In this document: one piece after another, positions 1 to 54,940 of the stretch | How the letters are laid out: each line of letters starts with the position of its first letter | Position numbering within the stretch: the stretch's first letter is position 1 | Virus record (IMG/VR): IMGVR_UViG_3300020452_000389 | Span: 1-54,940 of that record | Direction: 5' to 3' (one strand) | DNA: 54,940 nt | DNA from: a virus | Lineage: Duplodnaviria; Caudoviricetes | Program-made: the position numbers and the translations under genes | The notes under the pieces: generated by a model | Told to the model about the DNA's origin: nothing | What the model saw: the letters and a program-made list of their open reading frames with translations, nothing else | Databases searched by the model: none

Positions 1-1
1 A

Positions 2-148
2 GAAGACACATGCTGTGAAAAATGGCTTGATGTTACAAGAAGAGAAACTATGGACGGAGCAGAAGCTGCAATTGATGCTTCTATTGAACATTACAAAAAA
101 CGTTTAGACTACGCTAAAGGTCCTAAAGTTGTTAAAACTTTTAAATAA
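2..148 (+). CDS. 3' end of a hypothetical phage protein (truncated by window edge)
   Basis: Open frame EDTCCEKWLDVTRRETMDGAEAAIDASIEHYKKRLDYAKGPKVVKTFK* ending TAA at 146-148. Confidence 0.75.
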   Translation, partial: EDTCCEKWLDVTRRETMDGAEAAIDASIEHYKKRLDYAKGPKVVKTFK

Positions 149-176
149 AATAAATTAAATTAAATCAAATTAAATC

Positions 177-1739
177 ATGTCAGACGCAATAGTCAAGAAC
201 CTAAGTTTTGGTAACGAAGCTAAGGATCAAATATTTAAAGGTATAGAAAAACTCACAAAAGCTGTTAGCTCCACTTTAGGGGCTAGCGGCAAGTGTGTAA
301 TAATGGAAGATGGAAAAGGTTATCCTATCATAACAAAAGATGGTGTAACAGTGGCTGATTCTATTATCTTACAAAATCCCATAGAAAATATGGGTGCAAC
401 TCTTTTAAAAGAAGCTGCAAGAAAAACAGTAAGAGAAGCTGGTGATGGTACTACCACAGCAACGGTATTAGCACATTCTATTTTAGAAGAAGCTTATAAT
501 GCACGCCCTGAAGATTCTATAAGAGGAATAAAAGAAGGTATAGAAAAAGTAACTAACAAAGTTATTAAATACTTAGAAAAAATATCAATACCAGTAACTG
601 GTAGTATGATTGATCAAATAGCAACTATATCTACTAACAACGATGAAAAGTTAGGTAAATTAATAGCTAACGCATTTAGAGAGGTTGGTGACACAGGTGT
701 GGTAACAATGGAGCCAACAGAAGGTGGTATTACAGAAATTGAAATTGTAGAAGGAGTTGAATACGGAAAAGGGTATGCTGATCCAAATTTTGTTACAAAT
801 AAAGAAAAAAATATAGTAGAACTAGAAAATCCTTTAGTTTTAATTATGGATTCTAAAATAGAATCAATAAGACAAGTTCAACCGGTACTTGAACATGTTA
901 TAAAAAATAATAAATCTTTATTGTTAGTTGGAGAAGTTCAAGCAGGAGTTTTATCTGCTTTGCTTATGAATAAAATGAAAGGAAATATAAAGATTAATGT
1001 TATAGATCCTCCAGTTTATGGATTAAGAAGAAAGGAAATATTAAATGATTTAGCTTTATTAACTAATTCTATAATAATAAATGAAGATTTAGGTGATGAT
1101 TTAAATGTTATTCAAGTTGATTATTTAGGTTCCTGTGTTAAAGCTACATCTACATCTGATCAAACTGTAATTCAAATTGAAGAAACTTCAGAAGAAGTAG
1201 AAGATATAATTAGCAAAATAAAACAAGATCTTAAGAAGAAAAACAAAGCTCATGTAGTTCATAGTTTAGAATTAAGATTAGCTAGATTATCTGCTAAAGT
1301 TGCAGTTGTTAAAATTGGTGCTAATTCAGCTATAGAATTAAAAGAAAAAACAGATAGAGTCGAAGACGCTATTTGTGCTACTAAAGCCGCTATAAAAGAG
1401 GGTATAGTTCCAGGGGGAGGAATTGCATTGCTTAACGCATCATATTCTATAAAACCTGAAAACACAGGTGAAGAAATATTGTTAAGAGCAATACAATCTC
1501 CATTTAAAACCATTCTTAGTAATGCTGGTATAAATCCAGATAAGCTAAACAGTAAGCAAAAAGTCGGAATAGGATTAGACGTAGTTACAGGAAATATGGT
1601 AAATATGGTTGATTCAGGAATTATCGATCCTTTACTAGTAACAAAAAGTGCATTAGTAAATGCGGCTTCTGTAGCTACTACAATATTATCTACTGATTGT
1701 GTAATTAATAATATGAGAATTGATGAAAGCAATAGGTAG
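177..1739 (+). CDS. groEL: Chaperonin GroEL (Cpn60)
   Basis: ITKDGVTVA, AGDGTTTATVLA, RVEDAICATKAA, GIVPGGG and GIIDP motifs; 520 aa; no C-terminal GGM tail. Confidence 0.98.
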   Translation: MSDAIVKNLSFGNEAKDQIFKGIEKLTKAVSSTLGASGKCVIMEDGKGYPIITKDGVTVADSIILQNPIENMGATLLKEAARKTVREAGDGTTTATVLAHSILEEAYNARPEDSIRGIKEGIEKVTNKVIKYLEKISIPVTGSMIDQIATISTNNDEKLGKLIANAFREVGDTGVVTMEPTEGGITEIEIVEGVEYGKGYADPNFVTNKEKNIVELENPLVLIMDSKIESIRQVQPVLEHVIKNNKSLLLVGEVQAGVLSALLMNKMKGNIKINVIDPPVYGLRRKEILNDLALLTNSIIINEDLGDDLNVIQVDYLGSCVKATSTSDQTVIQIEETSEEVEDIISKIKQDLKKKNKAHVVHSLELRLARLSAKVAVVKIGANSAIELKEKTDRVEDAICATKAAIKEGIVPGGGIALLNASYSIKPENTGEEILLRAIQSPFKTILSNAGINPDKLNSKQKVGIGLDVVTGNMVNMVDSGIIDPLLVTKSALVNAASVATTILSTDCVINNMRIDESNR

Positions 1740-1983
1740 AAATTTAATTATACAAAAAATTGAACAAGGCACTACTAAAACCGAAGGTGGTTTATTATTA
1801 GCTGAACTTCATAAAGATGACATTAGGTATATAAAAGCTACTGTTGTTGATGTGGGTGAGGAAATAAAAGGGCTTAAAAAAAACGATATAATATTTTATG
1901 ATAAACACGCTGGTCATAAAATTGAAATAGAAGAAAATATTTATCACGTTATAAAAGTTCAAGACGTGGTTGTTGTTTTGTGA
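1723..1983 (+). CDS. groES: Co-chaperonin GroES (Cpn10)
   Basis: Mobile loop TKTEGGLLL, ATVVDVG, DIIFYDK, C-terminal QDVVVVL; overlaps the groEL stop. Confidence 0.93.
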   Translation: MKAIGRNLIIQKIEQGTTKTEGGLLLAELHKDDIRYIKATVVDVGEEIKGLKKNDIIFYDKHAGHKIEIEENIYHVIKVQDVVVVL

Positions 1984-2420
1984 AAAGGCTAGATGCATCA
2001 GACTTAAAAAATCTGAATTTGTTAAAACACTACCGTATAATACGCAAGTGGGCTTCCAAAAACAACAACCTTAGAGAAGCAGATCTAGAATTATTAATAT
2101 ATCTAGATTGTATAGATTTGTTTACTAAAAAAGATTTTGAATTAGGAGTTTACTCTTATAGCTGGGATAATAGACGATGGAGTAGATTGATTAAAAACGA
2201 CTGGATAAAAGTTTGGAGAACTAGAAATAGAACTACTCAAAAATATAATATTTATAAAGTATCTTTTAAAGGTAAACAACTTATAAATAGAATATATAAA
2301 ATAATGTTAAAAGAAGAAGAGCTTCCTACTAGCATTAGAAGAAATAAAATTATGAAAGGTAATTCATATATGGATAAAGTTATGATTACCTCTATTAAAA
2401 ACGTAAACAAGGATATATGA
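1980..2420 (+). CDS. Hypothetical protein, possible winged-helix DNA-binding protein
   Basis: 146-aa basic ORF; RLIKNDWI...NIYKVSFKGKQLI resembles a wHTH wing. Confidence 0.6.
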   Translation: MKRLDASDLKNLNLLKHYRIIRKWASKNNNLREADLELLIYLDCIDLFTKKDFELGVYSYSWDNRRWSRLIKNDWIKVWRTRNRTTQKYNIYKVSFKGKQLINRIYKIMLKEEELPTSIRRNKIMKGNSYMDKVMITSIKNVNKDI

Positions 2421-2776
2421 TAAATTTAGCACAATCAGCTCTAGGAATTGGATCAATAGGACGCTCAATTTCTTCTCAAGGTAGAAGCGGTTTTGAAACA
2501 AATGTTATAACAAAACTAGATAGCATAGAAAATAAACTAGGTGGTAATGATAGTGGTGCTATGCCAGTTGAACAACCGCCAGCGATGCCAGTAGGTAACT
2601 TAGGTGGTAACTTAGCTCAACCAGATCCTGTATTACCAGAAATACAAAACACAGGTGGTGGCGATGTAACTCCTATGGAAGGGGGTTTTGACCCTACTAC
2701 ACAACAAGTAGCAAATGATATATACGGGGGAGATCTCGAAAAATCAATGGCTTTACAAAGCAGATCATTAATTTAA
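2417..2776 (+). CDS. Hypothetical protein (Pro/Gly-rich)
   Basis: ATGA-coupled ORF of 119 aa. Confidence 0.7.
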   Translation: MINLAQSALGIGSIGRSISSQGRSGFETNVITKLDSIENKLGGNDSGAMPVEQPPAMPVGNLGGNLAQPDPVLPEIQNTGGGDVTPMEGGFDPTTQQVANDIYGGDLEKSMALQSRSLI

Positions 2777-2787
2777 AAATAAAAATT

Positions 2788-3003
2788 ATGCACAATAAAA
2801 AATACGATCCAGCAATGGAAGAATTAAAACCTGGAAAACACGTTGGTATCGTGGGTGAATCTCACATATGGGATGGGCCACTAGATCAAGCAGGTAGACA
2901 ACACGGTATGGGCTCAAGCTCAGGAATAACAGGTATGCAAGTGTTAAAAGCTCCGGTACCGTATAAACCTCTTAATGCCGTTTTGTGCGCTCAAAGAGAT
3001 TAA
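2788..3003 (+). CDS. Hypothetical protein
   Basis: 71-aa ORF with A-rich leader. Confidence 0.7.
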   Translation: MHNKKYDPAMEELKPGKHVGIVGESHIWDGPLDQAGRQHGMGSSSGITGMQVLKAPVPYKPLNAVLCAQRD

Positions 3004-3015
3004 AACAATATAAAA

Positions 3016-3588
3016 ATGGGATTATTTAGAACACAAGATTCGATCATAGGTAAAGCTATGCCTTTAACAGGTTTAGTTGGTGCCCCAAATGCTTTGCCCG
3101 CTTGGGTATTTCAAAATAAAACAGGAGTATTAGGTAACTTTTTAGACAGTTCAGTATTATACGTAGGTGTTGCTGGAGATGTATCTGTTATATTATCAGG
3201 TACTAGTTTAAATTCTGTTAGTACATTAAGTATTTTAAGTGGAGGTACTAGTTATTCAAATGCATCAAATTTAGCAACTACTTGTTCTAGTAACTTAGCA
3301 CAAGGATTAACCGTAACTATAACTGTAAATGCTGGTGTTGTTGATTCAATAGCAATAGGTAATGCTGCTGGTTCTGGTTACAATGTAGGTGATATTGTCA
3401 CAATAACACAAGGTGGTTCAGGAGGTAATGCTACCGCAACTATAACAGCTGTTAATAATGGTGTTCCTGTTTCTGCACAAGCATTAACATTTAAAGGAGT
3501 GCAAGCTGGTACAATATTACCAGTTGCTGTAGATTATGTAACTGCTTTAAACACTGTAACTGCCGCAGATATAATGGTAGGTAGATAA
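3016..3588 (+). CDS. Probable virion decoration/head-spike-base-like protein with an inserted beta-rich domain
   Basis: LYVGVAGDVSV and FKGVQAGTILPVAVDYV flank a G/S/T/N-rich GGTSY...GSGYNVGD insert. Confidence 0.55.
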   Translation: MGLFRTQDSIIGKAMPLTGLVGAPNALPAWVFQNKTGVLGNFLDSSVLYVGVAGDVSVILSGTSLNSVSTLSILSGGTSYSNASNLATTCSSNLAQGLTVTITVNAGVVDSIAIGNAAGSGYNVGDIVTITQGGSGGNATATITAVNNGVPVSAQALTFKGVQAGTILPVAVDYVTALNTVTAADIMVGR

Positions 3589-3839
3589 TGGGAAATTTTT
3601 TATTAACCAGACTTAGAGGTGCTGGTAAATCAATTACTGAGATAAGAGAAGAGCCTGGTAAAAGTAACGCGGGAAAATATCCTAATGTATCACCAAATGA
3701 TTTTGCTGGTCCAGATGGAACTTACCCTATCAATACTTTAGCAAGAGCTAAATCAGCTTTAAAACTAGCACACAATGCTTCTAATCCTGAAGCAATTAAA
3801 AAGAAGGTGTTTGCAAAATACCCAGAATTAAAATCTTAA
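3588..3839 (+). CDS. Small phage protein (DUF6582-like pattern)
   Basis: FAGPDGTYPINTLARAKSALKLAH...VFAKYPEL. Confidence 0.55.
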   Translation: MGNFLLTRLRGAGKSITEIREEPGKSNAGKYPNVSPNDFAGPDGTYPINTLARAKSALKLAHNASNPEAIKKKVFAKYPELKS

Positions 3840-3842
3840 ATT

Positions 3843-4079
3843 ATGAGTTATAATAAAAAAGGACATTACGGACATTATAGTGGAAACGCTAAACATTCAA
3901 GAGTTACAAATTATAATATGGATGCTACTAAACGTGACGACGAAGCACACATGCAATATCTTAAAGAAGATATAAAGTATGACGACAAGCACGGTCACAG
4001 TGATATAGATATGACAGCTGATGAAAAACATATTTCTAAATTAGCTGGAGATCTTAAGTATGATGAAAAACATCATTAA
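3843..4079 (+). CDS. His/Asp/Lys-rich small protein with an internal duplication
   Basis: DDEAHMQYLKEDIKYDDKH and ADEKHISKLAGDLKYDEKH. Confidence 0.75.
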   Translation: MSYNKKGHYGHYSGNAKHSRVTNYNMDATKRDDEAHMQYLKEDIKYDDKHGHSDIDMTADEKHISKLAGDLKYDEKHH

Positions 4080-4105
4080 AATAAACAGAGTAAACTGCAA
4101 ATCAA

Positions 4106-4151
4106 AACATTTAACATTTAACATTTAACATTTAACATTTAACATTTAACA
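4106..4151 (+). repeat. Perfect heptamer tandem repeat (AACATTT)x6.5
   Basis: Read directly; ends 8 nt before the ATG at 4160. Confidence 0.95.
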
Positions 4152-4159
4152 AAAAAATC

Positions 4160-4450
4160 ATGGCAAATTACATTAAAATTAAAGCAGCAGATATAAATGT
4201 TGCTAATCAAACTTCAGACGTACTAATTGGAAACGTTGATTCTGTTTACCAAGGACTAGCAAACGGGGGTGGAGATGCTAACAAATTCACAGTTTATGCT
4301 GATGGAAAAAGCTATTTATTTACAGTTACTGCAAAAGGTAAAGAGTGGGCTGATCAATTTATTTCAGCTGTTACGGCTAACCCAGGTGGTATTATGTCAA
4401 TCGTACAAAATGACACAGGCGTAAAAGTAACCGCTATAGTTGTAGCATAA
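4160..4450 (+). CDS. Hypothetical protein, possibly structural
   Basis: 96-aa A/G/V/T-rich ORF. Confidence 0.75.
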   Translation: MANYIKIKAADINVANQTSDVLIGNVDSVYQGLANGGGDANKFTVYADGKSYLFTVTAKGKEWADQFISAVTANPGGIMSIVQNDTGVKVTAIVVA

Positions 4451-4452
4451 TT

Positions 4453-4608
4453 ATGCAATCTCAAGGATTAGGCGATAGTATAGCTAAATTCACGGAAAAA
4501 ACAGGGATTAAGACCGTTGTAGAAAAAGTCTCTAACGGTCTTAATATTCCTTGTGGTTGTAAAAGTCGTCAAACATGGTTTAACGAAAAGTTTCCTTATA
4601 AAAAATAA
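4453..4608 (+). CDS. Small phage protein with GLGD...CGC motif (not in the ORF track)
   Basis: MQSQGLGDSIAKFTEKTGIKTVVEKVSNGLNIPCGCKSRQTWFNEKFPYKK*; fills the gap exactly. Confidence 0.8.
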   Translation: MQSQGLGDSIAKFTEKTGIKTVVEKVSNGLNIPCGCKSRQTWFNEKFPYKK

Positions 4609-4609
4609 T

Positions 4610-4975
4610 ATGGCATTTAAATTAAAACCTCCTTTTAACCTAGATCTTTTAAGCACATCAATGTTCGAAAGAGATATGGAGGGTGATCCGGTTCACGCTA
4701 GAACACCTAAAAACGGGGTTATTATTTTAAATGAAGATTCATTTTCTATGGATAAAGATCCAAAGGAAAAATTAAAAACCATTGTTCATGAACTTGAACA
4801 TGTACGACAATACAAATCCGGTGATTTAGACTATGGTTATAATGGTGCAGGCAAAGAAGTAGTATGGTGGAAGGGTAAAGAATATGATTACTCTAAAATG
4901 GCTTCTGGAGATCCAAACCAACCTTGGGAAAAAAAACCTTATCAGTTAGAAAAAAAATTAGATAAAAACACTTAA
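4610..4975 (+). CDS. Zincin-like metallopeptidase
   Basis: IVHELEHVRQY (HExxH) with downstream PWEK; start moved to MAFKLKPP at 4610. Confidence 0.75.
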   Translation: MAFKLKPPFNLDLLSTSMFERDMEGDPVHARTPKNGVIILNEDSFSMDKDPKEKLKTIVHELEHVRQYKSGDLDYGYNGAGKEVVWWKGKEYDYSKMASGDPNQPWEKKPYQLEKKLDKNT

Positions 4976-4988
4976 TAAATTAAAACAA

Positions 4989-5648
4989 ATGAATAAAAAT
5001 TACAGAGGTCCTGCTGAATCAAAAGAACTTTCAGAAGACGGGCCAGCAATCGATCAAGCAGACAAAGGTTCTGCTAAACACAAAAAAATGCACAAAGGTT
5101 CTGCTAAATACAAAAAAGGTAGTGCAGATTACGATGTGAAAAAAGGTTCTCATGAGCATCCTCATGGTGCAGCTCAAAGCGATGAAGAGATTTTGAAAAT
5201 GCGCGATGCACATAACAGAATCCTTCAGTATGGAAAAGATACTAAAGCAAAATTGGAAGAAGATGCCACAAGAGCAAGAAATGATTTTTACAACGCAGGA
5301 ATACTAGATTCTATTAATCTGGAAAAAGCTGGGAAAGGTAAAACAGCAAAAGATATATATGGTGAAAACTATGGTCAAAAGGAAGGAAATAGTAAGTCAA
5401 GTTACGATGTAAAAAAAGACATGAGTGATGACAAAAAAAATCAAATTTTAGAAGATTATAAAGCATCTGAATTTTATTCAGGACCAGGTAAAATGGGTTA
5501 TACTCAAAACTTTGGACCAGCTAGACAAAATGGTTACGCAAAAGGCGCGGCTAAAGTCAATGAAATAATGGGTAAAGGTTCTTCAAGACAAAAGTACGGT
5601 GGAAATAAAGGAGACGAGTCTAGAAGCAAGAAAGATTACGAAGGATAG
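4989..5648 (+). CDS. Low-complexity basic protein with repeated G-[P/S/A]-A motifs
   Basis: KGSAK repeats; ACAAAGGTTCTGCTAAA at 5062 and 5092. Confidence 0.75.
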   Translation: MNKNYRGPAESKELSEDGPAIDQADKGSAKHKKMHKGSAKYKKGSADYDVKKGSHEHPHGAAQSDEEILKMRDAHNRILQYGKDTKAKLEEDATRARNDFYNAGILDSINLEKAGKGKTAKDIYGENYGQKEGNSKSSYDVKKDMSDDKKNQILEDYKASEFYSGPGKMGYTQNFGPARQNGYAKGAAKVNEIMGKGSSRQKYGGNKGDESRSKKDYEG

Positions 5649-5651
5649 AAA

Positions 5652-5861
5652 ATGAAAATATCAAAAACAGGGTACTTAAAAAATAGTCCTGATGTTAATA
5701 GAAAACAAAACTTAATTCCTAGCAATAAAATTACTATGAAGGGTGTTGAGTATAAAGTTAAAGGTGTTGACAACAGGGGTTATACTACTATTATGTATCC
5801 TGGTTATGATTATATTTTTCCTAATGGAACACACGTTTTAGAAACAAAATTAGATGAGTAA
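5652..5861 (+). CDS. Small hypothetical phage protein
   Basis: GYLKNSPD...ITMKGV...MYPGYDYIFP. Confidence 0.75.
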   Translation: MKISKTGYLKNSPDVNRKQNLIPSNKITMKGVEYKVKGVDNRGYTTIMYPGYDYIFPNGTHVLETKLDE

Positions 5862-6315
5862 GCCAAAAAAGAAATTCACAGAAACTACTGTAGGTAAACT
5901 TTTATTTGGTGCTGCATCAATAGTAAATCCTACGTTAGGTAATGTACTTAAAGGAGTAACATCACCAGGAGAAGCTATAGCCGCTATAGGTAAATCAGAT
6001 GCTAGTAGTGAAGATAAAATTAAACTACAACAATTGATACATGAGCAGCAGAATAAAGAAATGCAGGCTATTACTTCTAGATGGGAAGCAGATTCAAAAT
6101 CAGATTCATGGCTTTCAAAGAATGTACGTCCGATGGTTTTAATCTGGTGTATTGTAGTTTTTTCAATAGCTGGTATATTTGATAGTATAGAAACTATACC
6201 TTTTGCTATTCATGATAATTGGAATGATACTTTTGAAAAAGTTATGATGAGTGTTATTTTAGCTTACTTTGGCGGACGAAGTGGAGAAAAGGTTACAAGT
6301 ATATTTAAAAAGTAA
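5854..6315 (+). CDS. Holin-like membrane protein (GTA 3TM-holin type)
   Basis: RWEADSKSDSWLSKNVRP followed by TM segments and AYFGGRSGEK. Confidence 0.7.
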   Translation: MSKPKKKFTETTVGKLLFGAASIVNPTLGNVLKGVTSPGEAIAAIGKSDASSEDKIKLQQLIHEQQNKEMQAITSRWEADSKSDSWLSKNVRPMVLIWCIVVFSIAGIFDSIETIPFAIHDNWNDTFEKVMMSVILAYFGGRSGEKVTSIFKK

Positions 6316-6324
6316 ATAAAATCT

Positions 6325-6337
6325 GTAACTATATTAT
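6325..6337 (+). promoter_or_regulatory. Putative phage promoter motif GTRAYWATAWTAW (copy 1)
   Basis: GTAACTATATTAT; four intergenic copies, each oriented with local transcription. Confidence 0.45.
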
Positions 6338-6700
6338 ATGAGTGCTTATAGAAATAAAATAAACAAAAGATTAAAAAGAAAAGCTCAGCTACGTGGAGTT
6401 GCACAAGCTCAAGATGGCATATCCGGTTTTGGTCCTCGAGTAAACACCGTAGATCAAGATGAGGTAAAAGAAGCAGCTTTTAATTGGTGGCTAGGTCAAG
6501 ATTTAAATGCAATTCCTGGTGTAGAACCAAGTTCTAATAAAAAAACTCAATTTGAGTCAAAGTGGACGCGAAGAGAGCAATTTGATTTAGAGCAACAACA
6601 AAGACAGTGGGATATGGTTCCAACAATTAACCCTAGACCTACAAAACAATCAACAATGAATGAAAGAAACAAGAAACAAACTTGGCTTTCACAAGGATAA
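6338..6700 (+). CDS. Hypothetical protein
   Basis: 120-aa ORF. Confidence 0.65.
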   Translation: MSAYRNKINKRLKRKAQLRGVAQAQDGISGFGPRVNTVDQDEVKEAAFNWWLGQDLNAIPGVEPSSNKKTQFESKWTRREQFDLEQQQRQWDMVPTINPRPTKQSTMNERNKKQTWLSQG

Positions 6701-6725
6701 ATAAAATTAAATATAATTAAATTAA

Positions 6726-6908
6726 ATGAAAAATAAACTTAAAATAATTGCTTTAAGTATTGTAACTGTTGTATGTGCCTATACTATAGGTTATACAAAA
6801 GCAGAAAAAAAAATACTAACAATGATATTAGATGAAAACCATCATCCAGAGCTTAAAGCAAAAATAGACTATCATCTGGAAAATAACTTTAAAGAATCAA
6901 CTAAATAA
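6726..6908 (+). CDS. Small membrane-anchored protein
   Basis: Basic N-terminus followed by hydrophobic IIALSIVTVVCAYTIGY. Confidence 0.65.
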   Translation: MKNKLKIIALSIVTVVCAYTIGYTKAEKKILTMILDENHHPELKAKIDYHLENNFKESTK

Positions 6909-6924
6909 ATTAAATTAAATTAAA

Positions 6925-7176
6925 ATGGAAGAACAAAAATTAAAAATAACCGACGAACAGTTAAAAGAAGTTCAAGAATCTCAAACAAAAGTAAGTCAAG
7001 TATTAAACCAAATTGGTTTTCTTGAAATACAAAAAAGTGCTCTTAAAGTAGAGTTTAATAAAGTAAACGATGAAGCTGAAGAAGTTAAGAAGAAACTTGA
7101 AGAAGAGTATGGACCAATTAACATTAATTTATCTTCAGGTGAGTACACTGTTGTTGAGGTAAAAGAAGAAGAATAA
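6925..7176 (+). CDS. Small coiled-coil protein
   Basis: Heptad-rich helix ending EEEYGPININLSSGEY. Confidence 0.8.
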   Translation: MEEQKLKITDEQLKEVQESQTKVSQVLNQIGFLEIQKSALKVEFNKVNDEAEEVKKKLEEEYGPININLSSGEYTVVEVKEEE

Positions 7177-7178
7177 AA

Positions 7179-7406
7179 GTGGATAACGTTGTAAGAAAAA
7201 TCAGTATTGGATCTGATTATAAAAATGATGCTATGCATTATTCTATAGGTCAACAGGTTTATGGAGGGCATGAGATTGCTTATATTATTCATGATACTAA
7301 AGATTCATCTTACAATATTCATATAAGAAAAGGAGATGAAATATTGCCATGGAAAAAATTTAATTCTAACATGGCAATATCCATCGAATATGACTTAGAG
7401 TATTGA
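7179..7406 (+). CDS. Hypothetical phage protein
   Basis: RKISIGSDYKNDAMHYSIGQ...WKKFNSNMAISIEY; GTG start. Confidence 0.75.
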   Translation: MDNVVRKISIGSDYKNDAMHYSIGQQVYGGHEIAYIIHDTKDSSYNIHIRKGDEILPWKKFNSNMAISIEYDLEY

Positions 7407-8011
7407 TGCAAAGTTTATATGACTTTATAGTAGAACCATTTGGTAATACTTATGAAAACGAAATAGAGATAGAAAACGTTAAAATAATATTAAACACTAA
7501 GATTGAAAGTTTTAAATTCGTAAACAATGTAGCTAAAGTAATCGAAGTTCCTTTAGCTTTTAAAACTGAAATAAAAAAAGGTGATTTAATTTTAATACAT
7601 CATAATGTTTTTAGAACTTTCTATAACATGAAAGGTGTAAAGAAAAAATCAAGATCTTTTTTTAAAGATAATCAATATTTTTGCTCTTTAGATCAAGTTT
7701 ATTTATATAAAAGAAATTCAAAATGGATGTCAGTAAATGACAGATGTTTTATAAAACCTTTAAAAAACAAAAGTAAATTTAAGGTTGCAAAAGAGCAAAG
7801 TCTTATTGGTATATTAAAAATAGGTAATAGCTCATTAGAAGCGCTAGGAATACACGAGGGAGACACTGTAGGTTATACACCATATGGTGAATATGATTTT
7901 ATTGTAGATAAAGAGCGTTTGTATTGTATGAAATCAAATGATATTGTAATTAAATATGGAGATAAAGAAAACCAAGCTGAGTATAATCCAAGCTGGGCAA
8001 GTAGCGGTTAA
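7406..8011 (+). CDS. Tandem GroES-fold protein
   Basis: Both halves follow the Cpn10 pattern (NDRCFIKP...GILKIG...EGDTVGY...MKSNDIV). Confidence 0.6.
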   Translation: MQSLYDFIVEPFGNTYENEIEIENVKIILNTKIESFKFVNNVAKVIEVPLAFKTEIKKGDLILIHHNVFRTFYNMKGVKKKSRSFFKDNQYFCSLDQVYLYKRNSKWMSVNDRCFIKPLKNKSKFKVAKEQSLIGILKIGNSSLEALGIHEGDTVGYTPYGEYDFIVDKERLYCMKSNDIVIKYGDKENQAEYNPSWASSG

Positions 8012-8231
8012 AGAATTAATTAAAGTTGCAAAAGAACCTATTATAGATTTTGGCCCAGATATTTCCGCTGATCGTTTAAAAAACGCAGCAGCTACTAAAA
8101 AGTTAGCTATATTTGATGCTTTTGAAATCTTACAAAGAATACAAGAAGAAGAAAGTATATTAAACGAAAAACCTAAAGAAGTTAAAGAAGAAAAAACTTT
8201 TAGAGGTTTTGCTGAAGGAAGATCTAAGTAA
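7956..8231 (+). CDS. Putative terminase small subunit or packaging-associated protein
   Basis: Helical 91-aa ORF translationally coupled (TAATG) to terL. Confidence 0.5.
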   Translation: MEIKKTKLSIIQAGQVAVKELIKVAKEPIIDFGPDISADRLKNAAATKKLAIFDAFEILQRIQEEESILNEKPKEVKEEKTFRGFAEGRSK

Positions 8232-10444
8232 TGTATAAGCAAACATTATTAAAAATAGTTAAACCTATTAAACCTAAAGTAATTAAAAGGTTAAATAGAT
8301 ATAAAAAATGGGAATATGGATACAATAAAGAGTATGATATCGTCGTTATATCAAAAACTGGTGAAATTGGTGAAATATATGAAATCCAAAATCTTAGGAT
8401 AGCTTTACCTAAAAAATCAAAAGATGTAGTAAAGTTTAAAGATAATAAATGGGAGAGAACACCATTACCTACAGCTTTTAAACATATTAAAACTATATTT
8501 GACTGGGAAGAATACGATGTAGATTTTAAAGAAACATGGTATGATTACATTGATAAAGAGTTTGATTACAGAGAAAAAGGATTTTGGTTTATTAATAAAG
8601 ACAAACCTACTTATATTACTGGGACTCATTACATGTACTTGCAGTGGTCCAAGATTGATGTTGGGAAACCAGATTTTAGGGAGTCAAACAGATTATTCTT
8701 TATATTCTGGGAAGCTTGTAAAGCCGACGATAGATCATATGGGATTTGTTATCTTAAAAACAGACGATCTGGTTTTTCGTTCATGGCCTCAGGTGAAACT
8801 GTTAACAGCGCAACAATTTCAACAGACTCAAGATTTGGAATATTATCTAAATCAGGACCTGACGCTAAAACGATGTTTACTGACAAAGTCGTACCAATCT
8901 CGGTTAATTACCCGTTTTTCTTTAAACCAATCCAAGATGGTATGGACCGTCCCAAAACAGAATTAGCATATAGAGTTCCTGCAAGTAAATTTACTAGAAG
9001 AAAACTTGAAACTAATGAAACACTTAGAGAGTTAACAGGGTTGGACACAACTGTTGATTGGAAAAACACAGGAGATAACTCTTATGATGGTGAAAAATTA
9101 AAACTATTAGTACATGATGAGAGTGGTAAATGGGAAAGGCCAAATAATATATTAAATAATTGGCGAGTTACTAAAACAACACTACGATTAGGTAGTAAAA
9201 TTATTGGTAAATGTATGATGGGTAGTACCTCTAATGCATTAGATAAAGGAGGAGATAATTTTAAAAAACTTTATTATGACTCGGATGTCACTAAAAGAAA
9301 CGCCAATGGACAGACTCGCTCGGGATTATATTCTTTGTTCATACCTATGGAATGGAACTACGAAGGATACATTGATTCTTATGGCATACCTGTCTTCAAT
9401 ACACCGGAAAAACCCGTGGAAGACCCGCATGGTATTAAAATAAATTTAGGTGTTATAGAGTATTGGCAAAATGAAGTAGATGGATTAAAAGGAGATCAAG
9501 ACGGTTTAAATGAATTTTATAGACAATTTCCAAGAACTGAAGAACATGCTTTTAGAGATGAGGCAAAATCTTCTTTATTTAATTTAACTAAAATTTACGA
9601 ACAAATAGATTGGAACTCTGATATTAACAATAGTAATGTAATAACACAGGGTAATTTTCAATGGGTAAATGGAGTAAAAGATACCACGGTGATTTTTAAC
9701 CCTACAAATAATGGTAGATTTTTTATATCTTGGGTTCCAGAAGTACATTTACAAAATAATGTAATTTCTAAAAATGGTAAAAAATATCCTGGTAATGAGC
9801 ATATGGGTGCTTTTGGTTGTGACAGTTATGATATATCAGGTACTGTAGATAAAAGAGGATCGAATGGATCTTTACACGGTTTAACTAAATTTAGTATGGA
9901 AAATCACCCTGCTAATCATTTTTTTCTTGAATATATAGCTAGACCTGCAACAGCAGAAATATTTTTTGAAGATGTTTTAATGGCTTGTATTTTTTATGGT
10001 ATGCCAATACTTGCAGAAAATAATAAACCTAGATTATTATATTATTTTAAAAGAAGAGGATATAGAGGTTATTCTATGAACAGACCAGATAAAATATATA
10101 ATAAATTGTCTGTAACAGAAAGAGAAATAGGTGGTATACCTAATTCAAGTGAAGATATAAAACAAGCTCATGCTGCTGCTATAGAATCTTATATACAAGA
10201 TTTTATTGGTCTAAAACCTAATAACGATTATGGTGATTTATATTTTCAAAGAACATTACAGGATTGGGCTAAATTTAATATAAACAATAGAACAATGCAC
10301 GATGCTTCCATTAGTTCAGGGCTAGCTATTATGGCTTGTAATAAAAATAAATATAGACCTATACCTAAACAAGCTTTAGTTAATTATGATTTAGGTATAA
10401 AAAAGTATGATAATAAAGGGGATATTTCAAAAATAATACAATAA
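8231..10444 (+). CDS. terL: Terminase large subunit
   Basis: Walker A-like KNRRSGFS, Walker B LLVHDESGK, nuclease FGCDSYD and HDASIS; directly upstream of portal. Confidence 0.9.
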   Translation: MYKQTLLKIVKPIKPKVIKRLNRYKKWEYGYNKEYDIVVISKTGEIGEIYEIQNLRIALPKKSKDVVKFKDNKWERTPLPTAFKHIKTIFDWEEYDVDFKETWYDYIDKEFDYREKGFWFINKDKPTYITGTHYMYLQWSKIDVGKPDFRESNRLFFIFWEACKADDRSYGICYLKNRRSGFSFMASGETVNSATISTDSRFGILSKSGPDAKTMFTDKVVPISVNYPFFFKPIQDGMDRPKTELAYRVPASKFTRRKLETNETLRELTGLDTTVDWKNTGDNSYDGEKLKLLVHDESGKWERPNNILNNWRVTKTTLRLGSKIIGKCMMGSTSNALDKGGDNFKKLYYDSDVTKRNANGQTRSGLYSLFIPMEWNYEGYIDSYGIPVFNTPEKPVEDPHGIKINLGVIEYWQNEVDGLKGDQDGLNEFYRQFPRTEEHAFRDEAKSSLFNLTKIYEQIDWNSDINNSNVITQGNFQWVNGVKDTTVIFNPTNNGRFFISWVPEVHLQNNVISKNGKKYPGNEHMGAFGCDSYDISGTVDKRGSNGSLHGLTKFSMENHPANHFFLEYIARPATAEIFFEDVLMACIFYGMPILAENNKPRLLYYFKRRGYRGYSMNRPDKIYNKLSVTEREIGGIPNSSEDIKQAHAAAIESYIQDFIGLKPNNDYGDLYFQRTLQDWAKFNINNRTMHDASISSGLAIMACNKNKYRPIPKQALVNYDLGIKKYDNKGDISKIIQ
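8541..8966 (+). CDS. Candidate overprinted +1-frame gene inside terL (lipoprotein-like)
   Basis: 141 open codons; terL third positions locally G/C-rich; LLILLGLITC. Confidence 0.45.
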   Translation: MITLIKSLITEKKDFGLLIKTNLLILLGLITCTCSGPRLMLGNQILGSQTDYSLYSGKLVKPTIDHMGFVILKTDDLVFRSWPQVKLLTAQQFQQTQDLEYYLNQDLTLKRCLLTKSYQSRLITRFSLNQSKMVWTVPKQN

Positions 10445-12853
10445 ATGAAAATAAACTATAATAGTAATAGCACATTTCCAGAACAGGTGGTACCTATCGA
10501 GGAAAAGATGTCTTGGGAGTATGGAAAGCGAGTTGCTGATGCTATACAATCAGAATGGTTTGCGCAAGGAAGAACTAATGGTAATAGATATTTAACAAGT
10601 TTTAATGATTTTCATAATAGAAGATTATACGCGAGAGGAGAGCAACCTGTACAAAAATATAAAGATGAGTTATCAATTAATGGTGACTTAAGCTATTTAA
10701 ACTTAGACTGGAAACCAGTACCCATATTGTCTAAATTTGTAGATATATTAACAAACGGTATATCAGCTAAAGATTATGATATAAAAGCTTATGCTCAAGA
10801 TCCAGAATCTATAAAGAAAAGAACAAAATATGCAGAAGGTCTTGCGAAAGATATGTTTGCCTATGAAATACAACAACAAGTTAAAGCCTCTACTGGTGTA
10901 GATATATCTAATACTAAAATCCCAACAGAAAATTTACCTAAAACTATTGAAGAAATGGAATTGCATTTGCAATTATCTTATAAACAATCAATAGAAATTG
11001 CTGAAGAAGAAGCTATTAGTCAAGTATTAGCACAAAATAAATTTGAATTATTAAAACGTAGAATTAATTTAGATTTAGTTACATTAGGTATAGCTGCTGC
11101 TAAAACAAACTTTAATGCTTCTAACGGTATAACACTTGACTACGTTGATCCAGCATATATGATTTATTCATATACTGAAGATCCAAATTTTGAAGATATA
11201 TATTATGTAGGTGAAGTCAAAGCGATGACAATCCCTGAGGTTAAAAAACATTTTCCTCATATATCTAATGAAGAATTAGAAAAACTACAAAAATATAACA
11301 GTAACAGTAATTATATATATGGTTATGGTGGTTATGATCAAAATACTGTACAAGTATTATTTTTTGAATACAAGTCTTATATGGATCAAGTATTTAAATT
11401 AAAGCAAACAGATAATGGATTAGAAAAAATATTAGAAAAACCTGATACATTTAACCCACCACAATCCGATTCTTTTTCTAAAGTTAGTAGAAGTATAGAA
11501 GTTTTATTTGAAGGTGTTAAAGTTTTAGGTACTGATGTAATGTTAAAGTGGGAGTTATCTGAAAACATGACTAGACCTATGTCTGATACAACTAAGGTAG
11601 AAATGAACTACGCTATATGTGCACCTAGAATGTATAAAGGTAGAGTAGAATCTTTAGTTACCAAGACAATGGGTTTTGCTGATATGATTCAATTAACTCA
11701 TTTAAAATTACAGCAAGTACTTTCAAGAATGGTACCAGATGGAGTGTTTTTAGATATGGATGGTTTAGCTGAAGTTGATTTAGGAAATGGTACAAACTAT
11801 AATCCAGCTGAAGCTTTAAATATGTATTTTCAAACAGGTTCTGTTGTAGGTAGATCTTTAACCCAAGATGGTGAGTTGAATAGAGGAAAAGTTCCAGTAC
11901 AAGAATTAACCTCATCAGCTGGTCAAGCTAAAATTGGTGCTTTAATATCTACATATAATTATTATTTACAGATGATTAGAGACGTAACCGGACTTAATGA
12001 AGCAAGAGATGGTACGTTACCAGATAAAGATACATTAGTAGGATTACAAAAAATAGCTGCTCAACAATCAAATATAGCAACAAAACATATTAATAATGCT
12101 AGTTTGTTTATGACTTTAAGATTATGTGAAAACATATCTAAAAAATTAGCTGATGTACTTAACAATCCTTTAACAGCTAACGCTTTAATGGAAAGTATTT
12201 CAGTTTACAATACACAAACATTAAACGAAATTAAAAACTTATCTTTACATGATTTTGGTATTTTCTTAGAACTAGAACCTGATGACGAAGAAAAAGCACA
12301 ATTAGAACAAAACATACAAGTTGCTTTACAAGCTGGTGGTATTGAGTTAGAAGATGCTATAGATTTAAGACAAATAAAAAACTTGAAACTTGCTAATCAA
12401 ATGTTAAAACAAAGACGTAGAATAAAGCAAGAAAGAGATCAAGCAATACAGGAAAGAAATATACAAGCCCAAGCTGAAGCTAATGCTCAATTAGCAGAAA
12501 AAACAGCTATGGTTGAAACACAAAAACAACAAGTATTAACAGAACAAAAAGTTAATATAGAACAAGCTAAATCACAATTTGAAATACAAAGAATGCAGAC
12601 AGAAGCAGAAATAAAACGTATGCTTATGGCTGAAGAATTTAATTACAATGTTGAGTTAGCAAGAGCACAAAGAGAAACTGAATCTTTAAAAGAAACAGAA
12701 ATAGAAAATAGAAAAGACAAAAGAATTAAATTGGAAGGATCACAACAGAGTCAAATGATACAACAAAGACAAAATGATGGTCCACCAATAAATTTTGAGT
12801 CAAGCAACGATAGCATAGGGGATTTTGGATTAGAAGCTTTTAGCCCTAAATAA
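10445..12853 (+). CDS. Portal protein
   Basis: 802 aa between terL and scaffold; long C-terminal coiled coil. Confidence 0.85.
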   Translation: MKINYNSNSTFPEQVVPIEEKMSWEYGKRVADAIQSEWFAQGRTNGNRYLTSFNDFHNRRLYARGEQPVQKYKDELSINGDLSYLNLDWKPVPILSKFVDILTNGISAKDYDIKAYAQDPESIKKRTKYAEGLAKDMFAYEIQQQVKASTGVDISNTKIPTENLPKTIEEMELHLQLSYKQSIEIAEEEAISQVLAQNKFELLKRRINLDLVTLGIAAAKTNFNASNGITLDYVDPAYMIYSYTEDPNFEDIYYVGEVKAMTIPEVKKHFPHISNEELEKLQKYNSNSNYIYGYGGYDQNTVQVLFFEYKSYMDQVFKLKQTDNGLEKILEKPDTFNPPQSDSFSKVSRSIEVLFEGVKVLGTDVMLKWELSENMTRPMSDTTKVEMNYAICAPRMYKGRVESLVTKTMGFADMIQLTHLKLQQVLSRMVPDGVFLDMDGLAEVDLGNGTNYNPAEALNMYFQTGSVVGRSLTQDGELNRGKVPVQELTSSAGQAKIGALISTYNYYLQMIRDVTGLNEARDGTLPDKDTLVGLQKIAAQQSNIATKHINNASLFMTLRLCENISKKLADVLNNPLTANALMESISVYNTQTLNEIKNLSLHDFGIFLELEPDDEEKAQLEQNIQVALQAGGIELEDAIDLRQIKNLKLANQMLKQRRRIKQERDQAIQERNIQAQAEANAQLAEKTAMVETQKQQVLTEQKVNIEQAKSQFEIQRMQTEAEIKRMLMAEEFNYNVELARAQRETESLKETEIENRKDKRIKLEGSQQSQMIQQRQNDGPPINFESSNDSIGDFGLEAFSPK

Positions 12854-12877
12854 TTACTAATTTTATAATATTATATC

Positions 12878-14113
12878 ATGTCAGAAGAAACAAAAACAAA
12901 TAAACCTGTTAAACAGGAAGGTGACTTTAAATTAAAAACAAAGAAAAAGACACCTAAAAAACTTGGTGAAATTAATAACGATCCAATTAAAGTAGATTTA
13001 ACAAAACCAGAGGCTACTGGAGAAATAGTTCCAGAAGTTACAAAGGTTACAATACCTAAAGAAGATGCCATTTCAGAGCCAGAAACAGGAGGATTACTTG
13101 AAGATAAACAAACCGGAGATATACAAGAGGTGGATAAAGAAGTACGGTCCAGCGAAAATGTGGAAGTACAAGAACCCAAAGAAGAAGATTCTGTCGTTGA
13201 AATCCAAGAAATAACTGAAGAACAAGAGGTTAAAGAAATTAAACAAGATATTGCTGAAGCTAAAAGAGACGAGCAAGTACTTGGTAAACCTTTACCTGAA
13301 AATATAGAAAAACTAGTGACTTTTATGGAAGACACTGGTGGTACGGTAGAAGATTATGTGAGATTAAATCATGATTATAGTAAAACAGATGATGTATCCT
13401 TACTTAATGAATACTACAAACAAACAAAACCTCATTTAAATAGTGAAGAAATTTCTTTCTTAATGGAAGATAATTTTAATTATGACGAAGAGGTTGACGA
13501 AGCTAGAGATGTAAGAAAGAAGAAACTAGCTTTTAAAGAAGAAGTTGCAAAAGCCCGTAAGGAACTAGAAACTCTTAAAGATAAATATTACCAGGAAATC
13601 AAGTTGAGACCTGGTATATCTCAAGAGCAAAAGAAAGCTATGGACTTTTTCAATAGATACAATGAGCAACAAAAGACGATGGAAAACAACCATCAGGATT
13701 TTAAAACTAAAACTAATCAATTGTTTAATAATGAATTTCAAGGGTTTGATTTCAACGTTGGACAAAAAAAGTTTAGATATAAAGTTTCTAATCCTACACA
13801 AGTTGGTGAAACACAAACCGATATTAGTAAATTTATTAATAAATATACTGATGAAAAAGGTATTGTTTCCGATACACATGGTTATCACAAAGCGTTATAT
13901 GCTGCTATGAATGCTGATAAAATTGCTAATCATTTTTATGAACAAGGGAAAGCTGATGGTGTAAAAACTATAGTTGACAGTTCTAAGAATATCGCAGGTG
14001 AAAAACCTAGGCAAGTTGCCGATGGTAACGTTTTCATAAACGGATTAAAAGTAAGATCGATTAGTGGATTAGATTCAACAAAATTAAAAATAAAAACAAA
14101 AAAATTTAACTAA
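12878..14113 (+). CDS. Capsid scaffolding protein
   Basis: Acidic disordered N-terminal half and helical C-terminal half; immediately upstream of the capsid gene. Confidence 0.7.
   Translation: MSEETKTNKPVKQEGDFKLKTKKKTPKKLGEINNDPIKVDLTKPEATGEIVPEVTKVTIPKEDAISEPETGGLLEDKQTGDIQEVDKEVRSSENVEVQEPKEEDSVVEIQEITEEQEVKEIKQDIAEAKRDEQVLGKPLPENIEKLVTFMEDTGGTVEDYVRLNHDYSKTDDVSLLNEYYKQTKPHLNSEEISFLMEDNFNYDEEVDEARDVRKKKLAFKEEVAKARKELETLKDKYYQEIKLRPGISQEQKKAMDFFNRYNEQQKTMENNHQDFKTKTNQLFNNEFQGFDFNVGQKKFRYKVSNPTQVGETQTDISKFINKYTDEKGIVSDTHGYHKALYAAMNADKIANHFYEQGKADGVKTIVDSSKNIAGEKPRQVADGNVFINGLKVRSISGLDSTKLKIKTKKFN
13065..13214 (+). CDS. Overprinted small basic protein of MPFxSxKQ...PEI.KRW type, in the +1 frame of the scaffold gene
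   Basis: MPFQSQKQEDYLKINKPEIYKRWIKKYGPAKMWKYKNPKKKILSLKSKK*. Confidence 0.7.
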   Translation: MPFQSQKQEDYLKINKPEIYKRWIKKYGPAKMWKYKNPKKKILSLKSKK

Positions 14114-14132
14114 CTAATTAAAAATTAAAATT

Positions 14133-15620
14133 ATGGCTTTAACTCCACAATTTGGGAGTATAATACCCTCTCAATCGCAACAAATCCTAACGGATAACTA
14201 TCTTCAATTTGATAGTGCTGGTGCGAATTCAAATAACTTTGCTCAGCAATACCTACCGGAATTGTATGAACAAGAAGTAGAAAGATATGGTAACAGAACA
14301 TTATCAGGATTTCTACGCATGGTAGGCGCTGAAATGCCTATGACTTCAGATCAGGTTATATGGTCTGAGCAAAATAGATTACATATTGCGTATGATAACT
14401 GTACATCAAATTCAGGAAATGGAACAATTACTATTCCTGTAACTGCTACAACTGCTGCTAATCCTATTTTAAATGTAATATCTCCAGGATCAACAATTGT
14501 TGTAATGGATGACCTCGGAAACGAAGCAAAATGTTTTGTTAGAATATCTGACACGGCTGCTGCTGGTGGTGCTGGTAACCCAGGACAGTTAACTGTAGAA
14601 CCTTACGGTTTTGCTAACTTAGCTGCTGCTGGAATTGCTAATAGTGCTAATAACAAAATATTTGTTTACGGTTCTGAATTCCAAAAAGGAACATCAACTG
14701 CTAATGGTGTTGTAGGTGTAAACACTTACGCTGCTGTTAACAATCCACAAGTAACAGTTACTCCTAGCTTTACACAATATCATAACTCTCCTATTATCCT
14801 TAGAAGTACTTATACTATCAATGGTTCTGACACAGCTCAGATCGGTTGGGTAGAAGTTTCTACTGAAGATGGTACTGGAGGATATTTATGGTACTTAAAA
14901 GCTGAGTCTGAAACTAGACTTAGATTTGAAGATTACCTAGAAATGTCTATGGTAGAAGCTGAGCTATCTGCTGGAGGTCCTGCTGGATTAGTTGCTCAAT
15001 CACTTGGTTCTGAAGGTTTATTCGCTGCTATCAACGCAAGAGGAAACGTTCAAGTAGGATTTAGTGCTGCTGCTGGTTTAGACGCATTCGATGCAATTCT
15101 TAAAAATTTAGATACTCAAGGAGCTATTGAAGAAAACATGCTTTTCTTAAACAGATCTTCTAATCTTGATTTTGATGATATGCTAGGATCTATCTCTGGT
15201 GGTTTCGCTGGTGGTACTGCTTTTGGTTTGTTTGAAAACTCAGAAGAAATGGCTTTAAATCTTGGTTTCTCAGGATTTAGAAGAGGTTCTTATGACTTCT
15301 ATAAAACAGACTGGAAATACTTAAATGATGCTTCTACAAGAGGTGCTCAAGTTGGACCTGCTTCAATCGAAGGAGTTTTAATACCAGCTGGTACTTCAAC
15401 TGTATATGATCAAATTTTAGGTACTAACATTAGAAGACCTTTCTTACACGTAAGATATAGAGCTTCTCAGACTGACGACAGAAGAATGAAGTCGTGGTTA
15501 ACTGGTTCAGTAGGTGGTGCTTTCACTTCATCTTTAGATGCAATGGAAGTTAACTTCTTATCTGAAAGATGTTTAGTTACTCAAGCTGCGAATAATTTCG
15601 TATTATTCAAAGGATTATAA
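14133..15620 (+). CDS. Major capsid protein
   Basis: 495 aa after scaffold, highly biased codons, followed by a strong terminator. Confidence 0.85.
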   Translation: MALTPQFGSIIPSQSQQILTDNYLQFDSAGANSNNFAQQYLPELYEQEVERYGNRTLSGFLRMVGAEMPMTSDQVIWSEQNRLHIAYDNCTSNSGNGTITIPVTATTAANPILNVISPGSTIVVMDDLGNEAKCFVRISDTAAAGGAGNPGQLTVEPYGFANLAAAGIANSANNKIFVYGSEFQKGTSTANGVVGVNTYAAVNNPQVTVTPSFTQYHNSPIILRSTYTINGSDTAQIGWVEVSTEDGTGGYLWYLKAESETRLRFEDYLEMSMVEAELSAGGPAGLVAQSLGSEGLFAAINARGNVQVGFSAAAGLDAFDAILKNLDTQGAIEENMLFLNRSSNLDFDDMLGSISGGFAGGTAFGLFENSEEMALNLGFSGFRRGSYDFYKTDWKYLNDASTRGAQVGPASIEGVLIPAGTSTVYDQILGTNIRRPFLHVRYRASQTDDRRMKSWLTGSVGGAFTSSLDAMEVNFLSERCLVTQAANNFVLFKGL

Positions 15621-15640
15621 AATAATCCAACTATAATAAT

Positions 15641-15676
15641 TATCCCCGTCAAATGGCGGGGGTATTTATTTTTTTT
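15641..15676 (+). terminator. Rho-independent terminator after the capsid gene
   Basis: TATCCCCGTC-AAAT-GGCGGGGGTA followed by a T-tract. Confidence 0.9.
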
Positions 15677-15699
15677 AAACTTTTTAATTATATTATATT

Positions 15700-16464
15700 A
15701 TGTCAAAACAAAAAATAACCCAACCTAAAAATTGGGAAATAAAAGATAGAAACTATTATCTAACGGGAGGAAAATCTCCGTTAACTTTTACAATACCTAG
15801 TAAACATAGCAAAAAACATCCTTTACTATGGTTTGATGAAGAAACGGGATCTCAAAGAGAACTAAGATATGCAACTAATCAATCTTCGGTTTTTGTAGAT
15901 GAACAAATAGGAGAAGCGACTATGGGCCATATAACATTTAAAGATGGTGTTTTAAACGTACCTAAAGAAAAACAAAACTTACAAAAACTTTTATCTCTTT
16001 ATCATCCGTTAAAAATACATAGATACAGAGAATTAGAACCTCAAAAGGTTGCAGTAAGTGAATTAGATGAATTAAATTTTGAAATAGACGCGTTAAACGC
16101 TGCTAAATCAATGGATATAGAACATGCAGAGGCTGTATTAAGAGTAGAGTGTGGATCTGAAGTAAATAAGTTAAGCTCAAAAGAAATAAAAAGAGATTTA
16201 CTTTTATTTGCTAAAAAGAATCCTTCGCTATTTATAGAATTAGCTAATGATGAAAATGTTGTTTTAAGAAATTTTGGTATTAGAGCTACTGAAGCAGGTA
16301 TTTTAAAATTATCAGATGATCAAAGATATTTTATGTGGGCTTCTAATGGTAAAAAATTAATGACAATACCATTTGATGAAAATCCTTATTCAGCATTTGC
16401 TGCTTTTTTAAAGACAGACGAAGGTGTAGAAATATATAAGTCTATCGAGAAAAAATTTAAATAA
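15700..16464 (+). CDS. Hypothetical morphogenesis protein
   Basis: 254 aa downstream of the capsid gene. Confidence 0.75.
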   Translation: MSKQKITQPKNWEIKDRNYYLTGGKSPLTFTIPSKHSKKHPLLWFDEETGSQRELRYATNQSSVFVDEQIGEATMGHITFKDGVLNVPKEKQNLQKLLSLYHPLKIHRYRELEPQKVAVSELDELNFEIDALNAAKSMDIEHAEAVLRVECGSEVNKLSSKEIKRDLLLFAKKNPSLFIELANDENVVLRNFGIRATEAGILKLSDDQRYFMWASNGKKLMTIPFDENPYSAFAAFLKTDEGVEIYKSIEKKFK

Positions 16465-16467
16465 CAG

Positions 16468-16480
16468 GTAATTATAATAA
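16468..16480 (+). promoter_or_regulatory. Putative phage promoter motif (copy 2)
   Basis: GTAATTATAATAA. Confidence 0.45.
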
Positions 16481-16506
16481 CAGGTGGTTACTTATGTGGC
16501 CACCTG
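16481..16506 (+). other. Intergenic stem-loop (5' stabiliser, processing site or weak terminator)
   Basis: CAGGTGGTTAC-TTAT-GTGGCCACCTG; G-U pairs favour the + strand; no U-tract. Confidence 0.7.
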
Positions 16507-16529
16507 ATTATTAACATAATAAAATTAAC

Positions 16530-17327
16530 ATGGCAATAAACGTAAATCAGGTTTATAGTACTGTATTAACAATACTAAACAAAGAACAACGAGGATACAT
16601 TACTCCTGACGAGTTTAATAAAATAAGTACTCAGTCACAATTAGAAATCTTTGAACAATATTTTGAAGATTTAAATCAACAATTACGTGTGCCACAAGCT
16701 GATGTAGATTATTCTGATAGAATAGAAAATATAGATGAAAGAATAGCTACATTCAAAACATTTGGTAATGCTACATATGATAACACTACCACTCCATTAA
16801 ATCCCTATTGGAATTTACCAATAATAGACAGTTATGGTAATACAGTTATATACTCAGGGGTTGAACCTACAAACCCTCCTTTTCCTTCAACAACTGTTTC
16901 TTTTTATAGATTAGGAACAGTAACTTATAATTACTTAGGTATTCCTACAGAAATACAAAGATTACAAAGAAGTGATTATTATCAAATACAAAAATCTCCA
17001 CTTACTAAAGCTACTAATAGCTTTCCTAATTATCTTTACGAAAACAACAAACTTTATATAAGTCCTAGTACTATTGTAAGTGCTGGAGATATAACTGTAG
17101 ATTTTGTAAGAAAACCTAGAAACGTTGTTTGGGGTTATTCTTTAGGAAATGTAGGTCAATATGTTTATGACCCTGCTATATCACAAAATTTTGAACTATC
17201 AGAATCAGAACAAACTGCTTTAATAATTAAAATATTGTTATATGCTGGAGTTGTAATAAAAGATCCTCAACTTATACAAGTGGCTGCAGCAGAAGAACAA
17301 GCTACAGAAATAAATCAAAAAAGTTAA
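16530..17327 (+). CDS. Head-tail adaptor or tail ring protein
   Basis: NKEQRGYITPDEFN N-terminus; position in the virion module. Confidence 0.6.
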   Translation: MAINVNQVYSTVLTILNKEQRGYITPDEFNKISTQSQLEIFEQYFEDLNQQLRVPQADVDYSDRIENIDERIATFKTFGNATYDNTTTPLNPYWNLPIIDSYGNTVIYSGVEPTNPPFPSTTVSFYRLGTVTYNYLGIPTEIQRLQRSDYYQIQKSPLTKATNSFPNYLYENNKLYISPSTIVSAGDITVDFVRKPRNVVWGYSLGNVGQYVYDPAISQNFELSESEQTALIIKILLYAGVVIKDPQLIQVAAAEEQATEINQKS

Positions 17328-17333
17328 TAGAAT

Positions 17334-18593
17334 ATGGCTATACAACCACCAAACGATGGATTACTTACTGAAAACGCACAACAGTATTTTCAAGGGTCAC
17401 AAGGTTTTAGAGGTAATGCTGGTAATACCGCTGGTCAATCATTTACTACTAGTTTCGATACTGATCTTTATTTAGGGGATTGGGATCCTACAGGTACAAA
17501 TTATGCTTTAAATAATTTTAAAATATACACTAGTCCTACAGCAATACCTGGAACATGGTCTGAATGGGTTACAGCTTTTACAGTTACAAATGCTAAAACT
17601 ATTACTCTTACAGCAGCGCCAGGCGCTAATCAATATATAGTTGTACAATTAAATATATTAACTGGTGGTAAATATGCTTCAACAGAAGCTGAAAAAGCAT
17701 ATGGACAAACCACAGAAGATAACTATGGAAGTTATCAATACACTAAACTTAATGATGTAATTAATAATTTTTTAGTTGCATATGTAGGGGCAGGAAAATT
17801 AATTCCTAGTGTTAAAAGAACTGATGTAATATTTCACGCTAAAAGAGCGATGCAAGAATTCAGTTATGATACTTTAAAAAGTATTAAATCTGCAGAATTA
17901 ACTATACCAGCAGGTTTAACCTTGGTACTACCTCAAGATTATGTTAATTTTGTTAAATGTTCTTGGGTTGATAGGTTAGGTGTTTTACACCCTATTTATC
18001 CTGCTAACAATTTAACAATGAGTCCTTATTATACACAAGTACAAGACTCCGCCGGTATACCCACTCAAGATAGTTTTGGTAATGATATAGAATCTGAATC
18101 CAAAACTCAAGATAGATGGCATACAGCAAACACAAATTGGATTAATGGATTTTTCAACTCAAATGATTTTACAAATGATATGTGGGCTTATAATGCTGAC
18201 ATGTATGGATTTTGGGGAGGAAGATTAGGTCAGCAATACGGTATTGATCCCCAGTATCATCAAGTAAATGGCTGGTTTAATCTAAACGAAAGAGAAGGTA
18301 AAATTTCTTTTTCATCTGATTTAGCTAATAAACTAATAATACTTGAATATGTTTCTGATGGTTTATCATCAGACTTAGATACTAAAGTTCCTAAACTAGC
18401 GGAAGAAGCTATGTACTCTTATATTATTCATGCTGTAATATCCACAAGAATAAATCAACCAGAATATGTAGTTCAAAGATTACGTAGAGAAAAAAGTGCT
18501 AAATTAAGAAATGCAAAGATAAGATTATCTAATATTAAACTTGATGAAATAGTTCAAGTTATGCGTGGTAAATCTAAATGGATAAAACACTAG
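17334..18593 (+). CDS. Tail structural (ring/adaptor) protein
   Basis: LPQDYVNFVK and ILEYVSDG segments; position in the virion module. Confidence 0.6.
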   Translation: MAIQPPNDGLLTENAQQYFQGSQGFRGNAGNTAGQSFTTSFDTDLYLGDWDPTGTNYALNNFKIYTSPTAIPGTWSEWVTAFTVTNAKTITLTAAPGANQYIVVQLNILTGGKYASTEAEKAYGQTTEDNYGSYQYTKLNDVINNFLVAYVGAGKLIPSVKRTDVIFHAKRAMQEFSYDTLKSIKSAELTIPAGLTLVLPQDYVNFVKCSWVDRLGVLHPIYPANNLTMSPYYTQVQDSAGIPTQDSFGNDIESESKTQDRWHTANTNWINGFFNSNDFTNDMWAYNADMYGFWGGRLGQQYGIDPQYHQVNGWFNLNEREGKISFSSDLANKLIILEYVSDGLSSDLDTKVPKLAEEAMYSYIIHAVISTRINQPEYVVQRLRREKSAKLRNAKIRLSNIKLDEIVQVMRGKSKWIKH

Positions 18594-18599
18594 AATTAA

Positions 18600-21500
18600 A
18601 TGGCTGAAGTTAAAAATGCTTTTATAAAGTCCAAGATGAATAAAGACCTAGACGATAGGTTAATACCATCTGGAGAGTATCGCGATGCGCAAAATGTTCA
18701 GATAAGTAGATCAGAAAGTTCAGATGTAGGGGCATTAGAAAACGTATTAGGTAATAAAGAAGTATTATTTTCTAGTAATCAAGTTAGTTTTTCTACACTT
18801 GTAGGAGCACCAAATATAAAATGTATAGGTCAATTTGTTGATGAAAACAATACAACAATATATAGTTTTTGGACTGATTACTTTGATGTCCAAGCAGAAG
18901 ATAGAATAATTTATAGCTCAAGTGCTAAGAATTATATTTTATCCTATAATATTAATGGTAGTGATAATTATAAGGTTTTAGTTGAAGGTGCTTTTTTAAA
19001 TTTTTCTCAAACAAATCCCATCATTGGGGTTAACATTATAGAAGGTCTCTTGTTCTGGACAGATAATAGAAATCAACCTAGAAAAATAAATGTTAACTTA
19101 GCTAACACAGCTACAAACCCATCTAACACCTACGCAGTTCCTACTTATTATGCAGATGAAGATTCTATCTCCGTATCTAAATACAATCCTTATCAAACTA
19201 TAGAAGTTTTAAACGTTAGTTCTTTAGCAGCAGCAAATATTGTAACAGCTGATGTTAATGGTGCTGTTAATAATTCAAAAACTATTGTAATTGATGGTGT
19301 TACTGGAACAGTTGCTTTAGGATTAGGTGTTTCAGGAACAGGTGTAAAAAGCGGTACTATAGTAACTAAAATAAATAGTGCTACTAGCTTTGACACTAAT
19401 AAAGCTAATACTATAGCTGATAATACTGCTTTAACATTAAGAGGATTAGAAACAACAATGTATGATGTTACATCTGATAAGTTACCTGATGGCACTACTA
19501 ATAATCCTTATTACGACGCTAACTACGGGGGTGATCCACAGTTTTTAGAAGATAAATTTATAAGGTTTAGTTATAGATTTAAATTTGATGATGGTGAATA
19601 TTCTGTATTTGCTCCATTTACACAGTCAATGTTTATTCCTAAACAAGATGGTTATTTTAAAGGTGATGATGAAAAATTAACCTATGAAAGTACTATAGTA
19701 GATTTTATGGAAAATAAAGTTACTAAAATAGATTTACTTGTTCCACTTCCAGCTACAAGATCTGTTTTACAAAACATAGAAACTTCTCCAATAAAAATTA
19801 CTGAAATAGATATTTTATATAAAGAATCTGATGGCCAAGCTATAAGAGTTGTTGATACTATTAAAGTAGAAAATAACACACCATGGAACACTAATTCAAC
19901 AGATGATGTTTTTATATATACTTATGAATCTACAAAACCATATAAAACTTTACCTGAAAGTGAATTAGTTAGGGTTTATGATAGAGTACCTGTTAGAGCT
20001 AAATCTCAAGAGTTAATAAGTAATAGAGTGGTTTATGGAAACTTTCAAAACAAACACACGCCACCCGCTTCATTAAATTATCAAGTAGGTATTTCAGATA
20101 AATATGCTGATACTATAAGTTCTAGTAGTTATTCTACAACTGAATACCCTAATCACACTGTTAAACAAAACAGAAACTATCAAGTTGGTGTAGTATTATC
20201 TGATAAATTTGGTAGACAATCAACCACAATACTTTCTAATAATCAAGCAACACAACTTGTAAATGGATTTGGTGCTGATACAGTATATAGTCCTTATCGT
20301 ACAGCAACAGATACAGTCGCGCCAGAATGGCCAGGTGAATCTTTAAAAGTTTTATTTAATGAAACAATAAATAGTAATTCACCAGCTGTAGTAAGTAAAA
20401 CATTAGGCACACCAGGTTTATATAACTCGGATAAAACTAGTGCAAGCTATAACCCTTTAGGATGGTACTCGTATAAAATAGTTGTTAAACAACAAGAGCA
20501 AGAATACTATAATGTATATTTACCTGGAGTTATGAAAGGTAATCCAGATGCTACAAACACTGGTGGAGCATTATCAAATATTGTATTAATAAATGATAAT
20601 ATAAATAAAGTTCCTAGAGATCTTACTGAAGTTGGACCACAACAAAAACAATTTAGAAGTTCTGTACAATTATTTGGTAGAGTTCAAAATGATACTTTAG
20701 CCGCTTCTACAAGTGGTAATGAACAGTTTTATCCTGGAAGATTAAGTGATACAGTTAGTATAATTCAAGACCTAAGAGATTTATTTGATACTCCAGCTGC
20801 AACACCAATTGCTACAACAGTACCAATAAATGGATTTTATAATGCAAAATCTAATCCTTTAATAGGACAAGTAATAACAACTCAAGCATTTGGGGTGAAC
20901 AATACTTCTTCTCCCGGTCCTTATCCTACATTAGATAATTTAGCTATTTTTGAAACAGAACCTGAAGTTTCTAGATTAGATATATATTGGGAAACATCTA
21001 CTGCAGGTTTAATATCAGATTTAAACACAGCGGTAGCTACAGATACAGGTGGAGTACAAACAACAACAGGTTTTACTTTTTCATTAAACGAAGGTCAAGC
21101 AAGTGCTACAGCAGTAGCTGGTCCTTTCTATGGTGAAGATATAATTGGTGCAAGAATTGACAATGCAAGAATAGATGTAAATCCTGCAAATGGAAAATGG
21201 TCTGTTGTTAACAACTCTGGAACAAACATGACAAGTAGGTTTACATTAGTTGAAGCTGGGGCAGGTACAGGCATATCACCTTATGAATATACATTAAAAA
21301 CTAATGATACTTTTTATTACGGACCTAATGCAACAGTTATTGAAAACTATACATTTAGTTTTACATATGAAACAGGTGGTGTAGAAACAACACCTCCAGT
21401 TAAAACAGGTCAACTACAAAATATAGCTCCGACAATAGACGGAACTTGTCCTAGAAGTTTAACAATAACTTCTAATAATCTACCTACAATTACTACGTTA

Positions 21501-22670
21501 ACTGGTAAAAATGGATCAGCTGATACAACAAGAGATACTGATGATTTAACATGGTCAATAGTTTCTCAAACACAAAATTCATCTCCAGTTAATGTGTTTA
21601 CTATGACTACAACAAATAACCAAGGTGTATTAACCGCTCCAAGTGGTGCTGCAACTTATGTAGTTGTGGTTAAAGTAACAGACGCAGGTGGATTATCCTC
21701 ATCTAATTGTACTTTGAATATAACCATAGGTCAACCAGAGGTGAACAGTATATTTAATATATCTAGTATTGCGCCATTATATGATGGTGATGGGGTTAGA
21801 TATTATTTCACAAATAATTATACTAATTTAGATCAAGATATGGGCGCTATTAGTTCTAATTATATTTATGGAACTAGCTTAGTCAGTCCTGCTACACAAA
21901 ATACATCAAACAAATGTACTAACCCAGGAGAAATTGGTAACTATCAATTTACAAGAAAAAAATTATCAGGAGGATTAGGCGTAGGTGAAGGAGCTTTTTA
22001 CGTACAGTTTTTTGCTGACGCTCCTGTTACAACAATATCCACAACATCTCAAACTTTTAACCCTGTGTCTTTAACAGTAGAATATAGAGCAAGTTCTGCT
22101 TCAAACTGGAGTATGGCGGTTGATGTTGATGGTACAACTACTAATGCTAAAGCTCAATACAATACCGGTTTAACCAACGTTCCAGTTGGTGAATCAGGTT
22201 TTCAATCAGTGAGCGGAAATAATAATGAAGTAACATTAACTGGTAGCGTAAGTCAAACTTCAGGTATCAAAAGAGTTTTTGCTTTTGATTTACCAGGTGA
22301 ATATAGAATAACAATGGGTGCTTTAAATGGTCAAGTTTGTAACTATTCAAATTGTTCTGTTACAAAGAACCAATCAGCAACACAAGGTTTTATAGTAGGT
22401 GATTATAATTATGGTGGTGGAGTAAGCACTCCACAACAATATCAATACAATGTAGGTGGAACTACTTATTACGCTAAAGAACATATTACAAAATATGTCT
22501 CTCAACTATATACAGACTTAGCATTAACAACAACCGCTACGTTAGTAGCAGGGACATATACTTTCTTTAGACCGAATGTTAATTGGGAGTATACAAAAGA
22601 TGGATCTTACACCGCTAATTTCAACTCTTCGGGTCAAAGAACTAATGCCTCTAGTCTAGTATCTTATTAG
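18600..22670 (+). CDS. Tail nozzle/stabilisation protein with Ig-like C-terminal domains
   Basis: KMNKDLDDRLIPSGEYRDAQN N-terminus, FWTDNRNQPRKIN, VVKVTDAGGLS. Confidence 0.7.
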   Translation: MAEVKNAFIKSKMNKDLDDRLIPSGEYRDAQNVQISRSESSDVGALENVLGNKEVLFSSNQVSFSTLVGAPNIKCIGQFVDENNTTIYSFWTDYFDVQAEDRIIYSSSAKNYILSYNINGSDNYKVLVEGAFLNFSQTNPIIGVNIIEGLLFWTDNRNQPRKINVNLANTATNPSNTYAVPTYYADEDSISVSKYNPYQTIEVLNVSSLAAANIVTADVNGAVNNSKTIVIDGVTGTVALGLGVSGTGVKSGTIVTKINSATSFDTNKANTIADNTALTLRGLETTMYDVTSDKLPDGTTNNPYYDANYGGDPQFLEDKFIRFSYRFKFDDGEYSVFAPFTQSMFIPKQDGYFKGDDEKLTYESTIVDFMENKVTKIDLLVPLPATRSVLQNIETSPIKITEIDILYKESDGQAIRVVDTIKVENNTPWNTNSTDDVFIYTYESTKPYKTLPESELVRVYDRVPVRAKSQELISNRVVYGNFQNKHTPPASLNYQVGISDKYADTISSSSYSTTEYPNHTVKQNRNYQVGVVLSDKFGRQSTTILSNNQATQLVNGFGADTVYSPYRTATDTVAPEWPGESLKVLFNETINSNSPAVVSKTLGTPGLYNSDKTSASYNPLGWYSYKIVVKQQEQEYYNVYLPGVMKGNPDATNTGGALSNIVLINDNINKVPRDLTEVGPQQKQFRSSVQLFGRVQNDTLAASTSGNEQFYPGRLSDTVSIIQDLRDLFDTPAATPIATTVPINGFYNAKSNPLIGQVITTQAFGVNNTSSPGPYPTLDNLAIFETEPEVSRLDIYWETSTAGLISDLNTAVATDTGGVQTTTGFTFSLNEGQASATAVAGPFYGEDIIGARIDNARIDVNPANGKWSVVNNSGTNMTSRFTLVEAGAGTGISPYEYTLKTNDTFYYGPNATVIENYTFSFTYETGGVETTPPVKTGQLQNIAPTIDGTCPRSLTITSNNLPTITTLTGKNGSADTTRDTDDLTWSIVSQTQNSSPVNVFTMTTTNNQGVLTAPSGAATYVVVVKVTDAGGLSSSNCTLNITIGQPEVNSIFNISSIAPLYDGDGVRYYFTNNYTNLDQDMGAISSNYIYGTSLVSPATQNTSNKCTNPGEIGNYQFTRKKLSGGLGVGEGAFYVQFFADAPVTTISTTSQTFNPVSLTVEYRASSASNWSMAVDVDGTTTNAKAQYNTGLTNVPVGESGFQSVSGNNNEVTLTGSVSQTSGIKRVFAFDLPGEYRITMGALNGQVCNYSNCSVTKNQSATQGFIVGDYNYGGGVSTPQQYQYNVGGTTYYAKEHITKYVSQLYTDLALTTTATLVAGTYTFFRPNVNWEYTKDGSYTANFNSSGQRTNASSLVSY

Positions 22671-22689
22671 TAATAAAATAAATAAATAA

Positions 22690-22702
22690 GTGATAATAAT
22701 AT
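22690..22702 (+). promoter_or_regulatory. Putative phage promoter motif (copy 3)
   Basis: GTGATAATAATAT; overlaps the start codon at 22701. Confidence 0.4.
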
Positions 22703-24137
22703 GGGAGCTATTATAGAAGTAAAATACTTTAATTCTTTTCTTTTGAAAAAGACCTATAACAATGCTACAAGCGCGCCGGGGTGGAATGGTTCTTTTGGTA
22801 TACCTACTGGGGTTGCGGGTACTTATCCTGTATTTGCAACCAATCCTGCTGCAAACGCTAATAGTTGGGCTATAGAAGAAGCTAGAATAAGAGGTGGATA
22901 TAATAACACTAATGTAGATTATGGTGTTAAAGCTTATTTAGTAGAAGATGAACCTAATTCTTCTGTTAGATTTAATTCTATGATTTATTCTGGAGTTTTC
23001 AACTCACGAACAGGTGTAAACAACACTAATGAGTTTTCGGTTGGTACAGACATTACCAAATCAACAGATCCTATCAATGGTTCTATACAAAAATTATATG
23101 CTGAAGATACAGCGTTAATTATATTTCAACAAGATAAAGTAAGTAGAGCTCCAATAGATAAAGATATTATATACAATGCTGAGGGTGGTGGAAGTTTAAC
23201 AGCTTCTAATATGGTTATAGGTGATATAATACCTTTTGCAGGTGAATATGGAATTAGTAATAATCCAGAAAGTTTTGCAGTATATGGTTATAGAAAATAC
23301 TTTACTGATAAAAATAGAAATGCTGTTTTAAGATTATCTAAAGATGGTATAACAGAAATATCTAACTATGGAATGATTGATTATTTTAGAGATCAGTTTG
23401 GGTTGTTAGATAACTCTGTGTGGGGAGCTGGAAAAGCCATTGGCGCTTATGATATATATAACAAACAATATGTATTATCACTACAACAAAGTTCTAAAGC
23501 ACCGGATGGTCAAACAAACCCTAGCCCATCTACAGCTACATTAGCTTTTGATGAAAGAGTATTAGGTTGGACGAGTTTCTTTTCTTATATACCTGATCAA
23601 ATTATTAGTTTACAAAGCAACTATTATAGTTTTAAAGATGGTGGTTTATTTAAACATTATGATTTAACACAAAATAGAAATACATTTTATAATACAGCAT
23701 ATGACTCTTCTATAAAGTTTGTATTTAATCCTAGTGTAAGTTTATCTAAGGTATTTAAAACAGTTAACTATGAAGGTGGAAACGGTTGGGAAGTTAGTAA
23801 GTTTGAAGCAGCAAGATCTTTTGAACTAATTGACTCATGTAAACCAGTTTTAAGTTATAATGACGGGGCTTACGATTCTGCTACACCACCTAACACAGGT
23901 ACTGCAGCGGTAGTACAACCAATATTCCACGCAGGCTTTGTTAAAAAAGAAGGTAAATATTTTGCTAACTTAATAAACTCAAGTTCTGCAACAGCAGGTG
24001 AAGTTATCTTTGGTGCATCAATGACTGGTGTTAAAGGTTACTACGCAACTGTTACAATAGAATCAGACGCAACATCTAGAGTTAATCCTATGGAGTTGTT
24101 CGCTGTTTCATCTGACTACGTAGAGTCATCATATTAA
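22701..24137 (+). CDS. Tail stabilisation protein, C-terminal-type module (beta-propeller-like)
   Basis: GSIQKL, YGISNNPESFA, YFTDKNRNAVLRLSKDG, GWTSFFSYIP. Confidence 0.7.
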   Translation: MGAIIEVKYFNSFLLKKTYNNATSAPGWNGSFGIPTGVAGTYPVFATNPAANANSWAIEEARIRGGYNNTNVDYGVKAYLVEDEPNSSVRFNSMIYSGVFNSRTGVNNTNEFSVGTDITKSTDPINGSIQKLYAEDTALIIFQQDKVSRAPIDKDIIYNAEGGGSLTASNMVIGDIIPFAGEYGISNNPESFAVYGYRKYFTDKNRNAVLRLSKDGITEISNYGMIDYFRDQFGLLDNSVWGAGKAIGAYDIYNKQYVLSLQQSSKAPDGQTNPSPSTATLAFDERVLGWTSFFSYIPDQIISLQSNYYSFKDGGLFKHYDLTQNRNTFYNTAYDSSIKFVFNPSVSLSKVFKTVNYEGGNGWEVSKFEAARSFELIDSCKPVLSYNDGAYDSATPPNTGTAAVVQPIFHAGFVKKEGKYFANLINSSSATAGEVIFGASMTGVKGYYATVTIESDATSRVNPMELFAVSSDYVESSY

Positions 24138-24147
24138 ATCAAATTAA

Positions 24148-24549
24148 ATGAATACAAGAACATTAACTGAGTCTGATTATTTAATATTATCAGACTGGTG
24201 GAAAGCATGGGGTTGGCCTGTGTTAGAAAAAGATCTTCTTCCAGACAACGGAACTGGAGGTATAATGATAGAAAATGAAGGTGAAAATATAGTAGCTGGA
24301 TTTTTATACTGGAGTAATTCTAAACTAGTATGGCTTGACTGGATCATATCAAACCCTGATGCAGATAAAAAAATACGCAAACAAGCTATAGAAATGTTAA
24401 TACTTACAGCAGAACAAATGATTAAAGATGCTGGTAGTAAATACATCATGTCAATAAGCAGAAGTAATAGCTTATTAAAAATACATGAAAAATTAGGGTG
24501 GAATATAGATAAAACTCCATCACACGAAATGATAAAAATTATAAATTAA
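24148..24549 (+). CDS. GNAT-fold acetyltransferase-like morphogenesis protein
   Basis: Size and LLKIHEKLGW motif; precedes the ejection proteins. Confidence 0.6.
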   Translation: MNTRTLTESDYLILSDWWKAWGWPVLEKDLLPDNGTGGIMIENEGENIVAGFLYWSNSKLVWLDWIISNPDADKKIRKQAIEMLILTAEQMIKDAGSKYIMSISRSNSLLKIHEKLGWNIDKTPSHEMIKIIN

Positions 24550-24560
24550 AACTAAAGTAT

Positions 24561-25331
24561 ATGGCAATAGCAACAGCAACACTTGTAACCGTAGGTGCGG
24601 TAGCGGCAGGAACAGCAGCAACAGCTGCCGTTGTTGGAGGTGCAGTACAATCAGGCCAAGAGCACAAAGCTATGGTTAATGCAAGAAACGCAAAAGAAAT
24701 AGCAGCAGCGAAAGTAAAATCACTACAAGACGGTAGACAAACCATACTCAATCCTTACGCAGGAGTAAGTGATCTATCTAGTATGGCGAAAGATTTAAGT
24801 AGTATGATGAGTAATCCTTTTGAAAGCTTAGGTGTTGCTACACAGGCTGCTGAAATACAAGCAGAAGAAGCTGATATATCTTTAGCTAACACATTAGATA
24901 TGTTAAGAGCTACAGGTGCCAGTGCAGGTGGAGCTACAGCTTTAGCACAAGCAGCATTAGCTAGTAAGAAAGGAGTGAGTGCAAGCATAGAGCAACAAGA
25001 AGCTCAAAACGAAAGATTAAGAGCTCAAGGTGAACAAAACTTAATACAAGCACAAGTAGCAGAGCAACAAAGATTACAAAGTGTTGCTATAACAGAAGGG
25101 CAAAGAGTACAACAAGCACAAGCTCAAGGAGAATTATTTAAATTCCAAGCTAAAGAAGATAGGCAAAATTCAGATATTGCTTACAACATATCTAAAGAAA
25201 CAGGCGCTGCTCAAAGACAAGACGCAGCAAGGCAACGTAGGGATAACGCTACTGCTGGTATATTTACTGGTGTTGGTAATGTTGCAAGTGGTGTAGCAAG
25301 TGCCGCGTTTACTGGAGCTATGGGAAAATAG
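24561..25331 (+). CDS. Ejection (DNA pilot) protein
   Basis: Ala/Gly-rich hydrophobic ends around a Gln/Ala coiled coil. Confidence 0.65.
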   Translation: MAIATATLVTVGAVAAGTAATAAVVGGAVQSGQEHKAMVNARNAKEIAAAKVKSLQDGRQTILNPYAGVSDLSSMAKDLSSMMSNPFESLGVATQAAEIQAEEADISLANTLDMLRATGASAGGATALAQAALASKKGVSASIEQQEAQNERLRAQGEQNLIQAQVAEQQRLQSVAITEGQRVQQAQAQGELFKFQAKEDRQNSDIAYNISKETGAAQRQDAARQRRDNATAGIFTGVGNVASGVASAAFTGAMGK

Positions 25332-25438
25332 GAGCCGGGGGCGGCAATAATACTCCAACAGGTCATGGCGGAACTTATAAACAATATAAAGCTGGAGGAG
25401 GAAAAGGAGATAGAAAATTTTTTAGATCAATAAGATAA
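25322..25438 (+). other. Candidate -1 programmed frameshift (G GGA AAA) with a 36-aa extension
   Basis: Slippery heptamer abuts TAG; GC-rich hairpin downstream; -1 frame open to TAA at 25436-25438. Confidence 0.55.
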
Positions 25439-25442
25439 TAAT

Positions 25443-27101
25443 ATGGGATATAAAATACCAGGTGCAGATTACACATCACCTGCTCAATTACAAACAAACG
25501 TTGGAGCTGAGGTAGGTAAAAGTTTAGGAAACGTTTTTGCTCAATTCGGACAACAGTTAAGGCAAGCTAACGAGCAAGCTAAAAAAACTGCTGCAGTAGA
25601 AGGTCAAATTAAAGATACTATAAGGATAAATTATAGTAAATCTGTTAATAAAATTCTTAGTGCTGGTAAAGAACAGTTTGGTGATGATCAAGTTTTATAT
25701 AACGAATGGAAATCAACAGTTATTGAAAAAGGTGAAGAAGCAACTCAAGCTCAAATAGATTTTCAATTTGGAGAATTAGATGCTAAACAGAAAAAAGAAA
25801 AGTTAGATATAGTTGGAGGATTTGAAACATGGTTAGCCGAAAGTAAACAAAACTACGGTAGATTTTTAACTGACGTAACTGACATGAATACAGATGGTAT
25901 GCGAATTGTAGGTGACACAACAAATGGTGAGCAACAGTTGAATCAAATAATTTTAACCGCAAATAGTGGTGGAAATGCAGTTTCTCTTTTTGGTGATGGA
26001 GCTACAATGACAAGATCATTAAGTGGAAATAATAAAGAAATTATAAATACTACTGTAAGAATACCCGTTAACTCAGAAACAATAAAAACATTAAACAGCA
26101 AAAGCGGTGGCACATCAAATAATGTGTTTGAGCAAGGTGTATTAGATGGGATAATAAAAAAGGTAGATGATGGTACTGGAAAAGAATATTATGAATTTAA
26201 AAAAAATATAGATACAAGTAGATATGGTTCGGGCCAACATGATTTTGTGATACCTGTAGAAACAGCAATGAAACCAGGTGAAACGTTTAAAGAGTTAGGA
26301 TTAGTTGATGATAAAATGACTATACAACCAAATTTATATGCTAAAACAGCTAGTGGAGATCCTGCAATTTATACAACCACTTCTAGTGAAAACGCTCCAC
26401 CAGGAAAAGAAAGAACAACAACGTCTGAAATTATTAACATAGCTCAAATAAGAGGTAACGAGGCTTTACGTGTACAAATTAATTCTGAAGTTGATGGTAT
26501 ATTATTAGACAGTAGAAATACTGATGCAAAATTAGCTAGTTTCAGTGCTTACGGTATAGAAAGTTTAGATAATTTTAAAGATCTAAAATATGATAAAGAA
26601 GAAAATCCTAACGGTTATAAAAGCTTAAGAGAGTTTTTAGATAAAGCAGATGCTAATGTAGTTAAAACTTTTACCGACAATGTAGTTACACAAACTTTGT
26701 TTGATGGTTTATTTAACAAAACAGATGGTTCTGGTAATAGAACTTATACACAAATGTCAGCTGATAAGAAGATGGTTAATTTTTTAAATAAAAATAACAT
26801 ACTAAATGAGGCTGGTGAAGCATATAAAACTGGTGATGTTGTTTATGTTAAAAATAAAGTAACAGAACAAGACAAAGAGAGTGGTGAAGGAAATGTATAT
26901 CAAAATATTTTAAATCAATTAAACGCTCCAGATGCAAATCCAGCATCAATTCTTTCTTCTCCAATTCAAATTCCAAAAGGTAACAAAATAGGTTATGACG
27001 CAATTTCAGGAGAATATGTTATTTATGGAAGTGATGGTACACCAGGTGATATAACTTTAACGCTTGACGAGGTTAAAATGCAATTACAAAGAGGAATTTA
27101 A
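25443..27101 (+). CDS. Putative internal virion/ejection protein
   Basis: 552 aa between the pilot protein and the giant protein. Confidence 0.6.
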   Translation: MGYKIPGADYTSPAQLQTNVGAEVGKSLGNVFAQFGQQLRQANEQAKKTAAVEGQIKDTIRINYSKSVNKILSAGKEQFGDDQVLYNEWKSTVIEKGEEATQAQIDFQFGELDAKQKKEKLDIVGGFETWLAESKQNYGRFLTDVTDMNTDGMRIVGDTTNGEQQLNQIILTANSGGNAVSLFGDGATMTRSLSGNNKEIINTTVRIPVNSETIKTLNSKSGGTSNNVFEQGVLDGIIKKVDDGTGKEYYEFKKNIDTSRYGSGQHDFVIPVETAMKPGETFKELGLVDDKMTIQPNLYAKTASGDPAIYTTTSSENAPPGKERTTTSEIINIAQIRGNEALRVQINSEVDGILLDSRNTDAKLASFSAYGIESLDNFKDLKYDKEENPNGYKSLREFLDKADANVVKTFTDNVVTQTLFDGLFNKTDGSGNRTYTQMSADKKMVNFLNKNNILNEAGEAYKTGDVVYVKNKVTEQDKESGEGNVYQNILNQLNAPDANPASILSSPIQIPKGNKIGYDAISGEYVIYGSDGTPGDITLTLDEVKMQLQRGI

Positions 27102-27115
27102 TAAAATAATAATAT

Positions 27116-30100
27116 ATGGAAGTATATATAGTAGACGGTAGAGAACTTACTTTAGAACAGTTCGAAGCTTTAGCAAAAGAAGCTGGTTTGAGTACCGAAA
27201 AATATAAAGCTTTATACAACGTAGAAGTAAAGCAAGACCCCAATGCTCTGGATGCGGCTGCGGGAGAGGACAAAGCATCCTGGGAATCACAATTGGCAAA
27301 TTTACGATCGGAATACAGAAAAACTTGGGGAGATAAATTTTGGATGCCAGAAGATACTCCTGACGTTACTTCAGGAAGAGGTGAAATGCGAAAGCGTGAA
27401 GTAAAAAGAATTGAATTTACTAAAGCCGAGAAAGAGTTAGTTAATAAAATTAAATCTTACAATGAAAATCCAAATAATATAGATTTTGCTGATTGGCAAA
27501 CTGTTATTAATCAAGGTGAAGATGCTATTAAGTCATATTTAGCTCAGGAATTTCCTTTTTTAAGAGCAAAAGATGGCACTATAGGTAACGCTATAAAAGT
27601 ACAATTAGCTAACGGAGAATTTAAAGAAATTGATTTAAAACCTATATTTAGTGGTCAAAAAAAACAAGCTATAGAGGTTATAAAAGAAATAAACGCAACT
27701 AAAGAAGAATATAATAATAGAGAAATTATTCAAGCTAATATGAATAATTTAGCGGGTAGTATAGAAAGATCTGGTAATGTTAACGCTGTTAACGCTTTGT
27801 TAAAAGACAATACTCCTTATCAACTTGAACAAATAACAGAAAAATACGATGAATTTGCAGCATCTGATATTAAATCATACAATGTATATAAAAATGGGGA
27901 GCTTATAAGCACTCAATTACCTATAACTAAGGTTGATGATTTTTTAAGGGAAAATATTACAAAGGTAGAGTTTGATAATATGGTTACAACTTCTGTAAAA
28001 GCTATAGATGAAATGGCTGCTTTACAAAGAGCTTATATAGAAAGAGAATCTCAAGTTATAGAAGAAAAACCAGAAACTAAAGTAAAGTATTATAAAAAAA
28101 ATTATCAAAACGATGTATTGGATTTGGTAAAATCTTTAGGGGATTTTAGCCAAGAAGAATTAGACGAAATAGAAGCATACATAACAAGAACTCAAAGACA
28201 ACAATTTCCAACTGGAACATTGACGTCTAGAGGATATATTCCTAATACAAATACAGGTTTATCACCTGATGAAATAATAAGACAACTTACATCTTTAGAA
28301 GGTTTATCTGCGGATATTAAAAACAAGTTGGTACAACGAGGTTTTATTAATGAAATGAAAGAAAAAGTTTCTAATGGTATAAGCAACATTGCATTACAAG
28401 AAGCTAAAGAAGGTTCTAAAACTTTATTACAAAACGCTCTTACTGATATAGATAAAAACTATTTATTAGATTTAGCAAATTATCATAATGATAATACGTT
28501 AAATAAAAGAAAAAAAATAAATTTAGAAAATTTAGGTGGTCTTGAAAATGATGACACTAAAGAATTACTTACAATAGCAGGATCAATTAAAGGTACTGAT
28601 CTTGTATTGAGAAAAAGAAATTTTGAAAAAGATAATAAAAACGCAGTAAAAGCTTGGGAGGATTTTTATAATCCAAAACTTGAAACAATACAAAAAGAAT
28701 TTGCAAATTTACTTAATCAACTACCACCAACAGTTAGTGTAGAAAGTAGTGAAACACCCTCAGGACCTTTATTTAAAATAGATAGTACAAAAGATTTAGG
28801 TGATACTGAAAACAAAAGAGTAAATAATTTAATAAATAAAATTACGGCTTTACAAAGTACATATCATAACTTAGTATTTGACGCTAATAAATCTAAAGAA
28901 AAAATTATAAACAATTATAGCGCTTTTAATGCTCAATTGGCAGAGTATACTAAAAGCGATTATATAATAGACGAAGCTAATAAAGAATATGGTTTATTTA
29001 ATTTAGTTACTAAAGATGTTAATGATGCTTTTTCTCAATTGTTTTTAACTGTACCTACTTTGCTTAATTCAGATTGGGCTATTAGAAGAGAGAAACAGTT
29101 AAAAGATAAAAACAATTATTATAAAGAAATGGTTGATCCAGAGTTTAGTTTAGAATATATAACTAGAACTTTAGGTCAACAGTCAGCTAATATTACTATG
29201 GCTATAGGAATAGCTGGGTTAGGTTCAATACCTGCTTTAGGTTTAAGTGATATTGCTATTAGTAATGCAATAGGGGTTAGCTTTGGTTTAAGCTCTGGTA
29301 CTCAAACTTTTAGAGATTTAAGTATTCAAAGAGATGCTGCTGAAGAAGCGAAGCTACTAGCAGTCAGATATAAAGAAGCATTTGATGCTGGTGAAATAAG
29401 TGAGTACAACTACACTATAGCTATGAGAGATATAAATACTACTATAGCTATGGGTAAGTTAGATGATAATCAAATATTAAACGCATCTATTGCTAATGGT
29501 ATAATAGAGGGAACACTTACTAAATACATAGGTACAGCTTCAAACAGTATAGCTTTAGTTAAAAACTTTACTCAAGTTGATCGAGCTACTATTGCAAAAA
29601 CTTTATTCCAAGGTAATCCTACAAAATTTTATGAATTTATAGGTAAACCTTTAGTCACTAGAACAGGATTAGAGGTTGTAGAAGAAGAACTTATATTTGG
29701 TGGTCAACAGTTTGTTACTGAAGCTGGTATTTTAGGTAGAGATATAGATAGAGAAAAGTTTTTAAAAGGAGCTAATGATACTTTTTGGGCCACAGTGGTT
29801 ACCGCGGGTATGTCACAATCTACCGGTATAGTTTACAGCGGTATGAACGCTTATGGTATAACAAAAAAATATGAAAAAGTTATAAACAAAAGCAAGCTTG
29901 TTTTAAACGATATATCAGCATCTATACAAAACCTTGCGAAAGGAGATGAAGGGACAAAAAATAGTTTACTGCTTGGTATGTTTGAGGAATTAAAATCTAT
30001 GGGATTAGCTATTGATCAAAATTCTATAGATCTTTTAAACTTAAGTAAAGAAAATAAAAACGGAGAGTCTGATTTAAAAACATTAATAGGAACACAATTA

Positions 30101-33100
30101 GTTAAGCAAGATTATTTAAGAAGTTTAGGTATTGAAGGTGGAACAAAAGCAGAACAAGAATCAGCTTTAGAAGCGTACAAAGCTACGCTAACTGAAGGTC
30201 AATTAAAAAATTTAAATGATACATTAAATGCTTTTGATACTCAAATAAATAATATAAAAGAAAAAGCTAGTAAAGCTTCTAACTACGATGTAGCAAAAGA
30301 AGCGTTAGGTAATATTTATACTATTTATGATGAATCGCTTAAAAATGATACAGAATATAAAGCTGCTAACACACAAGGTAAACTTGTAAAAATAATAAAC
30401 GCTTTAAGAGAGGACATGCGTCTACAGAATATTGAAAACGCTAAATCAAATCCTTCCATTGTTGAACAAGTAGAGAATATGCCGTTTGCTCCATTTACAA
30501 AAGAAGGAGCTGAACAACAAAGAGATAAAATTTATGAGAAGCTTGGTAATGAAATGGCTTTACAAGAAAGTAGAGGATTTAGTACTCAATTAAATGTAAA
30601 TAGACAGGCTAGTTTATTAATAGGTGGTGATTTAAAATCAGTTAATGTTGTAAGTTATAAAAATGATGAAGAGCTTAAAGATAGATTAGAAGCTGTTGGC
30701 TTAAAGAAAGGTAGTCCGGATTTTATGGAAGCTTTTAATAAGCTAAAACAAGGAAAAGTTTTTGGGCTTGTGTTTGGTAAAACTATTATAACACAAAATG
30801 AAGATGCTGTAAAAGCAGATCTTGAAGCTGGAGTTATTAGAGCTGGTACAGTTGTGTTACATGAACTTACACATATTATTAAAGATGCTCAAATGAAATC
30901 TCCTGAATCAAAAAAGAAATATTTTGATAATCTATTTTTAGCAGCATCGACAAGTAATAATTTAGCGTTAAAAAGTATACATGATCAGACCGTGAATATG
31001 ATGAATAGATTATACGGTGATAAAGAAGGTGAAAATAAATTAAAATGGCAAGATGAATATACTATATTCTTGCAAGAGCAATTGTATGCTTATGAAGATT
31101 TTGTTCAAATAGAAACAGATGATAGCTTTCTTACAAAAATATTTAATAGAACAAACCCAGCTAATTTAAATACACCTGAAAAAGCTTTAAATTATTTAGC
31201 AGCTAGCAATGCTGCTTTTAGAAGAGGTAAAATTTCTAGATCTACAAAAAAAGCTGTAGAACGTTTTGAAGGAACCAACATCAAAGAATCTGGTAGAGAT
31301 ATAAATGATTTAGCTAGAGATTATAAAACTTTACCTGTTGATCAAAGAGCTAGTTTTTTATTAGACACTGATTTTTATAGACAATACCTTAACACTTCTT
31401 TAGCGGCAATGGGCTTTAATATTAACAAAGGTGATATAGCTACTGAACAAGCAGAAGGTTTTGCTGTTGATGCTTTTGATAGAGTAACAAAAAGTTATAA
31501 ACCAGAAGATGGTTCGTTTACTAACTGGATATATTCAACTGTGGGTAGAGAAGGTAGAGCTAAAATAGGAGAGGAAATAGAAAGAAAGAAAAAGTTAGTA
31601 CGTCAAAGTCAAGCTCAAGAACAAACTAGATTAGTTGCTAAAGAAACCGCAGAAGACGCTGTAAGCTTAGAAGAAAGAAAAAAAGCAGAAGGTACAGGTA
31701 GAACACTAGTAGATCCTAGAAAATTACCAGGAGTACCTTCAAACATTGACAATATAGTAGAAATAAATAAAGACGATGTTGTAATAAATCCTGAATCAAG
31801 ATCTTATACAACAGATTTTAGAAGTATATCAGATCAATATGGTCCTAAGGTAGCAGGTGAAATTTATGGTATAAACCCTAGTAAACTTAAAAAAGGTGCT
31901 GATCTTACATATGGTCAGAATAAAGTAGTTGATGGTAGAAAAGTAAGTTCTGAAGCTGAAAAAATACAAAGCGAGTTTACCAATGCTCAAAACGTTAAGA
32001 AGTTTATTTCTTTATTTCCTGAATTTAATATAAGTACACCTACAGCTGTAACTACACAACAAGGTCAAGAAACTAAAGTTGATAAAGATGTGCAGGGTAG
32101 ATCATTAGGTATTGCCCCTAGTGTACAAAACTATTTTTATGAAAATTACGTTGACCCTAGATCTTTAAATAAAGAAACTAAAAAAGATGCTATAACAAAT
32201 CCTAAAGGAAGATCTAAAGGTACTACTAGTCAAACGCAAGTAAAAAGATTAAAGCCTGAATTTAGAGGCACCATATCTAATGAGACTATTAAAAAGCTAC
32301 AGAATGATTTAGGTATAACTGCAAAAGGTGAATTTAACGTTCCACCAAAAGGTAAAGCAAGAACTGAGTTTGGTAGACTACTTATAGGTTTAGCAAACTT
32401 AAAAGGTGCTATTGTAGCTAATACTGTTGTAGATCAAAAGATACAATCACTTATTAAGAAAGGTGAAATTAAATCTGTTAGAACTCCAGAACAAATCACA
32501 GCAAGCACAAGAGCTGGTAGAAGTAAAATACAGTATAGTGAAAAAGCTCCTTCTGAGTATGTTGTTTCTTTAATGCAAAAACTAAGGGTGTTAAATAAAG
32601 AAAGCGGTACTAAAAAAGCTACACGAGAAGGTGAATTTTTAACTAGAGGTATACAGCAAACAAGACTAAGTGACGGTACAGAAAAAACTATAATAGATAG
32701 AGATAAATATTTATCTGATGAAGTTGCTGCGTTTAAAGGAGAAATGTTTTTAGAAGGTATGACAAGGGTGATAAATGATTTCTTAAAAACATATCCTGAA
32801 TTTAGAAACTTTTTTAAACAGGCTACTGTGTTTGGAATGGATAGATCTGCGTTTGGTGTTGCACCGCTTTATAATAAAAATATTTCTACTACTAAAAGTA
32901 AACAAGCTAATGTTAACAGAGAGTCAATGACTTCTAATAAAAAGTTAACAAACGCTTATGTAAATGAAATTGAAAACAATACAAAAAGTTATGTAGCTAA
33001 ACAAAAAGATAAAATACAAGTGCTATATGATTTTGCTAAAGCAGTTGAATCTTATTTAGAACAAGAGACTGAAGTAGAAATAGATGGTAAAATTAAAAAA

Positions 33101-36100
33101 GTAAAAGCTAATAAAAAAAATGCATGGGTATTTGATGAAATTAGAGCTGAAGCAACTAACTCTCAACAATCTCCATTTAGAACATTATTCCCTGTTTATT
33201 TAGTTGAAGTAGATTTTCAAGGTAAACCACTCAGAAATGTTAAAGGTACAGAAGAGCATTCAACTCCTCAAAACCAAATAGGAACGTTGTTAATTCAAGC
33301 TGCAATTGATCAGAAAGTAGATGAAGTTTTTCCTATTGTAAAAGCTTTAGCTATGCAAGGTTGGTTATCAGATGATGTAGATAATAAGCTTAACGAAGAT
33401 TATAGTAAATCTATGCCTTACAATTTGCTTAAAACAGGTATAGAGCTTTACAACAAAGGTGAATTAAAATTACCTGATGGTACTTTAGCTGCTATAAGAA
33501 TGAGTGAATCAGATGTTGATCTTAGTTTTCAAATGTATATTCCAACAGGTCAAACTTTATCTCAAATATTTTTTGGCACTGAAGATGTTAAACTAGTAGA
33601 TCAAAAACAATTAATGAGAGACTTGTTTAGCGGAAAAAGAACTCAAGCAGAAGTAAAACAAGAAGCTAAAAGATTAGTTAAAATACAACAAAAAGTAGAT
33701 GAAACTTTTAAACCTGAAGCACCTGTAGCTATAGATAGAAACAATACGGCTGATAAAGCTATGGCTGATGCTAGAAACAGTGTTAAATATAAAGAGTCTA
33801 GAAAAGGTATTAGTGTGTTTGATTTTGATGATACACTAGCTCAATCAAATAGTAAAGTTCTTTACACTATGCCTGATGGAACAACAGGTTCTCTTACGGC
33901 AGGTGAATTTGCATTAGAAGCATCGGGGTTAACTGAGTTAGGTGCTGAGTTTGATTTCAGTGAATTTAACGAAGTTAAAGAAGGTAGAAAAGGTCCATTA
34001 GCAGATCTTGCTTTAAGACGTCAAGAAAAATTTGGCAGCCAAGATATATTTGTATTAACAGCTAGGCCTCAAGCGTCAGCTATAAATATTAAACAATTTT
34101 TAGATGAAATTGGTTTAAATATACCTTTAGCAAATATAACTGGTTTAGCTGATGGAAGACCAGAAGCTAAAGCTAATTGGATGATTGAGAAATATGCTGA
34201 TGGTTATAATGATTTTTATTTTGCAGATGATGCTTTTAAAAATGTAGAAGCAGTTCAAAATGTATTTGATGTATTAGATGTTAAATCTAAAGTGCAACAA
34301 GCAAGGGTTAAGTTTAGCGAAAAACTAGATAAAGATTTTAACGACATGATCGAAAGAAACATGGGCGTTCCATCTGAAGCAACATACTCAGATATTGTTG
34401 CAAGAAGAATGGGTAAAAATCAAAAAAGATTTGCATTTTTTATTCCACCTTCAGCAGATGACTTTAGAGGTTTAACAATGTACACATTTGCTGGTAAAGG
34501 GAAGCAAGGTGAAGCTGATCAAGAGTTTTTTAATAAAGCATTAATAAAACCTTATATGGCTGGTGTTAACGCTATGAACTTGTCTAAAAATAGAGTTAAA
34601 AACGCTTATAAAGTTTTACAACAAACTAGTCCTGAAGTTAGAAAAAAATTAAACAAAAAAATTGGTGGTACTAAATACACTCATGATGCAGCTATAAGAA
34701 TTTATTTATGGAGTAAAGATGGAACTAAAATACCAGGTTTATCTAAACGAGACCAGGAACAAATAGTAAAATTAGTAGAAGCTGATACAGATTTAGTAGC
34801 TTATGCTGAAGGAGTAAAACTAATTACTAAACAAGATGTTTATCTTCCACCATCTGAATTTTGGGATGGTACTACTATAATAGGAGATTTATCTAAATTA
34901 ACTAAAGATGTTAAAAGAGAAGAGTATTTAAAAGATTTTTCGCGTAACGTTGATATTATATTTAGTCCTAAAAATTTAAATAAAGTAGAAGCTATTTATG
35001 GTTTTAGAGTAAGAGAAGCTTTAGAAAATATTATATACCGAATGAAAACAGGTAGTAATAGAAAGGCTGGTGCTGATAGAATTGTAACAGCATGGAATGA
35101 TTGGACTAACAGATCTGTTGGTGCTATAATGTTCTTTAATAGAAGATCAGCATTGTTACAGATGTTATCTGCTGGTAACTTTGTTAATTGGTCAGATAAT
35201 AATCCATTAAAAGCAGCGGCTGCATTTGCCAATCAACCTCAATACTGGAAAGATGTAGTTTATCTTTTTAATTCTCCTAAATTAAAAGCTAGAAGATCTG
35301 GTTTAGAAGGAGACATTAATGAAGCAGAAATAGCACAAGCTTCTAAAAAAGGTGGTATGGAAGGTGTGTTATCTTATTTATTAAAAATAGGTTTTACACC
35401 TACTCAAATAGCAGATAGTATAGCTATATCTACAGGTGGTGCATCGTTTTATAGAAATAGAATTAACACATATAAAAAACAAGGATATACCACTGAAGAC
35501 GCAGAGAAAAAAGCTTTTGAGGATTTTTCAGCTATATCAGATGAGACACAACAGTCAGCAGATCCAATGTTAATATCTATGCAACAAGCAGGTACTATGG
35601 GTAGATTAGTATTAGCATTTCAAAACACGCCAATGCAGTATACTCGTTTAATGAAAAAAGCTGGTCAAGATATTATAAATGGAAGAGGAGATTTTAAAAC
35701 TAATTTTTCTAAAATATTATATTACGGGTTTATACAAAACTTAATTTTCTCTACATTACAAAATGCTATGTTTGCTTTATTACCTGGATTTGAAGATGAA
35801 GAAGAACCTGATTTTAAAACAGATAAAGAAAAGGAAGAGTGGTTAGCTAAACAAGATAACAAAATGGACAATAAAACAACTAGAGTAGTTAACAACATGT
35901 TAGATACTTTACTAAGAGGATCTGGTTTAGCTGGAGCTGTTGTTGCTACAACTAAAAATGTTATCATGGAATATAACGATCGTCAAGATATGACTATTTT
36001 AGAAAAATCTAGAAACAACGCTGACTTATTAATAGCTTTATCTAGTATATCACCTCCAATAAGTTCTAAGTTAAGAAAAATAAATAATGCTTTAAATCTT

Positions 36101-36586
36101 GAAGACTTTGAAAGAGATATAATAGCAGAAAGAGGTTTTAGTGTTACTATTGATGGTAAGTTTCAGTTAAGCCCACAATACCAAGTTGTAGGTGAGGTTG
36201 CTTCTGGTTTATTTAATTTACCTTTAGATAGGGTATTTAACGAGGTTAATTCTATTACAGAAGCTTTAGATGAAAGGAATAGTGCTTACCAAAGAATAGC
36301 ACTAGCGTTAGGTTGGAAAACGTGGGATGTAGGAGCTAAGATTGAAGAGCATGAATTAATAAAAACCCTAGCAAAAGAGAAAAGAAAAAAGGAAGGAATA
36401 GAAAAAGGAAAGCAAACTAGAAAAACTAATAAAGAATTAGAAAAAGAGCACGAAAGACTTAGAAGAAGTATTATATTTAAACTACCTAAACCCATAAAAG
36501 ATAGTTTAATAAAAAAAGAAAGAGAAGACAAAAAGATAACTGCAATTTATAAGTTAAATCAATTGAAAGCTAAATACTTAGAATAA
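27116..36586 (+). CDS. Giant internal virion (polyvalent) protein, 3156 aa
   Basis: HELTH zincin motif, sigma-region-2-like segment, complete HAD motif set, helical C-terminal region. Confidence 0.8.
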   Translation: MEVYIVDGRELTLEQFEALAKEAGLSTEKYKALYNVEVKQDPNALDAAAGEDKASWESQLANLRSEYRKTWGDKFWMPEDTPDVTSGRGEMRKREVKRIEFTKAEKELVNKIKSYNENPNNIDFADWQTVINQGEDAIKSYLAQEFPFLRAKDGTIGNAIKVQLANGEFKEIDLKPIFSGQKKQAIEVIKEINATKEEYNNREIIQANMNNLAGSIERSGNVNAVNALLKDNTPYQLEQITEKYDEFAASDIKSYNVYKNGELISTQLPITKVDDFLRENITKVEFDNMVTTSVKAIDEMAALQRAYIERESQVIEEKPETKVKYYKKNYQNDVLDLVKSLGDFSQEELDEIEAYITRTQRQQFPTGTLTSRGYIPNTNTGLSPDEIIRQLTSLEGLSADIKNKLVQRGFINEMKEKVSNGISNIALQEAKEGSKTLLQNALTDIDKNYLLDLANYHNDNTLNKRKKINLENLGGLENDDTKELLTIAGSIKGTDLVLRKRNFEKDNKNAVKAWEDFYNPKLETIQKEFANLLNQLPPTVSVESSETPSGPLFKIDSTKDLGDTENKRVNNLINKITALQSTYHNLVFDANKSKEKIINNYSAFNAQLAEYTKSDYIIDEANKEYGLFNLVTKDVNDAFSQLFLTVPTLLNSDWAIRREKQLKDKNNYYKEMVDPEFSLEYITRTLGQQSANITMAIGIAGLGSIPALGLSDIAISNAIGVSFGLSSGTQTFRDLSIQRDAAEEAKLLAVRYKEAFDAGEISEYNYTIAMRDINTTIAMGKLDDNQILNASIANGIIEGTLTKYIGTASNSIALVKNFTQVDRATIAKTLFQGNPTKFYEFIGKPLVTRTGLEVVEEELIFGGQQFVTEAGILGRDIDREKFLKGANDTFWATVVTAGMSQSTGIVYSGMNAYGITKKYEKVINKSKLVLNDISASIQNLAKGDEGTKNSLLLGMFEELKSMGLAIDQNSIDLLNLSKENKNGESDLKTLIGTQLVKQDYLRSLGIEGGTKAEQESALEAYKATLTEGQLKNLNDTLNAFDTQINNIKEKASKASNYDVAKEALGNIYTIYDESLKNDTEYKAANTQGKLVKIINALREDMRLQNIENAKSNPSIVEQVENMPFAPFTKEGAEQQRDKIYEKLGNEMALQESRGFSTQLNVNRQASLLIGGDLKSVNVVSYKNDEELKDRLEAVGLKKGSPDFMEAFNKLKQGKVFGLVFGKTIITQNEDAVKADLEAGVIRAGTVVLHELTHIIKDAQMKSPESKKKYFDNLFLAASTSNNLALKSIHDQTVNMMNRLYGDKEGENKLKWQDEYTIFLQEQLYAYEDFVQIETDDSFLTKIFNRTNPANLNTPEKALNYLAASNAAFRRGKISRSTKKAVERFEGTNIKESGRDINDLARDYKTLPVDQRASFLLDTDFYRQYLNTSLAAMGFNINKGDIATEQAEGFAVDAFDRVTKSYKPEDGSFTNWIYSTVGREGRAKIGEEIERKKKLVRQSQAQEQTRLVAKETAEDAVSLEERKKAEGTGRTLVDPRKLPGVPSNIDNIVEINKDDVVINPESRSYTTDFRSISDQYGPKVAGEIYGINPSKLKKGADLTYGQNKVVDGRKVSSEAEKIQSEFTNAQNVKKFISLFPEFNISTPTAVTTQQGQETKVDKDVQGRSLGIAPSVQNYFYENYVDPRSLNKETKKDAITNPKGRSKGTTSQTQVKRLKPEFRGTISNETIKKLQNDLGITAKGEFNVPPKGKARTEFGRLLIGLANLKGAIVANTVVDQKIQSLIKKGEIKSVRTPEQITASTRAGRSKIQYSEKAPSEYVVSLMQKLRVLNKESGTKKATREGEFLTRGIQQTRLSDGTEKTIIDRDKYLSDEVAAFKGEMFLEGMTRVINDFLKTYPEFRNFFKQATVFGMDRSAFGVAPLYNKNISTTKSKQANVNRESMTSNKKLTNAYVNEIENNTKSYVAKQKDKIQVLYDFAKAVESYLEQETEVEIDGKIKKVKANKKNAWVFDEIRAEATNSQQSPFRTLFPVYLVEVDFQGKPLRNVKGTEEHSTPQNQIGTLLIQAAIDQKVDEVFPIVKALAMQGWLSDDVDNKLNEDYSKSMPYNLLKTGIELYNKGELKLPDGTLAAIRMSESDVDLSFQMYIPTGQTLSQIFFGTEDVKLVDQKQLMRDLFSGKRTQAEVKQEAKRLVKIQQKVDETFKPEAPVAIDRNNTADKAMADARNSVKYKESRKGISVFDFDDTLAQSNSKVLYTMPDGTTGSLTAGEFALEASGLTELGAEFDFSEFNEVKEGRKGPLADLALRRQEKFGSQDIFVLTARPQASAINIKQFLDEIGLNIPLANITGLADGRPEAKANWMIEKYADGYNDFYFADDAFKNVEAVQNVFDVLDVKSKVQQARVKFSEKLDKDFNDMIERNMGVPSEATYSDIVARRMGKNQKRFAFFIPPSADDFRGLTMYTFAGKGKQGEADQEFFNKALIKPYMAGVNAMNLSKNRVKNAYKVLQQTSPEVRKKLNKKIGGTKYTHDAAIRIYLWSKDGTKIPGLSKRDQEQIVKLVEADTDLVAYAEGVKLITKQDVYLPPSEFWDGTTIIGDLSKLTKDVKREEYLKDFSRNVDIIFSPKNLNKVEAIYGFRVREALENIIYRMKTGSNRKAGADRIVTAWNDWTNRSVGAIMFFNRRSALLQMLSAGNFVNWSDNNPLKAAAAFANQPQYWKDVVYLFNSPKLKARRSGLEGDINEAEIAQASKKGGMEGVLSYLLKIGFTPTQIADSIAISTGGASFYRNRINTYKKQGYTTEDAEKKAFEDFSAISDETQQSADPMLISMQQAGTMGRLVLAFQNTPMQYTRLMKKAGQDIINGRGDFKTNFSKILYYGFIQNLIFSTLQNAMFALLPGFEDEEEPDFKTDKEKEEWLAKQDNKMDNKTTRVVNNMLDTLLRGSGLAGAVVATTKNVIMEYNDRQDMTILEKSRNNADLLIALSSISPPISSKLRKINNALNLEDFERDIIAERGFSVTIDGKFQLSPQYQVVGEVASGLFNLPLDRVFNEVNSITEALDERNSAYQRIALALGWKTWDVGAKIEEHELIKTLAKEKRKKEGIEKGKQTRKTNKELEKEHERLRRSIIFKLPKPIKDSLIKKEREDKKITAIYKLNQLKAKYLE

Positions 36587-36587
36587 T

Positions 36588-37049
36588 ATGGAAAATATAA
36601 GTAAAAATATAACATATGCTGAAGCGATTCATTCTAGCACAGCTAAAAGAGAAAGTATAGATAATACACCAAATCAGAAAGAATTAGAATGTATGAAGCT
36701 TTTAGCAGAAAAAGTTTTTGAACCTTTAAGAGAATGGGTTGGAGGTCCAATTAAAGTTAATTCATTTTTTCGTTCTGTAGCATTGAATGAAGCAATTGGT
36801 GGTGCTGCATCTAGTCAACACTGTAAAGGACAAGCAATTGATATTGATGATGTATATGGTGTAAAATCTAATGCTGAAATGTATAATTGGATTAAAGAAA
36901 ACTTAGATTTTGATCAGATGATATGGGAATTTGGTACTGATACACAACCTAACTGGGTACACATATCTTATGTTTCAAAAGAAGATAATAGAAACAAATG
37001 TTTAAAAGCATATAAAGAAAATAGACAAACAAAATATAGAGTAATATGA
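36588..37049 (+). CDS. Endolysin, peptidase M15 family
   Basis: NSFFRS..LN..IGGA.SSQHCKGQAIDI...WVHIS. Confidence 0.9.
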   Translation: MENISKNITYAEAIHSSTAKRESIDNTPNQKELECMKLLAEKVFEPLREWVGGPIKVNSFFRSVALNEAIGGAASSQHCKGQAIDIDDVYGVKSNAEMYNWIKENLDFDQMIWEFGTDTQPNWVHISYVSKEDNRNKCLKAYKENRQTKYRVI

Positions 37050-37555
37050 AAAATAAAAAAGGCCCTAGCCAAAACTGGTCACGACCAAACAACGAAAAAA
37101 ACGAGCACAACGAGCATGCTGAACGTACTAATGAATATAAAGACAATATATCTCATCACGGTTCTATAAATCCAGCTCCGAGTAAAATTACCCAGTTTTT
37201 TAGAAAATTTAAAGCTAATCCGTTTGTACAAGATATAGCTAAAGTAGCTGCTATAACAGCCCCTATTGGTTTTATAGGAAAAGCAAATGCTATAAAAAAC
37301 GTAGGATCAGCTTTTGGTAATACAGCTAAACAATATTTAAGTAAAGGCACATCTATTGGTAAAGAATATAGAGTTGGTGGTGAATTATATGGTCATTTTA
37401 CTAGAGGCGGTAAATTAACTAATAAACATGTGCCTGTAGTTGGTAAACCTGGTACAACAGCAAGTGTACCTAAAAGCTCTTCAACTCAACAAGTATCTTA
37501 TGCTAACCCTAGAATAAGCATGACTAAAGCAGAAAGAGAAGCAGCTGGTTATTAA
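37046..37555 (+). CDS. Hypothetical basic protein
   Basis: 169-aa ATGA-coupled ORF. Confidence 0.65.
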   Translation: MKNKKGPSQNWSRPNNEKNEHNEHAERTNEYKDNISHHGSINPAPSKITQFFRKFKANPFVQDIAKVAAITAPIGFIGKANAIKNVGSAFGNTAKQYLSKGTSIGKEYRVGGELYGHFTRGGKLTNKHVPVVGKPGTTASVPKSSSTQQVSYANPRISMTKAEREAAGY

Positions 37556-37566
37556 AATTAAAAAAA

Positions 37567-37929
37567 ATGAAATTATGGAAAATTGCCCTTTTTGCACTAA
37601 TTGCTATTGCAAGTAGTTGCTCAATACAAAAAAGACCACAAATACAAATAACTCACGTTTTAGCTGTTACACAAGAAGGTGATACGTTAAAAATACCTAT
37701 AGATGTTATAAGACCTATAAACTATAGAATTATAAATTATAGTTCTGGATATGGTTATAACAATTGGTATAAACCTTATCATAATACTTATTATAATTAT
37801 AATTATAGTCAAGGATCTACTAGAAGCAGTAATAACAATTCAAATAACAATAACAGTAATAAAATTGTACCTCGAGATAACCCAGACAAAAGACCTTCAG
37901 GTGAAGTTTTATTAAAAGGAAGAAAATAA
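37567..37929 (+). CDS. Lipoprotein
   Basis: MKLWKIALFALIAIASSC signal and lipobox; Tyr/Asn-rich tail. Confidence 0.75.
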   Translation: MKLWKIALFALIAIASSCSIQKRPQIQITHVLAVTQEGDTLKIPIDVIRPINYRIINYSSGYGYNNWYKPYHNTYYNYNYSQGSTRSSNNNSNNNNSNKIVPRDNPDKRPSGEVLLKGRK

Positions 37930-37930
37930 A

Positions 37931-38083
37931 ATGGATTTTACCGATATGAAACTATACGCAATTAATTCGGCTACATTAATGATAAGCTTTACTAATCTAG
38001 AAATGTGGTTGAAAATAATTTTACTTTTATCTACTATAATATACACATGGTTAAAAATTAAAAAACTAAACAAAGAAAAATGA
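37931..38083 (+). CDS. Small membrane protein, holin-like (not in the ORF track)
   Basis: MDFTDMKLYAINSATLMISFTNLEMWLKIILLLSTIIYTWLKIKKLNKEK*. Confidence 0.7.
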   Translation: MDFTDMKLYAINSATLMISFTNLEMWLKIILLLSTIIYTWLKIKKLNKEK

Positions 38084-38382
38084 AAGTAGACGAAACAACT
38101 GAATTAACATTAGACTTAAAAACTATAAGTATGATCGTAGGTGGAACAATTGCTCTAGCAGGTATGTGGTTTACCTTACAGGCTGATATTCAAGATCTTA
38201 ACAATAAGCTAGAAAATTTTAGTGGAGATGAATTTGTTCAAAAAATGGAGTTTCAACTAAAAGACGAATTGGTAAGATCGACAATTATACAGATTGAAAA
38301 ATCAACAGACGGATTAAAAGAGGATATATTAGATAACAAAGAATCAATCAAAGAATTAGAAGATAAAGTTTATAAAAGATGA
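38080..38382 (+). CDS. Membrane-anchored coiled-coil protein (possible spanin or lysis accessory)
   Basis: One TM segment followed by heptads. Confidence 0.6.
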   Translation: MKVDETTELTLDLKTISMIVGGTIALAGMWFTLQADIQDLNNKLENFSGDEFVQKMEFQLKDELVRSTIIQIEKSTDGLKEDILDNKESIKELEDKVYKR

Positions 38383-38705
38383 AAAATTTAATTACAATTA
38401 TATTATTAATGTTTGCTTTTACAGCAACAGCACAAGATTTAACTTTACTACACGTTAATGCAAAATGGAATCAATCAAATGATTTTGATTTAAGAGGTAT
38501 TAAACATGCTAAAGTAATAATGGCAAGATTAGAGGATCAAAGTGAGAGCTTGAGAGCTAGCATTAAGTCGGTTCCTACTGTTGTTTTATTAGATAAGAAT
38601 GGTAAACCTAAAGGCCAATGGGCTGCAGGTTTAAATTTTAAATTAAACATAGAGAAAGAAGTAATTCAAAATAGAATTAATTTCTTATTGTTTCAAGATA
38701 AATAG
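38379..38705 (+). CDS. Exported thioredoxin-fold protein lacking CxxC
   Basis: Signal peptide; HVNAKWNQSN at the WCxxC position; IKSVPTVVLLD cis-Pro loop. Confidence 0.6.
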   Translation: MKNLITIILLMFAFTATAQDLTLLHVNAKWNQSNDFDLRGIKHAKVIMARLEDQSESLRASIKSVPTVVLLDKNGKPKGQWAAGLNFKLNIEKEVIQNRINFLLFQDK

Positions 38706-38749
38706 GAACAAAAAAAAATAGGCGTACCATACCTAAAGTTCCTGTAACT

Positions 38750-38783
38750 AAGAAGGGGATCTCATTTGAGGTCCCCTTCTTTA
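38750..38783. terminator. Strong hairpin at the convergence of the two arms (probably a bidirectional terminator)
   Basis: AAGAAGGGGATCTC-ATTT-GAGGTCCCCTTCTT. Confidence 0.85.
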
Positions 38784-38845
38784 TTATAACTAACTCCCAC
38801 CAACCACTCATTTCCTTCGTTAGTGATCAACCTAACGAACGTTAG

Positions 38846-40567
38846 TTATCCGTCGCAGCTAAGACAGCTGTCGTCCATTGCTTGTTCAGCAATATCTCCA
38901 CGTAACACCGACTCAGTTCTAGTATAATATAAGGTTTTAATACCTTTTTTCCAAGCTTCAAAATGTACTTTATTAATCCATTTAGGTGTTGCTACACTAG
39001 GGAATGCTAGATTTAAACTAACTGACTGATCGATATACTGTTGTCTAATACCTGCTTGGTTTATTAATTCTAATTGATTAATTTCTTTGAAAGTTTTGAA
39101 GACTTCTTTGATTTGTATACCGTGAGGACCTAATATAATTTTGTCTAATGCTTTTATTCCCTGTATAGACCCTCCGTCTTTTAGTATTTGATTCCATATT
39201 TTTTCGTTATCAAGCTTATGTTTTCTTAAGATTTTTTTGAGCGTTGGGTTTTTTCTGATGAAGGTACCCTTAGCGGATTGCTCAGTGAAAACATTAGCCG
39301 CCCATGGCTCAATACCCGGGCTGACATTTCCACTAAGCTTAGAGTTAGAGACAGTAGGAGCAATAGCGCGTAGATGGGTATTACGTAAACCAGTACCGAC
39401 ACACCAAAGAGGTTCTCCAAAAGTTTCTGCCAAAGCTCGTGAAGCTCGTTCAGATTCGATTTTAATTTGACTAAATATTTTTCTTGTTTCATATTGTGAT
39501 AATAATCCTTCAAAAGGTAAACTTTTTTCTTGTAGGTATGTATGCCAACCAAGAACTCCTAATCCTAAAGCTCTACCTTTTTCAGCAGATCTAACAGAAT
39601 TATGAAATCCAACTTTACCTTTTGATTTTTGTATAAATTCTTCTAATACGCCATCTAAAAACCAAGTGGCGTCATATATTAAATTGGTTCCTTTCCATTC
39701 GTCATACTTAGCTAAGTTTAACGAGGATAAACAACAAACAAAGCTATGAGATTCATCTGTATGTAATGTAATCTCAGAACATATGTTTGTCATATGTACT
39801 TTTAATCCATGCTTTTTGTAAGCTGATGGATTACTTTTGTTTGTATTGCCTTTAAATAAGATATAAGGCTCTCCAGTTGCTTTACGCTTTTGTAATAACT
39901 TTCCCCATAGTCTTCTAGCATCTTTATCTCCAGTTTCAACTCTTCGCATAAACTTATCGCCGACCACAGCGCACTGGTGTAAGTTGAGCGATTGACGATT
40001 AACGTCTCCTTTAGGTTCTCGTATTTCGAGCCACTCTTCAAAATCGGGGTGCTCAATATTAATGTTAACGCTTGCAGCTCCTCTTCGGACAGATCCTTGA
40101 TTAGTGGCAAGTATTGTGCTATCGTAAATTTTACAAAACGGCACAGTTCCATCAGATGTTCCATTACCTTTAATTGTTGCTCCGGCAGGACGAATTTGAT
40201 TAACACCTATACCAACTCCCCCACCGTGTTTTGCTAATAACATCATTTCTAAATTTTTATTGCCGATATCATAAATACTATCTGCAACATCGATGCCAAA
40301 ACAGGATATTGGTAAACCTCTATCTGTGCCTGTATTAGACAACACAGGAGAGGCTAAACATAGCCAACCTTTCCATATATATTCAAAGAAAGTTTTAGCT
40401 AATTCTGGACGTTCTAAACGTCTCGCAACGTGATGACAAACACGCTTATAAGCTTCTTTAGGTGTTTCATCGTTATATAAATAACCACCACCTATTGTTT
40501 TTTTATATACATCGGTATCACCCCAAGTAGGATAATCAACTCCTTTTTTCCAGTCTTTATTCCACAT
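38846..40567 (-). CDS. nrdA: Ribonucleotide reductase class I alpha subunit (no ATP cone)
   Basis: PISCF, TNICSEI, VCCLSSLNL, AIAPT, KTLYY, C-terminal CLSC. Confidence 0.95.
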   Translation of the reverse strand: MWNKDWKKGVDYPTWGDTDVYKKTIGGGYLYNDETPKEAYKRVCHHVARRLERPELAKTFFEYIWKGWLCLASPVLSNTGTDRGLPISCFGIDVADSIYDIGNKNLEMMLLAKHGGGVGIGVNQIRPAGATIKGNGTSDGTVPFCKIYDSTILATNQGSVRRGAASVNINIEHPDFEEWLEIREPKGDVNRQSLNLHQCAVVGDKFMRRVETGDKDARRLWGKLLQKRKATGEPYILFKGNTNKSNPSAYKKHGLKVHMTNICSEITLHTDESHSFVCCLSSLNLAKYDEWKGTNLIYDATWFLDGVLEEFIQKSKGKVGFHNSVRSAEKGRALGLGVLGWHTYLQEKSLPFEGLLSQYETRKIFSQIKIESERASRALAETFGEPLWCVGTGLRNTHLRAIAPTVSNSKLSGNVSPGIEPWAANVFTEQSAKGTFIRKNPTLKKILRKHKLDNEKIWNQILKDGGSIQGIKALDKIILGPHGIQIKEVFKTFKEINQLELINQAGIRQQYIDQSVSLNLAFPSVATPKWINKVHFEAWKKGIKTLYYTRTESVLRGDIAEQAMDDSCLSCDG

Positions 40568-40784
40568 CTGTTTCAAACTTTTTTTCTGGTTTGTTTTTTT
40601 CTTCTAATGTTTTTATTTTTTCTACAAGCTTTTTCCATTTGGTTTTTCCTATATACAGTTGGAAGGCTGTTAGAGTTCCTTCAGATAAACCCGCATTTAT
40701 TTGAACCTCATTAATTAAAGCTTGTACAACTTTAGTTAACGACTCTATTTTTTTTTCCATTAAAATTAATTTATTTTCTTTCAT
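40557..40784 (-). CDS. Hypothetical protein
   Basis: 75-aa ORF overlapping both neighbours. Confidence 0.7.
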   Translation of the reverse strand: MKENKLILMEKKIESLTKVVQALINEVQINAGLSEGTLTAFQLYIGKTKWKKLVEKIKTLEEKNKPEKKFETDVE

Positions 40785-41334
40785 ATTTATAAAACATTAC
40801 TATTACTATTCTTTGATCTTTGTATTCATTAGGATATTTGCTATGAAAATAATTACACGGGTATGATAATAACCTATTACCCTTATAACCTATAATAGAA
40901 TTTAATTTCCATTTACTTTTATCATTAGCATCTTCTTTTAGCATACGGTTAAACTCTTTTGTGTTAGACTCTATGTAAGTATGCCCATAATTTTCGTGTT
41001 CCCAAAAAGCTGTTCCGTGTAATTTATCCTCATTAGCTTTAAGAAATAAAACCACCGCTCTATCTGGTTGTTGTCCTTCTATTATAGTATCATTATGTAT
41101 ACGCCATGTGTTGTCTTGATTCTCTTTAGCTTCTCTTGCAAAACATAATATATTTTTAATTTTTTTACCTTCAATTTTTTGTAATGACTTTTCTATATAG
41201 TTTACAAATGTGACAGGTAGTTCTTTGATCCAAAAAGATTTACCAGGTGTTTTAACTTCTTTAAATTCATCACAGTATTTTAATACTTCTTTATATAATG
41301 CATCAGGTAAAAAATTATCTTTTATATATATCAT
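40771..41334 (-). CDS. 2OG-Fe(II) oxygenase superfamily protein
   Basis: IHND (HxD), AVVLFL, GTAFW, NRLLSY...FHS, C-terminal RIVIVMF. Confidence 0.75.
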   Translation of the reverse strand: MIYIKDNFLPDALYKEVLKYCDEFKEVKTPGKSFWIKELPVTFVNYIEKSLQKIEGKKIKNILCFAREAKENQDNTWRIHNDTIIEGQQPDRAVVLFLKANEDKLHGTAFWEHENYGHTYIESNTKEFNRMLKEDANDKSKWKLNSIIGYKGNRLLSYPCNYFHSKYPNEYKDQRIVIVMFYKYERK

Positions 41335-41576
41335 GATATTAAATGTTTGATCCAAGCAAATAAACCGTTTATATTTAATGCTACTAAATTCCATTGTTTA
41401 CGCGCTGCTGTTTGTACCATTACGCAAATAAACCCTGCAATATATAATTTAGGTTCTATAGTCCATTGCGCTGCAACTAAAAAGCCAGCACCCATATAAC
41501 CAATACGAGTGGACATTTTTTCAACAGGTGTTAACCTTTTAGTTGTTGCAATTATTTTTAGTAACTTTCTATTCAT
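41331..41576 (-). CDS. Small three-TM membrane protein
   Basis: Three short hydrophobic segments; QWNLVALN. Confidence 0.65.
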   Translation of the reverse strand: MNRKLLKIIATTKRLTPVEKMSTRIGYMGAGFLVAAQWTIEPKLYIAGFICVMVQTAARKQWNLVALNINGLFAWIKHLIS

Positions 41577-42562
41577 TACCACACATCTTCAAAGTCTTCA
41601 CCCTCATTAGCTTTACTATAATCAGTCGGCCTAATTGCAAAAAAATCTGTATGGGTATGACCACCGGTAAGATGATCAAACCAAGACATATTTTCAATAC
41701 ATTTGGTGTCGTAGAACGTGAAGTCCCATTGCTTATACTTTTTAGTTGTGTAACCCAGCTCCGCAAGCTTGTCACCAACTCTTTTCTTGATAAAATGTTT
41801 AAGATCATATTGTGTTATACCTTCTATATCGCCCATCTCAAATATCTTACTAATGTAAGTCATTTCAGCATTGTGCATTGTTAAGGCTGCTTCAAATATA
41901 TGAGGTTCACATTCGGCTTTTAATCCCGGTATTTGTGAACACATATGTCTAAATAGTTGGCAACCCATCTTACTATGTAGACTTTCATCTCTTACAGACC
42001 ATTTCATCTGTTGCCCGATACCCTTAAGTAAATTACGCATTTGAAAAGAATAAAGGACTGCAAAAGCGGAATATAGAGAAACTCCTTCTGCGAAAGCAGA
42101 AAAAGTAGCCAATGACTTTCCGATACCCACGGGATCATTGCCATCATATGCAACGAGATTGTCAAAACGAGCAGCCGTAGCTGGTTCATGTAAAAATGCT
42201 TCGTAATCTTCGAGTCCAAGTGTTTCATTTAAATAACTATAAGCTACAGCGTGTATTGTTTCTTGTGAGCCGAACATCATAGCCATTTGCTGTATCTCAT
42301 GTTTAGGAAACCATGATACGACTTTCTGTGTCCAATAATCAGACACTGCACATTCTGTTTGTGCAAAACCTAATAATATATTACCTACTAAGTTTTTTTC
42401 TTCTGGAGTTAATTTTTCATTCCAGTCTTTTACATCACCACTCATTGGTATTTCAGTATGCAACCAAAATGCTTGGGCTTGTTTTAACCAACCTTCTGTA
42501 TAATACTCAGGGTATTCAAAAGGCTTATAAGGTATTCTTTCTGTAAATAATGGTATTGCCAT
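41576..42562 (-). CDS. nrdB: Ribonucleotide reductase class I beta subunit
   Basis: QTECAV, QETIHAVAY, AEGVSLYSAF, RDESLH. Confidence 0.95.
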   Translation of the reverse strand: MAIPLFTERIPYKPFEYPEYYTEGWLKQAQAFWLHTEIPMSGDVKDWNEKLTPEEKNLVGNILLGFAQTECAVSDYWTQKVVSWFPKHEIQQMAMMFGSQETIHAVAYSYLNETLGLEDYEAFLHEPATAARFDNLVAYDGNDPVGIGKSLATFSAFAEGVSLYSAFAVLYSFQMRNLLKGIGQQMKWSVRDESLHSKMGCQLFRHMCSQIPGLKAECEPHIFEAALTMHNAEMTYISKIFEMGDIEGITQYDLKHFIKKRVGDKLAELGYTTKKYKQWDFTFYDTKCIENMSWFDHLTGGHTHTDFFAIRPTDYSKANEGEDFEDVW

Positions 42563-42563
42563 A

Positions 42564-42725
42564 TTAATAATATATTTCTAAAGCTATATCTACAAAAGGT
42601 AAATATAACACGTGAGTTGTTTGATTTTTTTCTTCATAAGTTCTTATTCCGATTAAAATACCAGGATAAAAACCAATTGACAAAGTCCAGTTATCCTTTA
42701 CCTTGCCCTCTGTATTTTTTGACAT
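42564..42725 (-). CDS. Small hypothetical protein (53 aa)
   Basis: MSKNTEGKVKDNWTLSIGFYPGILIGIRTY...LYLPFVDIALEIYY*. Confidence 0.7.
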   Translation of the reverse strand: MSKNTEGKVKDNWTLSIGFYPGILIGIRTYEEKNQTTHVLYLPFVDIALEIYY

Positions 42726-42828
42726 AATATTTACTTGATTTTAAATTAGATGATTTACACTTAGAGTGTCTACCAGGTCTTTTTTTTCTAGGTTTTAGCC
42801 TATAAGTTGATAATACTATTCTAGCCAT
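42691..42828 (-). CDS. Small very basic protein ending KKYRGQG (45 aa)
   Basis: MARIVLSTYRLKPRKKRPGRHSKCKSSNLKSSKYYVKKYRGQGKG*. Confidence 0.7.
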   Translation of the reverse strand: MARIVLSTYRLKPRKKRPGRHSKCKSSNLKSSKYYVKKYRGQGKG

Positions 42829-42994
42829 AGCATTTTATATTATATTGTTTTTGTAACCGGCTTATATCTTTAAACTTTACATAACCCTTTTTACTTATTG
42901 ACCACTTGACAAACTTATCTATTTGTCTTTCGCCATATTTTATTCTAGCTATTCTTTTATTTTCTTTAAAATTAGCTCTACGGTTTTGTCGCAT
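42821..42994 (-). CDS. Small basic hypothetical protein (57 aa)
   Basis: MRQNRRANFKENKRIARIKYGERQIDKFVKW...*; fills the gap. Confidence 0.55.
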   Translation of the reverse strand: MRQNRRANFKENKRIARIKYGERQIDKFVKWSISKKGYVKFKDISRLQKQYNIKCYG

Positions 42995-43401
42995 TCTTTT
43001 TGATTTTGAGGTTTATAAAGTGTAAATGGCTCTATTTTGTTTTCAGCTACTAGTTTCTTAAACATTTTCCATCTCAATGGAAAAGATTCATTAGCTCTAC
43101 CTTTTGTTTCAATAATAAAACCTTTGCCTACAAAATCAGGGGTATATTTAATATTAAGTATTTTTTTGTTACCTCTGTTTTTATAATCTCCTTTATTATT
43201 ACCACAACGTTCATATGATTCAAACGGAAAATTAAAACCCTCTATTAGTTCAAATGTTTCCCCTTCATATAATGCTTTAATTTTTGCTTTTTTCAAAGCA
43301 ATGTACATATATTTTTCAAGTCCTGACGCAAATATAATACCGTCGTGTTCTATTTTTTTACTACGTACAGGACCTCGTTTTTTAGAGTATCTCTTCTTCA
43401 T
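42949..43401 (-). CDS. Endonuclease I-like resolvase (T7 gp3 type)
   Basis: FASGLE, YTPDF, IIETKG. Confidence 0.85.
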   Translation of the reverse strand: MKKRYSKKRGPVRSKKIEHDGIIFASGLEKYMYIALKKAKIKALYEGETFELIEGFNFPFESYERCGNNKGDYKNRGNKKILNIKYTPDFVGKGFIIETKGRANESFPLRWKMFKKLVAENKIEPFTLYKPQNQKECDKTVELILKKIKE

Positions 43402-43669
43402 GTACTTCTATATTATCTACTTGATTTTCATATTGATTTAACAAACATTCTTCAACTTCATCTTGTAAACATCTTTTTGCTGCTTCAATATATAATAATG
43501 CGTCCATTAATTCTTCTTGCACGTCAACTAAAAATCTATTTAGATCTTTCTTTTCATTTTTAATTTCTTGCATCATTGTAGCGCCATACTTTTTTTGGCC
43601 CATTAAACTACGCTCATCCATCTTTCTTAAGACAGCTTGAACTACTTTATCTTCTGTTTTAATTCTCAT
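43382..43669 (-). CDS. Small all-alpha protein, possible nucleotide pyrophosphohydrolase
   Basis: RSLMGQKKYG...QEELMDALLY. Confidence 0.5.
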   Translation of the reverse strand: MRIKTEDKVVQAVLRKMDERSLMGQKKYGATMMQEIKNEKKDLNRFLVDVQEELMDALLYIEAAKRCLQDEVEECLLNQYENQVDNIEVHEEEIL

Positions 43670-44435
43670 CTTTAATAAATGTTCCGTTAATCATTTTTCC
43701 TTTTCTTTCACATATTTCAATATATGCTGATTCAATACAATCTTCAATAAATAAACCTTCAAGATATGCAAGATTTGTTAATACAACAATCATATCACCA
43801 ATACCATCTACTATTTCTGGTCTGTCGTTTTTTAATAAAGCTTTTGCTAATTCACCAGCCTCTTCTTGAAGCTTAACATATTGCGTGTGGCTATTACCAC
43901 CTTCATATATACCTCTTACAGCAGCCCAGTTTCTGATTAAATCAAATTGAGGATTTTTTGGTGCAATAGGTCTTAGATCAGGATTATGTTTTGGATTAAA
44001 ATAAGCTTCGTAAAAAGCTTTATTGTAAATATAACATCTTTCTTTGTTATACATAGAAGTTTTAACATTAGCTAATATCCAAGAGGTATTATCTTCTTTT
44101 ATTTCTAATTGGCCAAACTCAGGGTGTGACCAAGTAAGTCCTATATTATCTAATAATAAAGGAGCTAAATTTTCTACACTACAAGGGAACGTAGTGGTTT
44201 GATCTGTTACGTTAATTTTCATTTTATTAAATAAATTTTTATATAATTTTCTATCTTTCTTGTAGCCATAAGACTGTTGAAGTTCTATTTCGCGATCTGA
44301 TATATAATCTATATCTTCCGATTGCTCAAGAACTTCGTATTCATTCTCCTTATAACCTTGTATAAGGGTTACCCTGTTATTAAGATCACGTGTTACACCG
44401 ATCTTTTTACCTGGTATATGGTATAAATAATACAT
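43659..44435 (-). CDS. Fusion of a GIY-YIG-like N-terminal domain and a MazG-like NTP pyrophosphohydrolase
   Basis: YYLYH..KKIGVT..L..R...E; C-terminal KLQEEAGELA...DGIGD. Confidence 0.75.
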   Translation of the reverse strand: MYYLYHIPGKKIGVTRDLNNRVTLIQGYKENEYEVLEQSEDIDYISDREIELQQSYGYKKDRKLYKNLFNKMKINVTDQTTTFPCSVENLAPLLLDNIGLTWSHPEFGQLEIKEDNTSWILANVKTSMYNKERCYIYNKAFYEAYFNPKHNPDLRPIAPKNPQFDLIRNWAAVRGIYEGGNSHTQYVKLQEEAGELAKALLKNDRPEIVDGIGDMIVVLTNLAYLEGLFIEDCIESAYIEICERKGKMINGTFIKDEN

Positions 44436-44438
44436 AAT

Positions 44439-45083
44439 TTAAATTTTATTGTTATATAAATGCATGTTGTGTGCATAATGATAATAATTTCCGATTTCAA
44501 TATTTAATCTATCTGCAATCATTTGTTGTAACATTGAAAATTGATATTGATCATTACAAAAACCGTACCAGAGATCATTAGAACGCATCAGAACAGCCAT
44601 ATTAAGCCTATGGTTTAGTATTGTAAATTGAATCGCATATGTACAGGGTGTATCTTTTCTGTACAATTGATGTTCTTTACAATCATAAATAGAAATAGCC
44701 GCGTGTCTAGTGTCTTTTTCTCTTCTAAGCTTTGCAACAACATAATCAATTTGATTTTCTCTTTGCCATTGCCAACCATAGTTAGACATTACATTACCAT
44801 CGCTGTTAGCCATCTTTACCCATATAGGTGGTATACTACCATATAGTTGGCCTAACTTTCTAATATTTCTGTCACCAGATAAATACCACTGCCATTCAGC
44901 AGCGGCGTACGCGAGTTTCCATTGTCTTTCTTTATTTAATATATAATTTTGCATTGGATTTTCTAATGTAAAACCAATATTAAATAAAGCTTTTGTGTCG
45001 CCAAATGGAATACCATCTTGAATAATCTTATCTAAAAAGTATTCATATGCTTCGTTAGCGTTTTTAAACTTTGTTTTTGTCAT
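44439..45083 (-). CDS. Thymidylate-synthase-fold enzyme, probable dCMP (hydroxy)methylase
   Basis: PCT instead of PCH; RSNDLWYGFCND with Asp at the ThyA Asn177 position; NMHLY. Confidence 0.75.
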   Translation of the reverse strand: MTKTKFKNANEAYEYFLDKIIQDGIPFGDTKALFNIGFTLENPMQNYILNKERQWKLAYAAAEWQWYLSGDRNIRKLGQLYGSIPPIWVKMANSDGNVMSNYGWQWQRENQIDYVVAKLRREKDTRHAAISIYDCKEHQLYRKDTPCTYAIQFTILNHRLNMAVLMRSNDLWYGFCNDQYQFSMLQQMIADRLNIEIGNYYHYAHNMHLYNNKI

Positions 45084-45327
45084 AATAAAATCTATATAAT
45101 TCGAATATCTTATTGTTCAACTCTCTACCGTTGTAAGTTTTAGGTGATCTACGTTTGACCCCATTAACTTCTACGTCTATCCACCAATGAAAATTATCTC
45201 TATCATTTGATGCTGCAAATGGACCTATTTTAATTCCATTGTTTACACACCAGTTATAAGCAATTCTATCTTCATCAGTCCATTGTGGTGGAACTATTTT
45301 ACTTTTACGTTTTCTAGCTGGAGGCAT
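45064..45327 (-). CDS. Hypothetical protein
   Basis: 87-aa coupled ORF. Confidence 0.7.
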   Translation of the reverse strand: MPPARKRKSKIVPPQWTDEDRIAYNWCVNNGIKIGPFAASNDRDNFHWWIDVEVNGVKRRSPKTYNGRELNNKIFELYRFYYDKNKV

Positions 45328-47057
45328 TATTCCCAGGGCATTGCCTCTTCATTACCTATAGTTGGTAATTCATGAGGTATAAAACATCCTGATCTATGCT
45401 CCCATTTAAAATGTGCTTCAGCTCCATTTTCCCCTAAATTCTGAAACTTAACTTTTAAAACTTTTGCTTTAACAGTTTTAGCTTCATAATCTCTGTGAAC
45501 TAGTATACCGTGATAACTAGCATCATACCATTCACCACCACCTTTAATGTTGTACATAGTTGGTTCTTCAATTTTACCATTACTATCTTTATACATTTTA
45601 GTTGGGTGTGCAACAATAAATACTAAGACATCAAACTTTTTAGCAAACGTTTCAATTTTAGTTAGATACTCCATTGTATACCTATTTACATCTTCAGTTT
45701 TGCAATCTACGTCTCTAATCTTATTAAATGGATCAATAACAAGGCATTTAATACCTTTACGCTTAACTAACTCCGCACCTTTACGTAAAACAGATTCTAA
45801 TGTATATCTTTCCATATCAATAAAATAAAAATTATCATTAACATGTTGCGATACTTGTTTCCATTTACTTCCACCAATATCTGATCTGGTTGGCATATCT
45901 TGCCATACTTTTCTCATTAACTTATGAGCATGTAAATATGTTGGTGCGTTTTCAGGAGATGCAAATGCAGTTTTCCAGCCATAATTGTTATTATAGCCAA
46001 CACACATTTGATCTACAAAATCTGATTTGCCAGATGAAGGAATACCAGTAACTGTAATAAACTGACCAGTATATGTACTGAATATCCTATCAAAATTACT
46101 AAGACCAACTTGAAAACCAGGTTTGAATCCATGTTTAACAAAGTCTGTAACTTCGTCTTCCACGTCTTTAAACGTTGTGACATTTTCCAATGGCACCGGT
46201 CTAGCATTTTTGATTTTTTCTGATAGTTTTTCTTTTCCATATTTTATTAAATAATCATTAGCGTCTTTACATTCTTCAAAGCTAGCTAAGAAGCAAACTT
46301 CTGCTCCTAACCTTCTAACTAATTCATTCTGTAAAGCTATACCAGCTTCATCATTGTCGACAGCTAATATTATTTTTTCTTTATCTGTAAAATAATCTAT
46401 ACAATTATCTAAATAATCTAAGTTATTATGAGTGATTGTAGCTCCATTAGGAACAGATACGACATTTGTTATACCAGCTTCATGTAAAGCTAACACATCC
46501 ATTTCACCCTCTGTTATAATGCAATTGTCATATCCTACAATACTATTAATATTATAGAACACTTTTTCAGCACCTTTATATAATTTAAAGTTTTTACGAC
46601 CATCTCTATATTTAACATTAATAAGCTGATCGCCCATAAAGTATTGAAACTTTATAGTATTCTCGGTCTTGCCGGTTTGAGGCATCCACTCAGAGCCTTG
46701 TCCAACCTTTAGGTCGAATAAGGTCTCTGGTGATATTCCTCTAGTTTCAAACCATTTCAATATCTTATCTTCTAATCCATAAGCTTTGCCTGGATATTCA
46801 GGATCTGGTTGATCAGGTCTAACATAGACCCTTTCACTAGCTCCTTTACGTTGATAAGTATGTAGTTGAAAAGACGTGTTACAATTATGACATGTACCGA
46901 GACCACGTTCCCAATCATATGAAGCACATTTTTTCTTGTGATTCTTGGGTTGTCTGCATGTGGTAGAATTAGGACAAACTCCTTGGTTCTTACCAGCTTC
47001 TAGACCGTGTTGATTGAACTTGTCAATCACAAATCCATTGATCTCTGTTGTCTGCAT
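45327..47057 (-). CDS. DNA primase-helicase (T7 gp4/Twinkle type)
   Basis: Zn finger, TOPRIM EGEMD and DNDEAG, Walker A GIPSSGKS. Confidence 0.93.
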   Translation of the reverse strand: MQTTEINGFVIDKFNQHGLEAGKNQGVCPNSTTCRQPKNHKKKCASYDWERGLGTCHNCNTSFQLHTYQRKGASERVYVRPDQPDPEYPGKAYGLEDKILKWFETRGISPETLFDLKVGQGSEWMPQTGKTENTIKFQYFMGDQLINVKYRDGRKNFKLYKGAEKVFYNINSIVGYDNCIITEGEMDVLALHEAGITNVVSVPNGATITHNNLDYLDNCIDYFTDKEKIILAVDNDEAGIALQNELVRRLGAEVCFLASFEECKDANDYLIKYGKEKLSEKIKNARPVPLENVTTFKDVEDEVTDFVKHGFKPGFQVGLSNFDRIFSTYTGQFITVTGIPSSGKSDFVDQMCVGYNNNYGWKTAFASPENAPTYLHAHKLMRKVWQDMPTRSDIGGSKWKQVSQHVNDNFYFIDMERYTLESVLRKGAELVKRKGIKCLVIDPFNKIRDVDCKTEDVNRYTMEYLTKIETFAKKFDVLVFIVAHPTKMYKDSNGKIEEPTMYNIKGGGEWYDASYHGILVHRDYEAKTVKAKVLKVKFQNLGENGAEAHFKWEHRSGCFIPHELPTIGNEEAMPWE

Positions 47058-47067
47058 TTAATTTAAT

Positions 47068-47397
47068 TTAAAATGGTAAATCGTCTTCCGCTTGTACTGC
47101 TGCAGGAGCCGGACTCATACGCCCTGTACTCTGTGCTGGCTGGTCTTGTCTAGGAGTAACATTAACGTTATCTCCATTTGTCCACACTACTTTTACATTA
47201 CCAAGATAAGTTTTTTCAACTTTAGCATCTCTTTCCTCTTTCGTTTGTTGAACGACTACAGGACCTTGATTACCAAACTGATCAAGCTCATCATTTAACG
47301 TAATAGTAATTGGTAAGTATTTCCCTTTTTTACCATCGATAATTTTATCTTTAGGTATTTTAGTAAGATCAATACTTGTAGCTATTATACTTGCCAT
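47068..47397 (-). CDS. Single-stranded DNA-binding protein
   Basis: GKKGKYL core and acidic DDLPF tail. Confidence 0.75.
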   Translation of the reverse strand: MASIIATSIDLTKIPKDKIIDGKKGKYLPITITLNDELDQFGNQGPVVVQQTKEERDAKVEKTYLGNVKVVWTNGDNVNVTPRQDQPAQSTGRMSPAPAAVQAEDDLPF

Positions 47398-47398
47398 A

Positions 47399-47575
47399 TT
47401 AATAATTATTTATTTGGTGAAACATTCTTTGTAACTGATCCTTTGTAGCACCAGTTGTTCTTCGTAGATTATCTACGGCTTTAACATGGTTTTGATTAGT
47501 ATAAAAATTATTTACATTAGTTTCTAAACCTGTTACTGTACAAACTCTTGTTTGATTTTTTCTTGTTCTTGCCAT
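47399..47575 (-). CDS. Small hypothetical protein (58 aa)
   Basis: MARTRKNQTRVCTVTG...; start reassigned to follow the upstream stop. Confidence 0.65.
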   Translation of the reverse strand: MARTRKNQTRVCTVTGLETNVNNFYTNQNHVKAVDNLRRTTGATKDQLQRMFHQINNY

Positions 47576-47579
47576 ATAA

Positions 47580-48311
47580 TTAAAGTGTTTTGTTAATAAA
47601 ATATTGGGTAGGATCAAAGCCTTCAGACTTATAAAATAATTCATAAGCCTTCGCTGCTCTTTCAACTTTGTCCATACCACGTTCATAAAACTCGGGTGAG
47701 CAGTCAAATATACCTATTTGTTCTGTATTTTTATCAATGGCAATAAATACCATTTCGTAGCCAAATAGTTTACTATAAATATAAGCTTGTGAATCGTAAT
47801 TGTACTTAGATGCTGAGTATTTAAATTTTTGAAGATCTGCTGTGGTTTTTAAATCAACTACTAATTTTTCTTCATGATTTATAATATCAGCTTTACCTTT
47901 CCATAATTGATTCGCAAGCTTTGTAATCGCTGGTTTTTCGTATTCATTAGTCTTATTACGAATTAAATCAAAGCAAATTTTATTAGATAACATTGTTTCT
48001 GTTAATTTTTCTATTTTATCTACTTCATGCTGTAATAAGCATAATTCACCACCAGACATCTCTTTATAAGCTTTAGTATTTCTAGTTGTAGATTCTATAA
48101 CCTTAAATTTTTTAATTTTATCCGGTTCAAGAATAGCTGTGTGAAAATAACCACCAACTAAAAATGCAGGTCTTTGTTCAGACTGTTTACCTAAAGCTAA
48201 AGGATTGTTAAGTAACGTGCCAATGTCAGAATTACTAAGATATTGTTTACCAAAGTCTCCGTAATAATGTTTATCGTCTCGTAACTTTTCAATTACTTTT
48301 TCGTTTGTCAT
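47580..48311 (-). CDS. PD-(D/E)XK exonuclease (RecE/ExoVIII-like)
   Basis: LSNS, G..FHTAILEP, KGKAD, DLKTT, Y..QAYIY. Confidence 0.85.
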   Translation of the reverse strand: MTNEKVIEKLRDDKHYYGDFGKQYLSNSDIGTLLNNPLALGKQSEQRPAFLVGGYFHTAILEPDKIKKFKVIESTTRNTKAYKEMSGGELCLLQHEVDKIEKLTETMLSNKICFDLIRNKTNEYEKPAITKLANQLWKGKADIINHEEKLVVDLKTTADLQKFKYSASKYNYDSQAYIYSKLFGYEMVFIAIDKNTEQIGIFDCSPEFYERGMDKVERAAKAYELFYKSEGFDPTQYFINKTL

Positions 48312-48820
48312 TATAATGTTTTAAGTTCCTTTTCTAATTCAGGTGTTACTTGGTATTTCTTTTTAATTGTTTCAATTTTACCGCCAGATTTTACAAAAGC
48401 TTTAGCTTTATTTATAGCTGTTTTATCCATAGCTATACCGTTTAAAGCATCGCTATCTGCAGTATCATCAATTAAAAATAAATTTCCTAATGCGTACTTC
48501 TTACCATAACTCGATGCAGTACCGAATTGCTGGGGTGTTTGCATGCCTTTTTGATTAAGATCTACACCAACTATTGCTGTGGCATTTAACGTTTGTTCTC
48601 CGTCCGTTATTGTTGCTGTAGTCTCTAATATAGGCATGGGATCTGAAGCTAATAATTTTTCATTAATAACTACTGATACTCCTAATTCTAATAAATAGGG
48701 TTTTGTTGCTTCGAGAATGTCTTCGGCTGATCTGAAGTAATATTTGCCGAATGAGTTAAACCTACTTTTTTTCGATTTAAACTTTGTCTGGATCGTTGCC
48801 AGTTTAGTGTTTATTGTCAT
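48311..48820 (-). CDS. ERF-family single-strand annealing protein
   Basis: YYFRSAEDIL, QQFGTASSYGKKYALGNLFLIDD. Confidence 0.88.
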   Translation of the reverse strand: MTINTKLATIQTKFKSKKSRFNSFGKYYFRSAEDILEATKPYLLELGVSVVINEKLLASDPMPILETTATITDGEQTLNATAIVGVDLNQKGMQTPQQFGTASSYGKKYALGNLFLIDDTADSDALNGIAMDKTAINKAKAFVKSGGKIETIKKKYQVTPELEKELKTL

Positions 48821-48841
48821 ATGGTATATTGGTTTTTCTTA

Positions 48842-48854
48842 TTAATATAATTAC
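48842..48854 (-). promoter_or_regulatory. Putative phage promoter motif (copy 4)
   Basis: GTAATTATATTAA on the - strand between the sigma gene and ERF. Confidence 0.45.
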
Positions 48855-48883
48855 ACATAATTTTTAGTTTTTACAAAGGTAAA

Positions 48884-49648
48884 CTACAGATAGTCAAGCA
48901 CTTGCGAGTGGTCCACACTATCTATTAATTTATCTACTGCTTGTTTTTTTAGCTCTGAAACACGAACATAATTGCTAACTCCATCTATATTTAATTTTGT
49001 TGCTATTTCTTTAGCTGAATGTTTTTCACAGTCTAATCCGTAACTTAACCTTAATACTTCATATTCTTTTTCATTTAAATATTTAGTCATTAAACCTTTT
49101 AAATAAATATTAAGAAGTTGTATATTATATGGTTCAGATTTATCAGGTATTTGGAACATAATGTTTTCTCCATCACTATTTACTGGTTGTGAATCAATAG
49201 ATAAAAATATACTATTAAAAAACATAGCAACCATTTTCTGATCTTTACCATTATCTTTACGCATCTCATTGAGCTTGTGTTCTGGTATTCTTATATCTCC
49301 TCTTGCAGCATCAATTTTTCTACGTAAATGACCTTTGATTCTTTTACTAAAAAAAGATTTTAGGGTTTTTTCTATATCTTCACTTTCTTTTAATGTATCT
49401 CTATCTAATTTAGCAATAGCTCTAGTCAATGCTTCACCTCCAATTTGTATAAAATCATTTATAGTTAATACACCAGAAGCTTGCTGTGATGTTGAGAATT
49501 TTCTAGCTAAATTTTCTACTAAAGGTAAGAATAAAACTTTAAATTCTTCATCTGTATAATCAATCCATTTTTTATGAGGAATTAATTTTAAAGATTCTTT
49601 TAAATCTTCTTTATACCTAATGTAATTTTGTATATTATATTTCTTCAT
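48884..49648 (-). CDS. Phage sigma-70-family RNA polymerase sigma factor
   Basis: LVENLARKF, DFIQIG, IRIPEH; region 4 LNEKEYEVLRLSYGL...KEIA...RVSELK. Confidence 0.88.
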   Translation of the reverse strand: MKKYNIQNYIRYKEDLKESLKLIPHKKWIDYTDEEFKVLFLPLVENLARKFSTSQQASGVLTINDFIQIGGEALTRAIAKLDRDTLKESEDIEKTLKSFFSKRIKGHLRRKIDAARGDIRIPEHKLNEMRKDNGKDQKMVAMFFNSIFLSIDSQPVNSDGENIMFQIPDKSEPYNIQLLNIYLKGLMTKYLNEKEYEVLRLSYGLDCEKHSAKEIATKLNIDGVSNYVRVSELKKQAVDKLIDSVDHSQVLDYL

Positions 49649-50258
49649 TTAATATTTGTTTTTCGTTTTTAAGCTGTTGGCTTAATTTTCTATAAATAGT
49701 TCTTGTAGAACAATTAAGTAATCCTGCTACTCTGCTCCATGTTATTTTTTTATTCATATCATTTAAATCAAGCATGCATTGATATATAGCCTCTTCATCA
49801 ACCATCGATGATCTACCTATTAATTGACCTACAATTTTTAACTTACTACTCAAGTCTAACCCAGAGTACGGTTTAAATATTACTTTACGTAGCTTGTTAG
49901 CAGGTGGATCACCACCTTGACTATATACATCTATAATCATTTGATCGAGTATTTTTTCTTTAATAAAAAAAGTTACAAAGCCATTATCTTTGTTGGCTAT
50001 AAATCTAGCTACATGCTCAAAGAAAGGACTTAGTCCATACTCATTATCTTGATTTAAATAGTATAATACAAGCATGTGCCACTTTAATGATTTGTATGTA
50101 GTTATTTTAGCCTTGCTATTAAACAAGTGATAACAACCATGCGTACCATTCTCATAAAACTTATATTGGTCTGTTTCTATAGTAGGGATATCATTGCCAT
50201 CAAATCGATATATAACCCTTCTATCGTTCAACCATTTTATATTCCTAGCATGTGACAT
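49635..50258 (-). CDS. DNA-binding protein with C-terminal HTH
   Basis: ITWSRVAGLLNCSTRTIYR. Confidence 0.7.
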   Translation of the reverse strand: MSHARNIKWLNDRRVIYRFDGNDIPTIETDQYKFYENGTHGCYHLFNSKAKITTYKSLKWHMLVLYYLNQDNEYGLSPFFEHVARFIANKDNGFVTFFIKEKILDQMIIDVYSQGGDPPANKLRKVIFKPYSGLDLSSKLKIVGQLIGRSSMVDEEAIYQCMLDLNDMNKKITWSRVAGLLNCSTRTIYRKLSQQLKNEKQILNEEI

Positions 50259-50265
50259 TTGCCTA

Positions 50266-50385
50266 TTACTTTCTTTTATTCTTAAACCTATTGTCACGTC
50301 TAGGCTTTTGAAAAGCCTTTATTTTGTCTGTAATGCCAAAAACATTTGTTTTTATTAAATGTTTTAAATTAGTTATTGTGCTCAT
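50266..50385 (-). CDS. Small basic hypothetical protein (39 aa)
   Basis: MSTITNLKHLIKTNVFGITDKIKAFQKPRRDNRFKNKRK*. Confidence 0.5.
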   Translation of the reverse strand: MSTITNLKHLIKTNVFGITDKIKAFQKPRRDNRFKNKRK

Positions 50386-50716
50386 ATAATTCAATTTTTA
50401 CGTTATTCCATTTTCCATACTTCATAGTTGTGTCAACTAAAAAGTCTATTCTATTTGTCCATCGTTTATTCATACGATCTCTTATGACCCAAAGGCCATT
50501 CATTTCGCCAGCATTGCTAATTAAAACAACGCTATTCATTTTAAAACCTTTAGCTTCAAGATCTCGAGACACAGCTATTATTCTGTGTGACTCGGGATTA
50601 TCCATGTTAATTTTAAAATTAGTAGCAGTTCTATCAGGCGTACTATCAGTTTGAGCTGGAGTTGCATGATATATTGTAGCGGTTACTACAATAATCTTCA
50701 ATGTTTTTAATATCAT
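50369..50716 (-). CDS. 3D-domain (MltA-like) protein
   Basis: VTATIY, IIAVSRDL, VIRDRM, RIDFL. Confidence 0.75.
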   Translation of the reverse strand: MILKTLKIIVVTATIYHATPAQTDSTPDRTATNFKINMDNPESHRIIAVSRDLEAKGFKMNSVVLISNAGEMNGLWVIRDRMNKRWTNRIDFLVDTTMKYGKWNNVKIELYEHNN

Positions 50717-51182
50717 ATAGTTTTTCTTTTTTAATATTACATATAGAGCTTTTGTCACCAATATAGTATTGCCAATAGGCTCTTAAACTATCGCCTTCAA
50801 CTTTATATTCATCAGGCATACACTGTGGAGGTTGTGTGAACTCTTTACCCTGTATATACAGCGGAGGTTTAGCCAGAAAGTCTTTACATTTAGTTATTGT
50901 TAAATGTGTTTTATCGTATCGCTTTGTATACTCATCACCAAGAGCTATCATGTGATCGTATAACCACATGTAAGTAGATCTTGATTTTCTAGCCCATACA
51001 GTTGATGGGTGATTTAAATGAGCCTGTTTATAAGGTACATTTTTCCTCTGCCATTTATCACCATAACAATGATGAGATGTACAAAGCATCTGGGCTGATT
51101 CTAAGATCATTTTAACAACATGCTTATTATATTGTAGCTTTGCTGCTTTAACAGGATCCTCGTGTAAATAAAATATATTCAT
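50646..51182 (-). CDS. Pyrimidine-dimer DNA glycosylase family protein (DenV-like)
   Basis: MNIFYL...KHVVKMILESAQML...HLNHPSTVW...PPQCMPDEYK. Confidence 0.8.
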   Translation of the reverse strand: MNIFYLHEDPVKAAKLQYNKHVVKMILESAQMLCTSHHCYGDKWQRKNVPYKQAHLNHPSTVWARKSRSTYMWLYDHMIALGDEYTKRYDKTHLTITKCKDFLAKPPLYIQGKEFTQPPQCMPDEYKVEGDSLRAYWQYYIGDKSSICNIKKEKLYDIKNIEDYCSNRYNISCNSSSN

Positions 51183-51289
51183 TTATATCTTTTATTGTCT
51201 AATCTATTATAATGTTTGTCTAATAAGAGGTTTGCCACCTCTTCTGATATTAAGTTGTCGTTGTATAGTTGCCATATTAATTTACTCAT
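51179..51289 (-). CDS. Small hypothetical protein (36 aa)
   Basis: MSKLIWQLYNDNLISEEVANLLLDKHYNRLDNKRYK*; overlaps both neighbours. Confidence 0.6.
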   Translation of the reverse strand: MSKLIWQLYNDNLISEEVANLLLDKHYNRLDNKRYK

Positions 51290-52121
51290 AATTTCTAATG
51301 CATTTAAATAGCGGGTGTCTGTAACTACCCGCGTTAGTTCTTTGAAAGTACGTAAACGTAGCTCTTTTACCTATATAGTTATCTATATTTTTAAGCATAT
51401 TAGCCATATCTTTATAAGTAAATCCTTTACCAGGAGGACAGCCGAATTGTATACCTTCGTCATCTAACATTATAAATTTACCAAGTGTACCTGTTCGTTT
51501 ACCTTGACCTAATTCATAGTTAATAATAGTAGCCTCAGCATCAGAGAAGTCTTTAAACTTCATAAGATCATAAGATCTACCGTGTTTGTATAAACCATCA
51601 AGCCTAATGATGGAACCTTCATAACCTTGATCTAAAAATTCTGCGTGTATTTCTCTAGCATAATTATAGCTATCAACTAACTTTGAAGGTACATACTTAA
51701 TTTGAGCGTCATATATGTCAGACGTTACAAGTTGTTGCATACGAGTTTTGTAGCTGTCATACATAACACCGTCAAAATAATCGTATACGTGAAACTGTAC
51801 AAGATGTTGAGCATCTAATCTATCAATATCAGTTGGCTTTTGTTTTCTAACAAGAGATATAATTTTTTCAAAATTATGTTTAAGCTTGTGATTATATAAT
51901 TCACCGTCAAGTATAACGTCAGGTTGTTGATTGAAAAAAGGTTTAAGAGCCATTTCAATATGTTTCACATTCATAAATTGTTTATGATTACGTGAATATG
52001 CGCCGTTTGAGGTAAATAAACATCTAACACCATCAAGTTTTGGTTGTATATATACGGGTTGATCCCAGTCTACTCTAGACTTATTAAACTTGTGTGCAAG
52101 CATTGCTTTTTTAATTGTCAT
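51282..52121 (-). CDS. ATP-dependent DNA ligase
   Basis: QPKLDGVR, LDGELY, VYD, YEGSIIR, LMKFK. Confidence 0.95.
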   Translation of the reverse strand: MTIKKAMLAHKFNKSRVDWDQPVYIQPKLDGVRCLFTSNGAYSRNHKQFMNVKHIEMALKPFFNQQPDVILDGELYNHKLKHNFEKIISLVRKQKPTDIDRLDAQHLVQFHVYDYFDGVMYDSYKTRMQQLVTSDIYDAQIKYVPSKLVDSYNYAREIHAEFLDQGYEGSIIRLDGLYKHGRSYDLMKFKDFSDAEATIINYELGQGKRTGTLGKFIMLDDEGIQFGCPPGKGFTYKDMANMLKNIDNYIGKRATFTYFQRTNAGSYRHPLFKCIRNYE

Positions 52122-52356
52122 CTAATTTTTTTTCTATTCTTTTAATTTTATTTAATATTATCGCTGCTTTACGATATTCCTCTTTACTTTCTAACATAGC
52201 TAGAATAGTATTTAATCTAGCTAATTCAGAAATTAAGATTTCTTCTTCGTTTGCTAACAAAGTTAGGGGACTAATGTCCCCGTATTTTTCCAATATTTTT
52301 GCTAACACTAAGTCTGCTAACAAATCAATATTGTGTTCGTTATTTATATTATCCAA
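52111..52356 (-). CDS. Hypothetical protein with a UVR-like C-terminal helix pair
   Basis: EEYRKAAIILNKI. Confidence 0.6.
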   Translation of the reverse strand: MDNINNEHNIDLLADLVLAKILEKYGDISPLTLLANEEEILISELARLNTILAMLESKEEYRKAAIILNKIKRIEKKLDDN

Positions 52357-52368
52357 TTGTTTTTGTAT

Positions 52369-52854
52369 TTAATTTGTATTTTTAGGAGAATCAGAAGCAT
52401 AAATATGAACTTGTTTATCATTTCTAGTTTCACCATTAGCAAAATCTGTATAATCCATATCCTCCATATACTTAGATATAATCTTTTCTGGTTTTAATAC
52501 AAATACATTTCTATTACTGTACTGATCCCAACAACTAATCCATATGTCAGGTTTACCTGTCCATATAACATAAGTATAATGGTGATCTATATGTTGATGG
52601 TCTTGATATAAGTAGCAACTGTCATAGTAATGATCGTGTACTAGCTTTGCAGCTAATGCACTACCATCTTGTCTACCATTAGTGTGACACCAGTTTGCTA
52701 ACTGTACACCCTGCCATTCAGGATAACCATCGTGATGTAAATACATATTTACATAGCTTTTGTCACTGAAATGACAAGGATCTGCAGCAAATCCTAGCTC
52801 GTTTTCTTCTGCATGTTTTCGGTCTACGACCATTGTTAAATTTCTAGTACTCAT
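52369..52854 (-). CDS. Phage early protein with YxHxDGYP motif
   Basis: MYLHHDGYPEWQGVQL. Confidence 0.75.
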   Translation of the reverse strand: MSTRNLTMVVDRKHAEENELGFAADPCHFSDKSYVNMYLHHDGYPEWQGVQLANWCHTNGRQDGSALAAKLVHDHYYDSCYLYQDHQHIDHHYTYVIWTGKPDIWISCWDQYSNRNVFVLKPEKIISKYMEDMDYTDFANGETRNDKQVHIYASDSPKNTN

Positions 52855-52966
52855 CTTTATATTTTTTGTATTCTTCTTTAGTTATCCACTTATCTATTTC
52901 AGAGACGAAAACCATTTCGCCTCTAAATATTAAGCCATTAAAATTTCCTGGTTTTAAAAATTCCAT
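52844..52966 (-). CDS. Small hypothetical protein (40 aa)
   Basis: MEFLKPGNFNGLIFRGEMVFVSEIDKWITKEEYKKYKDEY*. Confidence 0.55.
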   Translation of the reverse strand: MEFLKPGNFNGLIFRGEMVFVSEIDKWITKEEYKKYKDEY

Positions 52967-52967
52967 A

Positions 52968-53426
52968 TTATTCTTCGTATATATAACCGTTACTTTCTAA
53001 TTCATCAACTTTGTCATCATGTAGCCCATCATAAACATCGTGATACCATTCTGCTAATTCACAGTCTAAATCATCTTCAATTTCATCCCATATATGTTCA
53101 GCAACCCAAACATCTTGGTTGTTAACTAAAGTATCTAGTATTCTTTCAGCAAACTCATTACCATCAGCGTAGTAATATATATCACTAGCAAAATCTCTAA
53201 CGCCGTCATGTTCATGTGTACATGCATATACATCATAAGTATCTGCAGTTGTTTCAGTATATACCAGTAAGCCTTCAGCACCTTGTGCCCAGCTACTCGT
53301 GTTATCTAAGTTACCACCGTAGTTAGCGGTAATATATTCAAGAATCCAGTTCATATCTGGTTCTTGCATTATGCCGTCAGCTTCTAATTTTTCTGCGACG
53401 TCATCATAATTAATTATTTCACTCAT
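52968..53426 (-). CDS. Highly acidic early protein (paralog of 53997-54449)
   Basis: Start reassigned to MSEIINY because the longer ORF runs through the tRNA; very D/E-rich. Confidence 0.8.
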   Translation of the reverse strand: MSEIINYDDVAEKLEADGIMQEPDMNWILEYITANYGGNLDNTSSWAQGAEGLLVYTETTADTYDVYACTHEHDGVRDFASDIYYYADGNEFAERILDTLVNNQDVWVAEHIWDEIEDDLDCELAEWYHDVYDGLHDDKVDELESNGYIYEE

Positions 53427-53446
53427 TGTATTTAATTTAAAATTAG

Positions 53447-53519
53447 AGCGAAAAGTGGGACTCGAACCCACAACATTCACCTTGGAAGGGTGATGCTCTA
53501 CCAATTGAGCTATTTTCGC
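53447..53519 (-). tRNA. tRNA-Gly (anticodon UCC)
   Basis: GCGAAAA/TTTTCGC acceptor stem, GCTC/GAGC D stem, TCACC-CTTCCAA-GGTGA anticodon arm, GTGGG-TTCGAGT-CCCAC T arm, U73; CCA not encoded. Confidence 0.95.
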
Positions 53520-53522
53520 ATT

Positions 53523-53617
53523 AGAGGAGATGCCCCGATTTCCGGTTGGATTCAAAAGGGTTTGTACTCAGGACCTTTCTACTGTTACCGGTTTTCGGGA
53601 ACGACTTACACTCCTCT
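53523..53617 (-). ncRNA. Unnamed 95-nt structured RNA abutting the tRNA-Gly 5' end
   Basis: Five nested helices; G-U pairs only on the - strand; AGUA/GAA internal loop. Confidence 0.7.
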
Positions 53618-53874
53618 TAGTCTAATAAGACCATATAAGCTTCAGAGTTGTTTGTTCTGAACCAACTTAAAGCTTTATCAAAGTCATTAATCATTTTTTG
53701 GTTATATTTTCCTGTTTCAAAAATAGATTGACACCCAATTATGAAATCATAAATACTTAATTCTTCTGCGGTCAACTCGTGGCTTTCGCCAGAAAAAGGA
53801 TTAGTTACTTCTCCACCGCTTGTGTATAAGCTTCCTTTAAACCATTTAGGTAATTTTTGTTTAGATTTTAACAT
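53617..53874 (-). CDS. Hypothetical phage protein
   Basis: VTNPFSG...ELSIYD...WFRTNNSEAYMVLLD. Confidence 0.75.
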   Translation of the reverse strand: MLKSKQKLPKWFKGSLYTSGGEVTNPFSGESHELTAEELSIYDFIIGCQSIFETGKYNQKMINDFDKALSWFRTNNSEAYMVLLD

Positions 53875-54007
53875 TTTTATTTATTATGAGTGGAGACTCA
53901 TCTTTATTTGTTTTAATATAATAGACCGAATCTCCTTCTTCTATTATAATATTTTTGTTTTTAAACCTTTTAGGGTAATTTTTTAACACATATTCTTTAA
54001 TCTTCAT
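53861..54007 (-). CDS. Small hypothetical protein (48 aa)
   Basis: MKIKEYVLKNYPKRF...KDESPLIINKNVKI*. Confidence 0.55.
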   Translation of the reverse strand: MKIKEYVLKNYPKRFKNKNIIIEEGDSVYYIKTNKDESPLIINKNVKI

Positions 54008-54449
54008 AGCTATATCCTTCTTCTATTAATCCTTTTATTATTTCTTCTTCTTTTAAATTAGATAAATCTATATAAAGATCTTCAATAGCGTCATTAACAT
54101 AGTAATCGCTTTGATCTTCAATTCTTATTGTATAGCCACTGGTTATTGCATCTTTTAGACATTGTGTTAATTCACAGTCATAATAATGAATATCACTACC
54201 TACACAGATATTTTGATCATCTTCAGTAGCAATATAAACACTGTAACCATCCGCTGTAGACTCTTCATATATAAAATAGTCACAACTAATTGTACCAAGT
54301 GTAGAATGAGGATCTATTAATTTAGCGTTATAGTATTCTAAAACTACATTTTGCATATGAAATTCATCGTGTGCTAAATCTTCATTAAACTCTGTTTTGT
54401 TTAATAATTCCTCTACTAATTCAGGTGTTATTAATTTTTTAATTCTCAT
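53997..54449 (-). CDS. Highly acidic early protein (paralog of 52968-53426)
   Basis: YEESTADGYSVY...SDIHYY; ends LIEEGYSYED. Confidence 0.8.
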   Translation of the reverse strand: MRIKKLITPELVEELLNKTEFNEDLAHDEFHMQNVVLEYYNAKLIDPHSTLGTISCDYFIYEESTADGYSVYIATEDDQNICVGSDIHYYDCELTQCLKDAITSGYTIRIEDQSDYYVNDAIEDLYIDLSNLKEEEIIKGLIEEGYSYED

Positions 54450-54454
54450 AATTA

Positions 54455-54691
54455 TTACTTTATTAAAAATTTACTACCGCCATACATTATATCACTAGCG
54501 GATATTTCATGAGTATATAAACTTGCATATGTCATTAAAGAGCTAATTTCACTTATTGTTAACTCATGCCACATTGTGCTACTCATTAATTTATATTTTA
54601 ATCTTTTAGCACTATCATATTGTCTAGCGCTAGCTTGCAACTCTGATTTAATAGGTTCAACAAGTCTTTGGTAAATTGATTTTAATTTCAT
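54455..54691 (-). CDS. Hypothetical protein
   Basis: 78-aa ORF. Confidence 0.7.
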   Translation of the reverse strand: MKLKSIYQRLVEPIKSELQASARQYDSAKRLKYKLMSSTMWHELTISEISSLMTYASLYTHEISASDIMYGGSKFLIK

Positions 54692-54733
54692 ATTATTATT
54701 ATCTTATTATTATTGTATTTTGTTTGTAATTAG

Positions 54734-54811
54734 TGGAAGTGGGCGGAGTCGAACCGCCGTTTACTAGACGACCACATATTTGTGGGTATTAGTACTTACC
54801 TTATCACTCCC
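54734..54811 (-). ncRNA. Minimal tmRNA-like RNA (tRNA-like domain only, Ala identity)
   Basis: GGGAGTG/CACTTCC-A with G3-U70, stemless D loop, 3-nt AAC linker, GGCGG-TTCGACT-CCGCC T arm, no anticodon loop. Confidence 0.75.
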
Positions 54812-54829
54812 ATAAGATAGCAGTCGCGG

Positions 54830-54936
54830 ACTGGTAGTTAACTAGTATTGTCATTTATCCGCTCTTTCTGTTTTGCTAAAGTTATAGCTGCTTATATAAG
54901 CTTTTTCCGCCTTACCCTTTAACTAACGTGACCAGT
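54830..54936 (-). ncRNA. Probable structured RNA, possibly truncated at the window edge
   Basis: ACTGG/CCAGT and TAGTTAA/TTAACTA close a domain containing two small hairpins. Confidence 0.4.
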
Positions 54937-54940
54937 AGGC

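Follow-up and report, generated by a model that had tools for sequence, protein, structure and literature searches.

Same-strand +1 reading frames kept open within a handful of genes of an uncultured marine podophage probably encode additional small proteins

Gene Rz1 of phage lambda, found inside Rz, is an embedded +1 gene of a large dsDNA phage with its own start. The ORFs described here share with it that they are small, lie on the same strand in the +1 frame wholly within a longer gene, and probably have a start of their own. They differ in that the hosting genes code for enzymes and a scaffold protein, rather than for a lysis partner, and in that several are found per genome. Overprinting is documented for small viruses and phages, together with statistical methods for its detection (PMC8227390, PMC6188560). 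The hallmarks are those found here, namely ORFs too long for codon or synonymous shuffles to reproduce, an atypical composition and fewer synonymous changes in the older of the two frames; the genomes treated are mostly small ones, of RNA or ssDNA, whose size is under pressure, whereas ours is a dsDNA phage of roughly 55-65 kb for which the evidence comes from about 100 metagenomic relatives and not from experiments. Long overlapping genes, embedded ORFs for which purifying selection is argued, are reported also in bacteria such as Pseudomonas aeruginosa (PMC8850804). These are likewise long ORFs within annotated genes; the bacterial cases are antisense and backed by ribosome profiling, whereas the phage ORFs are same-strand, in the +1 frame, and known from sequence.

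The window, a stretch of 54,940 nucleotides, covers most of the genome of an uncultured marine podophage with kinship to Flavobacterium phages. The +1 ORFs listed in an earlier sequence-only reading for terL, the scaffold gene, nrdA and nrdB are all present in that frame on the strand of their host gene. The large terminase gene terL (737 aa, 8231..10444, + strand) has no Pfam family; its name comes from matching Flavobacterium phage records, where 'terminase large subunit' is annotated with 'portal protein' beside it, and IMG/VR holds 600+ relatives of it. The putative scaffold gene (411 aa, E/K-rich, 12878..14113, + strand), also without a Pfam family, owes its name only to its location, flanked by portal and capsid-like genes, and its frame is open from the column-1 ATG in 77/77 aligned sequences. 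On the - strand are nrdA, for the large subunit of ribonucleotide reductase (576 aa, 38846..40576; PF02867, E 2.8e-93; PF00317, E 1.4e-10), nrdB for its small subunit (328 aa, 41576..42562; PF00268, E 4.1e-53) and a primase-helicase gene (45327-47057). Codon alignments were built for 30 genes, each with 13-99 IMG/VR relatives of 73-93% protein identity, whose kinship means that sequence counts must not be taken for numbers of independent events. Openness in relatives was compared with per-copy synonymous shuffles (e.g. 300 for the long terL ORF), and run lengths within the genome with 1000 synonymous shuffles under three nulls for 44 genes.

In these 44 genes (16,040 codons) the +1 frame has 0.090 stops per codon. 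Stop-free +1 runs of at least 100 codons occur four times window-wide, against 0.08-0.20 expected; in 1000 synonymous shuffles the expectation is 0.17 and the maximum two. The longest run of terL spans 147 codons (shuffle mean 63, P=0.002), that of nrdA 134 (56) and that of nrdB 79 (40), the last two reached in 0/1000 shuffles, so that the lengths of these ORFs do exceed the synonymous-shuffle null. Forty of the 44 genes fall inside the null (P>0.02, all three nulls). A fourth outlier, the gene at 24561-25331, has a 67-codon run with P=0.005 under within-gene usage and 0.169 under genome-wide usage. For the 100-codon run of the scaffold gene the three nulls give P values of 0.085, 0.021 and 0.007, a marginal result, and the length of its 49-aa ORF is not exceptional against shuffles. 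The local switch to G/C-ending codons that had been pointed out is real: GC3 rises from ~0.05-0.20 to 0.30-0.47, matching exactly the open +1 stretches.

Comparison with relatives restricts the phenomenon to few genes. The sequence-only reading had proposed a genome-wide layer of overprinted ORFs; among the 30 genes scanned, terL, nrdA, nrdB and the primase-helicase gene are the only ones whose +1 frame is depleted of stops and stays open in relatives, the scaffold ORF being identified by other evidence. When observed and expected stops were compared in the five alternative frames, a strict threshold singled out two stretches of nrdA, plus nrdB, all in the +1 frame, and nothing else. A loose one flagged 15 stretches, eight of them in the +1 frame (terL, nrdA, nrdB, primase-helicase and one minor stretch) and five in antisense phase 0, which mostly coincide with the +1 stretches and are mostly a by-product of their openness. 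There was no stop-depletion signal in the 25 other genes, in the +2 frame or in the antisense frames; +2 and antisense observed/expected ratios are about 1.0-1.5. The second scaffold ORF (82 aa, ratio 0.80) and all smaller +1 ORFs are chance-like in their stop counts among relatives, and the ORFs at 44439-45083 and 51282-52121 were not scored as stop-depleted (0.98 and 0.76). The evidence points to a handful of conserved, probable nested genes and not to a genome-wide layer.

Codon choice reveals how the frames stay open. Within ORF cores, whose ranges for openness and context counts were picked post hoc with the data in view, A-ending Leu, Ile and Val codons have a frequency of 0.02-0.14 before a purine, against 0.540 elsewhere (n=65,458), and of 0.38-0.65 before a pyrimidine. 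NTG before A is found 6 times in 954 in cores and 1426 times in 6273 outside. Conserved columns of the 25 other genes show no avoidance of A-ending codons (0.621 and 0.489). Permitted synonymous codons (CTT/CTC/TTG) swap freely at the critical sites. Synonymous differences outside the ORFs reach ~0.9 of the saturation value, which makes the copies almost independent of one another there. Stop-specific avoidance is the cause of the open +1 frames. Since the relatives hold these frames open by avoiding stop-making codons, the small ORFs are probably real extra genes.

The nested ORF with homologues elsewhere is the 49-aa ORF of the scaffold gene (13065..13214, + strand), recognized from the ORF scan, its homologues and a PHROG family. 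Its ATG is retained in 68/72 sequences, all but two of which have an ORF of 36-50 aa (66/68); residues M1, P2, F3, Q8 and W23 are invariant in an alignment of 60 sequences. At scaffold columns 61-100 the +1 amino-acid identity is higher than that of the host frame, which happens nowhere else in the table of the first 200 columns. A profile of the window peptide and 59 relatives retrieved 633 homologues at E<=0.001 from a set of 5.8 billion proteins, and BLASTP identity to the window peptide is 29-78% among the 120 matches listed. The ORF aligns with the M-P-F-K-S small-protein family phrog_1375, which is matched by 18 of the 60 members (best E 5e-6); the window's own peptide gives no match to it, being too divergent for the PHROG model. 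Judged from its sequence, the ORF is a member of a widespread viral small-protein family that starts M-P-F-K/Q-S and conserves a Q and a W. In Streptomyces phage FlowerPower an annotated homologue, gene 48, stands alone, with a small 'peptidase' gene on one side and an annotated holin gene on the other, whereas the window ORF lies inside another gene. The latter would be an old, widespread viral small-protein gene, nested in the poorly conserved N-terminal part of the putative scaffold gene, whose frame now reads across it. It is the one nested gene with stand-alone homologues; others look lineage-born.

In nrdA, the mechanical ORF (39802-40206, 134 aa) starts at a GTG, and a conserved ATG at nrdA codon 138 defines a 120-aa ORF, nrdA-1 (39802..40164, - strand). 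This ATG is retained in 99/100 sequences, with the flanking host codons AAT-GGA-ACA in 99, 99 and 96 of them; it starts the ORF in 93/99 relatives, with a length of 120 aa (81) or 124 aa (12). The frame is open in 93/99 relatives, whereas shuffles average 0.0 (max 1); terL and nrdB are likewise open far above their shuffles. The observed/expected stop ratio, 0.05, is the lowest among 539 stretches of the same length, and NTA codons have a frequency of 0.019 before a purine versus 0.580 before a pyrimidine. The synonymous-constraint ratio is 0.73-0.74, the background being ~0.87-0.92 with a median of 0.92 in the 30-gene set. Many positions carry radical changes (L/Q/R, L/S). The nrdA of Flavobacterium phage immuto, 61% identical, serves as negative control and has many +1 stops across this stretch. 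AF2 models four helices (pLDDT 74, pTM 0.67). Comparison with the Avd / 23S-rRNA-IVS four-helix bundle gave a best Foldseek E of 0.19 to Avd and an Atlas score of 0.81 at rank 11, while the best VIA-align Z, 10.4, is to unrelated helical repeats, the bar for helical bundles being about 13. nrdA-1 is confined to this phage lineage and was therefore probably born by overprinting. A conserved block of G/C-ending codons lies just upstream of its ATG where the +1 frame is closed.

Two ORFs are nested in terL. The first, terL-A (8541..8966, + strand), has 141 aa in the window, where a stop at terL codon 245 shortens it; most relatives have 155-220 aa. Its features are a hydrophobic helix at the N terminus, a C-T-C-S-G motif that hardly varies and a variable tail with predicted disorder, and the AF2 model (pLDDT 40) shows the N-terminal helix only. 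The +1 frame is open over terL codons 104-244 in 64/97 relatives, whereas 300 synonymous shuffles average 0.0 (max 1), with 7.0 stops expected per sequence from outside codon usage and 4.4 from local usage. In ORF-bearing copies ATA, TTA, CTA and GTA have a frequency of 0 before purines, and of 0.67, 0.48, 0.02 and 0.71, respectively, before pyrimidines. Rare host codons are fixed in these copies (TAC 65/66, CAG 63/66, TTG 57/66, the other nine having CTG at the Leu site) and not in the 26 terL copies without the ORF; the host TAT at the ORF start is conserved in 62/65. Over codons 104-160 the synonymous-constraint ratio is 0.65, against 0.92 in ORF-less copies, and the C-terminal two thirds show no sequence constraint (0.86, equal to background). 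About two thirds of relatives carry terL-A; the stretch has at least two stops in 26/100 copies and one stop in 8 more, and copies with and without the ORF are intermixed on the tree (12 changes).

The lipobox of lipoproteins has Gly, Ala or Ser preceding the lipidated Cys. A role of terL-A as Rz1-type outer-membrane lipoprotein spanin was considered and rejected: in the consensus of 53 sequences and column counts used for this check, the residue preceding either Cys is Ile or Thr, a further difference from lambda Rz1, and the host is terL, whereas genes of this type are embedded in, or adjoin, the inner-membrane spanin gene.

The second ORF, terL-B (9276..9443, + strand), has 55 aa, and 44-71 aa in most relatives. 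Its ATG at terL codon 348/349 is present in 83/100 sequences and an upstream +1 stop at codon 337 in 81/100. It is open in 73/99 relatives versus 12.1 (max 23) in shuffles. The synonymous-constraint ratio, 0.59-0.61, is among the strongest in the 30-gene set, with column-specific rare codons (of 100 sequences, TAT in 100, TTG in 90, TTC in 92 and TAC in 95). A search for conserved RNA structure in this segment found none (-7 kcal/mol, covariation term +0.38).

Four further ORFs have variable ends and a synonymous constraint consisting only of stop avoidance. nrdA-2 (39226..39552, - strand; 108 aa if begun at its TTG, 88 aa if begun at an ATG at 39492) is open over codons 362-421 in 90/99 relatives versus 2.0 (max 8) in shuffles, with NTA before purine at 0.030; its starts and ends vary, giving ORFs of 60-174 aa, and its constraint ratio equals background (0.87). 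nrdB-C (41569..41808, - strand; 79 aa) covers the last 77 nrdB codons and overruns the nrdB stop by 7 nt, with one conserved hydrophobic helix. Observed/expected stops are 0.02-0.10 over codons 261-320 (73 relatives), codons 263-327 are open in 23/27 gap-free relatives versus 0.3 in shuffles, and NTA before purine is 0.030. The ATG is at codon 263 in 61/100 sequences and at codon 252 in 26/100, lengths are mostly 60-91 aa, and the constraint ratio is near background (0.82). nrdB-mid (42004..42228, - strand; 74 aa, hydrophobic) is a weak candidate: its core, codons 120-175, is open in 58/99 relatives versus 1.7 (max 6) in shuffles, the full ORF has an observed/expected ratio of 0.52 and is stop-free in 8/99 relatives only, the ATG is absent in 21/100 sequences, and the constraint ratio does not differ from background (0.89). 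The primase-helicase gene hosts a 75-aa ORF (46013..46240, - strand), absent from the earlier list, which we regard as a candidate of moderate strength. Its core, codons 301-347, is open in 72/77 relatives versus 4.4 (max 11) in shuffles and NTA before purine is 0.028; its ends vary, the ATG lies at codon 273 in 30 sequences and at codon 301 in 35, and the constraint ratio (0.86) does not differ from background.

We privilege the hypothesis, with a probability of about three in four, that a small set of phage genes carries a second, same-strand +1 protein-coding frame. The best-supported cases are the scaffold 49-aa ORF, nrdA-1, terL-A and terL-B; nrdB-C, nrdA-2 and the primase-helicase ORF are similar candidates with less support. 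Hidden small proteins are the best reading, from openness and family membership, for the scaffold 49-aa, nrdA 120/134-aa and terL 141-aa and 55-aa ORFs; such a protein is plausible for the nrdB 79-aa ORF, open in relatives, and is not supported for the second scaffold ORF and the smaller, chance-like ones. Synonymous-site conservation supports it in part, at the terL-A N-terminus, terL-B and nrdA-1, while the terL-A tail, nrdA-2, nrdB-mid, nrdB-C and the primase-helicase ORF are at background. The caution that hydrophobic character is no evidence stands, and the family and fold searches gave no match pointing to the lysis, regulatory or anti-defence roles put forward.

An unlikely reading is that the frames are kept open while their products are not functional proteins: ribosomes would start at strong internal AUGs in this Shine-Dalgarno-independent system, and selection would favour either that they read on instead of stopping within the gene, or a regulatory effect of +1 translation on expression of the host gene, with frame length rather than the peptide being what counts. 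The terL-A tail, nrdA-2, and the nrdB and primase-helicase ORFs, which avoid stops at background synonymous variation, would fit, as would variable ORF ends and predicted disorder. Against it, synonymous constraint is column-specific in nrdA-1, terL-B and the N-terminal part of terL-A, where rare codons are fixed so as to keep particular +1 residues, and the scaffold ORF has real homologues; furthermore, we know of no mechanism selecting openness of a +1 frame without a functional product. A cause at the nucleotide level, either recombined foreign GC-richer patches or RNA/DNA elements with no second coding frame, appears very improbable. It could account for the locally raised GC3 and the codon block upstream of the nrdA-1 ATG, in a region of closed +1 frame, and the interspersion of terL forms on the tree suggests segment exchange. 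The depletion, however, affects one frame only, with +2 and antisense ratios of about 1.0-1.5, and is limited to the stop-making context, because A-ending codons stay common before pyrimidines; terL-B lacks a conserved structure and Rfam yields only a tRNA elsewhere. The codon-context test largely refutes this cause. Least credible of all is that long frames arose once by chance and persist by shared ancestry. The kinship of the relatives, with sequence counts that are not event counts, speaks for it; the near-saturated synonymous differences outside the ORFs, the free interchange of codons at critical sites and the shuffles of each copy, which almost never produce an open frame, speak against it.

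If the +1 frames are coding, each nested ORF would be translated from its own internal AUG and its product would act during infection. Such translation is plausible because Bacteroidota ribosomes do not use Shine-Dalgarno pairing (PMC7797042) and because the nested AUGs lie in A-rich contexts. The expression data are limited to contigs of two RNA libraries, both from one study, that span parts of nrdA and nrdB; they are blind to frame and may include DNA. terL-A would combine a conserved hydrophobic helix and the Cys-Thr-Cys-Ser-Gly motif with a freely evolving disordered tail, terL-B would be a 55-aa protein gene under very strong synonymous-site constraint, and nrdA-1 a predicted helical protein of 120 aa with fixed ATG and end. 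More tentatively, and with the odds leaning somewhat against it, Bacteroidota phages may maintain 5-7 conserved nested +1 genes in their most conserved enzymes (terminase, both ribonucleotide-reductase subunits and primase-helicase), some born de novo, like the four-helix nrdA and membrane-anchored Cys-motif terL products; these would serve the infection, perhaps at the membrane or in anti-defence.

Short defined ORFs with fixed starts are concrete and cheap targets for proteomics, Ribo-seq or expression, and the presence among close relatives of terL copies both with and without the ORF offers a natural experiment. Gene callers skip nested genes, so that phage proteomes would be under-counted. 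If this more tentative reading of 5-7 nested genes is true, hallmark genes of phage phylogeny would be dual-coding over hundreds of bases. terL, nrdA and nrdB, where the nested ORFs are found, are markers for phage diversity and dN/dS work, and dual coding would skew their codon usage, GC3 and synonymous rates.

The window is 54,940 bases long with a G+C content of about 31%; its structural arm runs rightward and its replication arm leftward, and the completeness of the IMG/VR record is estimated at 85%. At the DNA level it matches 70 phage records (60-80% identity), of which 68 are from Flavobacterium phages; in these, the features beneath the matches are annotated as 'portal protein' and 'terminase large subunit'. 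Pfam identifies nrdA (38846-40576, -) through PF02867 (E 2.8e-93), nrdB (41576-42562, -) through PF00268 (E 4.1e-53) and a primase-helicase of the Toprim/DnaB type (45327-47057, -). It gives no family for terL (8231-10444, +), the portal gene, the capsid-like gene or the putative scaffold gene (12878-14113, +), so that the last is named from gene order alone. The mechanical ORF 52968-53555 (-, 195 aa, TTG start) is probably not a gene as listed, since a tRNA gene sits inside it at 53447-53519 (-; Rfam RF00005, 76.5 bits).

The ORFs that a sequence-only reading had named in terL, scaffold, nrdA and nrdB are all present, and all lie in +1 relative to their host genes. Over 44 genes (16,040 codons) the stop rate is 0.090 per codon in +1 (one per 11 codons) and 0.146 in +2 (one per 7), and the biggest +2 ORF has 49 aa versus 141, 134 and 108 aa for +1 ORFs. 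The local switch of host genes to G/C-ending codons is borne out, since GC3, otherwise about 0.05-0.20, climbs to 0.30-0.47 precisely where the frame is open. ORF length was compared with 1000 shuffles for each of three nulls (within-gene synonymous shuffling, synonymous resampling at genome usage and codon permutation). As the same reading expected, the longest +1 runs exceed these nulls in terL (147 codons, shuffle mean 63; P 0.002, 0.001 and 0), nrdA (134 codons, mean 56; P 0 under all three) and nrdB (79 codons; P 0, 0 and 0.041); the 100-codon run of scaffold is marginal (P 0.085, 0.021 and 0.007). Window-wide, four +1 runs of at least 100 codons are found versus 0.08-0.20 expected. By this single-genome shuffle the gene of 3156 aa and most left-end genes give no +1 signal. 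The former is one ORF at 27116-36586 (+), and its longest +1 run of 57 codons lies inside the shuffle null.

IMG/VR was scanned with four genes (terL, nrdA, the capsid-like gene and the primase-helicase), which led to 320 loci; from these, tblastn and codon alignment provided 13-100 sequences per gene, including the window, for 30 window genes. Stops expected in the five alternative frames were calculated from the protein sequence of each copy and the codon usage of the gene. Whole-gene observed/expected values are 0.81-1.24 throughout the 30 genes, with the exceptions of +1 in nrdA (0.73) and nrdB (0.79). A strict threshold (at least 2.5 expected stops per 40 codons and observed/expected <=0.2) flags only three stretches, all in +1: nrdA columns 144-231, stop-free in 93 of 99 relatives, nrdA columns 366-410 (95/99) and nrdB columns 259-306 (83/99). 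A loose threshold flags 15, eight of which are in +1 (a pair in each of terL, nrdA and nrdB, a single stretch in the primase-helicase and a minor one); five antisense-phase-0 stretches mostly coincide with the +1 ones, an expected by-product of the avoidance of TTA and CTA. The +1 stop depletion anticipated across homologue alignments is found in terL, nrdA, nrdB and the primase-helicase, and the portal, the capsid-like gene and the others of the 30-gene set have no flagged signal. The 'genome-wide layer' of overprinted ORFs thus shrinks to a real signal confined to a few of the genes scanned. Four replication-arm genes checked for additional discrete open stretches had none. Long antisense ORFs occur at 12871-13335 (-, 154 aa), 41543-41884 (+, 113 aa) and 1259-1732 (-, 157 aa); the first two show no stop depletion in relatives beyond the TTA/CTA-avoidance by-product in nrdB.

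For a per-copy null, synonymous codons were shuffled within each relative's own gene copy, and the stretch kept open (core) was compared with the shuffles. The core is open in 64 of 97 relatives for terL-A (8541-8966, +, 141 aa; shuffle mean 0.0, maximum 1), in 93/99 for nrdA-1 (39802-40164, -; mean 0.0, maximum 1), in 73/99 for terL-B (9276-9443, +; mean 12.1, maximum 23), in 90/99 for nrdA-2 (39226-39552, -, 108 aa; mean 2.0, maximum 8), in 58/99 for nrdB-mid (42004-42228, -, 74 aa; mean 1.7, maximum 6), in 23/27 for nrdB-C (41569-41808, -; mean 0.3, maximum 2) and in 72/77 for the primase-helicase ORF (46013-46240, -, 75 aa; mean 4.4, maximum 11), the core ranges having been chosen post hoc from the data themselves, a choice that inflates the weaker cases. 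Synonymous differences outside the ORFs reach about 0.9 of the saturation value, which leaves the copies nearly independent of one another at silent positions.

A +1 stop forms where a codon ending in TA or TG precedes a purine. In the seven open cores the share of A-ending Leu/Ile/Val codons is 0.019-0.140 before a purine and 0.38-0.65 before a pyrimidine. Over all 30 genes with the cores excluded, the corresponding shares are 0.540 (n=65,458) and 0.622. NTG before A is found in 6 of 954 cases in the cores and in 1426 of 6273 outside. This dependence on the following base rejects a GC-rich recombinant patch as the cause, and a simple GC-rich patch is also ruled out because the +2 frame over the same stretches has observed/expected values of 1.0-1.5. 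Codon choice for translational accuracy in conserved regions, or any general codon preference of such regions, fails because A-ending codons before purines persist in highly conserved columns of the remaining 25 genes (0.621 and 0.489), where no such avoidance is seen; column-by-column differences in the preferred codon also counter it. For Leu/Ile/Val the first value is that of structural-arm conserved columns (0.668 before pyrimidines) and the second that of leftward genes at 38846-54449 (-) without a flagged ORF, in which these codons are slightly scarcer before purines than before pyrimidines (0.644). As a negative control, nrdA of Flavobacterium phage immuto, 61% identical and with similar GC3 (0.21), carries many +1 stops across the stretch. 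The codon patterns in relatives therefore point to selection on an open frame. Synonymous-site conservation, also proposed as a mark of dual coding, accompanies it for nrdA-1, terL-B and the first ~57 residues of terL-A and is missing for nrdA-2, nrdB-mid, nrdB-C and the primase-helicase ORF. Window-level pooling biases the synonymous-constraint ratio towards 1, so pooled measures were not used.

The 49-aa ORF of the scaffold gene (13065-13214, +) is unremarkable in length and its stop depletion is modest (observed/expected 0.47), and it is on comparative grounds the best-proven nested case. Its ATG is present in 68 of 72 sequences, 66 of these 68 ORFs having 36-50 aa, and an alignment of 60 sequences shows no variation at M1, P2, F3, Q8 and W23. 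Within the first 200 columns, conservation of the +1 translation exceeds that of the host frame only at columns 61-100 (0.66, 0.30, 0.42 and 0.37 versus 0.49, 0.28, 0.36 and 0.24); the host frame is open from its own ATG in 77/77 sequences. The scaffold synonymous ratio of 0.44 is unreliable owing to poor alignment and indels, and the per-copy shuffle is usable for 8 relatives only. Eighteen of 60 family members match phrog_1375 (best E 5e-6); the window's own copy is divergent and has no phrog_1375 match alone. Homologues of the peptide number 633 and come from many metagenomes, where they are listed as hypothetical proteins; it forms viral clusters of 820, 119 and 53 members. A tblastn search of cultured phages with a 41-aa relative gave no match, and a longer homologue did match among them. 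In Streptomyces phage FlowerPower the homologue is a free-standing annotated gene adjoining a gene annotated as holin. The homologues, the free-standing copy and the +1 conservation then argue for an old small gene across which the variable N-terminal region of scaffold now runs.

The ATG of nrdA-1 lies at nrdA codon 138 in 93 of 99 relatives, with an ORF of 120 aa (81 sequences) or 124 aa (12). It is closely preceded by one to three +1 stops, and in 70/81 sequences the ORF finishes at codon 258. At the start the host frame reads AAT GGA ACA, and 99, 99 and 96 of 100 sequences retain these three codons; elsewhere in the stretch the split is 72:28 at Asn codon 108 and 51:41 at Gly codon 124. 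Synonymous constraint gives a ratio of 0.73-0.74 versus a background of 0.87-0.92. Many +1 residues are near-invariant and others undergo radical swaps. AlphaFold2 with 56 sequences predicts four helices (pLDDT 74, pTM 0.67); fold searches with this model found generic helical bundles only, the atlas score being below 0.9. A profile search against 1.84 billion representatives gave 33 matches and no other family. Fourteen of the best 15 have 116-124 aa and the best 12 span nearly the whole profile; the remaining ones are partial (30-78 profile positions). We read the full-length matches as calls of the same ORF, and so few matches, with a best dozen of about 120 aa, would fit a lineage-born gene. 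Just upstream of the ATG, nrdA codons 113-130 (~40185-40240, -) form a conserved G/C-ending block (CTC 81, CAC 85, GGC 88 and CCC 88 of 100; synonymous-constraint ratio 0.68) in which +1 is closed by stops. A promoter or an initiation region of the nested ORF is one possible explanation of this block, and there may be others.

Two forms of terL coexist. Codons 104-244 are free of +1 stops in 56 of the first 81 sequences (local GC3 0.33-0.52) and contain 2-8 of them in 21, with GC3 <=0.24 in 18/21, like the rest of the gene; in the 100-sequence set 66 have no stop, 26 two or more and 8 one. When a tree is built from the remainder of terL, forms with and without the ORF are interspersed on it (12 changes versus 22.8 with shuffled labels), which suggests repeated ORF loss or segment exchange between lineages. 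The interspersion concerns terL codons 104-300 in loci L001-L240. Copies bearing terL-A fix the rare codons TAC, TTG and CAG (65, 57 and 63 of 66, CTG being the other 9 at the Leu site), as well as GGG (58/66) and TTC, and copies without it have ordinary A/T-ending codons at these sites. In +1 the fixed codons encode a hydrophobic helix followed by C-T-C-S-G. As Ile or Thr precedes each Cys, the motif does not form a classical lipobox. Constraint is limited to the first ~57 residues (0.65 versus 0.92), the tail varying freely (0.86); the ORF usually has 186-220 aa in relatives and only the window copy ends at codon 245. The predicted fold is an N-terminal helix only (pLDDT 40). For the 55-aa terL-B, the ATG is present in 83/100 sequences, and 81 carry a stop that flanks it upstream. 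Its stop depletion is low-powered because stop-capable sites are few (1.6 stops expected). Its synonymous constraint (0.59-0.61), seen in both terL forms, is among the strongest measured, with column-specific codon choice: one Tyr is TAT in 100/100 and another TAC in 95/100. RNA structure as the cause is unsupported, no conserved structure being found; Rfam on the window gives only the tRNA.

The 79-aa nrdB-C has a conserved hydrophobic helix and +1 observed/expected values of 0.02-0.10; 87/100 sequences have its ATG at either of two columns, and it shows no extra synonymous constraint. An 83-aa ORF at 41331-41582 (-, GTG start) with hydrophobic stretches begins in the last nrdB codons, where nrdB-C ends, and overlaps the start of 40771-41394. 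In nrdA-2, nrdB-mid and the primase-helicase ORF the open cores are conserved, the ends variable and the synonymous variation equal to background. Pfam and PHROGs gave nothing above noise for the +1 peptides of terL, nrdA, nrdB and the primase-helicase. Conservation is absent for an 82-aa ORF of scaffold (observed/expected 0.80), the +1 ORFs in 44439-45083 (0.98) and 51282-52121 (0.76) and a primase-helicase +1 ORF at 46772-46927 (0.74).

Sequence cover was examined for four of the 24 sequencing runs listed. Parts of nrdA and nrdB are covered, with identical sequence, by contigs of two metatranscriptome libraries that belong to a single study; such contigs do not make transcription certain and are silent on translation, and gaps in the cover are no evidence either way. 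The three best ATGs have A-rich contexts. Bacteroidota ribosomes are described in PMC7797042 as working without Shine-Dalgarno pairing, which makes internal initiation at the nested ATGs plausible. Full-text searching of the literature, within the text it reached, found no report of nested ORFs in terL or nrdA.

Nested or overprinted genes are a known kind, with lambda Rz1 and small-phage lysis genes as examples. We consider at least three or four of the ORFs described here to be real cases, and one to three others to be probable ones. They would be members of this known kind and not a genome-wide layer.

Follow-up and report, generated by a model that had tools for sequence, protein, structure and literature searches.

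A predicted dCMP hydroxymethylase of minimal size encoded next to a MazG-domain protein in a phage genome

Introduction

Does a phage gene that resembles the gene for thymidylate synthase (TS) serve the modification of cytosine, and which modified cytosine would its product be? This question is raised by a locus at positions 43382-45083 of a 54,940-nt stretch of DNA from an uncultured marine phage (Caudoviricetes; IMG/VR record IMGVR_UViG_3300020452_000389), the whole of which is called the window in the following. From the letters of the DNA alone it had been proposed that the locus encodes a cytosine-modifying enzyme disguised as TS, followed by a MazG-like pyrophosphatase and a second protein with an EExxD motif as candidates for dCTP removal, and that 5hmC or 5mC is made at the nucleotide level (the original prediction).

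Enzymes of the TS fold can be told apart by a few active-site residues (E. coli ThyA numbering). N177D is the mark of dCMP as substrate, L143D/E that of hydroxymethylation and D169N that of 5-hydroxylation (PMC13326640). Hydroxymethylation is further marked by an Asp three residues before the catalytic Cys together with Ser-x-Tyr, and the exchange D145N kills T4 dCMP hydroxymethylase (dCH), whereas in ThyA the C-terminal tail seals the active site for hydride transfer (PMC6400193). Ser167 and Arg126' are the mark of a deoxyribose substrate (PMC5175136). In MetaGPA, TS homologues with Asp177 and co-occurring PRA-PH domains were tied to cytosine-modified contigs, Asp at 177 and a residue other than His at 147 being the top two discriminating positions and coastal seawater being among the sources (Yang et al., eLife 2021, PMC8670742). 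The association of a TS homologue with PRA-PH is thus already published, and the phage described here adds another case. None of the papers listed in our literature search connects phages of Cellulophaga, Flavobacterium or Polaribacter with a hydroxymethylase, and the main text of the flavophage paper PMC8776804 mentions neither thymidylate nor MazG nor modification.

Results

The gene in question lies on the minus strand at 44439..45083 and encodes a protein of 214 aa, termed THY, which matches Pfam PF00303 (Thymidylat_synt) with an E value of 1.1e-25; the match scores 90.8 bits against a cut-off of 24.3 and spans positions 40-215 of the 266-position profile. As the open reading frame (ORF) significantly matches this family, the motif RSNDLWYGFCND, which translation of 44439-45083 recovers exactly where it had been claimed (44550..44585, minus strand; THY residues 167-178), is no chance occurrence. 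It contains the equivalents of Arg166, Ser167 and Asp169 and ends in an Asp that replaces Asn177. A second motif, DTPCT (44640..44654, minus strand), has Asp for Leu143, the catalytic Cys equivalent to Cys146 and Thr for His147, and its PCT portion (residues 146-148, 44640-44648) is likewise present as predicted. The alignment with E. coli ThyA confirms both exchanges named earlier, Asp at Asn177 and Thr at His147, and T4 gp42 is identical at both positions. The chain of THY ends four residues beyond the Tyr209 equivalent, where E. coli ThyA has 55. In the alignment THY thus lacks the C-terminal 50 residues, and the Arg127 position is occupied by His.

For a comparison with characterised enzymes seven positions were used, 92/126/143/147/167/169/177. 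THY reads S/R/D/T/S/D/D, which is the signature of T4 gp42, an enzyme that forms 5-hydroxymethyl-dCMP (5hm-dCMP), at every position. E. coli ThyA and RB69 td both read P/R/L/H/S/D/N, the 5m-dCMP enzyme of Xp12, which has a 61-residue tail after Tyr209, reads S/R/N/P/S/D/D, and the 5ho-dCMP synthase RB69 gp48 reads T/R/E/T/S/N/D; SPO1 gp29, which makes hm-dUMP, and the ViI homologue carry Asn177. Residues involved in water activation, Asp144 (T4 D145) and Ser100-Asn-Tyr102 (T4 S94 and Y96), are present in THY, as are the deoxyribose-type residues Ser168 (Ser167 position) and Arg126.

The catalytic Cys147, Asp178 (Asn177 position; T4 D179) and Asp170 (Asp169 position) are found in 131/131 aligned rows, and both Glu63, the equivalent of Glu58/60, and the Asp of DTPCT (Asp144) in 130 of the 131. 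The seven signature residues checked are conserved in 160/160 related viral loci from two scans, and the nearest 50%-cluster representatives (n = 124) contain Asp177 and Asp169 without exception and Asp143 in 123 cases.

In the PDB, the CMP 5-hydroxymethylase MilA was found with THY at E 4e-17, T4 dCH at 2e-16 and the top ThyA at 1.7e-14. The AF2 model of THY (pLDDT 97.4) agrees best with the hydroxymethylases, its top Foldseek match being MilA (TMq 0.88-0.90), then T4 dCH (0.78; E. coli TS reaches 0.79), with E values of 1e-18 to 6e-20. The model of a homodimer reached a score of 0.88 (best control 0.00; the mark for this score is reached by 20 of 30 solved pairs and by 1 of 23 single chains), contacts agreeing to at least 98% between runs and the partner having a pLDDT of at least 93, although this model may reflect likeness to, or recall of, solved TS dimers. 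In the predicted dimer Arg126 of one copy contacts Ser168 of the other. In the tree, THY lies within a clade of 23 rows (SH-aLRT 99), 22 of them short forms with 4-20 residues after Tyr209 and one with 96. To our knowledge, no member of this short-form clade has been assayed. Taken together, active-site signature, phylogeny, fold and the gene order described below support the core of the original prediction, a cytosine-specific TS-fold enzyme that acts on a mononucleotide and is misnamed as thymidylate synthase.

The next gene, MazG258 (43659..44435, minus strand), starts 3 nt past THY and codes for 258 aa, which Pfam, PHROG, AF2 and structure matches divide into three domains: a beta-beta-alpha-beta-alpha unit (residues ~1-60), an alpha/beta domain of no known family (~75-150) and a MazG NTP pyrophosphohydrolase domain (~160-258). 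The last of these is encoded at 43659..43958 (minus strand; residues 160-258), as delimited by an alignment of 56 homologues and by structure matches, and E191, E192, E195, D210 and D214 are invariant in all 56. The Pfam scores are barely above the cut-offs (MazG 22.7 bits, cut-off 22; PRA-PH 21.9 bits, cut-off 21.3), and the PHROG matches, phrog_1992 and phrog_715, are both MazG-like. The AF2 model has a pLDDT of 87.7, and VIA aligned its residues 157-258, an all-alpha fold, to MazG, PRA-PH and the MazG-like protein of cyanophage S-2L with Z scores of 9-10.

A MazG gene directly follows THY in all first-scan loci whose sequence continues beyond THY (78/78), with a gap of 3-49 nt, and in 66/78 loci of a more distant set. 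The MazG domain itself is of a generic phage type: MazG-like proteins at ~50% identity occur in many phages of Paenibacillus, Streptococcus and Staphylococcus, and the type is common also in phages without TS homologues. MazG258, with its two extra N-terminal domains, is no orthologue of the T4 dCTPase gp56, to which BLASTP detected no similarity (E 0.052 over 20 residues). A MazG/PRA-PH domain protein is indeed located downstream of THY at a distance of 3 nt, and its role as dCTPase, predicted from the conserved adjacency of the two genes, is put more cautiously here than it had been originally.

No phage-database record covers at least 80% of MazG258 (0/1242), and structure searches (Foldseek pdb, VIA-align wide, BFVD) returned almost exclusively matches to the MazG domain and none to the N-terminal domains that would be of use: UvrC (BFVD probability 0.66) and a group I intron endonuclease (0.20) were rejected as too weak. 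The Atlas gave a lead to T5orf172 (12% and 48% of cluster members), which, together with a reading of the motifs, hints at a GIY-YIG/T5orf172-like N-terminal unit and is to be taken as a lead.

The third gene of the cassette, o95 (43382..43669, minus strand), overlaps the stop codon of MazG258 by 11 nt and encodes a conserved protein of 95 aa and of no known family with an invariant QEE..D. It is found in 71/80 related loci, and an alignment of 46 homologues has 20 invariant columns. The EExxD motif that had been noticed in this putatively helical second protein (here EELMD) is invariant, occurring in 46/46 homologues, but no relationship to MazG was detected: hhalign against the MazG258 family gave a probability of 1.3%, there was no match in Pfam, NCBIfam, a PDB phmmer search or a PDB profile search at E up to 10, and in the Atlas o95 belongs to unnamed viral clusters only.

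Directly upstream of the cassette a T7-type primase-helicase is encoded (45327..47057, minus strand; Toprim and DnaB_C; phrog_239, E 1e-85), and because the cassette adjoins this gene we assign it to the replication module. On the other side it is followed by a DUF1064/Holliday-junction-resolvase-like nuclease (42949..43401, minus strand; PF06356, E 9e-7; phrog_190), a syntenic neighbour in 71/80 loci, and by the small (41576..42562, minus strand; PF00268, E 4e-53) and large (38846..40576, minus strand; PF02867, E 2.8e-93) subunits of ribonucleotide reductase, so that the cassette lies between primase-helicase and ribonucleotide reductase.

According to the original prediction no kinase, glycosyltransferase or DHFR is visible in the window, which holds for Pfam scans of its 57 ORFs. 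It also holds for two scans for Walker A motifs (GKD being permitted in one of them), whose sole matches were the primase-helicase and a holin-like ORF. Our searches of the window, these Pfam scans among them, detected neither a deaminase (dCMP deaminase included) nor a phage DNA polymerase of type A or B, and targeted searches of four near-complete relatives yielded no kinase, deaminase, ThyX or polymerase. A search with T4 gp1 as query, run without positive control, gave no match up to E 1 in either the window or the four relatives. About 10 kb are absent from the window and contain, in a complete relative, tail-spike and tail-fibre genes and small ORFs without family; Pfam detected no transferase domain, be it of a glycosyltransferase, a carbamoyltransferase or another kind, in either the window or these 10 kb.

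Discussion

The original prediction had left the choice between 5hmC and 5mC. The product of THY can be narrowed to 5hm-dCMP because an Asp is found three residues before the catalytic Cys, Ser-x-Tyr is present, a C-terminal tail is lacking and Asp169 is kept; this assignment is supported by the signature, and the presence of the base in the virion DNA is an inference. The phage DNA probably holds a modified cytosine, which is a known phage strategy, and we regard the combination of a 5hm-dCMP synthase with dCTP removal by a MazG protein, resulting in phage DNA with 5-hydroxymethylcytosine, as the best explanation of the locus, with a probability of roughly 0.7.

Based on these findings, THY would be a pyrimidine hydroxymethylase that combines the TS fold with minimal size and acts as a homodimer. 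Cys147 would attack C6 of dCMP, the cytosine being recognised and protonated by Asp178, methylene-tetrahydrofolate would provide one carbon to C5, and a water molecule activated by Asp144 with Ser100 and Tyr102 would hydrate the exocyclic methylene, yielding 5-hydroxymethyl-dCMP and tetrahydrofolate. As the folate product would be tetrahydrofolate, no DHFR would be needed. MazG258, which appears to be translationally coupled to THY, would most likely cleave dCTP to dCMP and pyrophosphate, thereby removing the competing canonical nucleotide and feeding the hydroxymethylase, and the phage ribonucleotide reductase may act as upstream supply of deoxynucleotides. Since no phage kinase or polymerase was detectable, we suggest that triphosphate formation and incorporation are carried out by host kinases and the host replicase, which, with neither DNA polymerase A nor B being encoded by the phage, would have to accept the modified dNTP. 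Finally, cytosine would be partly or wholly replaced by 5-hydroxymethylcytosine or by a derivative that went undetected, and the DNA would be protected from host restriction. For 5hodC, no more than traces were incorporated in published in vivo assays of a TS homologue on its own (PMC13326640).

A close counterpart is T4, in which gp42, the dCTPase gp56 and the dNMP kinase gp1 bring about modification at the mononucleotide level before replication, with a pyrophosphatase alongside, as is predicted here. THY shares the fold and all diagnostic residues with gp42 (PDB 1b5d, 1b49, 6a9a), although the two proteins are only ~23-24% identical, THY is shorter (214 vs 246 aa, with 4 vs 28 residues after Tyr209) and has a His at the second phosphate-binding Arg. 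In contrast to T4, searches for a gp1-like kinase, a glucosyltransferase and a phage DNA polymerase yielded nothing. With respect to MazG258, the MazG-like enzyme of cyanophage S-2L (PDB 7ody) and mouse RS21-C6/dCTPase (2a3q, 2oie, 6sqw) have the same all-alpha NTP pyrophosphohydrolase fold (VIA Z scores of 9.3 to 7ody, 8.9 to 2a3q and 7.6 to 2oie; Foldseek E 0.52 to 6sqw), but identities of 17-21% do not allow the substrate of MazG258 to be deduced from theirs. In S-2L the pyrophosphohydrolase supplies a dNMP-modifying enzyme of the 2-aminoadenine pathway, which for MazG258 is a functional analogy only.

A further-reaching idea can be offered tentatively: marine flavobacterial podophages that form a very abundant lineage might replace their cytosine by 5hmC with a two-gene kit, the 214-aa hydroxymethylase and the MazG fusion, without phage dNMP kinase, DNA polymerase or glycosyltransferase. 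Either host kinases and Pol III would then handle hm-dC nucleotides, or o95 or the N-terminal domains of MazG258 would constitute a new hm-dCMP kinase or dCTP-exclusion factor.

Among the other explanations, the one that survives best, though we consider it unlikely, starts from the same 5hm-dCMP, which would be decorated on the DNA, i.e. glycosylated, carbamoylated or otherwise extended, by family-less proteins such as o95, an 87-aa upstream ORF or the N-terminal domains of MazG258, or by proteins encoded elsewhere. In Lactobacillus phage ATCCB a homologue with the DTDD signature is followed by an annotated beta-glucosyltransferase and a UDP-galactopyranose mutase, in two viral loci the short enzyme is fused to a ~370-aa domain without Pfam match, and the conservation of the family-less o95 in 20 columns would fit such a role. 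Yet the lack of Pfam transferase domains in the window and in the missing 10 kb speaks against decoration, as does the small size of the candidate proteins. The clusters highlighted in MetaGPA also contain deaminases or carbamoyltransferases (PMC8670742), none of which was found here.

It is improbable that THY is a dCMP methyltransferase giving rise to 5-methylcytosine DNA as in Xanthomonas phage Xp12. N177D suffices to turn ThyA into a dCMP methylase (cited in PMC8670742), and five of seven tested metavirome homologues with Asp177 made 5mdC; these producers of 5m-dCMP, however, had been picked for a cis-linked dCMP deaminase (bioRxiv 10.1101/2024.12.05.627091), which is lacking here. Moreover, Xp12, the sole reference compared, has Asn143, Pro147 and its 61-residue tail, as opposed to Asp143, Thr147, Ser-x-Tyr and four terminal residues in THY.

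There is very little probability, in our view, that the product is meant for purposes other than DNA, with THY and MazG258 only reshaping the nucleotide pool (by draining dCTP or countering host defence, for instance), or that they act on CMP like MilA. No kinase or polymerase was found that would carry hm-dCMP onward, and MilA from Streptomyces rimofaciens (PDB 5jnh, 5b6d, 5b6e) is both the top sequence match and the closest solved fold (rmsd ~2 A), sharing Asp at 177 and 143 with THY. MilA, however, is ~100 residues longer and serves antibiotic synthesis, and its Ala176 and Lys133 favour ribose; Ala and Lys are also found in BcmA, whereas Ser168 and Arg126 of THY are like those of deoxy enzymes. 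Incorporation into DNA is also favoured by the location between primase-helicase and ribonucleotide reductase and by T4 gp42, the characterised phage enzyme of the same signature compared, which feeds DNA.

A flavin-dependent 5-hydroxy-dCMP synthase of the RB69 gp48/DLP3 gp80 type is highly improbable: both THY and RB69 gp48 are short at the C-terminus and carry Asp177, Thr147 and an acidic side chain at 143, but all 5hodCMP synthases tested in PMC13326640 carry Asn169, a position that is Asp in THY and its 131 aligned relatives, and no arabinose or glycosyl genes were found. That THY is an ordinary thymidylate synthase, as the PF00303 match and the JGI name "thymidylate synthase" of several close homologues would have it, is hardly credible, given Asp for Asn177, Asp for Leu143, Thr for His147 and the missing C-terminal 50 residues, and in seven NCBIfam ThyA equivalog models THY scores 37-71 bits and fails all cut-offs (108-427 bits).

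At least 8000 proteins match THY, all scored candidates (8000/8000) passing E 0.001, Tara and many other marine sources being among them, and 406 viral stretches were confirmed as relatives. If our reading is true, 5hmC is present in the DNA of a phage group that is common in ocean metagenomes, which would affect the behaviour of viromes in enzyme-based library preparation and methylation-aware sequencing, would bear on the host restriction systems that shape flavobacterial phage-host dynamics in blooms, and would affect the counting of "thymidylate synthase" genes as auxiliary metabolic genes in marine viromics. THY would be about the smallest member of the fold with a complete hydroxymethylase active site, convenient for work on mechanism and as a tool, and the phage, with its missing kinase and polymerase, would lend itself to testing which parts of the T4 pathway are really required.

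No cultured close relative was found, the top phage-database match to THY being 41% identical. This nearest homologue from a cultured phage is a 226-aa protein of the Bacteroides phage BF503P2 type that is annotated as "deoxycytidylate 5-hydroxymethyltransferase", belongs to the same short-form clade and has the same signature; in that phage a dUTPase and another Asp177 homologue, of greater length, are encoded nearby. The annotation is, as far as we know, computational. The complete genome that is closest by terminase (MW202828, 64%) carries ThyX instead.

The active site of THY

The minus-strand ORF at 44439-45083 encodes THY, a 214-aa protein of the thymidylate synthase (TS) fold, and its translation contains both motifs named in the original prediction, i.e. 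RSNDLWYGFCND at residues 167-178 (44550-44585) and PCT at residues 146-148 (44640-44648). THY matches the Pfam profile Thymidylat_synt with E 1.1e-25, the match covering only positions 40-215 of 266. We aligned THY with references from annotated records, namely E. coli ThyA and RB69 td (dTMP), T4 gp42 (5hm-dCMP), RB69 gp48 (5-hydroxy-dCMP), Xp12 TS (5m-dCMP), SPO1 gp29 (hm-dUMP) and the ViI homologue, and compared the residues at E. coli positions 92/126/143/147/167/169/177 as well as the number of residues following Tyr209. T4 gp42 has the same residue as THY at all seven positions (S/R/D/T/S/D/D), with 28 residues after Tyr209 as compared to 4 in THY. The signature is P/R/L/H/S/D/N in both E. 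coli ThyA and RB69 td (55 and 67 residues after Tyr209), S/R/N/P/S/D/D in Xp12 TS (61), T/R/E/T/S/N/D in RB69 gp48 (12), A/R/D/N/S/D/N in SPO1 gp29 (157) and G/R/D/N/S/D/N in the ViI homologue (119).

Exchange of Asn177 for Asp is described as making dCMP the substrate, and cytosine-modified metavirome contigs are best told from unmodified ones by positions 177 and 147 (PMC8670742). According to PMC6400193, Ser-x-Tyr and an acidic residue (Asp or Glu) three positions ahead of the Cys activate water so that a hydroxymethyl and not a methyl group results, and D145N abolishes the activity of T4 dCMP hydroxymethylase (dCH, i.e. gp42); the C-terminal tail of ThyA seals the site for hydride transfer, and hydroxymethylases release THF and therefore need no DHFR. 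Asn169 marks flavin-dependent 5-hydroxy-dCMP synthases (PMC13326640), and Ser167 with Arg126' marks deoxyribose substrates, MilA and BcmA having Ala and Lys instead (PMC5175136). We thus regard THY as a predicted dCMP hydroxymethylase, with a probability of about 0.8. Canonical ThyA was considered and rejected, as seven NCBIfam ThyA equivalog models give 37-71 bits at cut-offs of 108-427 bits; with all these cut-offs failed and the signature of T4 gp42 in place, the view that this protein is a thymidylate synthase only by name is supported.

Structure, conservation and phylogeny

The AlphaFold2 model of THY, calculated with a 131-row alignment, has a mean pLDDT of 97.4 and a pTM of 0.93, and so the short protein is modelled as a complete, compact fold. 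In Foldseek MilA ranks first (TMq 0.88-0.90, rmsd about 2 A), followed by T4 dCH (TMq 0.78) and E. coli TS (TMq 0.79), and the order is the same when the PDB is searched by sequence (MilA 4e-17, T4 dCH 2e-16, best ThyA 1.7e-14). Prediction of two copies scores 0.88 (best control 0.00), a mark that 20 of 30 solved pairs and 1 of 23 single chains also attained; at least 98% of the contacts recur between runs, the partner pLDDT is 93 or higher, and Arg126 of one copy contacts Ser168 of its partner, an arrangement known from TS dimers. As TS dimers have already been solved, this prediction is a likeness rather than independent proof.

In a word-indexed search all 8000 scored candidates pass E 0.001; the best 120 of them have 193-227 aa and 71-96% identity, and are called 'thymidylate synthase' wherever the source gives a name. 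When 1.84 billion cluster representatives were scanned in full, 8012 proteins scored E 0.001 or better, and 44 scored 1e-30 or better. After removal of 26 rows under 190 aa, 124 full-length representatives were kept of the best 150. Asp177 and Asp169 are present in all 124 and Asp143 in 123; the tail after Tyr209 is shorter than 30 residues in 25 and has at least 50 residues in 99. In the numbering of THY itself, Ser100, Arg126, Asp144, Cys147, Ser168, Asp170 and Asp178 are conserved in all 160 viral loci from two scans that have a few contigs in common.

A phylogeny had been suggested with the original prediction; in a quick maximum-likelihood analysis of 137 rows, rooted on two ThyA sequences, THY falls into a well-supported 23-row clade (SH-aLRT 99). 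In this clade 22 members are short, with only 4-20 residues following Tyr209, while the remaining one has 96. Deeper relations are unsure because T4 gp42, RB69 gp48 and a second protein of Bacteroides phage BF503P2 form long branches. The clade takes in a 226-aa protein of BF503P2. This cultured gut phage (OP172671.1) has two TS-fold genes (5109-5915 and 7989-8669) with a dUTPase gene between them, both with Asp177 and Asp143, one being very divergent with Leu at the Glu58 position.

The genes next to THY

An 87-aa ORF upstream overlaps THY by 20 nt, and 3 nt separate THY from the gene of MazG258, a 258-aa protein (43659-44435, minus strand). This gene overlaps by 11 nt with that of o95 (43382-43669, minus strand), a conserved 95-aa protein, which in turn overlaps by 20 nt with a DUF1064 nuclease gene. 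Such tight or overlapping spacing is consistent with one transcription unit.

A MazG-like pyrophosphatase directly downstream of THY had been proposed, and MazG258 indeed has strong PHROG MazG matches as well as Pfam MazG and PRA-PH matches just over the cut-offs (residues 186-237). Its model has three domains (pLDDT 87.7, pTM 0.41). Residues 157-258 resemble MazG, PRA-PH and the cyanophage S-2L MazG-like enzyme (Z 9-10) and two mouse RS21-C6 entries (Z 8.9 and 7.6), and all 56 of 56 homologues share E191, E192, E195, D210 and D214. A GIY-YIG/T5orf172-like unit in the first 60 residues is a lead only, and no match was obtained for the middle domain. In the first viral scan of 80 loci, two of which end at THY, MazG follows 3-49 nt after THY in all 78 that extend further. 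In a second scan, which reached further out, MazG directly follows THY in 66 of the 78 loci with room, lies elsewhere in the locus in 8 and is absent from 4, two of these being THY fusions of 593-608 aa. At least two loci of the first scan encode a 94-aa MazG-only partner (L071:3059-3343 and L074:5488-5772, in the variant order THY, MazG, exonuclease); as it lacks both N-terminal domains, these are dispensable for the pairing with THY.

Many temperate phages of Gram-positive hosts have MazG-like proteins that share about 50% identity with the MazG domain of MazG258, and no similarity of MazG258 to T4 gp56 was found; both points weaken a specific assignment as dCTPase. o95, put forward as a second, helical protein for dCTP removal, does have an invariant EE..D, part of QEE..D among 20 invariant columns, and occurs in 71 of the 80 loci of the first scan, but no search ties it to MazG or any other family.

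A possible route to modified DNA

In the model that we propose, THY would convert dCMP to 5hm-dCMP, MazG258 might, judged from synteny and analogy only, convert dCTP to dCMP and lower the dCTP pool, and host enzymes would probably complete the path to DNA, which would then carry 5hmC or a derivative. As originally noted, kinase, glycosyltransferase and DHFR are not visible: Pfam scans of the 57 window ORFs revealed none of these, nor a dUTPase, a deaminase or a DNA polymerase. In the window and in four near-complete relatives (completeness 97-100%), targeted searches found neither DNA_pol_A or DNA_pol_B, nor dCMP deaminase, ThyX or a T4 gp1-like kinase, the latter search being a weak test without positive control. 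As seen in a complete relative, the about 10 kb missing from the window carry genes for tail spikes and tail fibres besides small unknown ORFs. From the searches, the scans and this region, the recognisable nucleotide kit comprises only ribonucleotide reductase, THY and MazG258; DNA replication in this lineage apparently relies on the host replicase. The kinase step is the main gap in the model; a TS homologue without dNMP kinase gave only trace incorporation in vivo (PMC13326640).

Such systems are well known from T-even phages, and the metagenomic signature of Asp177, non-His147 and PRA-PH neighbours was published in 2021 (PMC8670742). Particular here are the very short enzyme, the MazG partner with its three domains, a form that cultured phages do not show (coverage of 80% in 0 of 1242 records), the lack of phage-encoded kinase, polymerase and glycosyltransferase, and the abundance of the lineage. 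In cultured Lactobacillus phage ATCCB (MK504445.1, 4995-8050) a 'thymidylate synthase' gene with the full hydroxymethylase signature is followed by genes annotated as beta-glucosyltransferase and UDP-galactopyranose mutase, suggesting glycosylated 5hmC. The fusions on viral contigs L103 (3989-5812) and L104 (1230-3008) join a short Asp177 TS homologue (Asn147) to a C-terminal part of about 370 aa, a candidate tailoring domain with no Pfam match; MazG was not found in either locus.

Genome and host

The window comprises an entire IMG/VR virus record of 54,940 bases, which is linear with an estimated completeness of 85% and a G+C content of about 31%. The plus strand carries terminase, portal and virion proteins, a GroEL-like (177-1739; phrog_5725, E 1e-136) and a GroES/Cpn10-like chaperonin (1720-1983; PF00166, E 2e-11) at the start, and a 3156-aa ORF (27116-36586) for which Pfam gives no match up to E 0.01. 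GroEL was found in 5 of 5 related genomes searched, and a similarly giant gene, 11.6 kb long, is present in MW202828, the closest complete relative. The terminase shares 44.5% identity with its counterpart in Flavobacterium phage elemo, the remaining matches being from Cellulophaga, Tenacibaculum and Maribacter phages, and PMC8776804 names a cpn10 chaperonin as one of the core proteins of the proposed family 'Pervagoviridae'; the host is thus probably a marine member of the Flavobacteriia.

From 38.8 kb onward the minus strand holds the replication and nucleotide module, with a T7-type primase-helicase, Erf annealing protein, exonuclease, ligase and a sigma-factor-like gene. The early region encodes a sigma-70 region-4-like protein (48884-49648; phrog_351) and a weakly matching pyrimidine-dimer glycosylase similar to T4 endonuclease V (50646-51182; PF03013, E 8e-4; phrog_624, E 1e-48), and the sole tRNA, tRNA-Gly (anticodon TCC), lies at 53446-53519, all on the minus strand. 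Between both ribonucleotide reductase genes sits a minus-strand gene for a 207-aa DUF6445-like protein (40771-41394; E 1.2e-4, just under the cut-off), which possibly has a 2OG-Fe(II) oxygenase-like fold and occurs in only 2 of 80 related loci.

What the first reader, a model, noticed from the sequence alone, without database searches (positions are those of the whole stretch)
53523..53617. Unnamed structured RNA with a sarcin-ricin/loop-E motif joined to the tRNA-Gly leader
Seen on the - strand: AGAGGAG UGU AAGUCGU UCCCGA AAA CCGGU AACAGUA GAAAGG UCCUGAGUACAAAC CCUUUU GAAUCCA ACCGG AAA UCGGG GCA U CUCCUCU. It has five nested helices, G-U pairs that work only on this strand, an AGUA/GAA bulged-G motif correctly placed against a helix, and a CUGAGUA T-loop-like apex. 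It fills the whole gap from a stop codon to 3 nt before the tRNA, so RNase P cleavage would define its 3' end. Inference: a discrete ncRNA, for example a decoy for ribotoxins or an antitoxin-like RNA.
Basis: partly seen in the sequence, partly recalled or inferred. Interest (0 to 1): 0.72.

Follow-up and report, generated by a model that had tools for sequence, protein, structure and literature searches.

The report
Phage loop-E hairpin RNA before tRNA-Gly
The 95-base stretch is a real, conserved structured RNA of marine phages: it is the free-standing form of an arm that, in sister phages, makes up the body of miniature tmRNA-like (alanine-tRNA-like) RNAs, and its function is still unknown.

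Summary
On the - strand, 53617..53523 folds into the five nested helices described. It runs from the last base of a stop codon to 3 nt before tRNA-Gly(UCC), and it matches no Rfam 15 family.

It has relatives. A covariance model built here finds the same core in 73 viral and metagenomic loci (47 distinct modules, 58 distinct contexts). The core is H1, H2, an invariant AACAGUA / GAAUMYA internal loop, and a hypervariable hairpin H3.

- In 37 of 58 contexts the module is the long arm of a roughly 75-160 nt tRNA-like RNA. That RNA has a G3.U70 acceptor stem, an A73 discriminator, no D stem and a T arm, so it looks like a tmRNA tRNA-like domain (TLD) without a coding part.
- In 18 of 58 contexts, the window among them, there is no T arm and the module is closed by a plain helix. 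That helix differs completely between loci but still pairs.
- In 17 of those 18, a tRNA or a T-arm-bearing gene follows on the same strand.

The window also carries a separate TLD-only RNA without the module, at 54811..54734.

The apical "T-loop" is not conserved, and nothing supports a ribotoxin-decoy or antitoxin role. My best reading is a trans-factor-binding RNA arm tied to the phage's tRNA/TLD gene cluster. The RNA itself is well supported. Its mechanism is inferred.

The parts
53523..53617 (-). The whole 95-nt hairpin RNA element (window type: loop-E arm module closed by a plain terminal helix, no T arm)
   Evidence: Sequence. Fold (z -3.38). Model R1 scores 60.6 bits, but the window was a seed of R1. 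Homologues outside the seed: L120 60.1 bits, L126 57.9 bits, L139 66.0 bits.
53611..53617 (-). Terminal helix, 5' strand AGAGGAG. It pairs with 53523..53529 (CUCCUCU). UGU at 53608..53610 pairs with GCA at 53531..53533.
   Evidence: In the alignment of window, L113 and L120, 6 of the 7 terminal pairs change on both sides. L126, L139 and L103 have further, unrelated closing helices.
53600..53607 (-). Unpaired 5' linker AAGUCGUU. It occupies the place of the D-loop analogue of the TLD-type relatives.
   Evidence: Identical in window, L113 and L120. Colinear with the AAGGUAUUG linker of the TLD RNAs.
53534..53599 (-). Conserved arm module. H1 is 53595..53599 with 53534..53538. Next comes an AAA/AAA internal loop. 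H2 is 53587..53591 with 53542..53546. The loop-E-like internal loop is AACAGUA (53580..53586) opposite GAAUCCA (53547..53553). H3 is 53574..53579 with 53554..53559, with its apical loop at 53560..53573.
   Evidence: Alignments A2 and A3. Pair counts: 94.2% of cells paired against 82.6% in shuffles, and all 4 counted H3 pairs covary. There are 33 distinct H3 inserts of 10-75 nt.
53520..53522 (-). 3-nt spacer AAU between the hairpin and the tRNA
53446..53519 (-). tRNA-Gly(UCC). RNase P cleavage at its 5' end would leave the hairpin with a 3' AAU tail (inferred).
   Evidence: 76.5 bits
53617..53874 (-). 85-aa ORF of unknown function whose stop codon overlaps the first base of the hairpin. This is the commonest slot for the TLD-type RNAs in sister phages.
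   Evidence: The upstream flanks of many TLD-type loci end in the same ...LLD stop. No Pfam or PHROG family.
54734..54811 (-). Second RNA of the same system: a TLD-only tmRNA-like RNA without the module. It has acceptor GGGAGUG/CACUUCC with G3.U70, A73, no D stem, a plain arm, and T arm GGCGG UUCGACU CCGCC.
   Evidence: Fold -26.4 kcal/mol, z -3.07. cmscan tmRNA 3' part 19.8 bits, E 2.5e-6, below the gathering score of 47. L150, L124 and L180 use the same scaffold but carry the module in the arm.

Best explanation
The element is a genuine non-coding structured RNA. It is transcribed with the early/replication genes on the - strand.

What it is. It is the free-standing form of a conserved 'loop-E arm' module. 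The module consists of H1, H2, an invariant AACAGUA / GAAUMYA internal loop with the sequence signature of a bulged-G (sarcin-ricin/loop E) motif, and a freely variable distal hairpin. In most sister phages the same module is the body of a miniature tmRNA-like RNA. That RNA has a tRNA-like domain with a G3.U70 acceptor stem, A73, no D stem and a T arm, but no coding part. In the window the module has no T arm and an A3-U70 pair, so it cannot be an alanine acceptor. It is closed by a plain helix and placed 3 nt upstream of tRNA-Gly. The phage carries a separate module-less TLD RNA 1.1 kb away.

Proposed mechanism (inferred, not shown):
1. The hairpin is made as part of a polycistronic transcript.
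2. RNase P cleavage at the 5' end of tRNA-Gly defines its 3' end.
3. The invariant internal loop together with H2 is a specific binding site for a trans-acting factor. That factor would be a host translation or ribosome-rescue component, or a phage protein. The hairpin therefore does in trans what the arm does in cis in the TLD-type RNAs.

My odds:
- Real conserved RNA module homologous to the TLD arms: about 0.9.
- 3' end set by RNase P: about 0.7.
- Acts by binding a trans factor: about 0.5.
- That factor belongs to trans-translation (the tmRNA ribosome-rescue pathway) or the ribosome: about 0.25.

The single confidence figure given for this explanation (0.55) is for identity plus the trans-factor mechanism taken together.
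For: Fold and position.

Homologues:
- The pattern scans, and model R1, were used to collect relatives.
- R1 gives 14 matches at E <= 1 in 100 sources anchored on neighbouring proteins (575 kb). Twelve are strong, at 56.8-71.3 bits.
- R1 gives 73 matches at E <= 0.001 in 98 sources. Fifty-six of the 80 metagenome loci examined match. Another 32 of the 112 pattern-matching stretches were not returned to me.

Covariation:
- 94.2% of cells are paired against 82.6% in shuffles. 89 cells change on both sides against 25.8. 0 of 500 shuffles reach the observed score. Slid controls give 11-42% paired.
- Wobble pairs are frequent at fixed positions (G.U in 31 of 47 rows at one H1 pair). This fits RNA on this strand.
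- In the window subfamily, 6 of 7 terminal-helix pairs change on both sides.
- Six further unrelated closing helices were seen.
- Window and L113 are about 93% identical over the core but sit in different genomic slots with unrelated flanks.

Colinearity with TLD RNAs, minus about 17 nt of T arm.

TLD features: 37 of 37 have G3.U70 and A73, and 36 of 37 have a fully paired acceptor stem. The ends resemble those of 30 Bacteroidia tmRNAs fetched here. Partial tmRNA cmscan matches are 12.7 and 19.8 bits.

tRNA linkage: 10 of 18 T-arm-less contexts have an ARAGORN tRNA downstream (Gly, Asp or Met). Seven more have a T-arm motif.

Split arrangement: window, L120 and L103 each have a module hairpin plus a module-less TLD. 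L072 (one RNA) and L120 (two RNAs) sit between homologous flanks.

Precedent: Hudson et al. 2014, PMC4131195 (passages read), report that phage DS6A has a TLD-only tmRNA. They also state that a similar molecule strongly inhibits tmRNA, whether or not it is chargeable, perhaps by titrating SmpB.
Against: - No transcript, processing site, partner or phenotype has been shown.
- Ascertainment bias. Most family members were retrieved with patterns that fix the core letters. The invariance of H2 and of the internal loop is therefore partly built in. A3 is also fitted to the model.
- The pair counts are not corrected for phylogeny.
- The window hairpin lacks every feature that makes a TLD recognisable to AlaRS, and by inference to SmpB and EF-Tu. 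Any link to trans-translation rests on homology of the arm alone.
- TLD scaffolds also occur with quite different arms (window 54811..54734, L120, L103, L036). The arm may therefore be cargo unrelated to ribosome rescue.
- The 'split' arrangement is not general. No TLD 3' signature was found in the contigs of L113, L010, L059, L063 and L067, which are 54-100% complete.
- No SmpB gene is present in the window.
- A 3-nt spacer is short for RNase P leader contacts (recalled knowledge), so cleavage could be slow.
Confidence: 0.55

Rival explanations
1. Cis-acting end structure. The hairpin only serves as a stable 3'-terminal cap of the upstream mRNA once RNase P has cut off the tRNA, and as an insulator between the ORF and the tRNA. 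It has no trans partner.
For: It starts at the stop codon and ends 3 nt before the tRNA. 17 of 18 T-arm-less copies precede a tRNA or tRNA-like gene. Contigs from RNA libraries run from the ORF into the first 23-34 nt of the element. X7 and X10 have at least 31 letters on both sides of the boundary. DNA in these libraries is not excluded.
Against: A generic cap would not need an invariant internal loop of 7 + 7 nt next to an invariant H2 while every other helix drifts. The same module is used inside TLD RNAs, where it is not at an mRNA end. L113 has it with no tRNA after it.
Confidence: 0.2
2. Relic. It is a decaying copy of a TLD-type gene that lost its T arm and G3.U70. It has no function of its own.
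For: It is colinear with TLD RNAs apart from a deletion of about 17 nt, and it has A3-U70 instead of G3.U70. The phage has another, intact TLD RNA.
Against: All 26 pairs of the predicted helices are intact. The closing helix is rebuilt with different letters in L113, L120, L126, L139 and L103. The form occurs in 18 distinct contexts and in several subfamilies. The window and L113 copies stay about 93% identical although they moved to different slots.
Confidence: 0.1
3. A small catalytic or ligand-sensing RNA (a new self-cleaving ribozyme or an aptamer) that processes or regulates the tRNA/TLD transcripts.
For: It has a conserved internal loop flanked by variable helices, a variable peripheral hairpin, and a position at processing junctions. 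No known family matches.
Against: No conserved cleavage-site context and no second conserved loop were seen. The 3x3 loop between H1 and H2 is replaced by pairs in many members. Nothing was tested.
Confidence: 0.05
4. One reading: a sarcin-ricin-loop mimic that decoys ribotoxins, or an antitoxin RNA.
For: AGUA/GAA lies against a helix, as in a bulged-G motif. L072 reduces H3 to a 3-bp stem with a GAAA tetraloop, a topology like a sarcin-ricin hairpin.
Against: The distal hairpin is 10-75 nt and different in 33 versions, so the tetraloop that ribotoxins attack (GAGA; recalled) is not a feature. There are no tandem repeats and only a single copy. The neighbours have no toxin-like family.
Confidence: 0.03
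5. A DNA-level palindrome (recombination or replication site) rather than an RNA.
For: Both strands fold with the same energy. Module cassettes are shuffled between scaffolds: H3 is identical in L054 and L103, and in L110 and L010.
Against: G.U and U.G wobble pairs are common at fixed positions, and they would be A-C mismatches on the other strand. The z-score is better on the - strand. All 14 matches in protein-anchored sources are on the same strand as the neighbouring genes.
Confidence: 0.03

Closest known systems
tmRNA tRNA-like domain, and the 'TLD only' tmRNA of mycobacteriophage DS6A (Hudson, Lau, Williams 2014, PMC4131195; passages read)
   Same: The sister RNAs that carry the same arm have a G3.U70 acceptor stem, A73, no D stem, a T arm and no coding part. 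Their 5' and 3' ends resemble Bacteroidia tmRNA ends. The window has one such RNA at 54811..54734. The window hairpin is colinear with them.
   Different: The window hairpin has no T arm, has A3-U70, and does not reach any tmRNA score. The loop-E arm is not seen in the 30 host-class tmRNAs whose ends I read, nor by model R1 in 141 Bacteroidia genomes. I did not see the DS6A sequence itself.
Sarcin-ricin / loop E (bulged-G, S-turn) motif
   Same: AGUA lies 5' and GAA lies 3' of a closing pair that covaries. At the pair next to the motif the counts are A-U 21, G-C 12 and G.U 10.
   Different: This is a sequence signature only, and no 3D evidence exists. It is flanked by three more invariant unpaired bases on one strand and four on the other. 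It is followed by a long variable helix instead of the ribosomal tetraloop (recalled).
Stable non-tRNA RNAs embedded in phage tRNA clusters (T4 species 1 and 2 RNAs) and large phage RNAs found next to tRNAs (GOLLD, ROOL). All are recalled, and no paper was read here.
   Same: Structured RNAs of unknown function sit in or beside phage tRNA genes and are presumably matured by the tRNA-processing enzymes.
   Different: No sequence or model match: GOLLD and ROOL are in Rfam and did not hit. The size is 95 nt against hundreds.

Membership tests
Loop-E arm module (model R1, defined here) | H1, H2, the AACAGUA(R) ... (Y)GAAUMYA internal loop and a distal hairpin, scored by the covariance model | tested here: met
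   60.6 bits, E 5e-15. The window was a seed, so this holds by construction. Non-seed members score 52-76 bits. The best of 141 Bacteroidia genomes scores 22.6 bits.
tmRNA / TLD-only tmRNA | G3.U70 wobble pair and A73 discriminator (alanine identity) | tested here: not met
   The window hairpin has A3-U70, and its 3' strand is followed by AAU and then the tRNA. Sister TLD RNAs meet this in 37 of 37 cases.
tmRNA / TLD-only tmRNA | T arm with a GGUUCRANUCC-type loop stacked on the acceptor stem | tested here: not met
   There is no T arm between H1 and the terminal helix. The only T-arm motifs nearby belong to tRNA-Gly and to the separate TLD RNA at 54755..54745.
tmRNA / TLD-only tmRNA | Rfam RF00023 gathering score (47 bits) | tested here: not met
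   No tmRNA match over the element at E <= 10. L020 scores 12.7 bits and the window TLD RNA 19.8 bits, both below the cut-off.
tmRNA / TLD-only tmRNA | Binding of SmpB, alanylation by AlaRS | not testable with these tools
   Needs biochemistry
Sarcin-ricin / loop E motif | AGUA opposite GAA, adjacent to a Watson-Crick or wobble closing pair | tested here: met
   The core is present in 46 of 47 distinct modules, but the retrieval patterns fixed these letters.
Sarcin-ricin / loop E motif | S-turn backbone with a bulged-G base triple | not testable with these tools
   Needs probing or a solved structure
tRNA | Cloverleaf recognised by ARAGORN or Rfam RF00005 | tested here: not met
   ARAGORN with introns and a lowered threshold gave only an implausible call on the opposite strand.
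Intrinsic terminator | GC-rich hairpin followed by a U run | tested here: not met
   No terminator-like site at the element. It is followed by AAUGCG.
Type III antitoxin RNA (ToxI-like) | Tandem direct repeats next to a toxin gene | tested here: not met
   No tandem repeat at 53523..53617. Single copy in the record. Neighbours have no family.

The most novel reading that the evidence does not exclude
Marine flavobacterial-type phages carry a previously undescribed two-part RNA toolkit aimed at host translation quality control. One part is an alanine-accepting tmRNA mimic without a message. The other is a loop-E 'arm' that works as an aptamer for a host factor such as SmpB, a ribosomal site or a rescue/defence nuclease. 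The two parts can be fused in one RNA or, as in this window, be split. Here the free hairpin is released from a tRNA precursor by RNase P and the bare TLD RNA is separate.
Probability: 0.2. Interest if true: 0.85.

Novelty: new variant of a known kind. Interest (0 to 1): 0.7.

Why it matters
Phage tRNA genes are now seen as tools against host tRNA-directed defences. Phage tmRNAs, by contrast, are barely understood.

This work found a whole family of at least 58 sequence contexts from many marine samples, none of which matches Rfam 15, the INPHARED phage records, or the cellular genomes searched. In this family a tmRNA-like alanine acceptor is joined to a strictly conserved non-canonical RNA loop. 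The same loop is also deployed alone in front of ordinary tRNAs.

That gives a concrete, testable entry point to two questions. How do phages interfere with ribosome rescue? What does a TLD-only tmRNA do? It also gives a compact RNA (52-95 nt) suited to binding and structural studies.

Tried and rejected
Known RNA families. Rfam was run at gathering score on the whole window. It was run at E <= 10 on 53300..53800, L020, L059 1100..1800 and window 54650..54940. It was run at gathering score on L059, L063, L010, L046 and L054. Only tRNAs passed. The tmRNA partial matches stayed under the cut-off.

tRNA with intron. ARAGORN with introns and an 80% threshold gave implausible models for the window and L020. 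I rejected them.

Same slot in relatives. All 18 loci found with the 85-aa protein lack the element after that gene. L005 has tRNA-Met there, and L008 has an odd tRNA.

Cellular genomes. The core pattern hit 3 places in the collection of 185,579 species. All 3 lack the flanking helices and look coding. R1 on 141 Bacteroidia genomes gave nothing above 22.6 bits.

Cultured or deposited phages. blastn of 53300..53900 found only tRNA matches. blastn of the L054 TLD RNA found no match.

Partner proteins. There is no SmpB in the window. Six of the eight neighbouring ORFs scanned have no PHROG or Pfam family. The other two are a DNA ligase and a DNA-binding protein.

Split-system test. The TLD 3' signature was not found in the contigs of L113, L010, L059, L063 and L067.

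Promoter and terminator scan. Nothing informative. The consensus used is not that of Bacteroidota.

Expression. Four metatranscriptome runs of one study hold parts of the stretch as contigs. These contigs end at 53584-53595 and leave 53458..53583 without cover. The only pieces on the tRNA carry 3 mismatches at high depth and so come from other organisms. DNA in the libraries is not excluded either. I draw no conclusion on a discrete transcript.

Literature. Four searches found no description of TLD-only RNAs with this arm in marine or flavobacterial phages. I read passages of PMC4131195, PMC9004378 and PMC8776804. The other papers were seen as listings only. Mao et al. 2009 is cited only through PMC4131195. 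Supplementary files were not opened, and the tables of tmRNA calls in PMC9004378 and PMC8776804 could bear on the novelty claim.

Full report
THE ELEMENT ITSELF

Its first base is the last base of the TAA of an 85-aa ORF at 53874..53617. Three bases (AAU) separate its last base from tRNA-Gly(UCC) at 53519..53446.

RNAfold gives -31.7 kcal/mol. The fold has a 7-bp terminal helix, a 3-bp UGU/GCA extension after a 1-nt bulge, an 8-nt unpaired 5' linker, and then H1 (CCCGA/UCGGG). An AAA/AAA loop follows, then H2 (CCGGU/ACCGG), then a 7 x 7 internal loop (AACAGUA / GAAUCCA), and finally H3 (GAAAGG/CCUUUU) with a 14-nt loop. The z-score is -3.38, and 1 of 200 shuffles folds as well. The other strand folds with z -2.10.

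GC content rises to 0.46-0.49 against 0.20-0.39 around it. The element is single-copy in the record, has no tandem repeats, is not terminator-like, and matches no Rfam 15 family.

The record is an IMG/VR viral contig, about 85% complete. Its primase/helicase is 42% identical to that of Cellulophaga phage phi10:1, and the next hits are phages of other Flavobacteriia. The host is therefore probably a marine member of that class.

RELATIVES

Eighteen viral contigs encode the 85-aa protein at 42-63% identity. None has the element after it.

A pattern made of the two halves of the internal loop found one viral contig, L020. There, in the same slot after the same gene, the loop and H2 are kept. H3 is rebuilt with other letters (ACUCAA/UUGAGU). 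The whole is embedded in a 111-nt tRNA-like RNA with an acceptor stem, an 11-nt unpaired linker, the long arm, a T arm and a discriminator A.

More members came from several searches:
- 80 loci anchored on the 161-aa gene downstream;
- a looser pattern in viral contigs, where 14 stretches gave 10 members and 4 chance matches by inspection;
- the same kind of pattern in metagenomes, where 112 stretches matched and 80 were returned.

From 12 of these sequences I built covariance model R1. It gives 12 strong matches in 100 protein-anchored sources. It gives 73 matches at E <= 0.001 in 98 sources. These amount to 47 distinct modules in 58 distinct contexts.

Matches found by the model and not by any pattern (L067, L072, L083, L025) have the same core.

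The negative controls were:
- 3 chance-like pattern hits in one genome of each of 185,579 species;
- a best score of 22.6 bits in 141 Bacteroidia genomes, against 52-78 bits for members;
- nothing in the deposited phage records.

IS THE STRUCTURE SELECTED?

On the 47 distinct rows, 94.2% of cells pair, against 82.6% after shuffling. 89 cells change on both sides, against 25.8. 0 of 500 shuffles reach the covariation score. Sliding the partner by 1-3 columns drops pairing to 11-42%.

All four counted pairs at the base of H3 covary. H1 has two covarying pairs and much G.U. H2 hardly varies, but my patterns fixed three of its pairs.

The window's own subfamily consists of window (= L148), L113 (= L184) and L120. 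It shares the linker, H1, H2, the loop and the GCAU junction almost letter for letter. Its closing helices are AGAGGAG/CUCCUCU, GAUUU/AAAUC and AGAG/CUCU. 6 of 7 terminal pairs change on both sides. Other T-arm-less members close with GGUAAUGG/CCAUUACC (L126), GGCAGG/CCUGCC (L139) and ACCCAG/CUGGGU (L103).

Window and L113 lie in different genomic slots with unrelated flanks, so the unit has moved and re-formed its closing helix.

Three caveats apply. The alignment is fitted to the model. Retrieval fixed the core letters. The counts ignore phylogeny.

WHAT THE RELATIVES ARE

In 37 of 58 contexts the module is the arm of a small tRNA-like RNA. All 37 have G3.U70 and discriminator A. 36 of 37 have a fully paired 7-bp acceptor stem. 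None encodes CCA. The 5' linker is 9-11 nt with no D stem. The other acceptor pairs vary (GGGCGYG, GGGAGUG, GGGGGUG) with compensating changes.

I fetched tmRNAs of 54 of 61 Bacteroidia genomes and read the ends of 30 of them. The phage RNAs share with them the GGG start, the ...GGU(A/U)UUGAC linker and the ...AC-G-T-arm-acceptor-A-C ending. cmscan aligns their 3' parts to tmRNA below threshold.

They are thus tmRNA tRNA-like domains (TLDs) without a message. That kind is noted once before, for mycobacteriophage DS6A. The same paper remarks that such a molecule inhibits tmRNA, perhaps by titrating SmpB (PMC4131195, passages).

THE WINDOW FORM

An alignment of the window hairpin with TLD-type RNAs is colinear for the 5' 85 nt. 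It then lacks the roughly 17 nt of T arm. The hairpin also has A3-U70. It therefore fails the defining tests of a TLD.

Eighteen contexts are of this T-arm-less kind. In 10 of them ARAGORN finds a tRNA downstream on the same strand:
- Gly in window and L173;
- Met in L126, L059, L063 and L067;
- Asp in L139, L164, L177 and L121.

Six of these tRNAs start within 27 nt of the module's end. Seven more contexts have a T-arm motif within 300 nt, from TLD or tRNA-like genes. Only L113 has neither.

The window itself holds a module-less TLD RNA at 54811..54734. Its scaffold is the one that carries the module in L150, L124 and L180. L120 and L103 likewise have a module hairpin followed by a module-less TLD. 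L120 (two RNAs) and L072 (one fused RNA) sit between homologous flanks. This split is not general, because five other contigs show no TLD signature.

READING

Shown:
- a conserved, strand-specific RNA module with a strictly kept internal loop;
- variable helices and a hypervariable tip (33 H3 versions of 10-75 nt; the tip is a 3-bp stem with a GAAA loop in L072; L036 lacks both the internal loop and H3);
- modular reuse of the module inside TLD scaffolds, in plain hairpins before tRNAs, and inside larger non-coding regions before tRNA-Met (L059, L063, L067).

Inferred:
- co-transcription with the ORFs;
- RNase P defining the 3' end;
- action through a partner that recognises the loop and H2.

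The link of that partner to ribosome rescue is a guess, based only on the company the module keeps.

Nothing supports the ribotoxin-decoy or antitoxin ideas.

NOT RESOLVED

Expression and RNA ends remain open. The RNA-library contigs were uninformative by the tool's own rules. The partner and any phenotype are also unknown. The neighbouring proteins give no hint, and the window has no SmpB gene.

Noticed in passing
window 54812..54940 (-), up to the contig end: The stretch upstream of the window's TLD RNA resembles the stretches upstream of the TLD RNAs in L025 and L036 (...UACUGGUC...GGAUAAA..AAUACUAGUUA..ACC.GUC...ACUGCU..CUUAU before the GGG start). It may be another structured leader. It is cut by the contig end.
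   Followed up: no
L059 1164..1697, L063 about 1300..1698, L067 (same region): A non-coding region of about 400-530 nt lies between a small Cys-rich ORF and tRNA-Met. It contains the module flanked by a TLD-like 5' half, and it has no Rfam match. It is possibly a larger composite RNA.
   Followed up: partly
L036 after 870; L025 after its second tRNA-like; L059 about 1565..1697; other loci: A second recurring motif pair follows TLD or tRNA-like genes: GGGU(U)AAAACA.GAA.GACGG ... GAAAGC.UGGG plus a hairpin plus ACCC. It gave 23 and 17 regex matches over all loci and none in the window.
   Followed up: no
L010 about 2250..2345, L192, L119, L073: A tRNA-like RNA with acceptor stem AACUAGR/UCUAGUU and a T arm, but no cloverleaf, follows the module hairpin. 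ARAGORN does not call it. Its third acceptor pair is C-G, so it is not alanine-like.
   Followed up: no
L025, about 190 nt after its TLD RNA: A minimal RNA of about 50 nt consists of a 7-bp acceptor-like stem (AGAACAU/AUGUUCU) and a T arm only.
   Followed up: no
L008 3246..3318 and 4276..4591: In the slot after the 85-aa gene sits a tRNA with an 8-nt anticodon loop, which ARAGORN reports as anticodon 'ataa'. ARAGORN also calls a 'tmRNA' with an odd 33-residue tag, which is probably a false call.
   Followed up: no
L120 188..89 (-) and L103 9371..9476 (+): TLD-only RNAs whose arms are unrelated to the module and to each other. The TLD scaffold therefore carries several kinds of arm.
   Followed up: partly
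window 27116..36586 (+): A single ORF of 3156 aa lies in the structural gene block.
   Followed up: no

Follow-up and report, generated by a model that had tools for sequence, protein, structure and literature searches.

Putative message-less tmRNA genes, reduced to the tRNA-like domain, in marine phages related to those of Flavobacteriia

The window analysed here is the whole of IMG/VR virus record IMGVR_UViG_3300020452_000389, a stretch of 54,940 nucleotides from a virus of the Caudoviricetes. Its terminase matches 87 phage records, which apart from a single uncultured one belong to phages of Flavobacterium, Cellulophaga, Tenacibaculum or Maribacter (86 records), and its primase-helicase is closest to that of Cellulophaga phage phi10:1. 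Near-identical DNA recurs in marine metagenomes from several studies. The plus strand encodes a GroEL-type chaperonin at 177–1739 (PHROG E = 1.4e-136) and a 3156-residue protein at 27116–36586, whose sole family match is a weak polynucleotide-kinase-like stretch. A block of minus-strand genes, replication genes included, extends over 38846–54691, and a tRNA-Gly (UCC) gene is located at 53446–53519 on the same strand (found by ARAGORN, and by the Rfam tRNA model at 76.5 bits). At the head of this block, about 1.2 kb upstream of the tRNA gene, lies the subject of this report, a candidate coding-sequence-less (CDS-less) tmRNA gene of 78 nt at 54734–54811 (minus strand), which has the parts of a tmRNA tRNA-like domain (TLD) only.

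The acceptor stem of the element has 7 bp, in which the 5′ strand GGGAGUG (54805–54811) pairs with the 3′ strand CACUUCC (54735–54741). It includes a G3-U70 pair, with G3 at 54809 and U70 at 54737. The 5′ strand is followed by a 10-nt stemless analogue of the D loop, AUAAGGUAAG (54795–54804), which contains a GG doublet, is nearly invariant inside the subfamily and resembles the 5′ ends of full-length tmRNAs. An irregular central helix of 33 nt with a 4-nt capping loop (54762–54794) then occupies the site of tmRNA helix 2, and in the predicted fold this single helix replaces both the D and anticodon arms. An AAC linker (54759–54761) stands 5′ of a canonical T arm with a 5-bp stem and the 7-nt loop UUCGACU (54742–54758), and the discriminator, A73, is at 54734. 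CCA is not encoded. Its position is taken by a CUAA trailer (54730–54733), and CUA follows 103 of 104 distinct members of the family described below. The order of the parts is not permuted, and the G+C content of the element is 49%, compared to 32% for the window. All of these parts, read from the letters, agree with those that an earlier sequence-only reading had assigned, and the same architecture is the unconstrained minimum-free-energy fold (−26.4 kcal/mol, z = −3.2), which 2 of 200 shuffles equal.

The CUAA trailer is also found after the window’s tRNA-Gly (53443–53446) and, as read by eye, 3′ of tRNA-Met genes in a few relatives, for example L103. Its presence after both the TLD and tRNAs suggests a shared 3′ processing context.

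Standard annotation misses the element. ARAGORN calls neither a tRNA nor a tmRNA at 54734–54811, and finds only the tRNA-Gly over the window; Rfam at gathering score likewise recovers the tRNA-Gly alone. The Rfam tmRNA family RF00023 scores the element at 19.8–21.6 bits against a gathering score of 47, and aligns it only as a 5′-truncated match, and the mitochondrial tmRNA family RF02544 is absent from scans at E ≤ 10, in which lower-scoring matches of the same clan are suppressed and one to this family may be masked. Moreover, the shape of the element is by itself weak evidence. A loose descriptor of a T arm plus a 7-bp acceptor has two matches in the window, the element and the tRNA-Gly, and between zero and two per window in 20 shuffled windows. 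The element is raised above chance by its conservation and covariation in relatives and by an independent covariance model. Two such models were used. R1, built from the marine elements, scores the window’s element at 79.8 bits. R2 was built from other subfamilies and the element of phage DS6A, with no sequence from the element’s own subfamily; on both strands of the 54,940-base window its sole match is 54734–54811 on the minus strand, at 43.6 bits (E = 1.3e-7), and it ignores the tRNA-Gly.

Relatives of the element are numerous in IMG/VR. A scan with its 3′ 22-mer finds 21 loci, 18 of which also hold the 5′ half, which was absent from the query. With the 5′ 15-mer, 36 loci are found that contain 25 distinct sequences of 73–177 nt, another 50 matches being due to chance, and a looser 3′ pattern matches at least 119 viral contigs. 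There are at least 107 distinct elements, 65–243 nt in length, in at least 121 loci, a count from which rows were dropped where an internal partner, GGAAGUG, had been picked in the long members L033 and L041. Matches are present in 45 of 47 whole virus records, mostly one per genome; where completeness is 90% or more, 25 of 26 records have one. In many linear contigs, the window included, the distance between the TLD and a contig end is no more than a few kb and often just a few hundred bases, and the TLD of G034 falls inside the terminal overlap; such placement may mean that the genome physically ends there, or that assembly fails at a hypervariable array.

Among characterized phages, blastn of the element and of one relative’s whole RNA array against 50,697 phage records found no family member, and R1 gave weak matches of 20–31 bits and no clear member in five cultured or complete relatives. 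The cultured Tenacibaculum phage Gundel_1 has a 69-nt anticodon-less tRNA-like element with G3-C70 (NC_062747.1 73061–73129; L236 1501–1569), located after a terminator-like hairpin and before a tRNA cluster, which R1 scores at 31 bits and ARAGORN does not call. Very small units with weak R1 matches (27–35 bits) are also seen in L243, L246 and L247 (G031 2045–2119, G030 48209–48278 and G034 60732–60806), and these apparently consist of just a 7-bp acceptor, a short GG loop and a T arm, without a central helix. In the literature searched, elements of this kind are not described for marine phages or for those of Flavobacteriia; the tmRNA database tables of PMC11915505 may list further CDS-less phage forms. 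Judged from these sequences, the elements form a large, uncatalogued TLD-only family in phages related to those of Flavobacteriia.

Covariation in related phages, which the sequence-only reading had named as a check, is present in both stems. In an alignment of 21 members, pairing is complete (100%) in the acceptor (1:72 to 7:66) and in the T stem. The score for covariation, 0.385 compared to 0.128 in shuffles, is reached by none of 500 shuffles and exceeds that of all slid registers. Compensatory changes occur at three of the five T-stem pairs. At pair 4:69 the alignment has AU in 11 members, CG in 6 and GC in 4, while at pair 3:70 it has GU in 19 and AU in 2. The wider family repeats this pattern, with acceptor strands GGGCGUG (63 of the 107 distinct members), GGGAGUG (25), GGGGGUG (11), GGGUGUG (3) and GGGCAUG (1). 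Position 4 varies among these types, so that pair 4:69 takes all four Watson-Crick forms (C-G, A-U, G-C and U-A). Pair 5:68, by comparison, changes once among the 107, and pair 3:70 is G-U in 103 and A-U in 4.

The pattern scans had fixed either G3 or U70, and a second sample was therefore drawn by way of an unrelated motif in a neighboring RNA. This motif occurs in 60 stretches, of which 14 were set aside as chance occurrences in coding DNA and 46 are true. In 37 of the 46, an element lies within 1 kb downstream, with G-U at 3:70 in 34 cases and A-U in 3, and with A73 in all 37. G3-U70, whose lack of conservation the sequence-only reading had named as a refutation, is thus conserved in members found independently of the element. 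An acceptor helix with G3-U70 and A73 is sufficient for alanyl-tRNA synthetase (AlaRS), and the comparative evidence indicates that the alanine identity pair is under selection.

This constraint is not absolute. In records G030 and G043 an A3-U70 copy (the 65-nt form) is the sole strong match, and the existence of such members means that charging is not always required. Loci of this kind include L108 13099–13163, L134 and L021, the last of which carries two minis in tandem (79–158 and 162–257), the first combining A3-U70 with a canonical GAC…GGAC junction. The linker is likewise conserved in part. AAC, for which the sequence-only reading had set the same condition, is kept in 84 of the 107 distinct members, but other subfamilies have GGAA or GGAC. 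In the window’s subfamily the end of the D loop and the linker read AAG…AAC, compared to GAC…GGAC in the full-length tmRNAs examined alongside. These positions matter for SmpB binding.

The termini of the element also carry information about its origin. Exact matches to the 3′ 22-mer are found in 12 of about 185,579 species genomes (species representatives only). Eleven of these, in lineages of the Patescibacteria and Bacteroidales, are full-length tmRNAs with ordinary tags; the remaining match is on a phage-like contig of 903 bp that itself carries a mini, and none is a tRNA. By record title, no Flavobacteriia are among the genomes with exact matches. The 5′ bases of those full-length tmRNAs are nearly identical to the start of the minis, and for every mini subfamily there is a full-length tmRNA whose acceptor stem is identical or almost so, in some cases on another viral contig. 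In addition, longer minis align end to end with RF00023 at 35–41.5 bits. Together, these matches support descent of the element from tmRNA and not from tRNA. A 244-nt viral tmRNA at L165 2648–2891 (minus strand) has the canonical tag ANKNQFALAA and the acceptor stem of the commonest mini subfamily, and may represent an intermediate or source form.

Between D loop and linker the element has only the 33-nt helix, and neither an mRNA-like domain nor a resume codon, tag frame or stop was found in it. The identification put forward at the outset, a TLD with the alanine identity pair and no message, is thus supported by ends that match full-length tmRNAs, by the absence of a tag frame and by a model shared with DS6A. 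Across the loci that hold minis, ARAGORN makes no tmRNA call except for a doubtful one of 186 nt at L159 (tag ERTEVYYIC). This “tag” was rejected as a real message, as it lies in a module shared with a site outside any TLD. A hidden tag frame in long members (GCA…UAA in L012 and L014) was also rejected, as the stretch recurs as a free-standing hairpin outside TLDs.

One might suppose that the element is a decaying relic, whether a degenerate remnant of a tRNA-Ala or tmRNA, an attP copy of the 3′ end of a host ssrA gene, or a full-length tmRNA cut by the end of the contig. The Rfam alignment is indeed that of a 5′-truncated tmRNA reaching the window end, ARAGORN is silent, and decayed copies are known in the relatives L016 and L059. 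A tRNA-Ala pseudogene was nonetheless rejected, given the lack of a D stem, anticodon arm and anticodon, and the fact that the 22-mer matches tmRNAs only. Truncation was rejected because a 5′ acceptor strand is present in the element and pairs perfectly, and because the same short form sits mid-contig in complete relatives. The attP objection, which the sequence-only reading had raised against itself, fails on that same 5′ strand, on the lack of any match to the tyrosine integrase family PF00589 in the window, and on the rarity of the 22-mer in bacteria, where it occurs in 12 species genomes and its 11 full-length matches fall outside the likely host group. With stems that covary as well, a relic of any of these kinds is extremely improbable.

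The most variable part of the family is the central helix. It is completely different between otherwise near-identical phages, with its closing stem retained. Sequences with an AAC linker number 84 of 107, and 66 of these 84 have an anchored closing stem of at least 4 bp, compared to 91 of 1680 shuffles; about 40 different stem sequences are used. A noisier, fold-based measure of anchoring gives 49.5% compared to 6.5% in shuffles, and the direct count is preferred. The nearest relative, L009, has a compensatory change from C-G to U-A in the apical hairpin. Inserts in the helix vary in length between about 13 and 190 nt, with occasional nesting, and 33 of 102 recur outside any TLD in the scaffolds of other phages (at least 22 nt at 85% identity or more). 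The sites of these matches are a further tRNA-like unit and two additional conserved structured RNAs, which precede the TLD in relatives. Modules are shared, for example, between the L043 TLD and L013 769–801 and between the L012 TLD and L023 6154–6194, and some occur as free hairpins. A hypervariable helix with modules common to neighboring structured RNAs appears to be a new feature, undescribed in the literature searched, and the recurrence of the modules in other RNA scaffolds means that the helix may have a function unrelated to trans-translation.

The RNAs that surround the element form an array. The 3′ part of the second conserved structured RNA, termed RNA2, is retained in the window at 54812–54940 (minus strand), where 129 nt are kept and the contig end cuts the rest. 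Its full form is found upstream of the TLD in L026, L006, L018 and L024, ending 4–11 nt before G1 of the TLD. The outer stem and inner hairpin of RNA2 covary between phages, and it carries a variable insert. A third conserved RNA, in which the outer stem covaries, the 5′ and 3′ parts are conserved and a hairpin varies (L013 at about 730–830, L123 1–110, L026 and L102, among other loci), opens the array in relatives and sometimes directly abuts the TLD. The other anticodon-less tRNA-like unit of these arrays (for example L108 12918–13010, L102 4254–4402 and L132 3462–3566) is 93–189 nt long and has a T arm, a 6–7-bp acceptor, discriminator C, a variable hairpin and no G3-U70 rule. ARAGORN makes no call on this unit, and at six loci of the neighboring RNAs Rfam gives no family at E ≤ 0.1. 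It had been proposed that the element belongs to an RNA cassette with its neighbors. In relatives it is indeed a unit of a conserved array of structured RNAs, but the window keeps only part of that array, and no sign of joint function was seen.

Metatranscriptome contigs from four runs of one study cover RNA2 at 54858–54940 with depths of 313–1171, compared to 3–8 on neighboring ORFs; these depths are those of contigs, may sum over related phages and could include DNA in the libraries. The contigs leave 54752–54855 uncovered, and so carry no information on expression of the element. Metatranscriptome libraries usually lose small structured RNAs. One contig, of run X9 (54395–54729), ends 5 nt past the discriminator, which is a weak hint of a processing site.

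These observations raise the possibility that the tRNA-like shape serves mainly for excision, CCA addition and stability, and that the active part is the variable hairpin, drawn from a pool of modules. More broadly, the TLD would be one of several tRNA-like display scaffolds loaded from a shared, recombining hairpin pool, and would bring the hairpin that it carries to SmpB, to stalled ribosomes or to RNase R, or do no more than keep it stable and properly processed. The sharing of a third of the inserts with scaffolds outside TLDs, their range of lengths and occasional nesting, the presence in the same phages of other anticodon-less tRNA-like units and of two conserved RNAs with variable hairpins, and the very high contig depth on the neighboring RNA are all in keeping with this idea. 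A scaffold alone, however, would not need the 3:70 G-U wobble, A73 and a tmRNA-type D loop, all of which are kept across subfamilies. The shortest members (65–79 nt, including that of the window) carry just a plain hairpin, and loops of structured RNAs also simply tolerate insertions. This explanation is considered unlikely; if true, it would make the array a combinatorial RNA-based system for host takeover or anti-defense, and not a plain SmpB sponge.

The TLD is the part of tmRNA to which SmpB binds. The interpretation favored here, to which a probability of roughly 0.55 is assigned, is that the TLD-only tmRNA acts as a decoy for host trans-translation by way of host SmpB. The element would be transcribed on the minus strand at the head of the gene block, excised in the manner of a tRNA and completed by post-transcriptional addition of CCA. 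It could then be charged by the host alanyl-tRNA synthetase through G3-U70 and A73 and bound by host SmpB, the phages apparently encoding none of their own (neither the window nor any of 46 related records has an SmpB gene). As it lacks a reading frame, it would compete with host tmRNA for SmpB and probably for stalled ribosomes, and the tagging of nascent proteins would be blocked or short-circuited. Points against this interpretation are the A3-U70 members, the AAG…AAC junction of the window’s subfamily, the recurrence of helix inserts in other RNA scaffolds, and an Rfam score under the gathering threshold together with the silence of ARAGORN. Processing, charging, SmpB binding and the effect on trans-translation are inferred from the precedents discussed below and from what is established about AlaRS and the TLD.

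A different outcome of the same binding would be ribosome rescue without a tag, in which the nascent chain of a stalled ribosome is transferred to a charged TLD that has entered together with SmpB. Drop-off, peptidyl-tRNA hydrolase or an ArfB-type factor would then free the ribosome, with no degradation tag added. Truncated phage proteins would be spared and ribosomes recycled. Rescue of this kind needs charging and a pure SmpB sponge does not, so the retention of a chargeable G3-U70/A73 acceptor in 103 of 107 members, while the neighboring pair covaries, speaks for it. Peptidyl transfer to a TLD-only tmRNA in vitro is on record (PMC3895274), and CDS-less mitochondrial tmRNAs, for which a role with incomplete mRNAs has been proposed, co-occur with imported SmpB (PMC11915505). 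But an element with neither reading frame nor stop codon needs another factor for release, and the TLD-only molecule tested, as cited in PMC4131195, inhibited tmRNA regardless of whether it could be charged. The A3-U70 members, which are the sole copy in two records, fit a decoy better than tag-less rescue. Rescue is regarded as improbable, but as a live rival in view of the peptidyl transfer seen in vitro.

It is also conceivable that the host factor titrated by this TLD-like RNA is not SmpB but, for example, RNase R or a defense nuclease directed at tRNA. The element offers no anticodon loop to an anticodon nuclease, and fragments of tRNA and tmRNA that bind RNase R are known from the AcrIIIA1 system (PMC11662646). 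However, no particular nuclease is indicated by the data and the conserved features are those recognized by AlaRS and in tmRNA; this proposal is regarded as very unlikely.

Until now, message-less tmRNAs have been known from organelles and from a single cultured phage, DS6A. The present comparison shows that a whole group of abundant marine phages, uncultured relatives of Flavobacteriia phages, commonly carries the TLD-only form and keeps it under selection. Since standard tools miss this family, phage interference with host ribosome rescue, or phage re-use of it, may be far more widespread than annotations suggest. The family also supplies natural variants with which a TLD alone can be tested, including chargeable G3-U70 and non-chargeable A3-U70 forms, four acceptor types and many helix inserts.

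The closest known system is that of phage DS6A. It is listed as “TLD only” by Hudson, Lau and Williams, who cite the DS6A experiment to Mao et al. 2009; as described in that text, the TLD-only molecule tested inhibited tmRNA, whether chargeable or not (PMC4131195). A 2025 tmRNA database paper groups DS6A with CDS-less mitochondrial tmRNAs and two plastid forms (PMC11915505). Inhibition of endogenous tmRNA and binding of SmpB are known for the DS6A-like molecule only (PMC4131195, PMC11915505). Thus, going by these sources, both the kind of molecule and the idea of SmpB titration are already in print for DS6A (PMC4131195, PMC11915505). R1 finds one site in this phage, at JN698994 28478–28557 (37.2 bits), which is 80 nt long, has G3-U70, is unannotated and lies between genes. 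The two elements are alike in their 7-bp acceptor with G3-U70, A73, stemless D loop with GG, single helix, short linker and T arm, as well as in their lack of a tag frame, intergenic position and length (80 nt in DS6A and 78 nt in the marine element). They differ in that DS6A is a single GC-rich case, a temperate actinophage with an integrase, whereas the marine family spans more than 100 AT-rich contigs, with at least four acceptor subfamilies, a hypervariable helix and an RNA-array setting, and is known from sequence alone.

Organellar CDS-less tmRNAs, which occur in jakobid and oomycete mitochondria and in two plastid forms of about 65 bp, resemble the element in consisting of the TLD only, with no tag frame and with SmpB encoded elsewhere (PMC11915505). 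In the account given there, SmpB is imported where the mitochondrial forms occur, and their proposed role is to deal with incomplete mRNAs; unlike the element, their genes are usually circularly permuted, and they are resident components of organelle rescue and not viral (PMC11915505). With regard to activity, a TLD-only tmRNA supports peptidyl transfer in vitro that is blocked by kirromycin, a result for which PMC3895274 cites Shimizu and Ueda 2006.

The element agrees with standard one-piece tmRNA (RF00023) in the sequences of both termini, in G3-U70, A73 and the T arm, and in where helix 2 is placed, and full-length phage tmRNAs with the same or nearly the same acceptor stems are present on viral contigs L015, L165 and L173. 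In contrast to these, the element lacks the mRNA-like domain, resume codon, tag and pseudoknots PK1–PK4, and has about 78 nt compared to about 244–446 nt. tRNA-Ala is similar in its G3-U70 pair, A73 and T arm, and CCA is unencoded in the element as it is in the phage’s own tRNA, but the D stem, anticodon arm and anticodon of tRNA-Ala have no counterpart. Finally, the phage anti-CRISPR AcrIIIA1 is described as working in complex with host tRNA and tmRNA fragments that bind RNase R (PMC11662646). Both cases involve small RNAs, derived from tRNA or tmRNA, that a phage turns, or in the marine family may turn, against host factors; the AcrIIIA1 fragments differ in being cleavage products of host RNA made by a phage protein, and not the product of a phage-encoded gene (PMC11662646).
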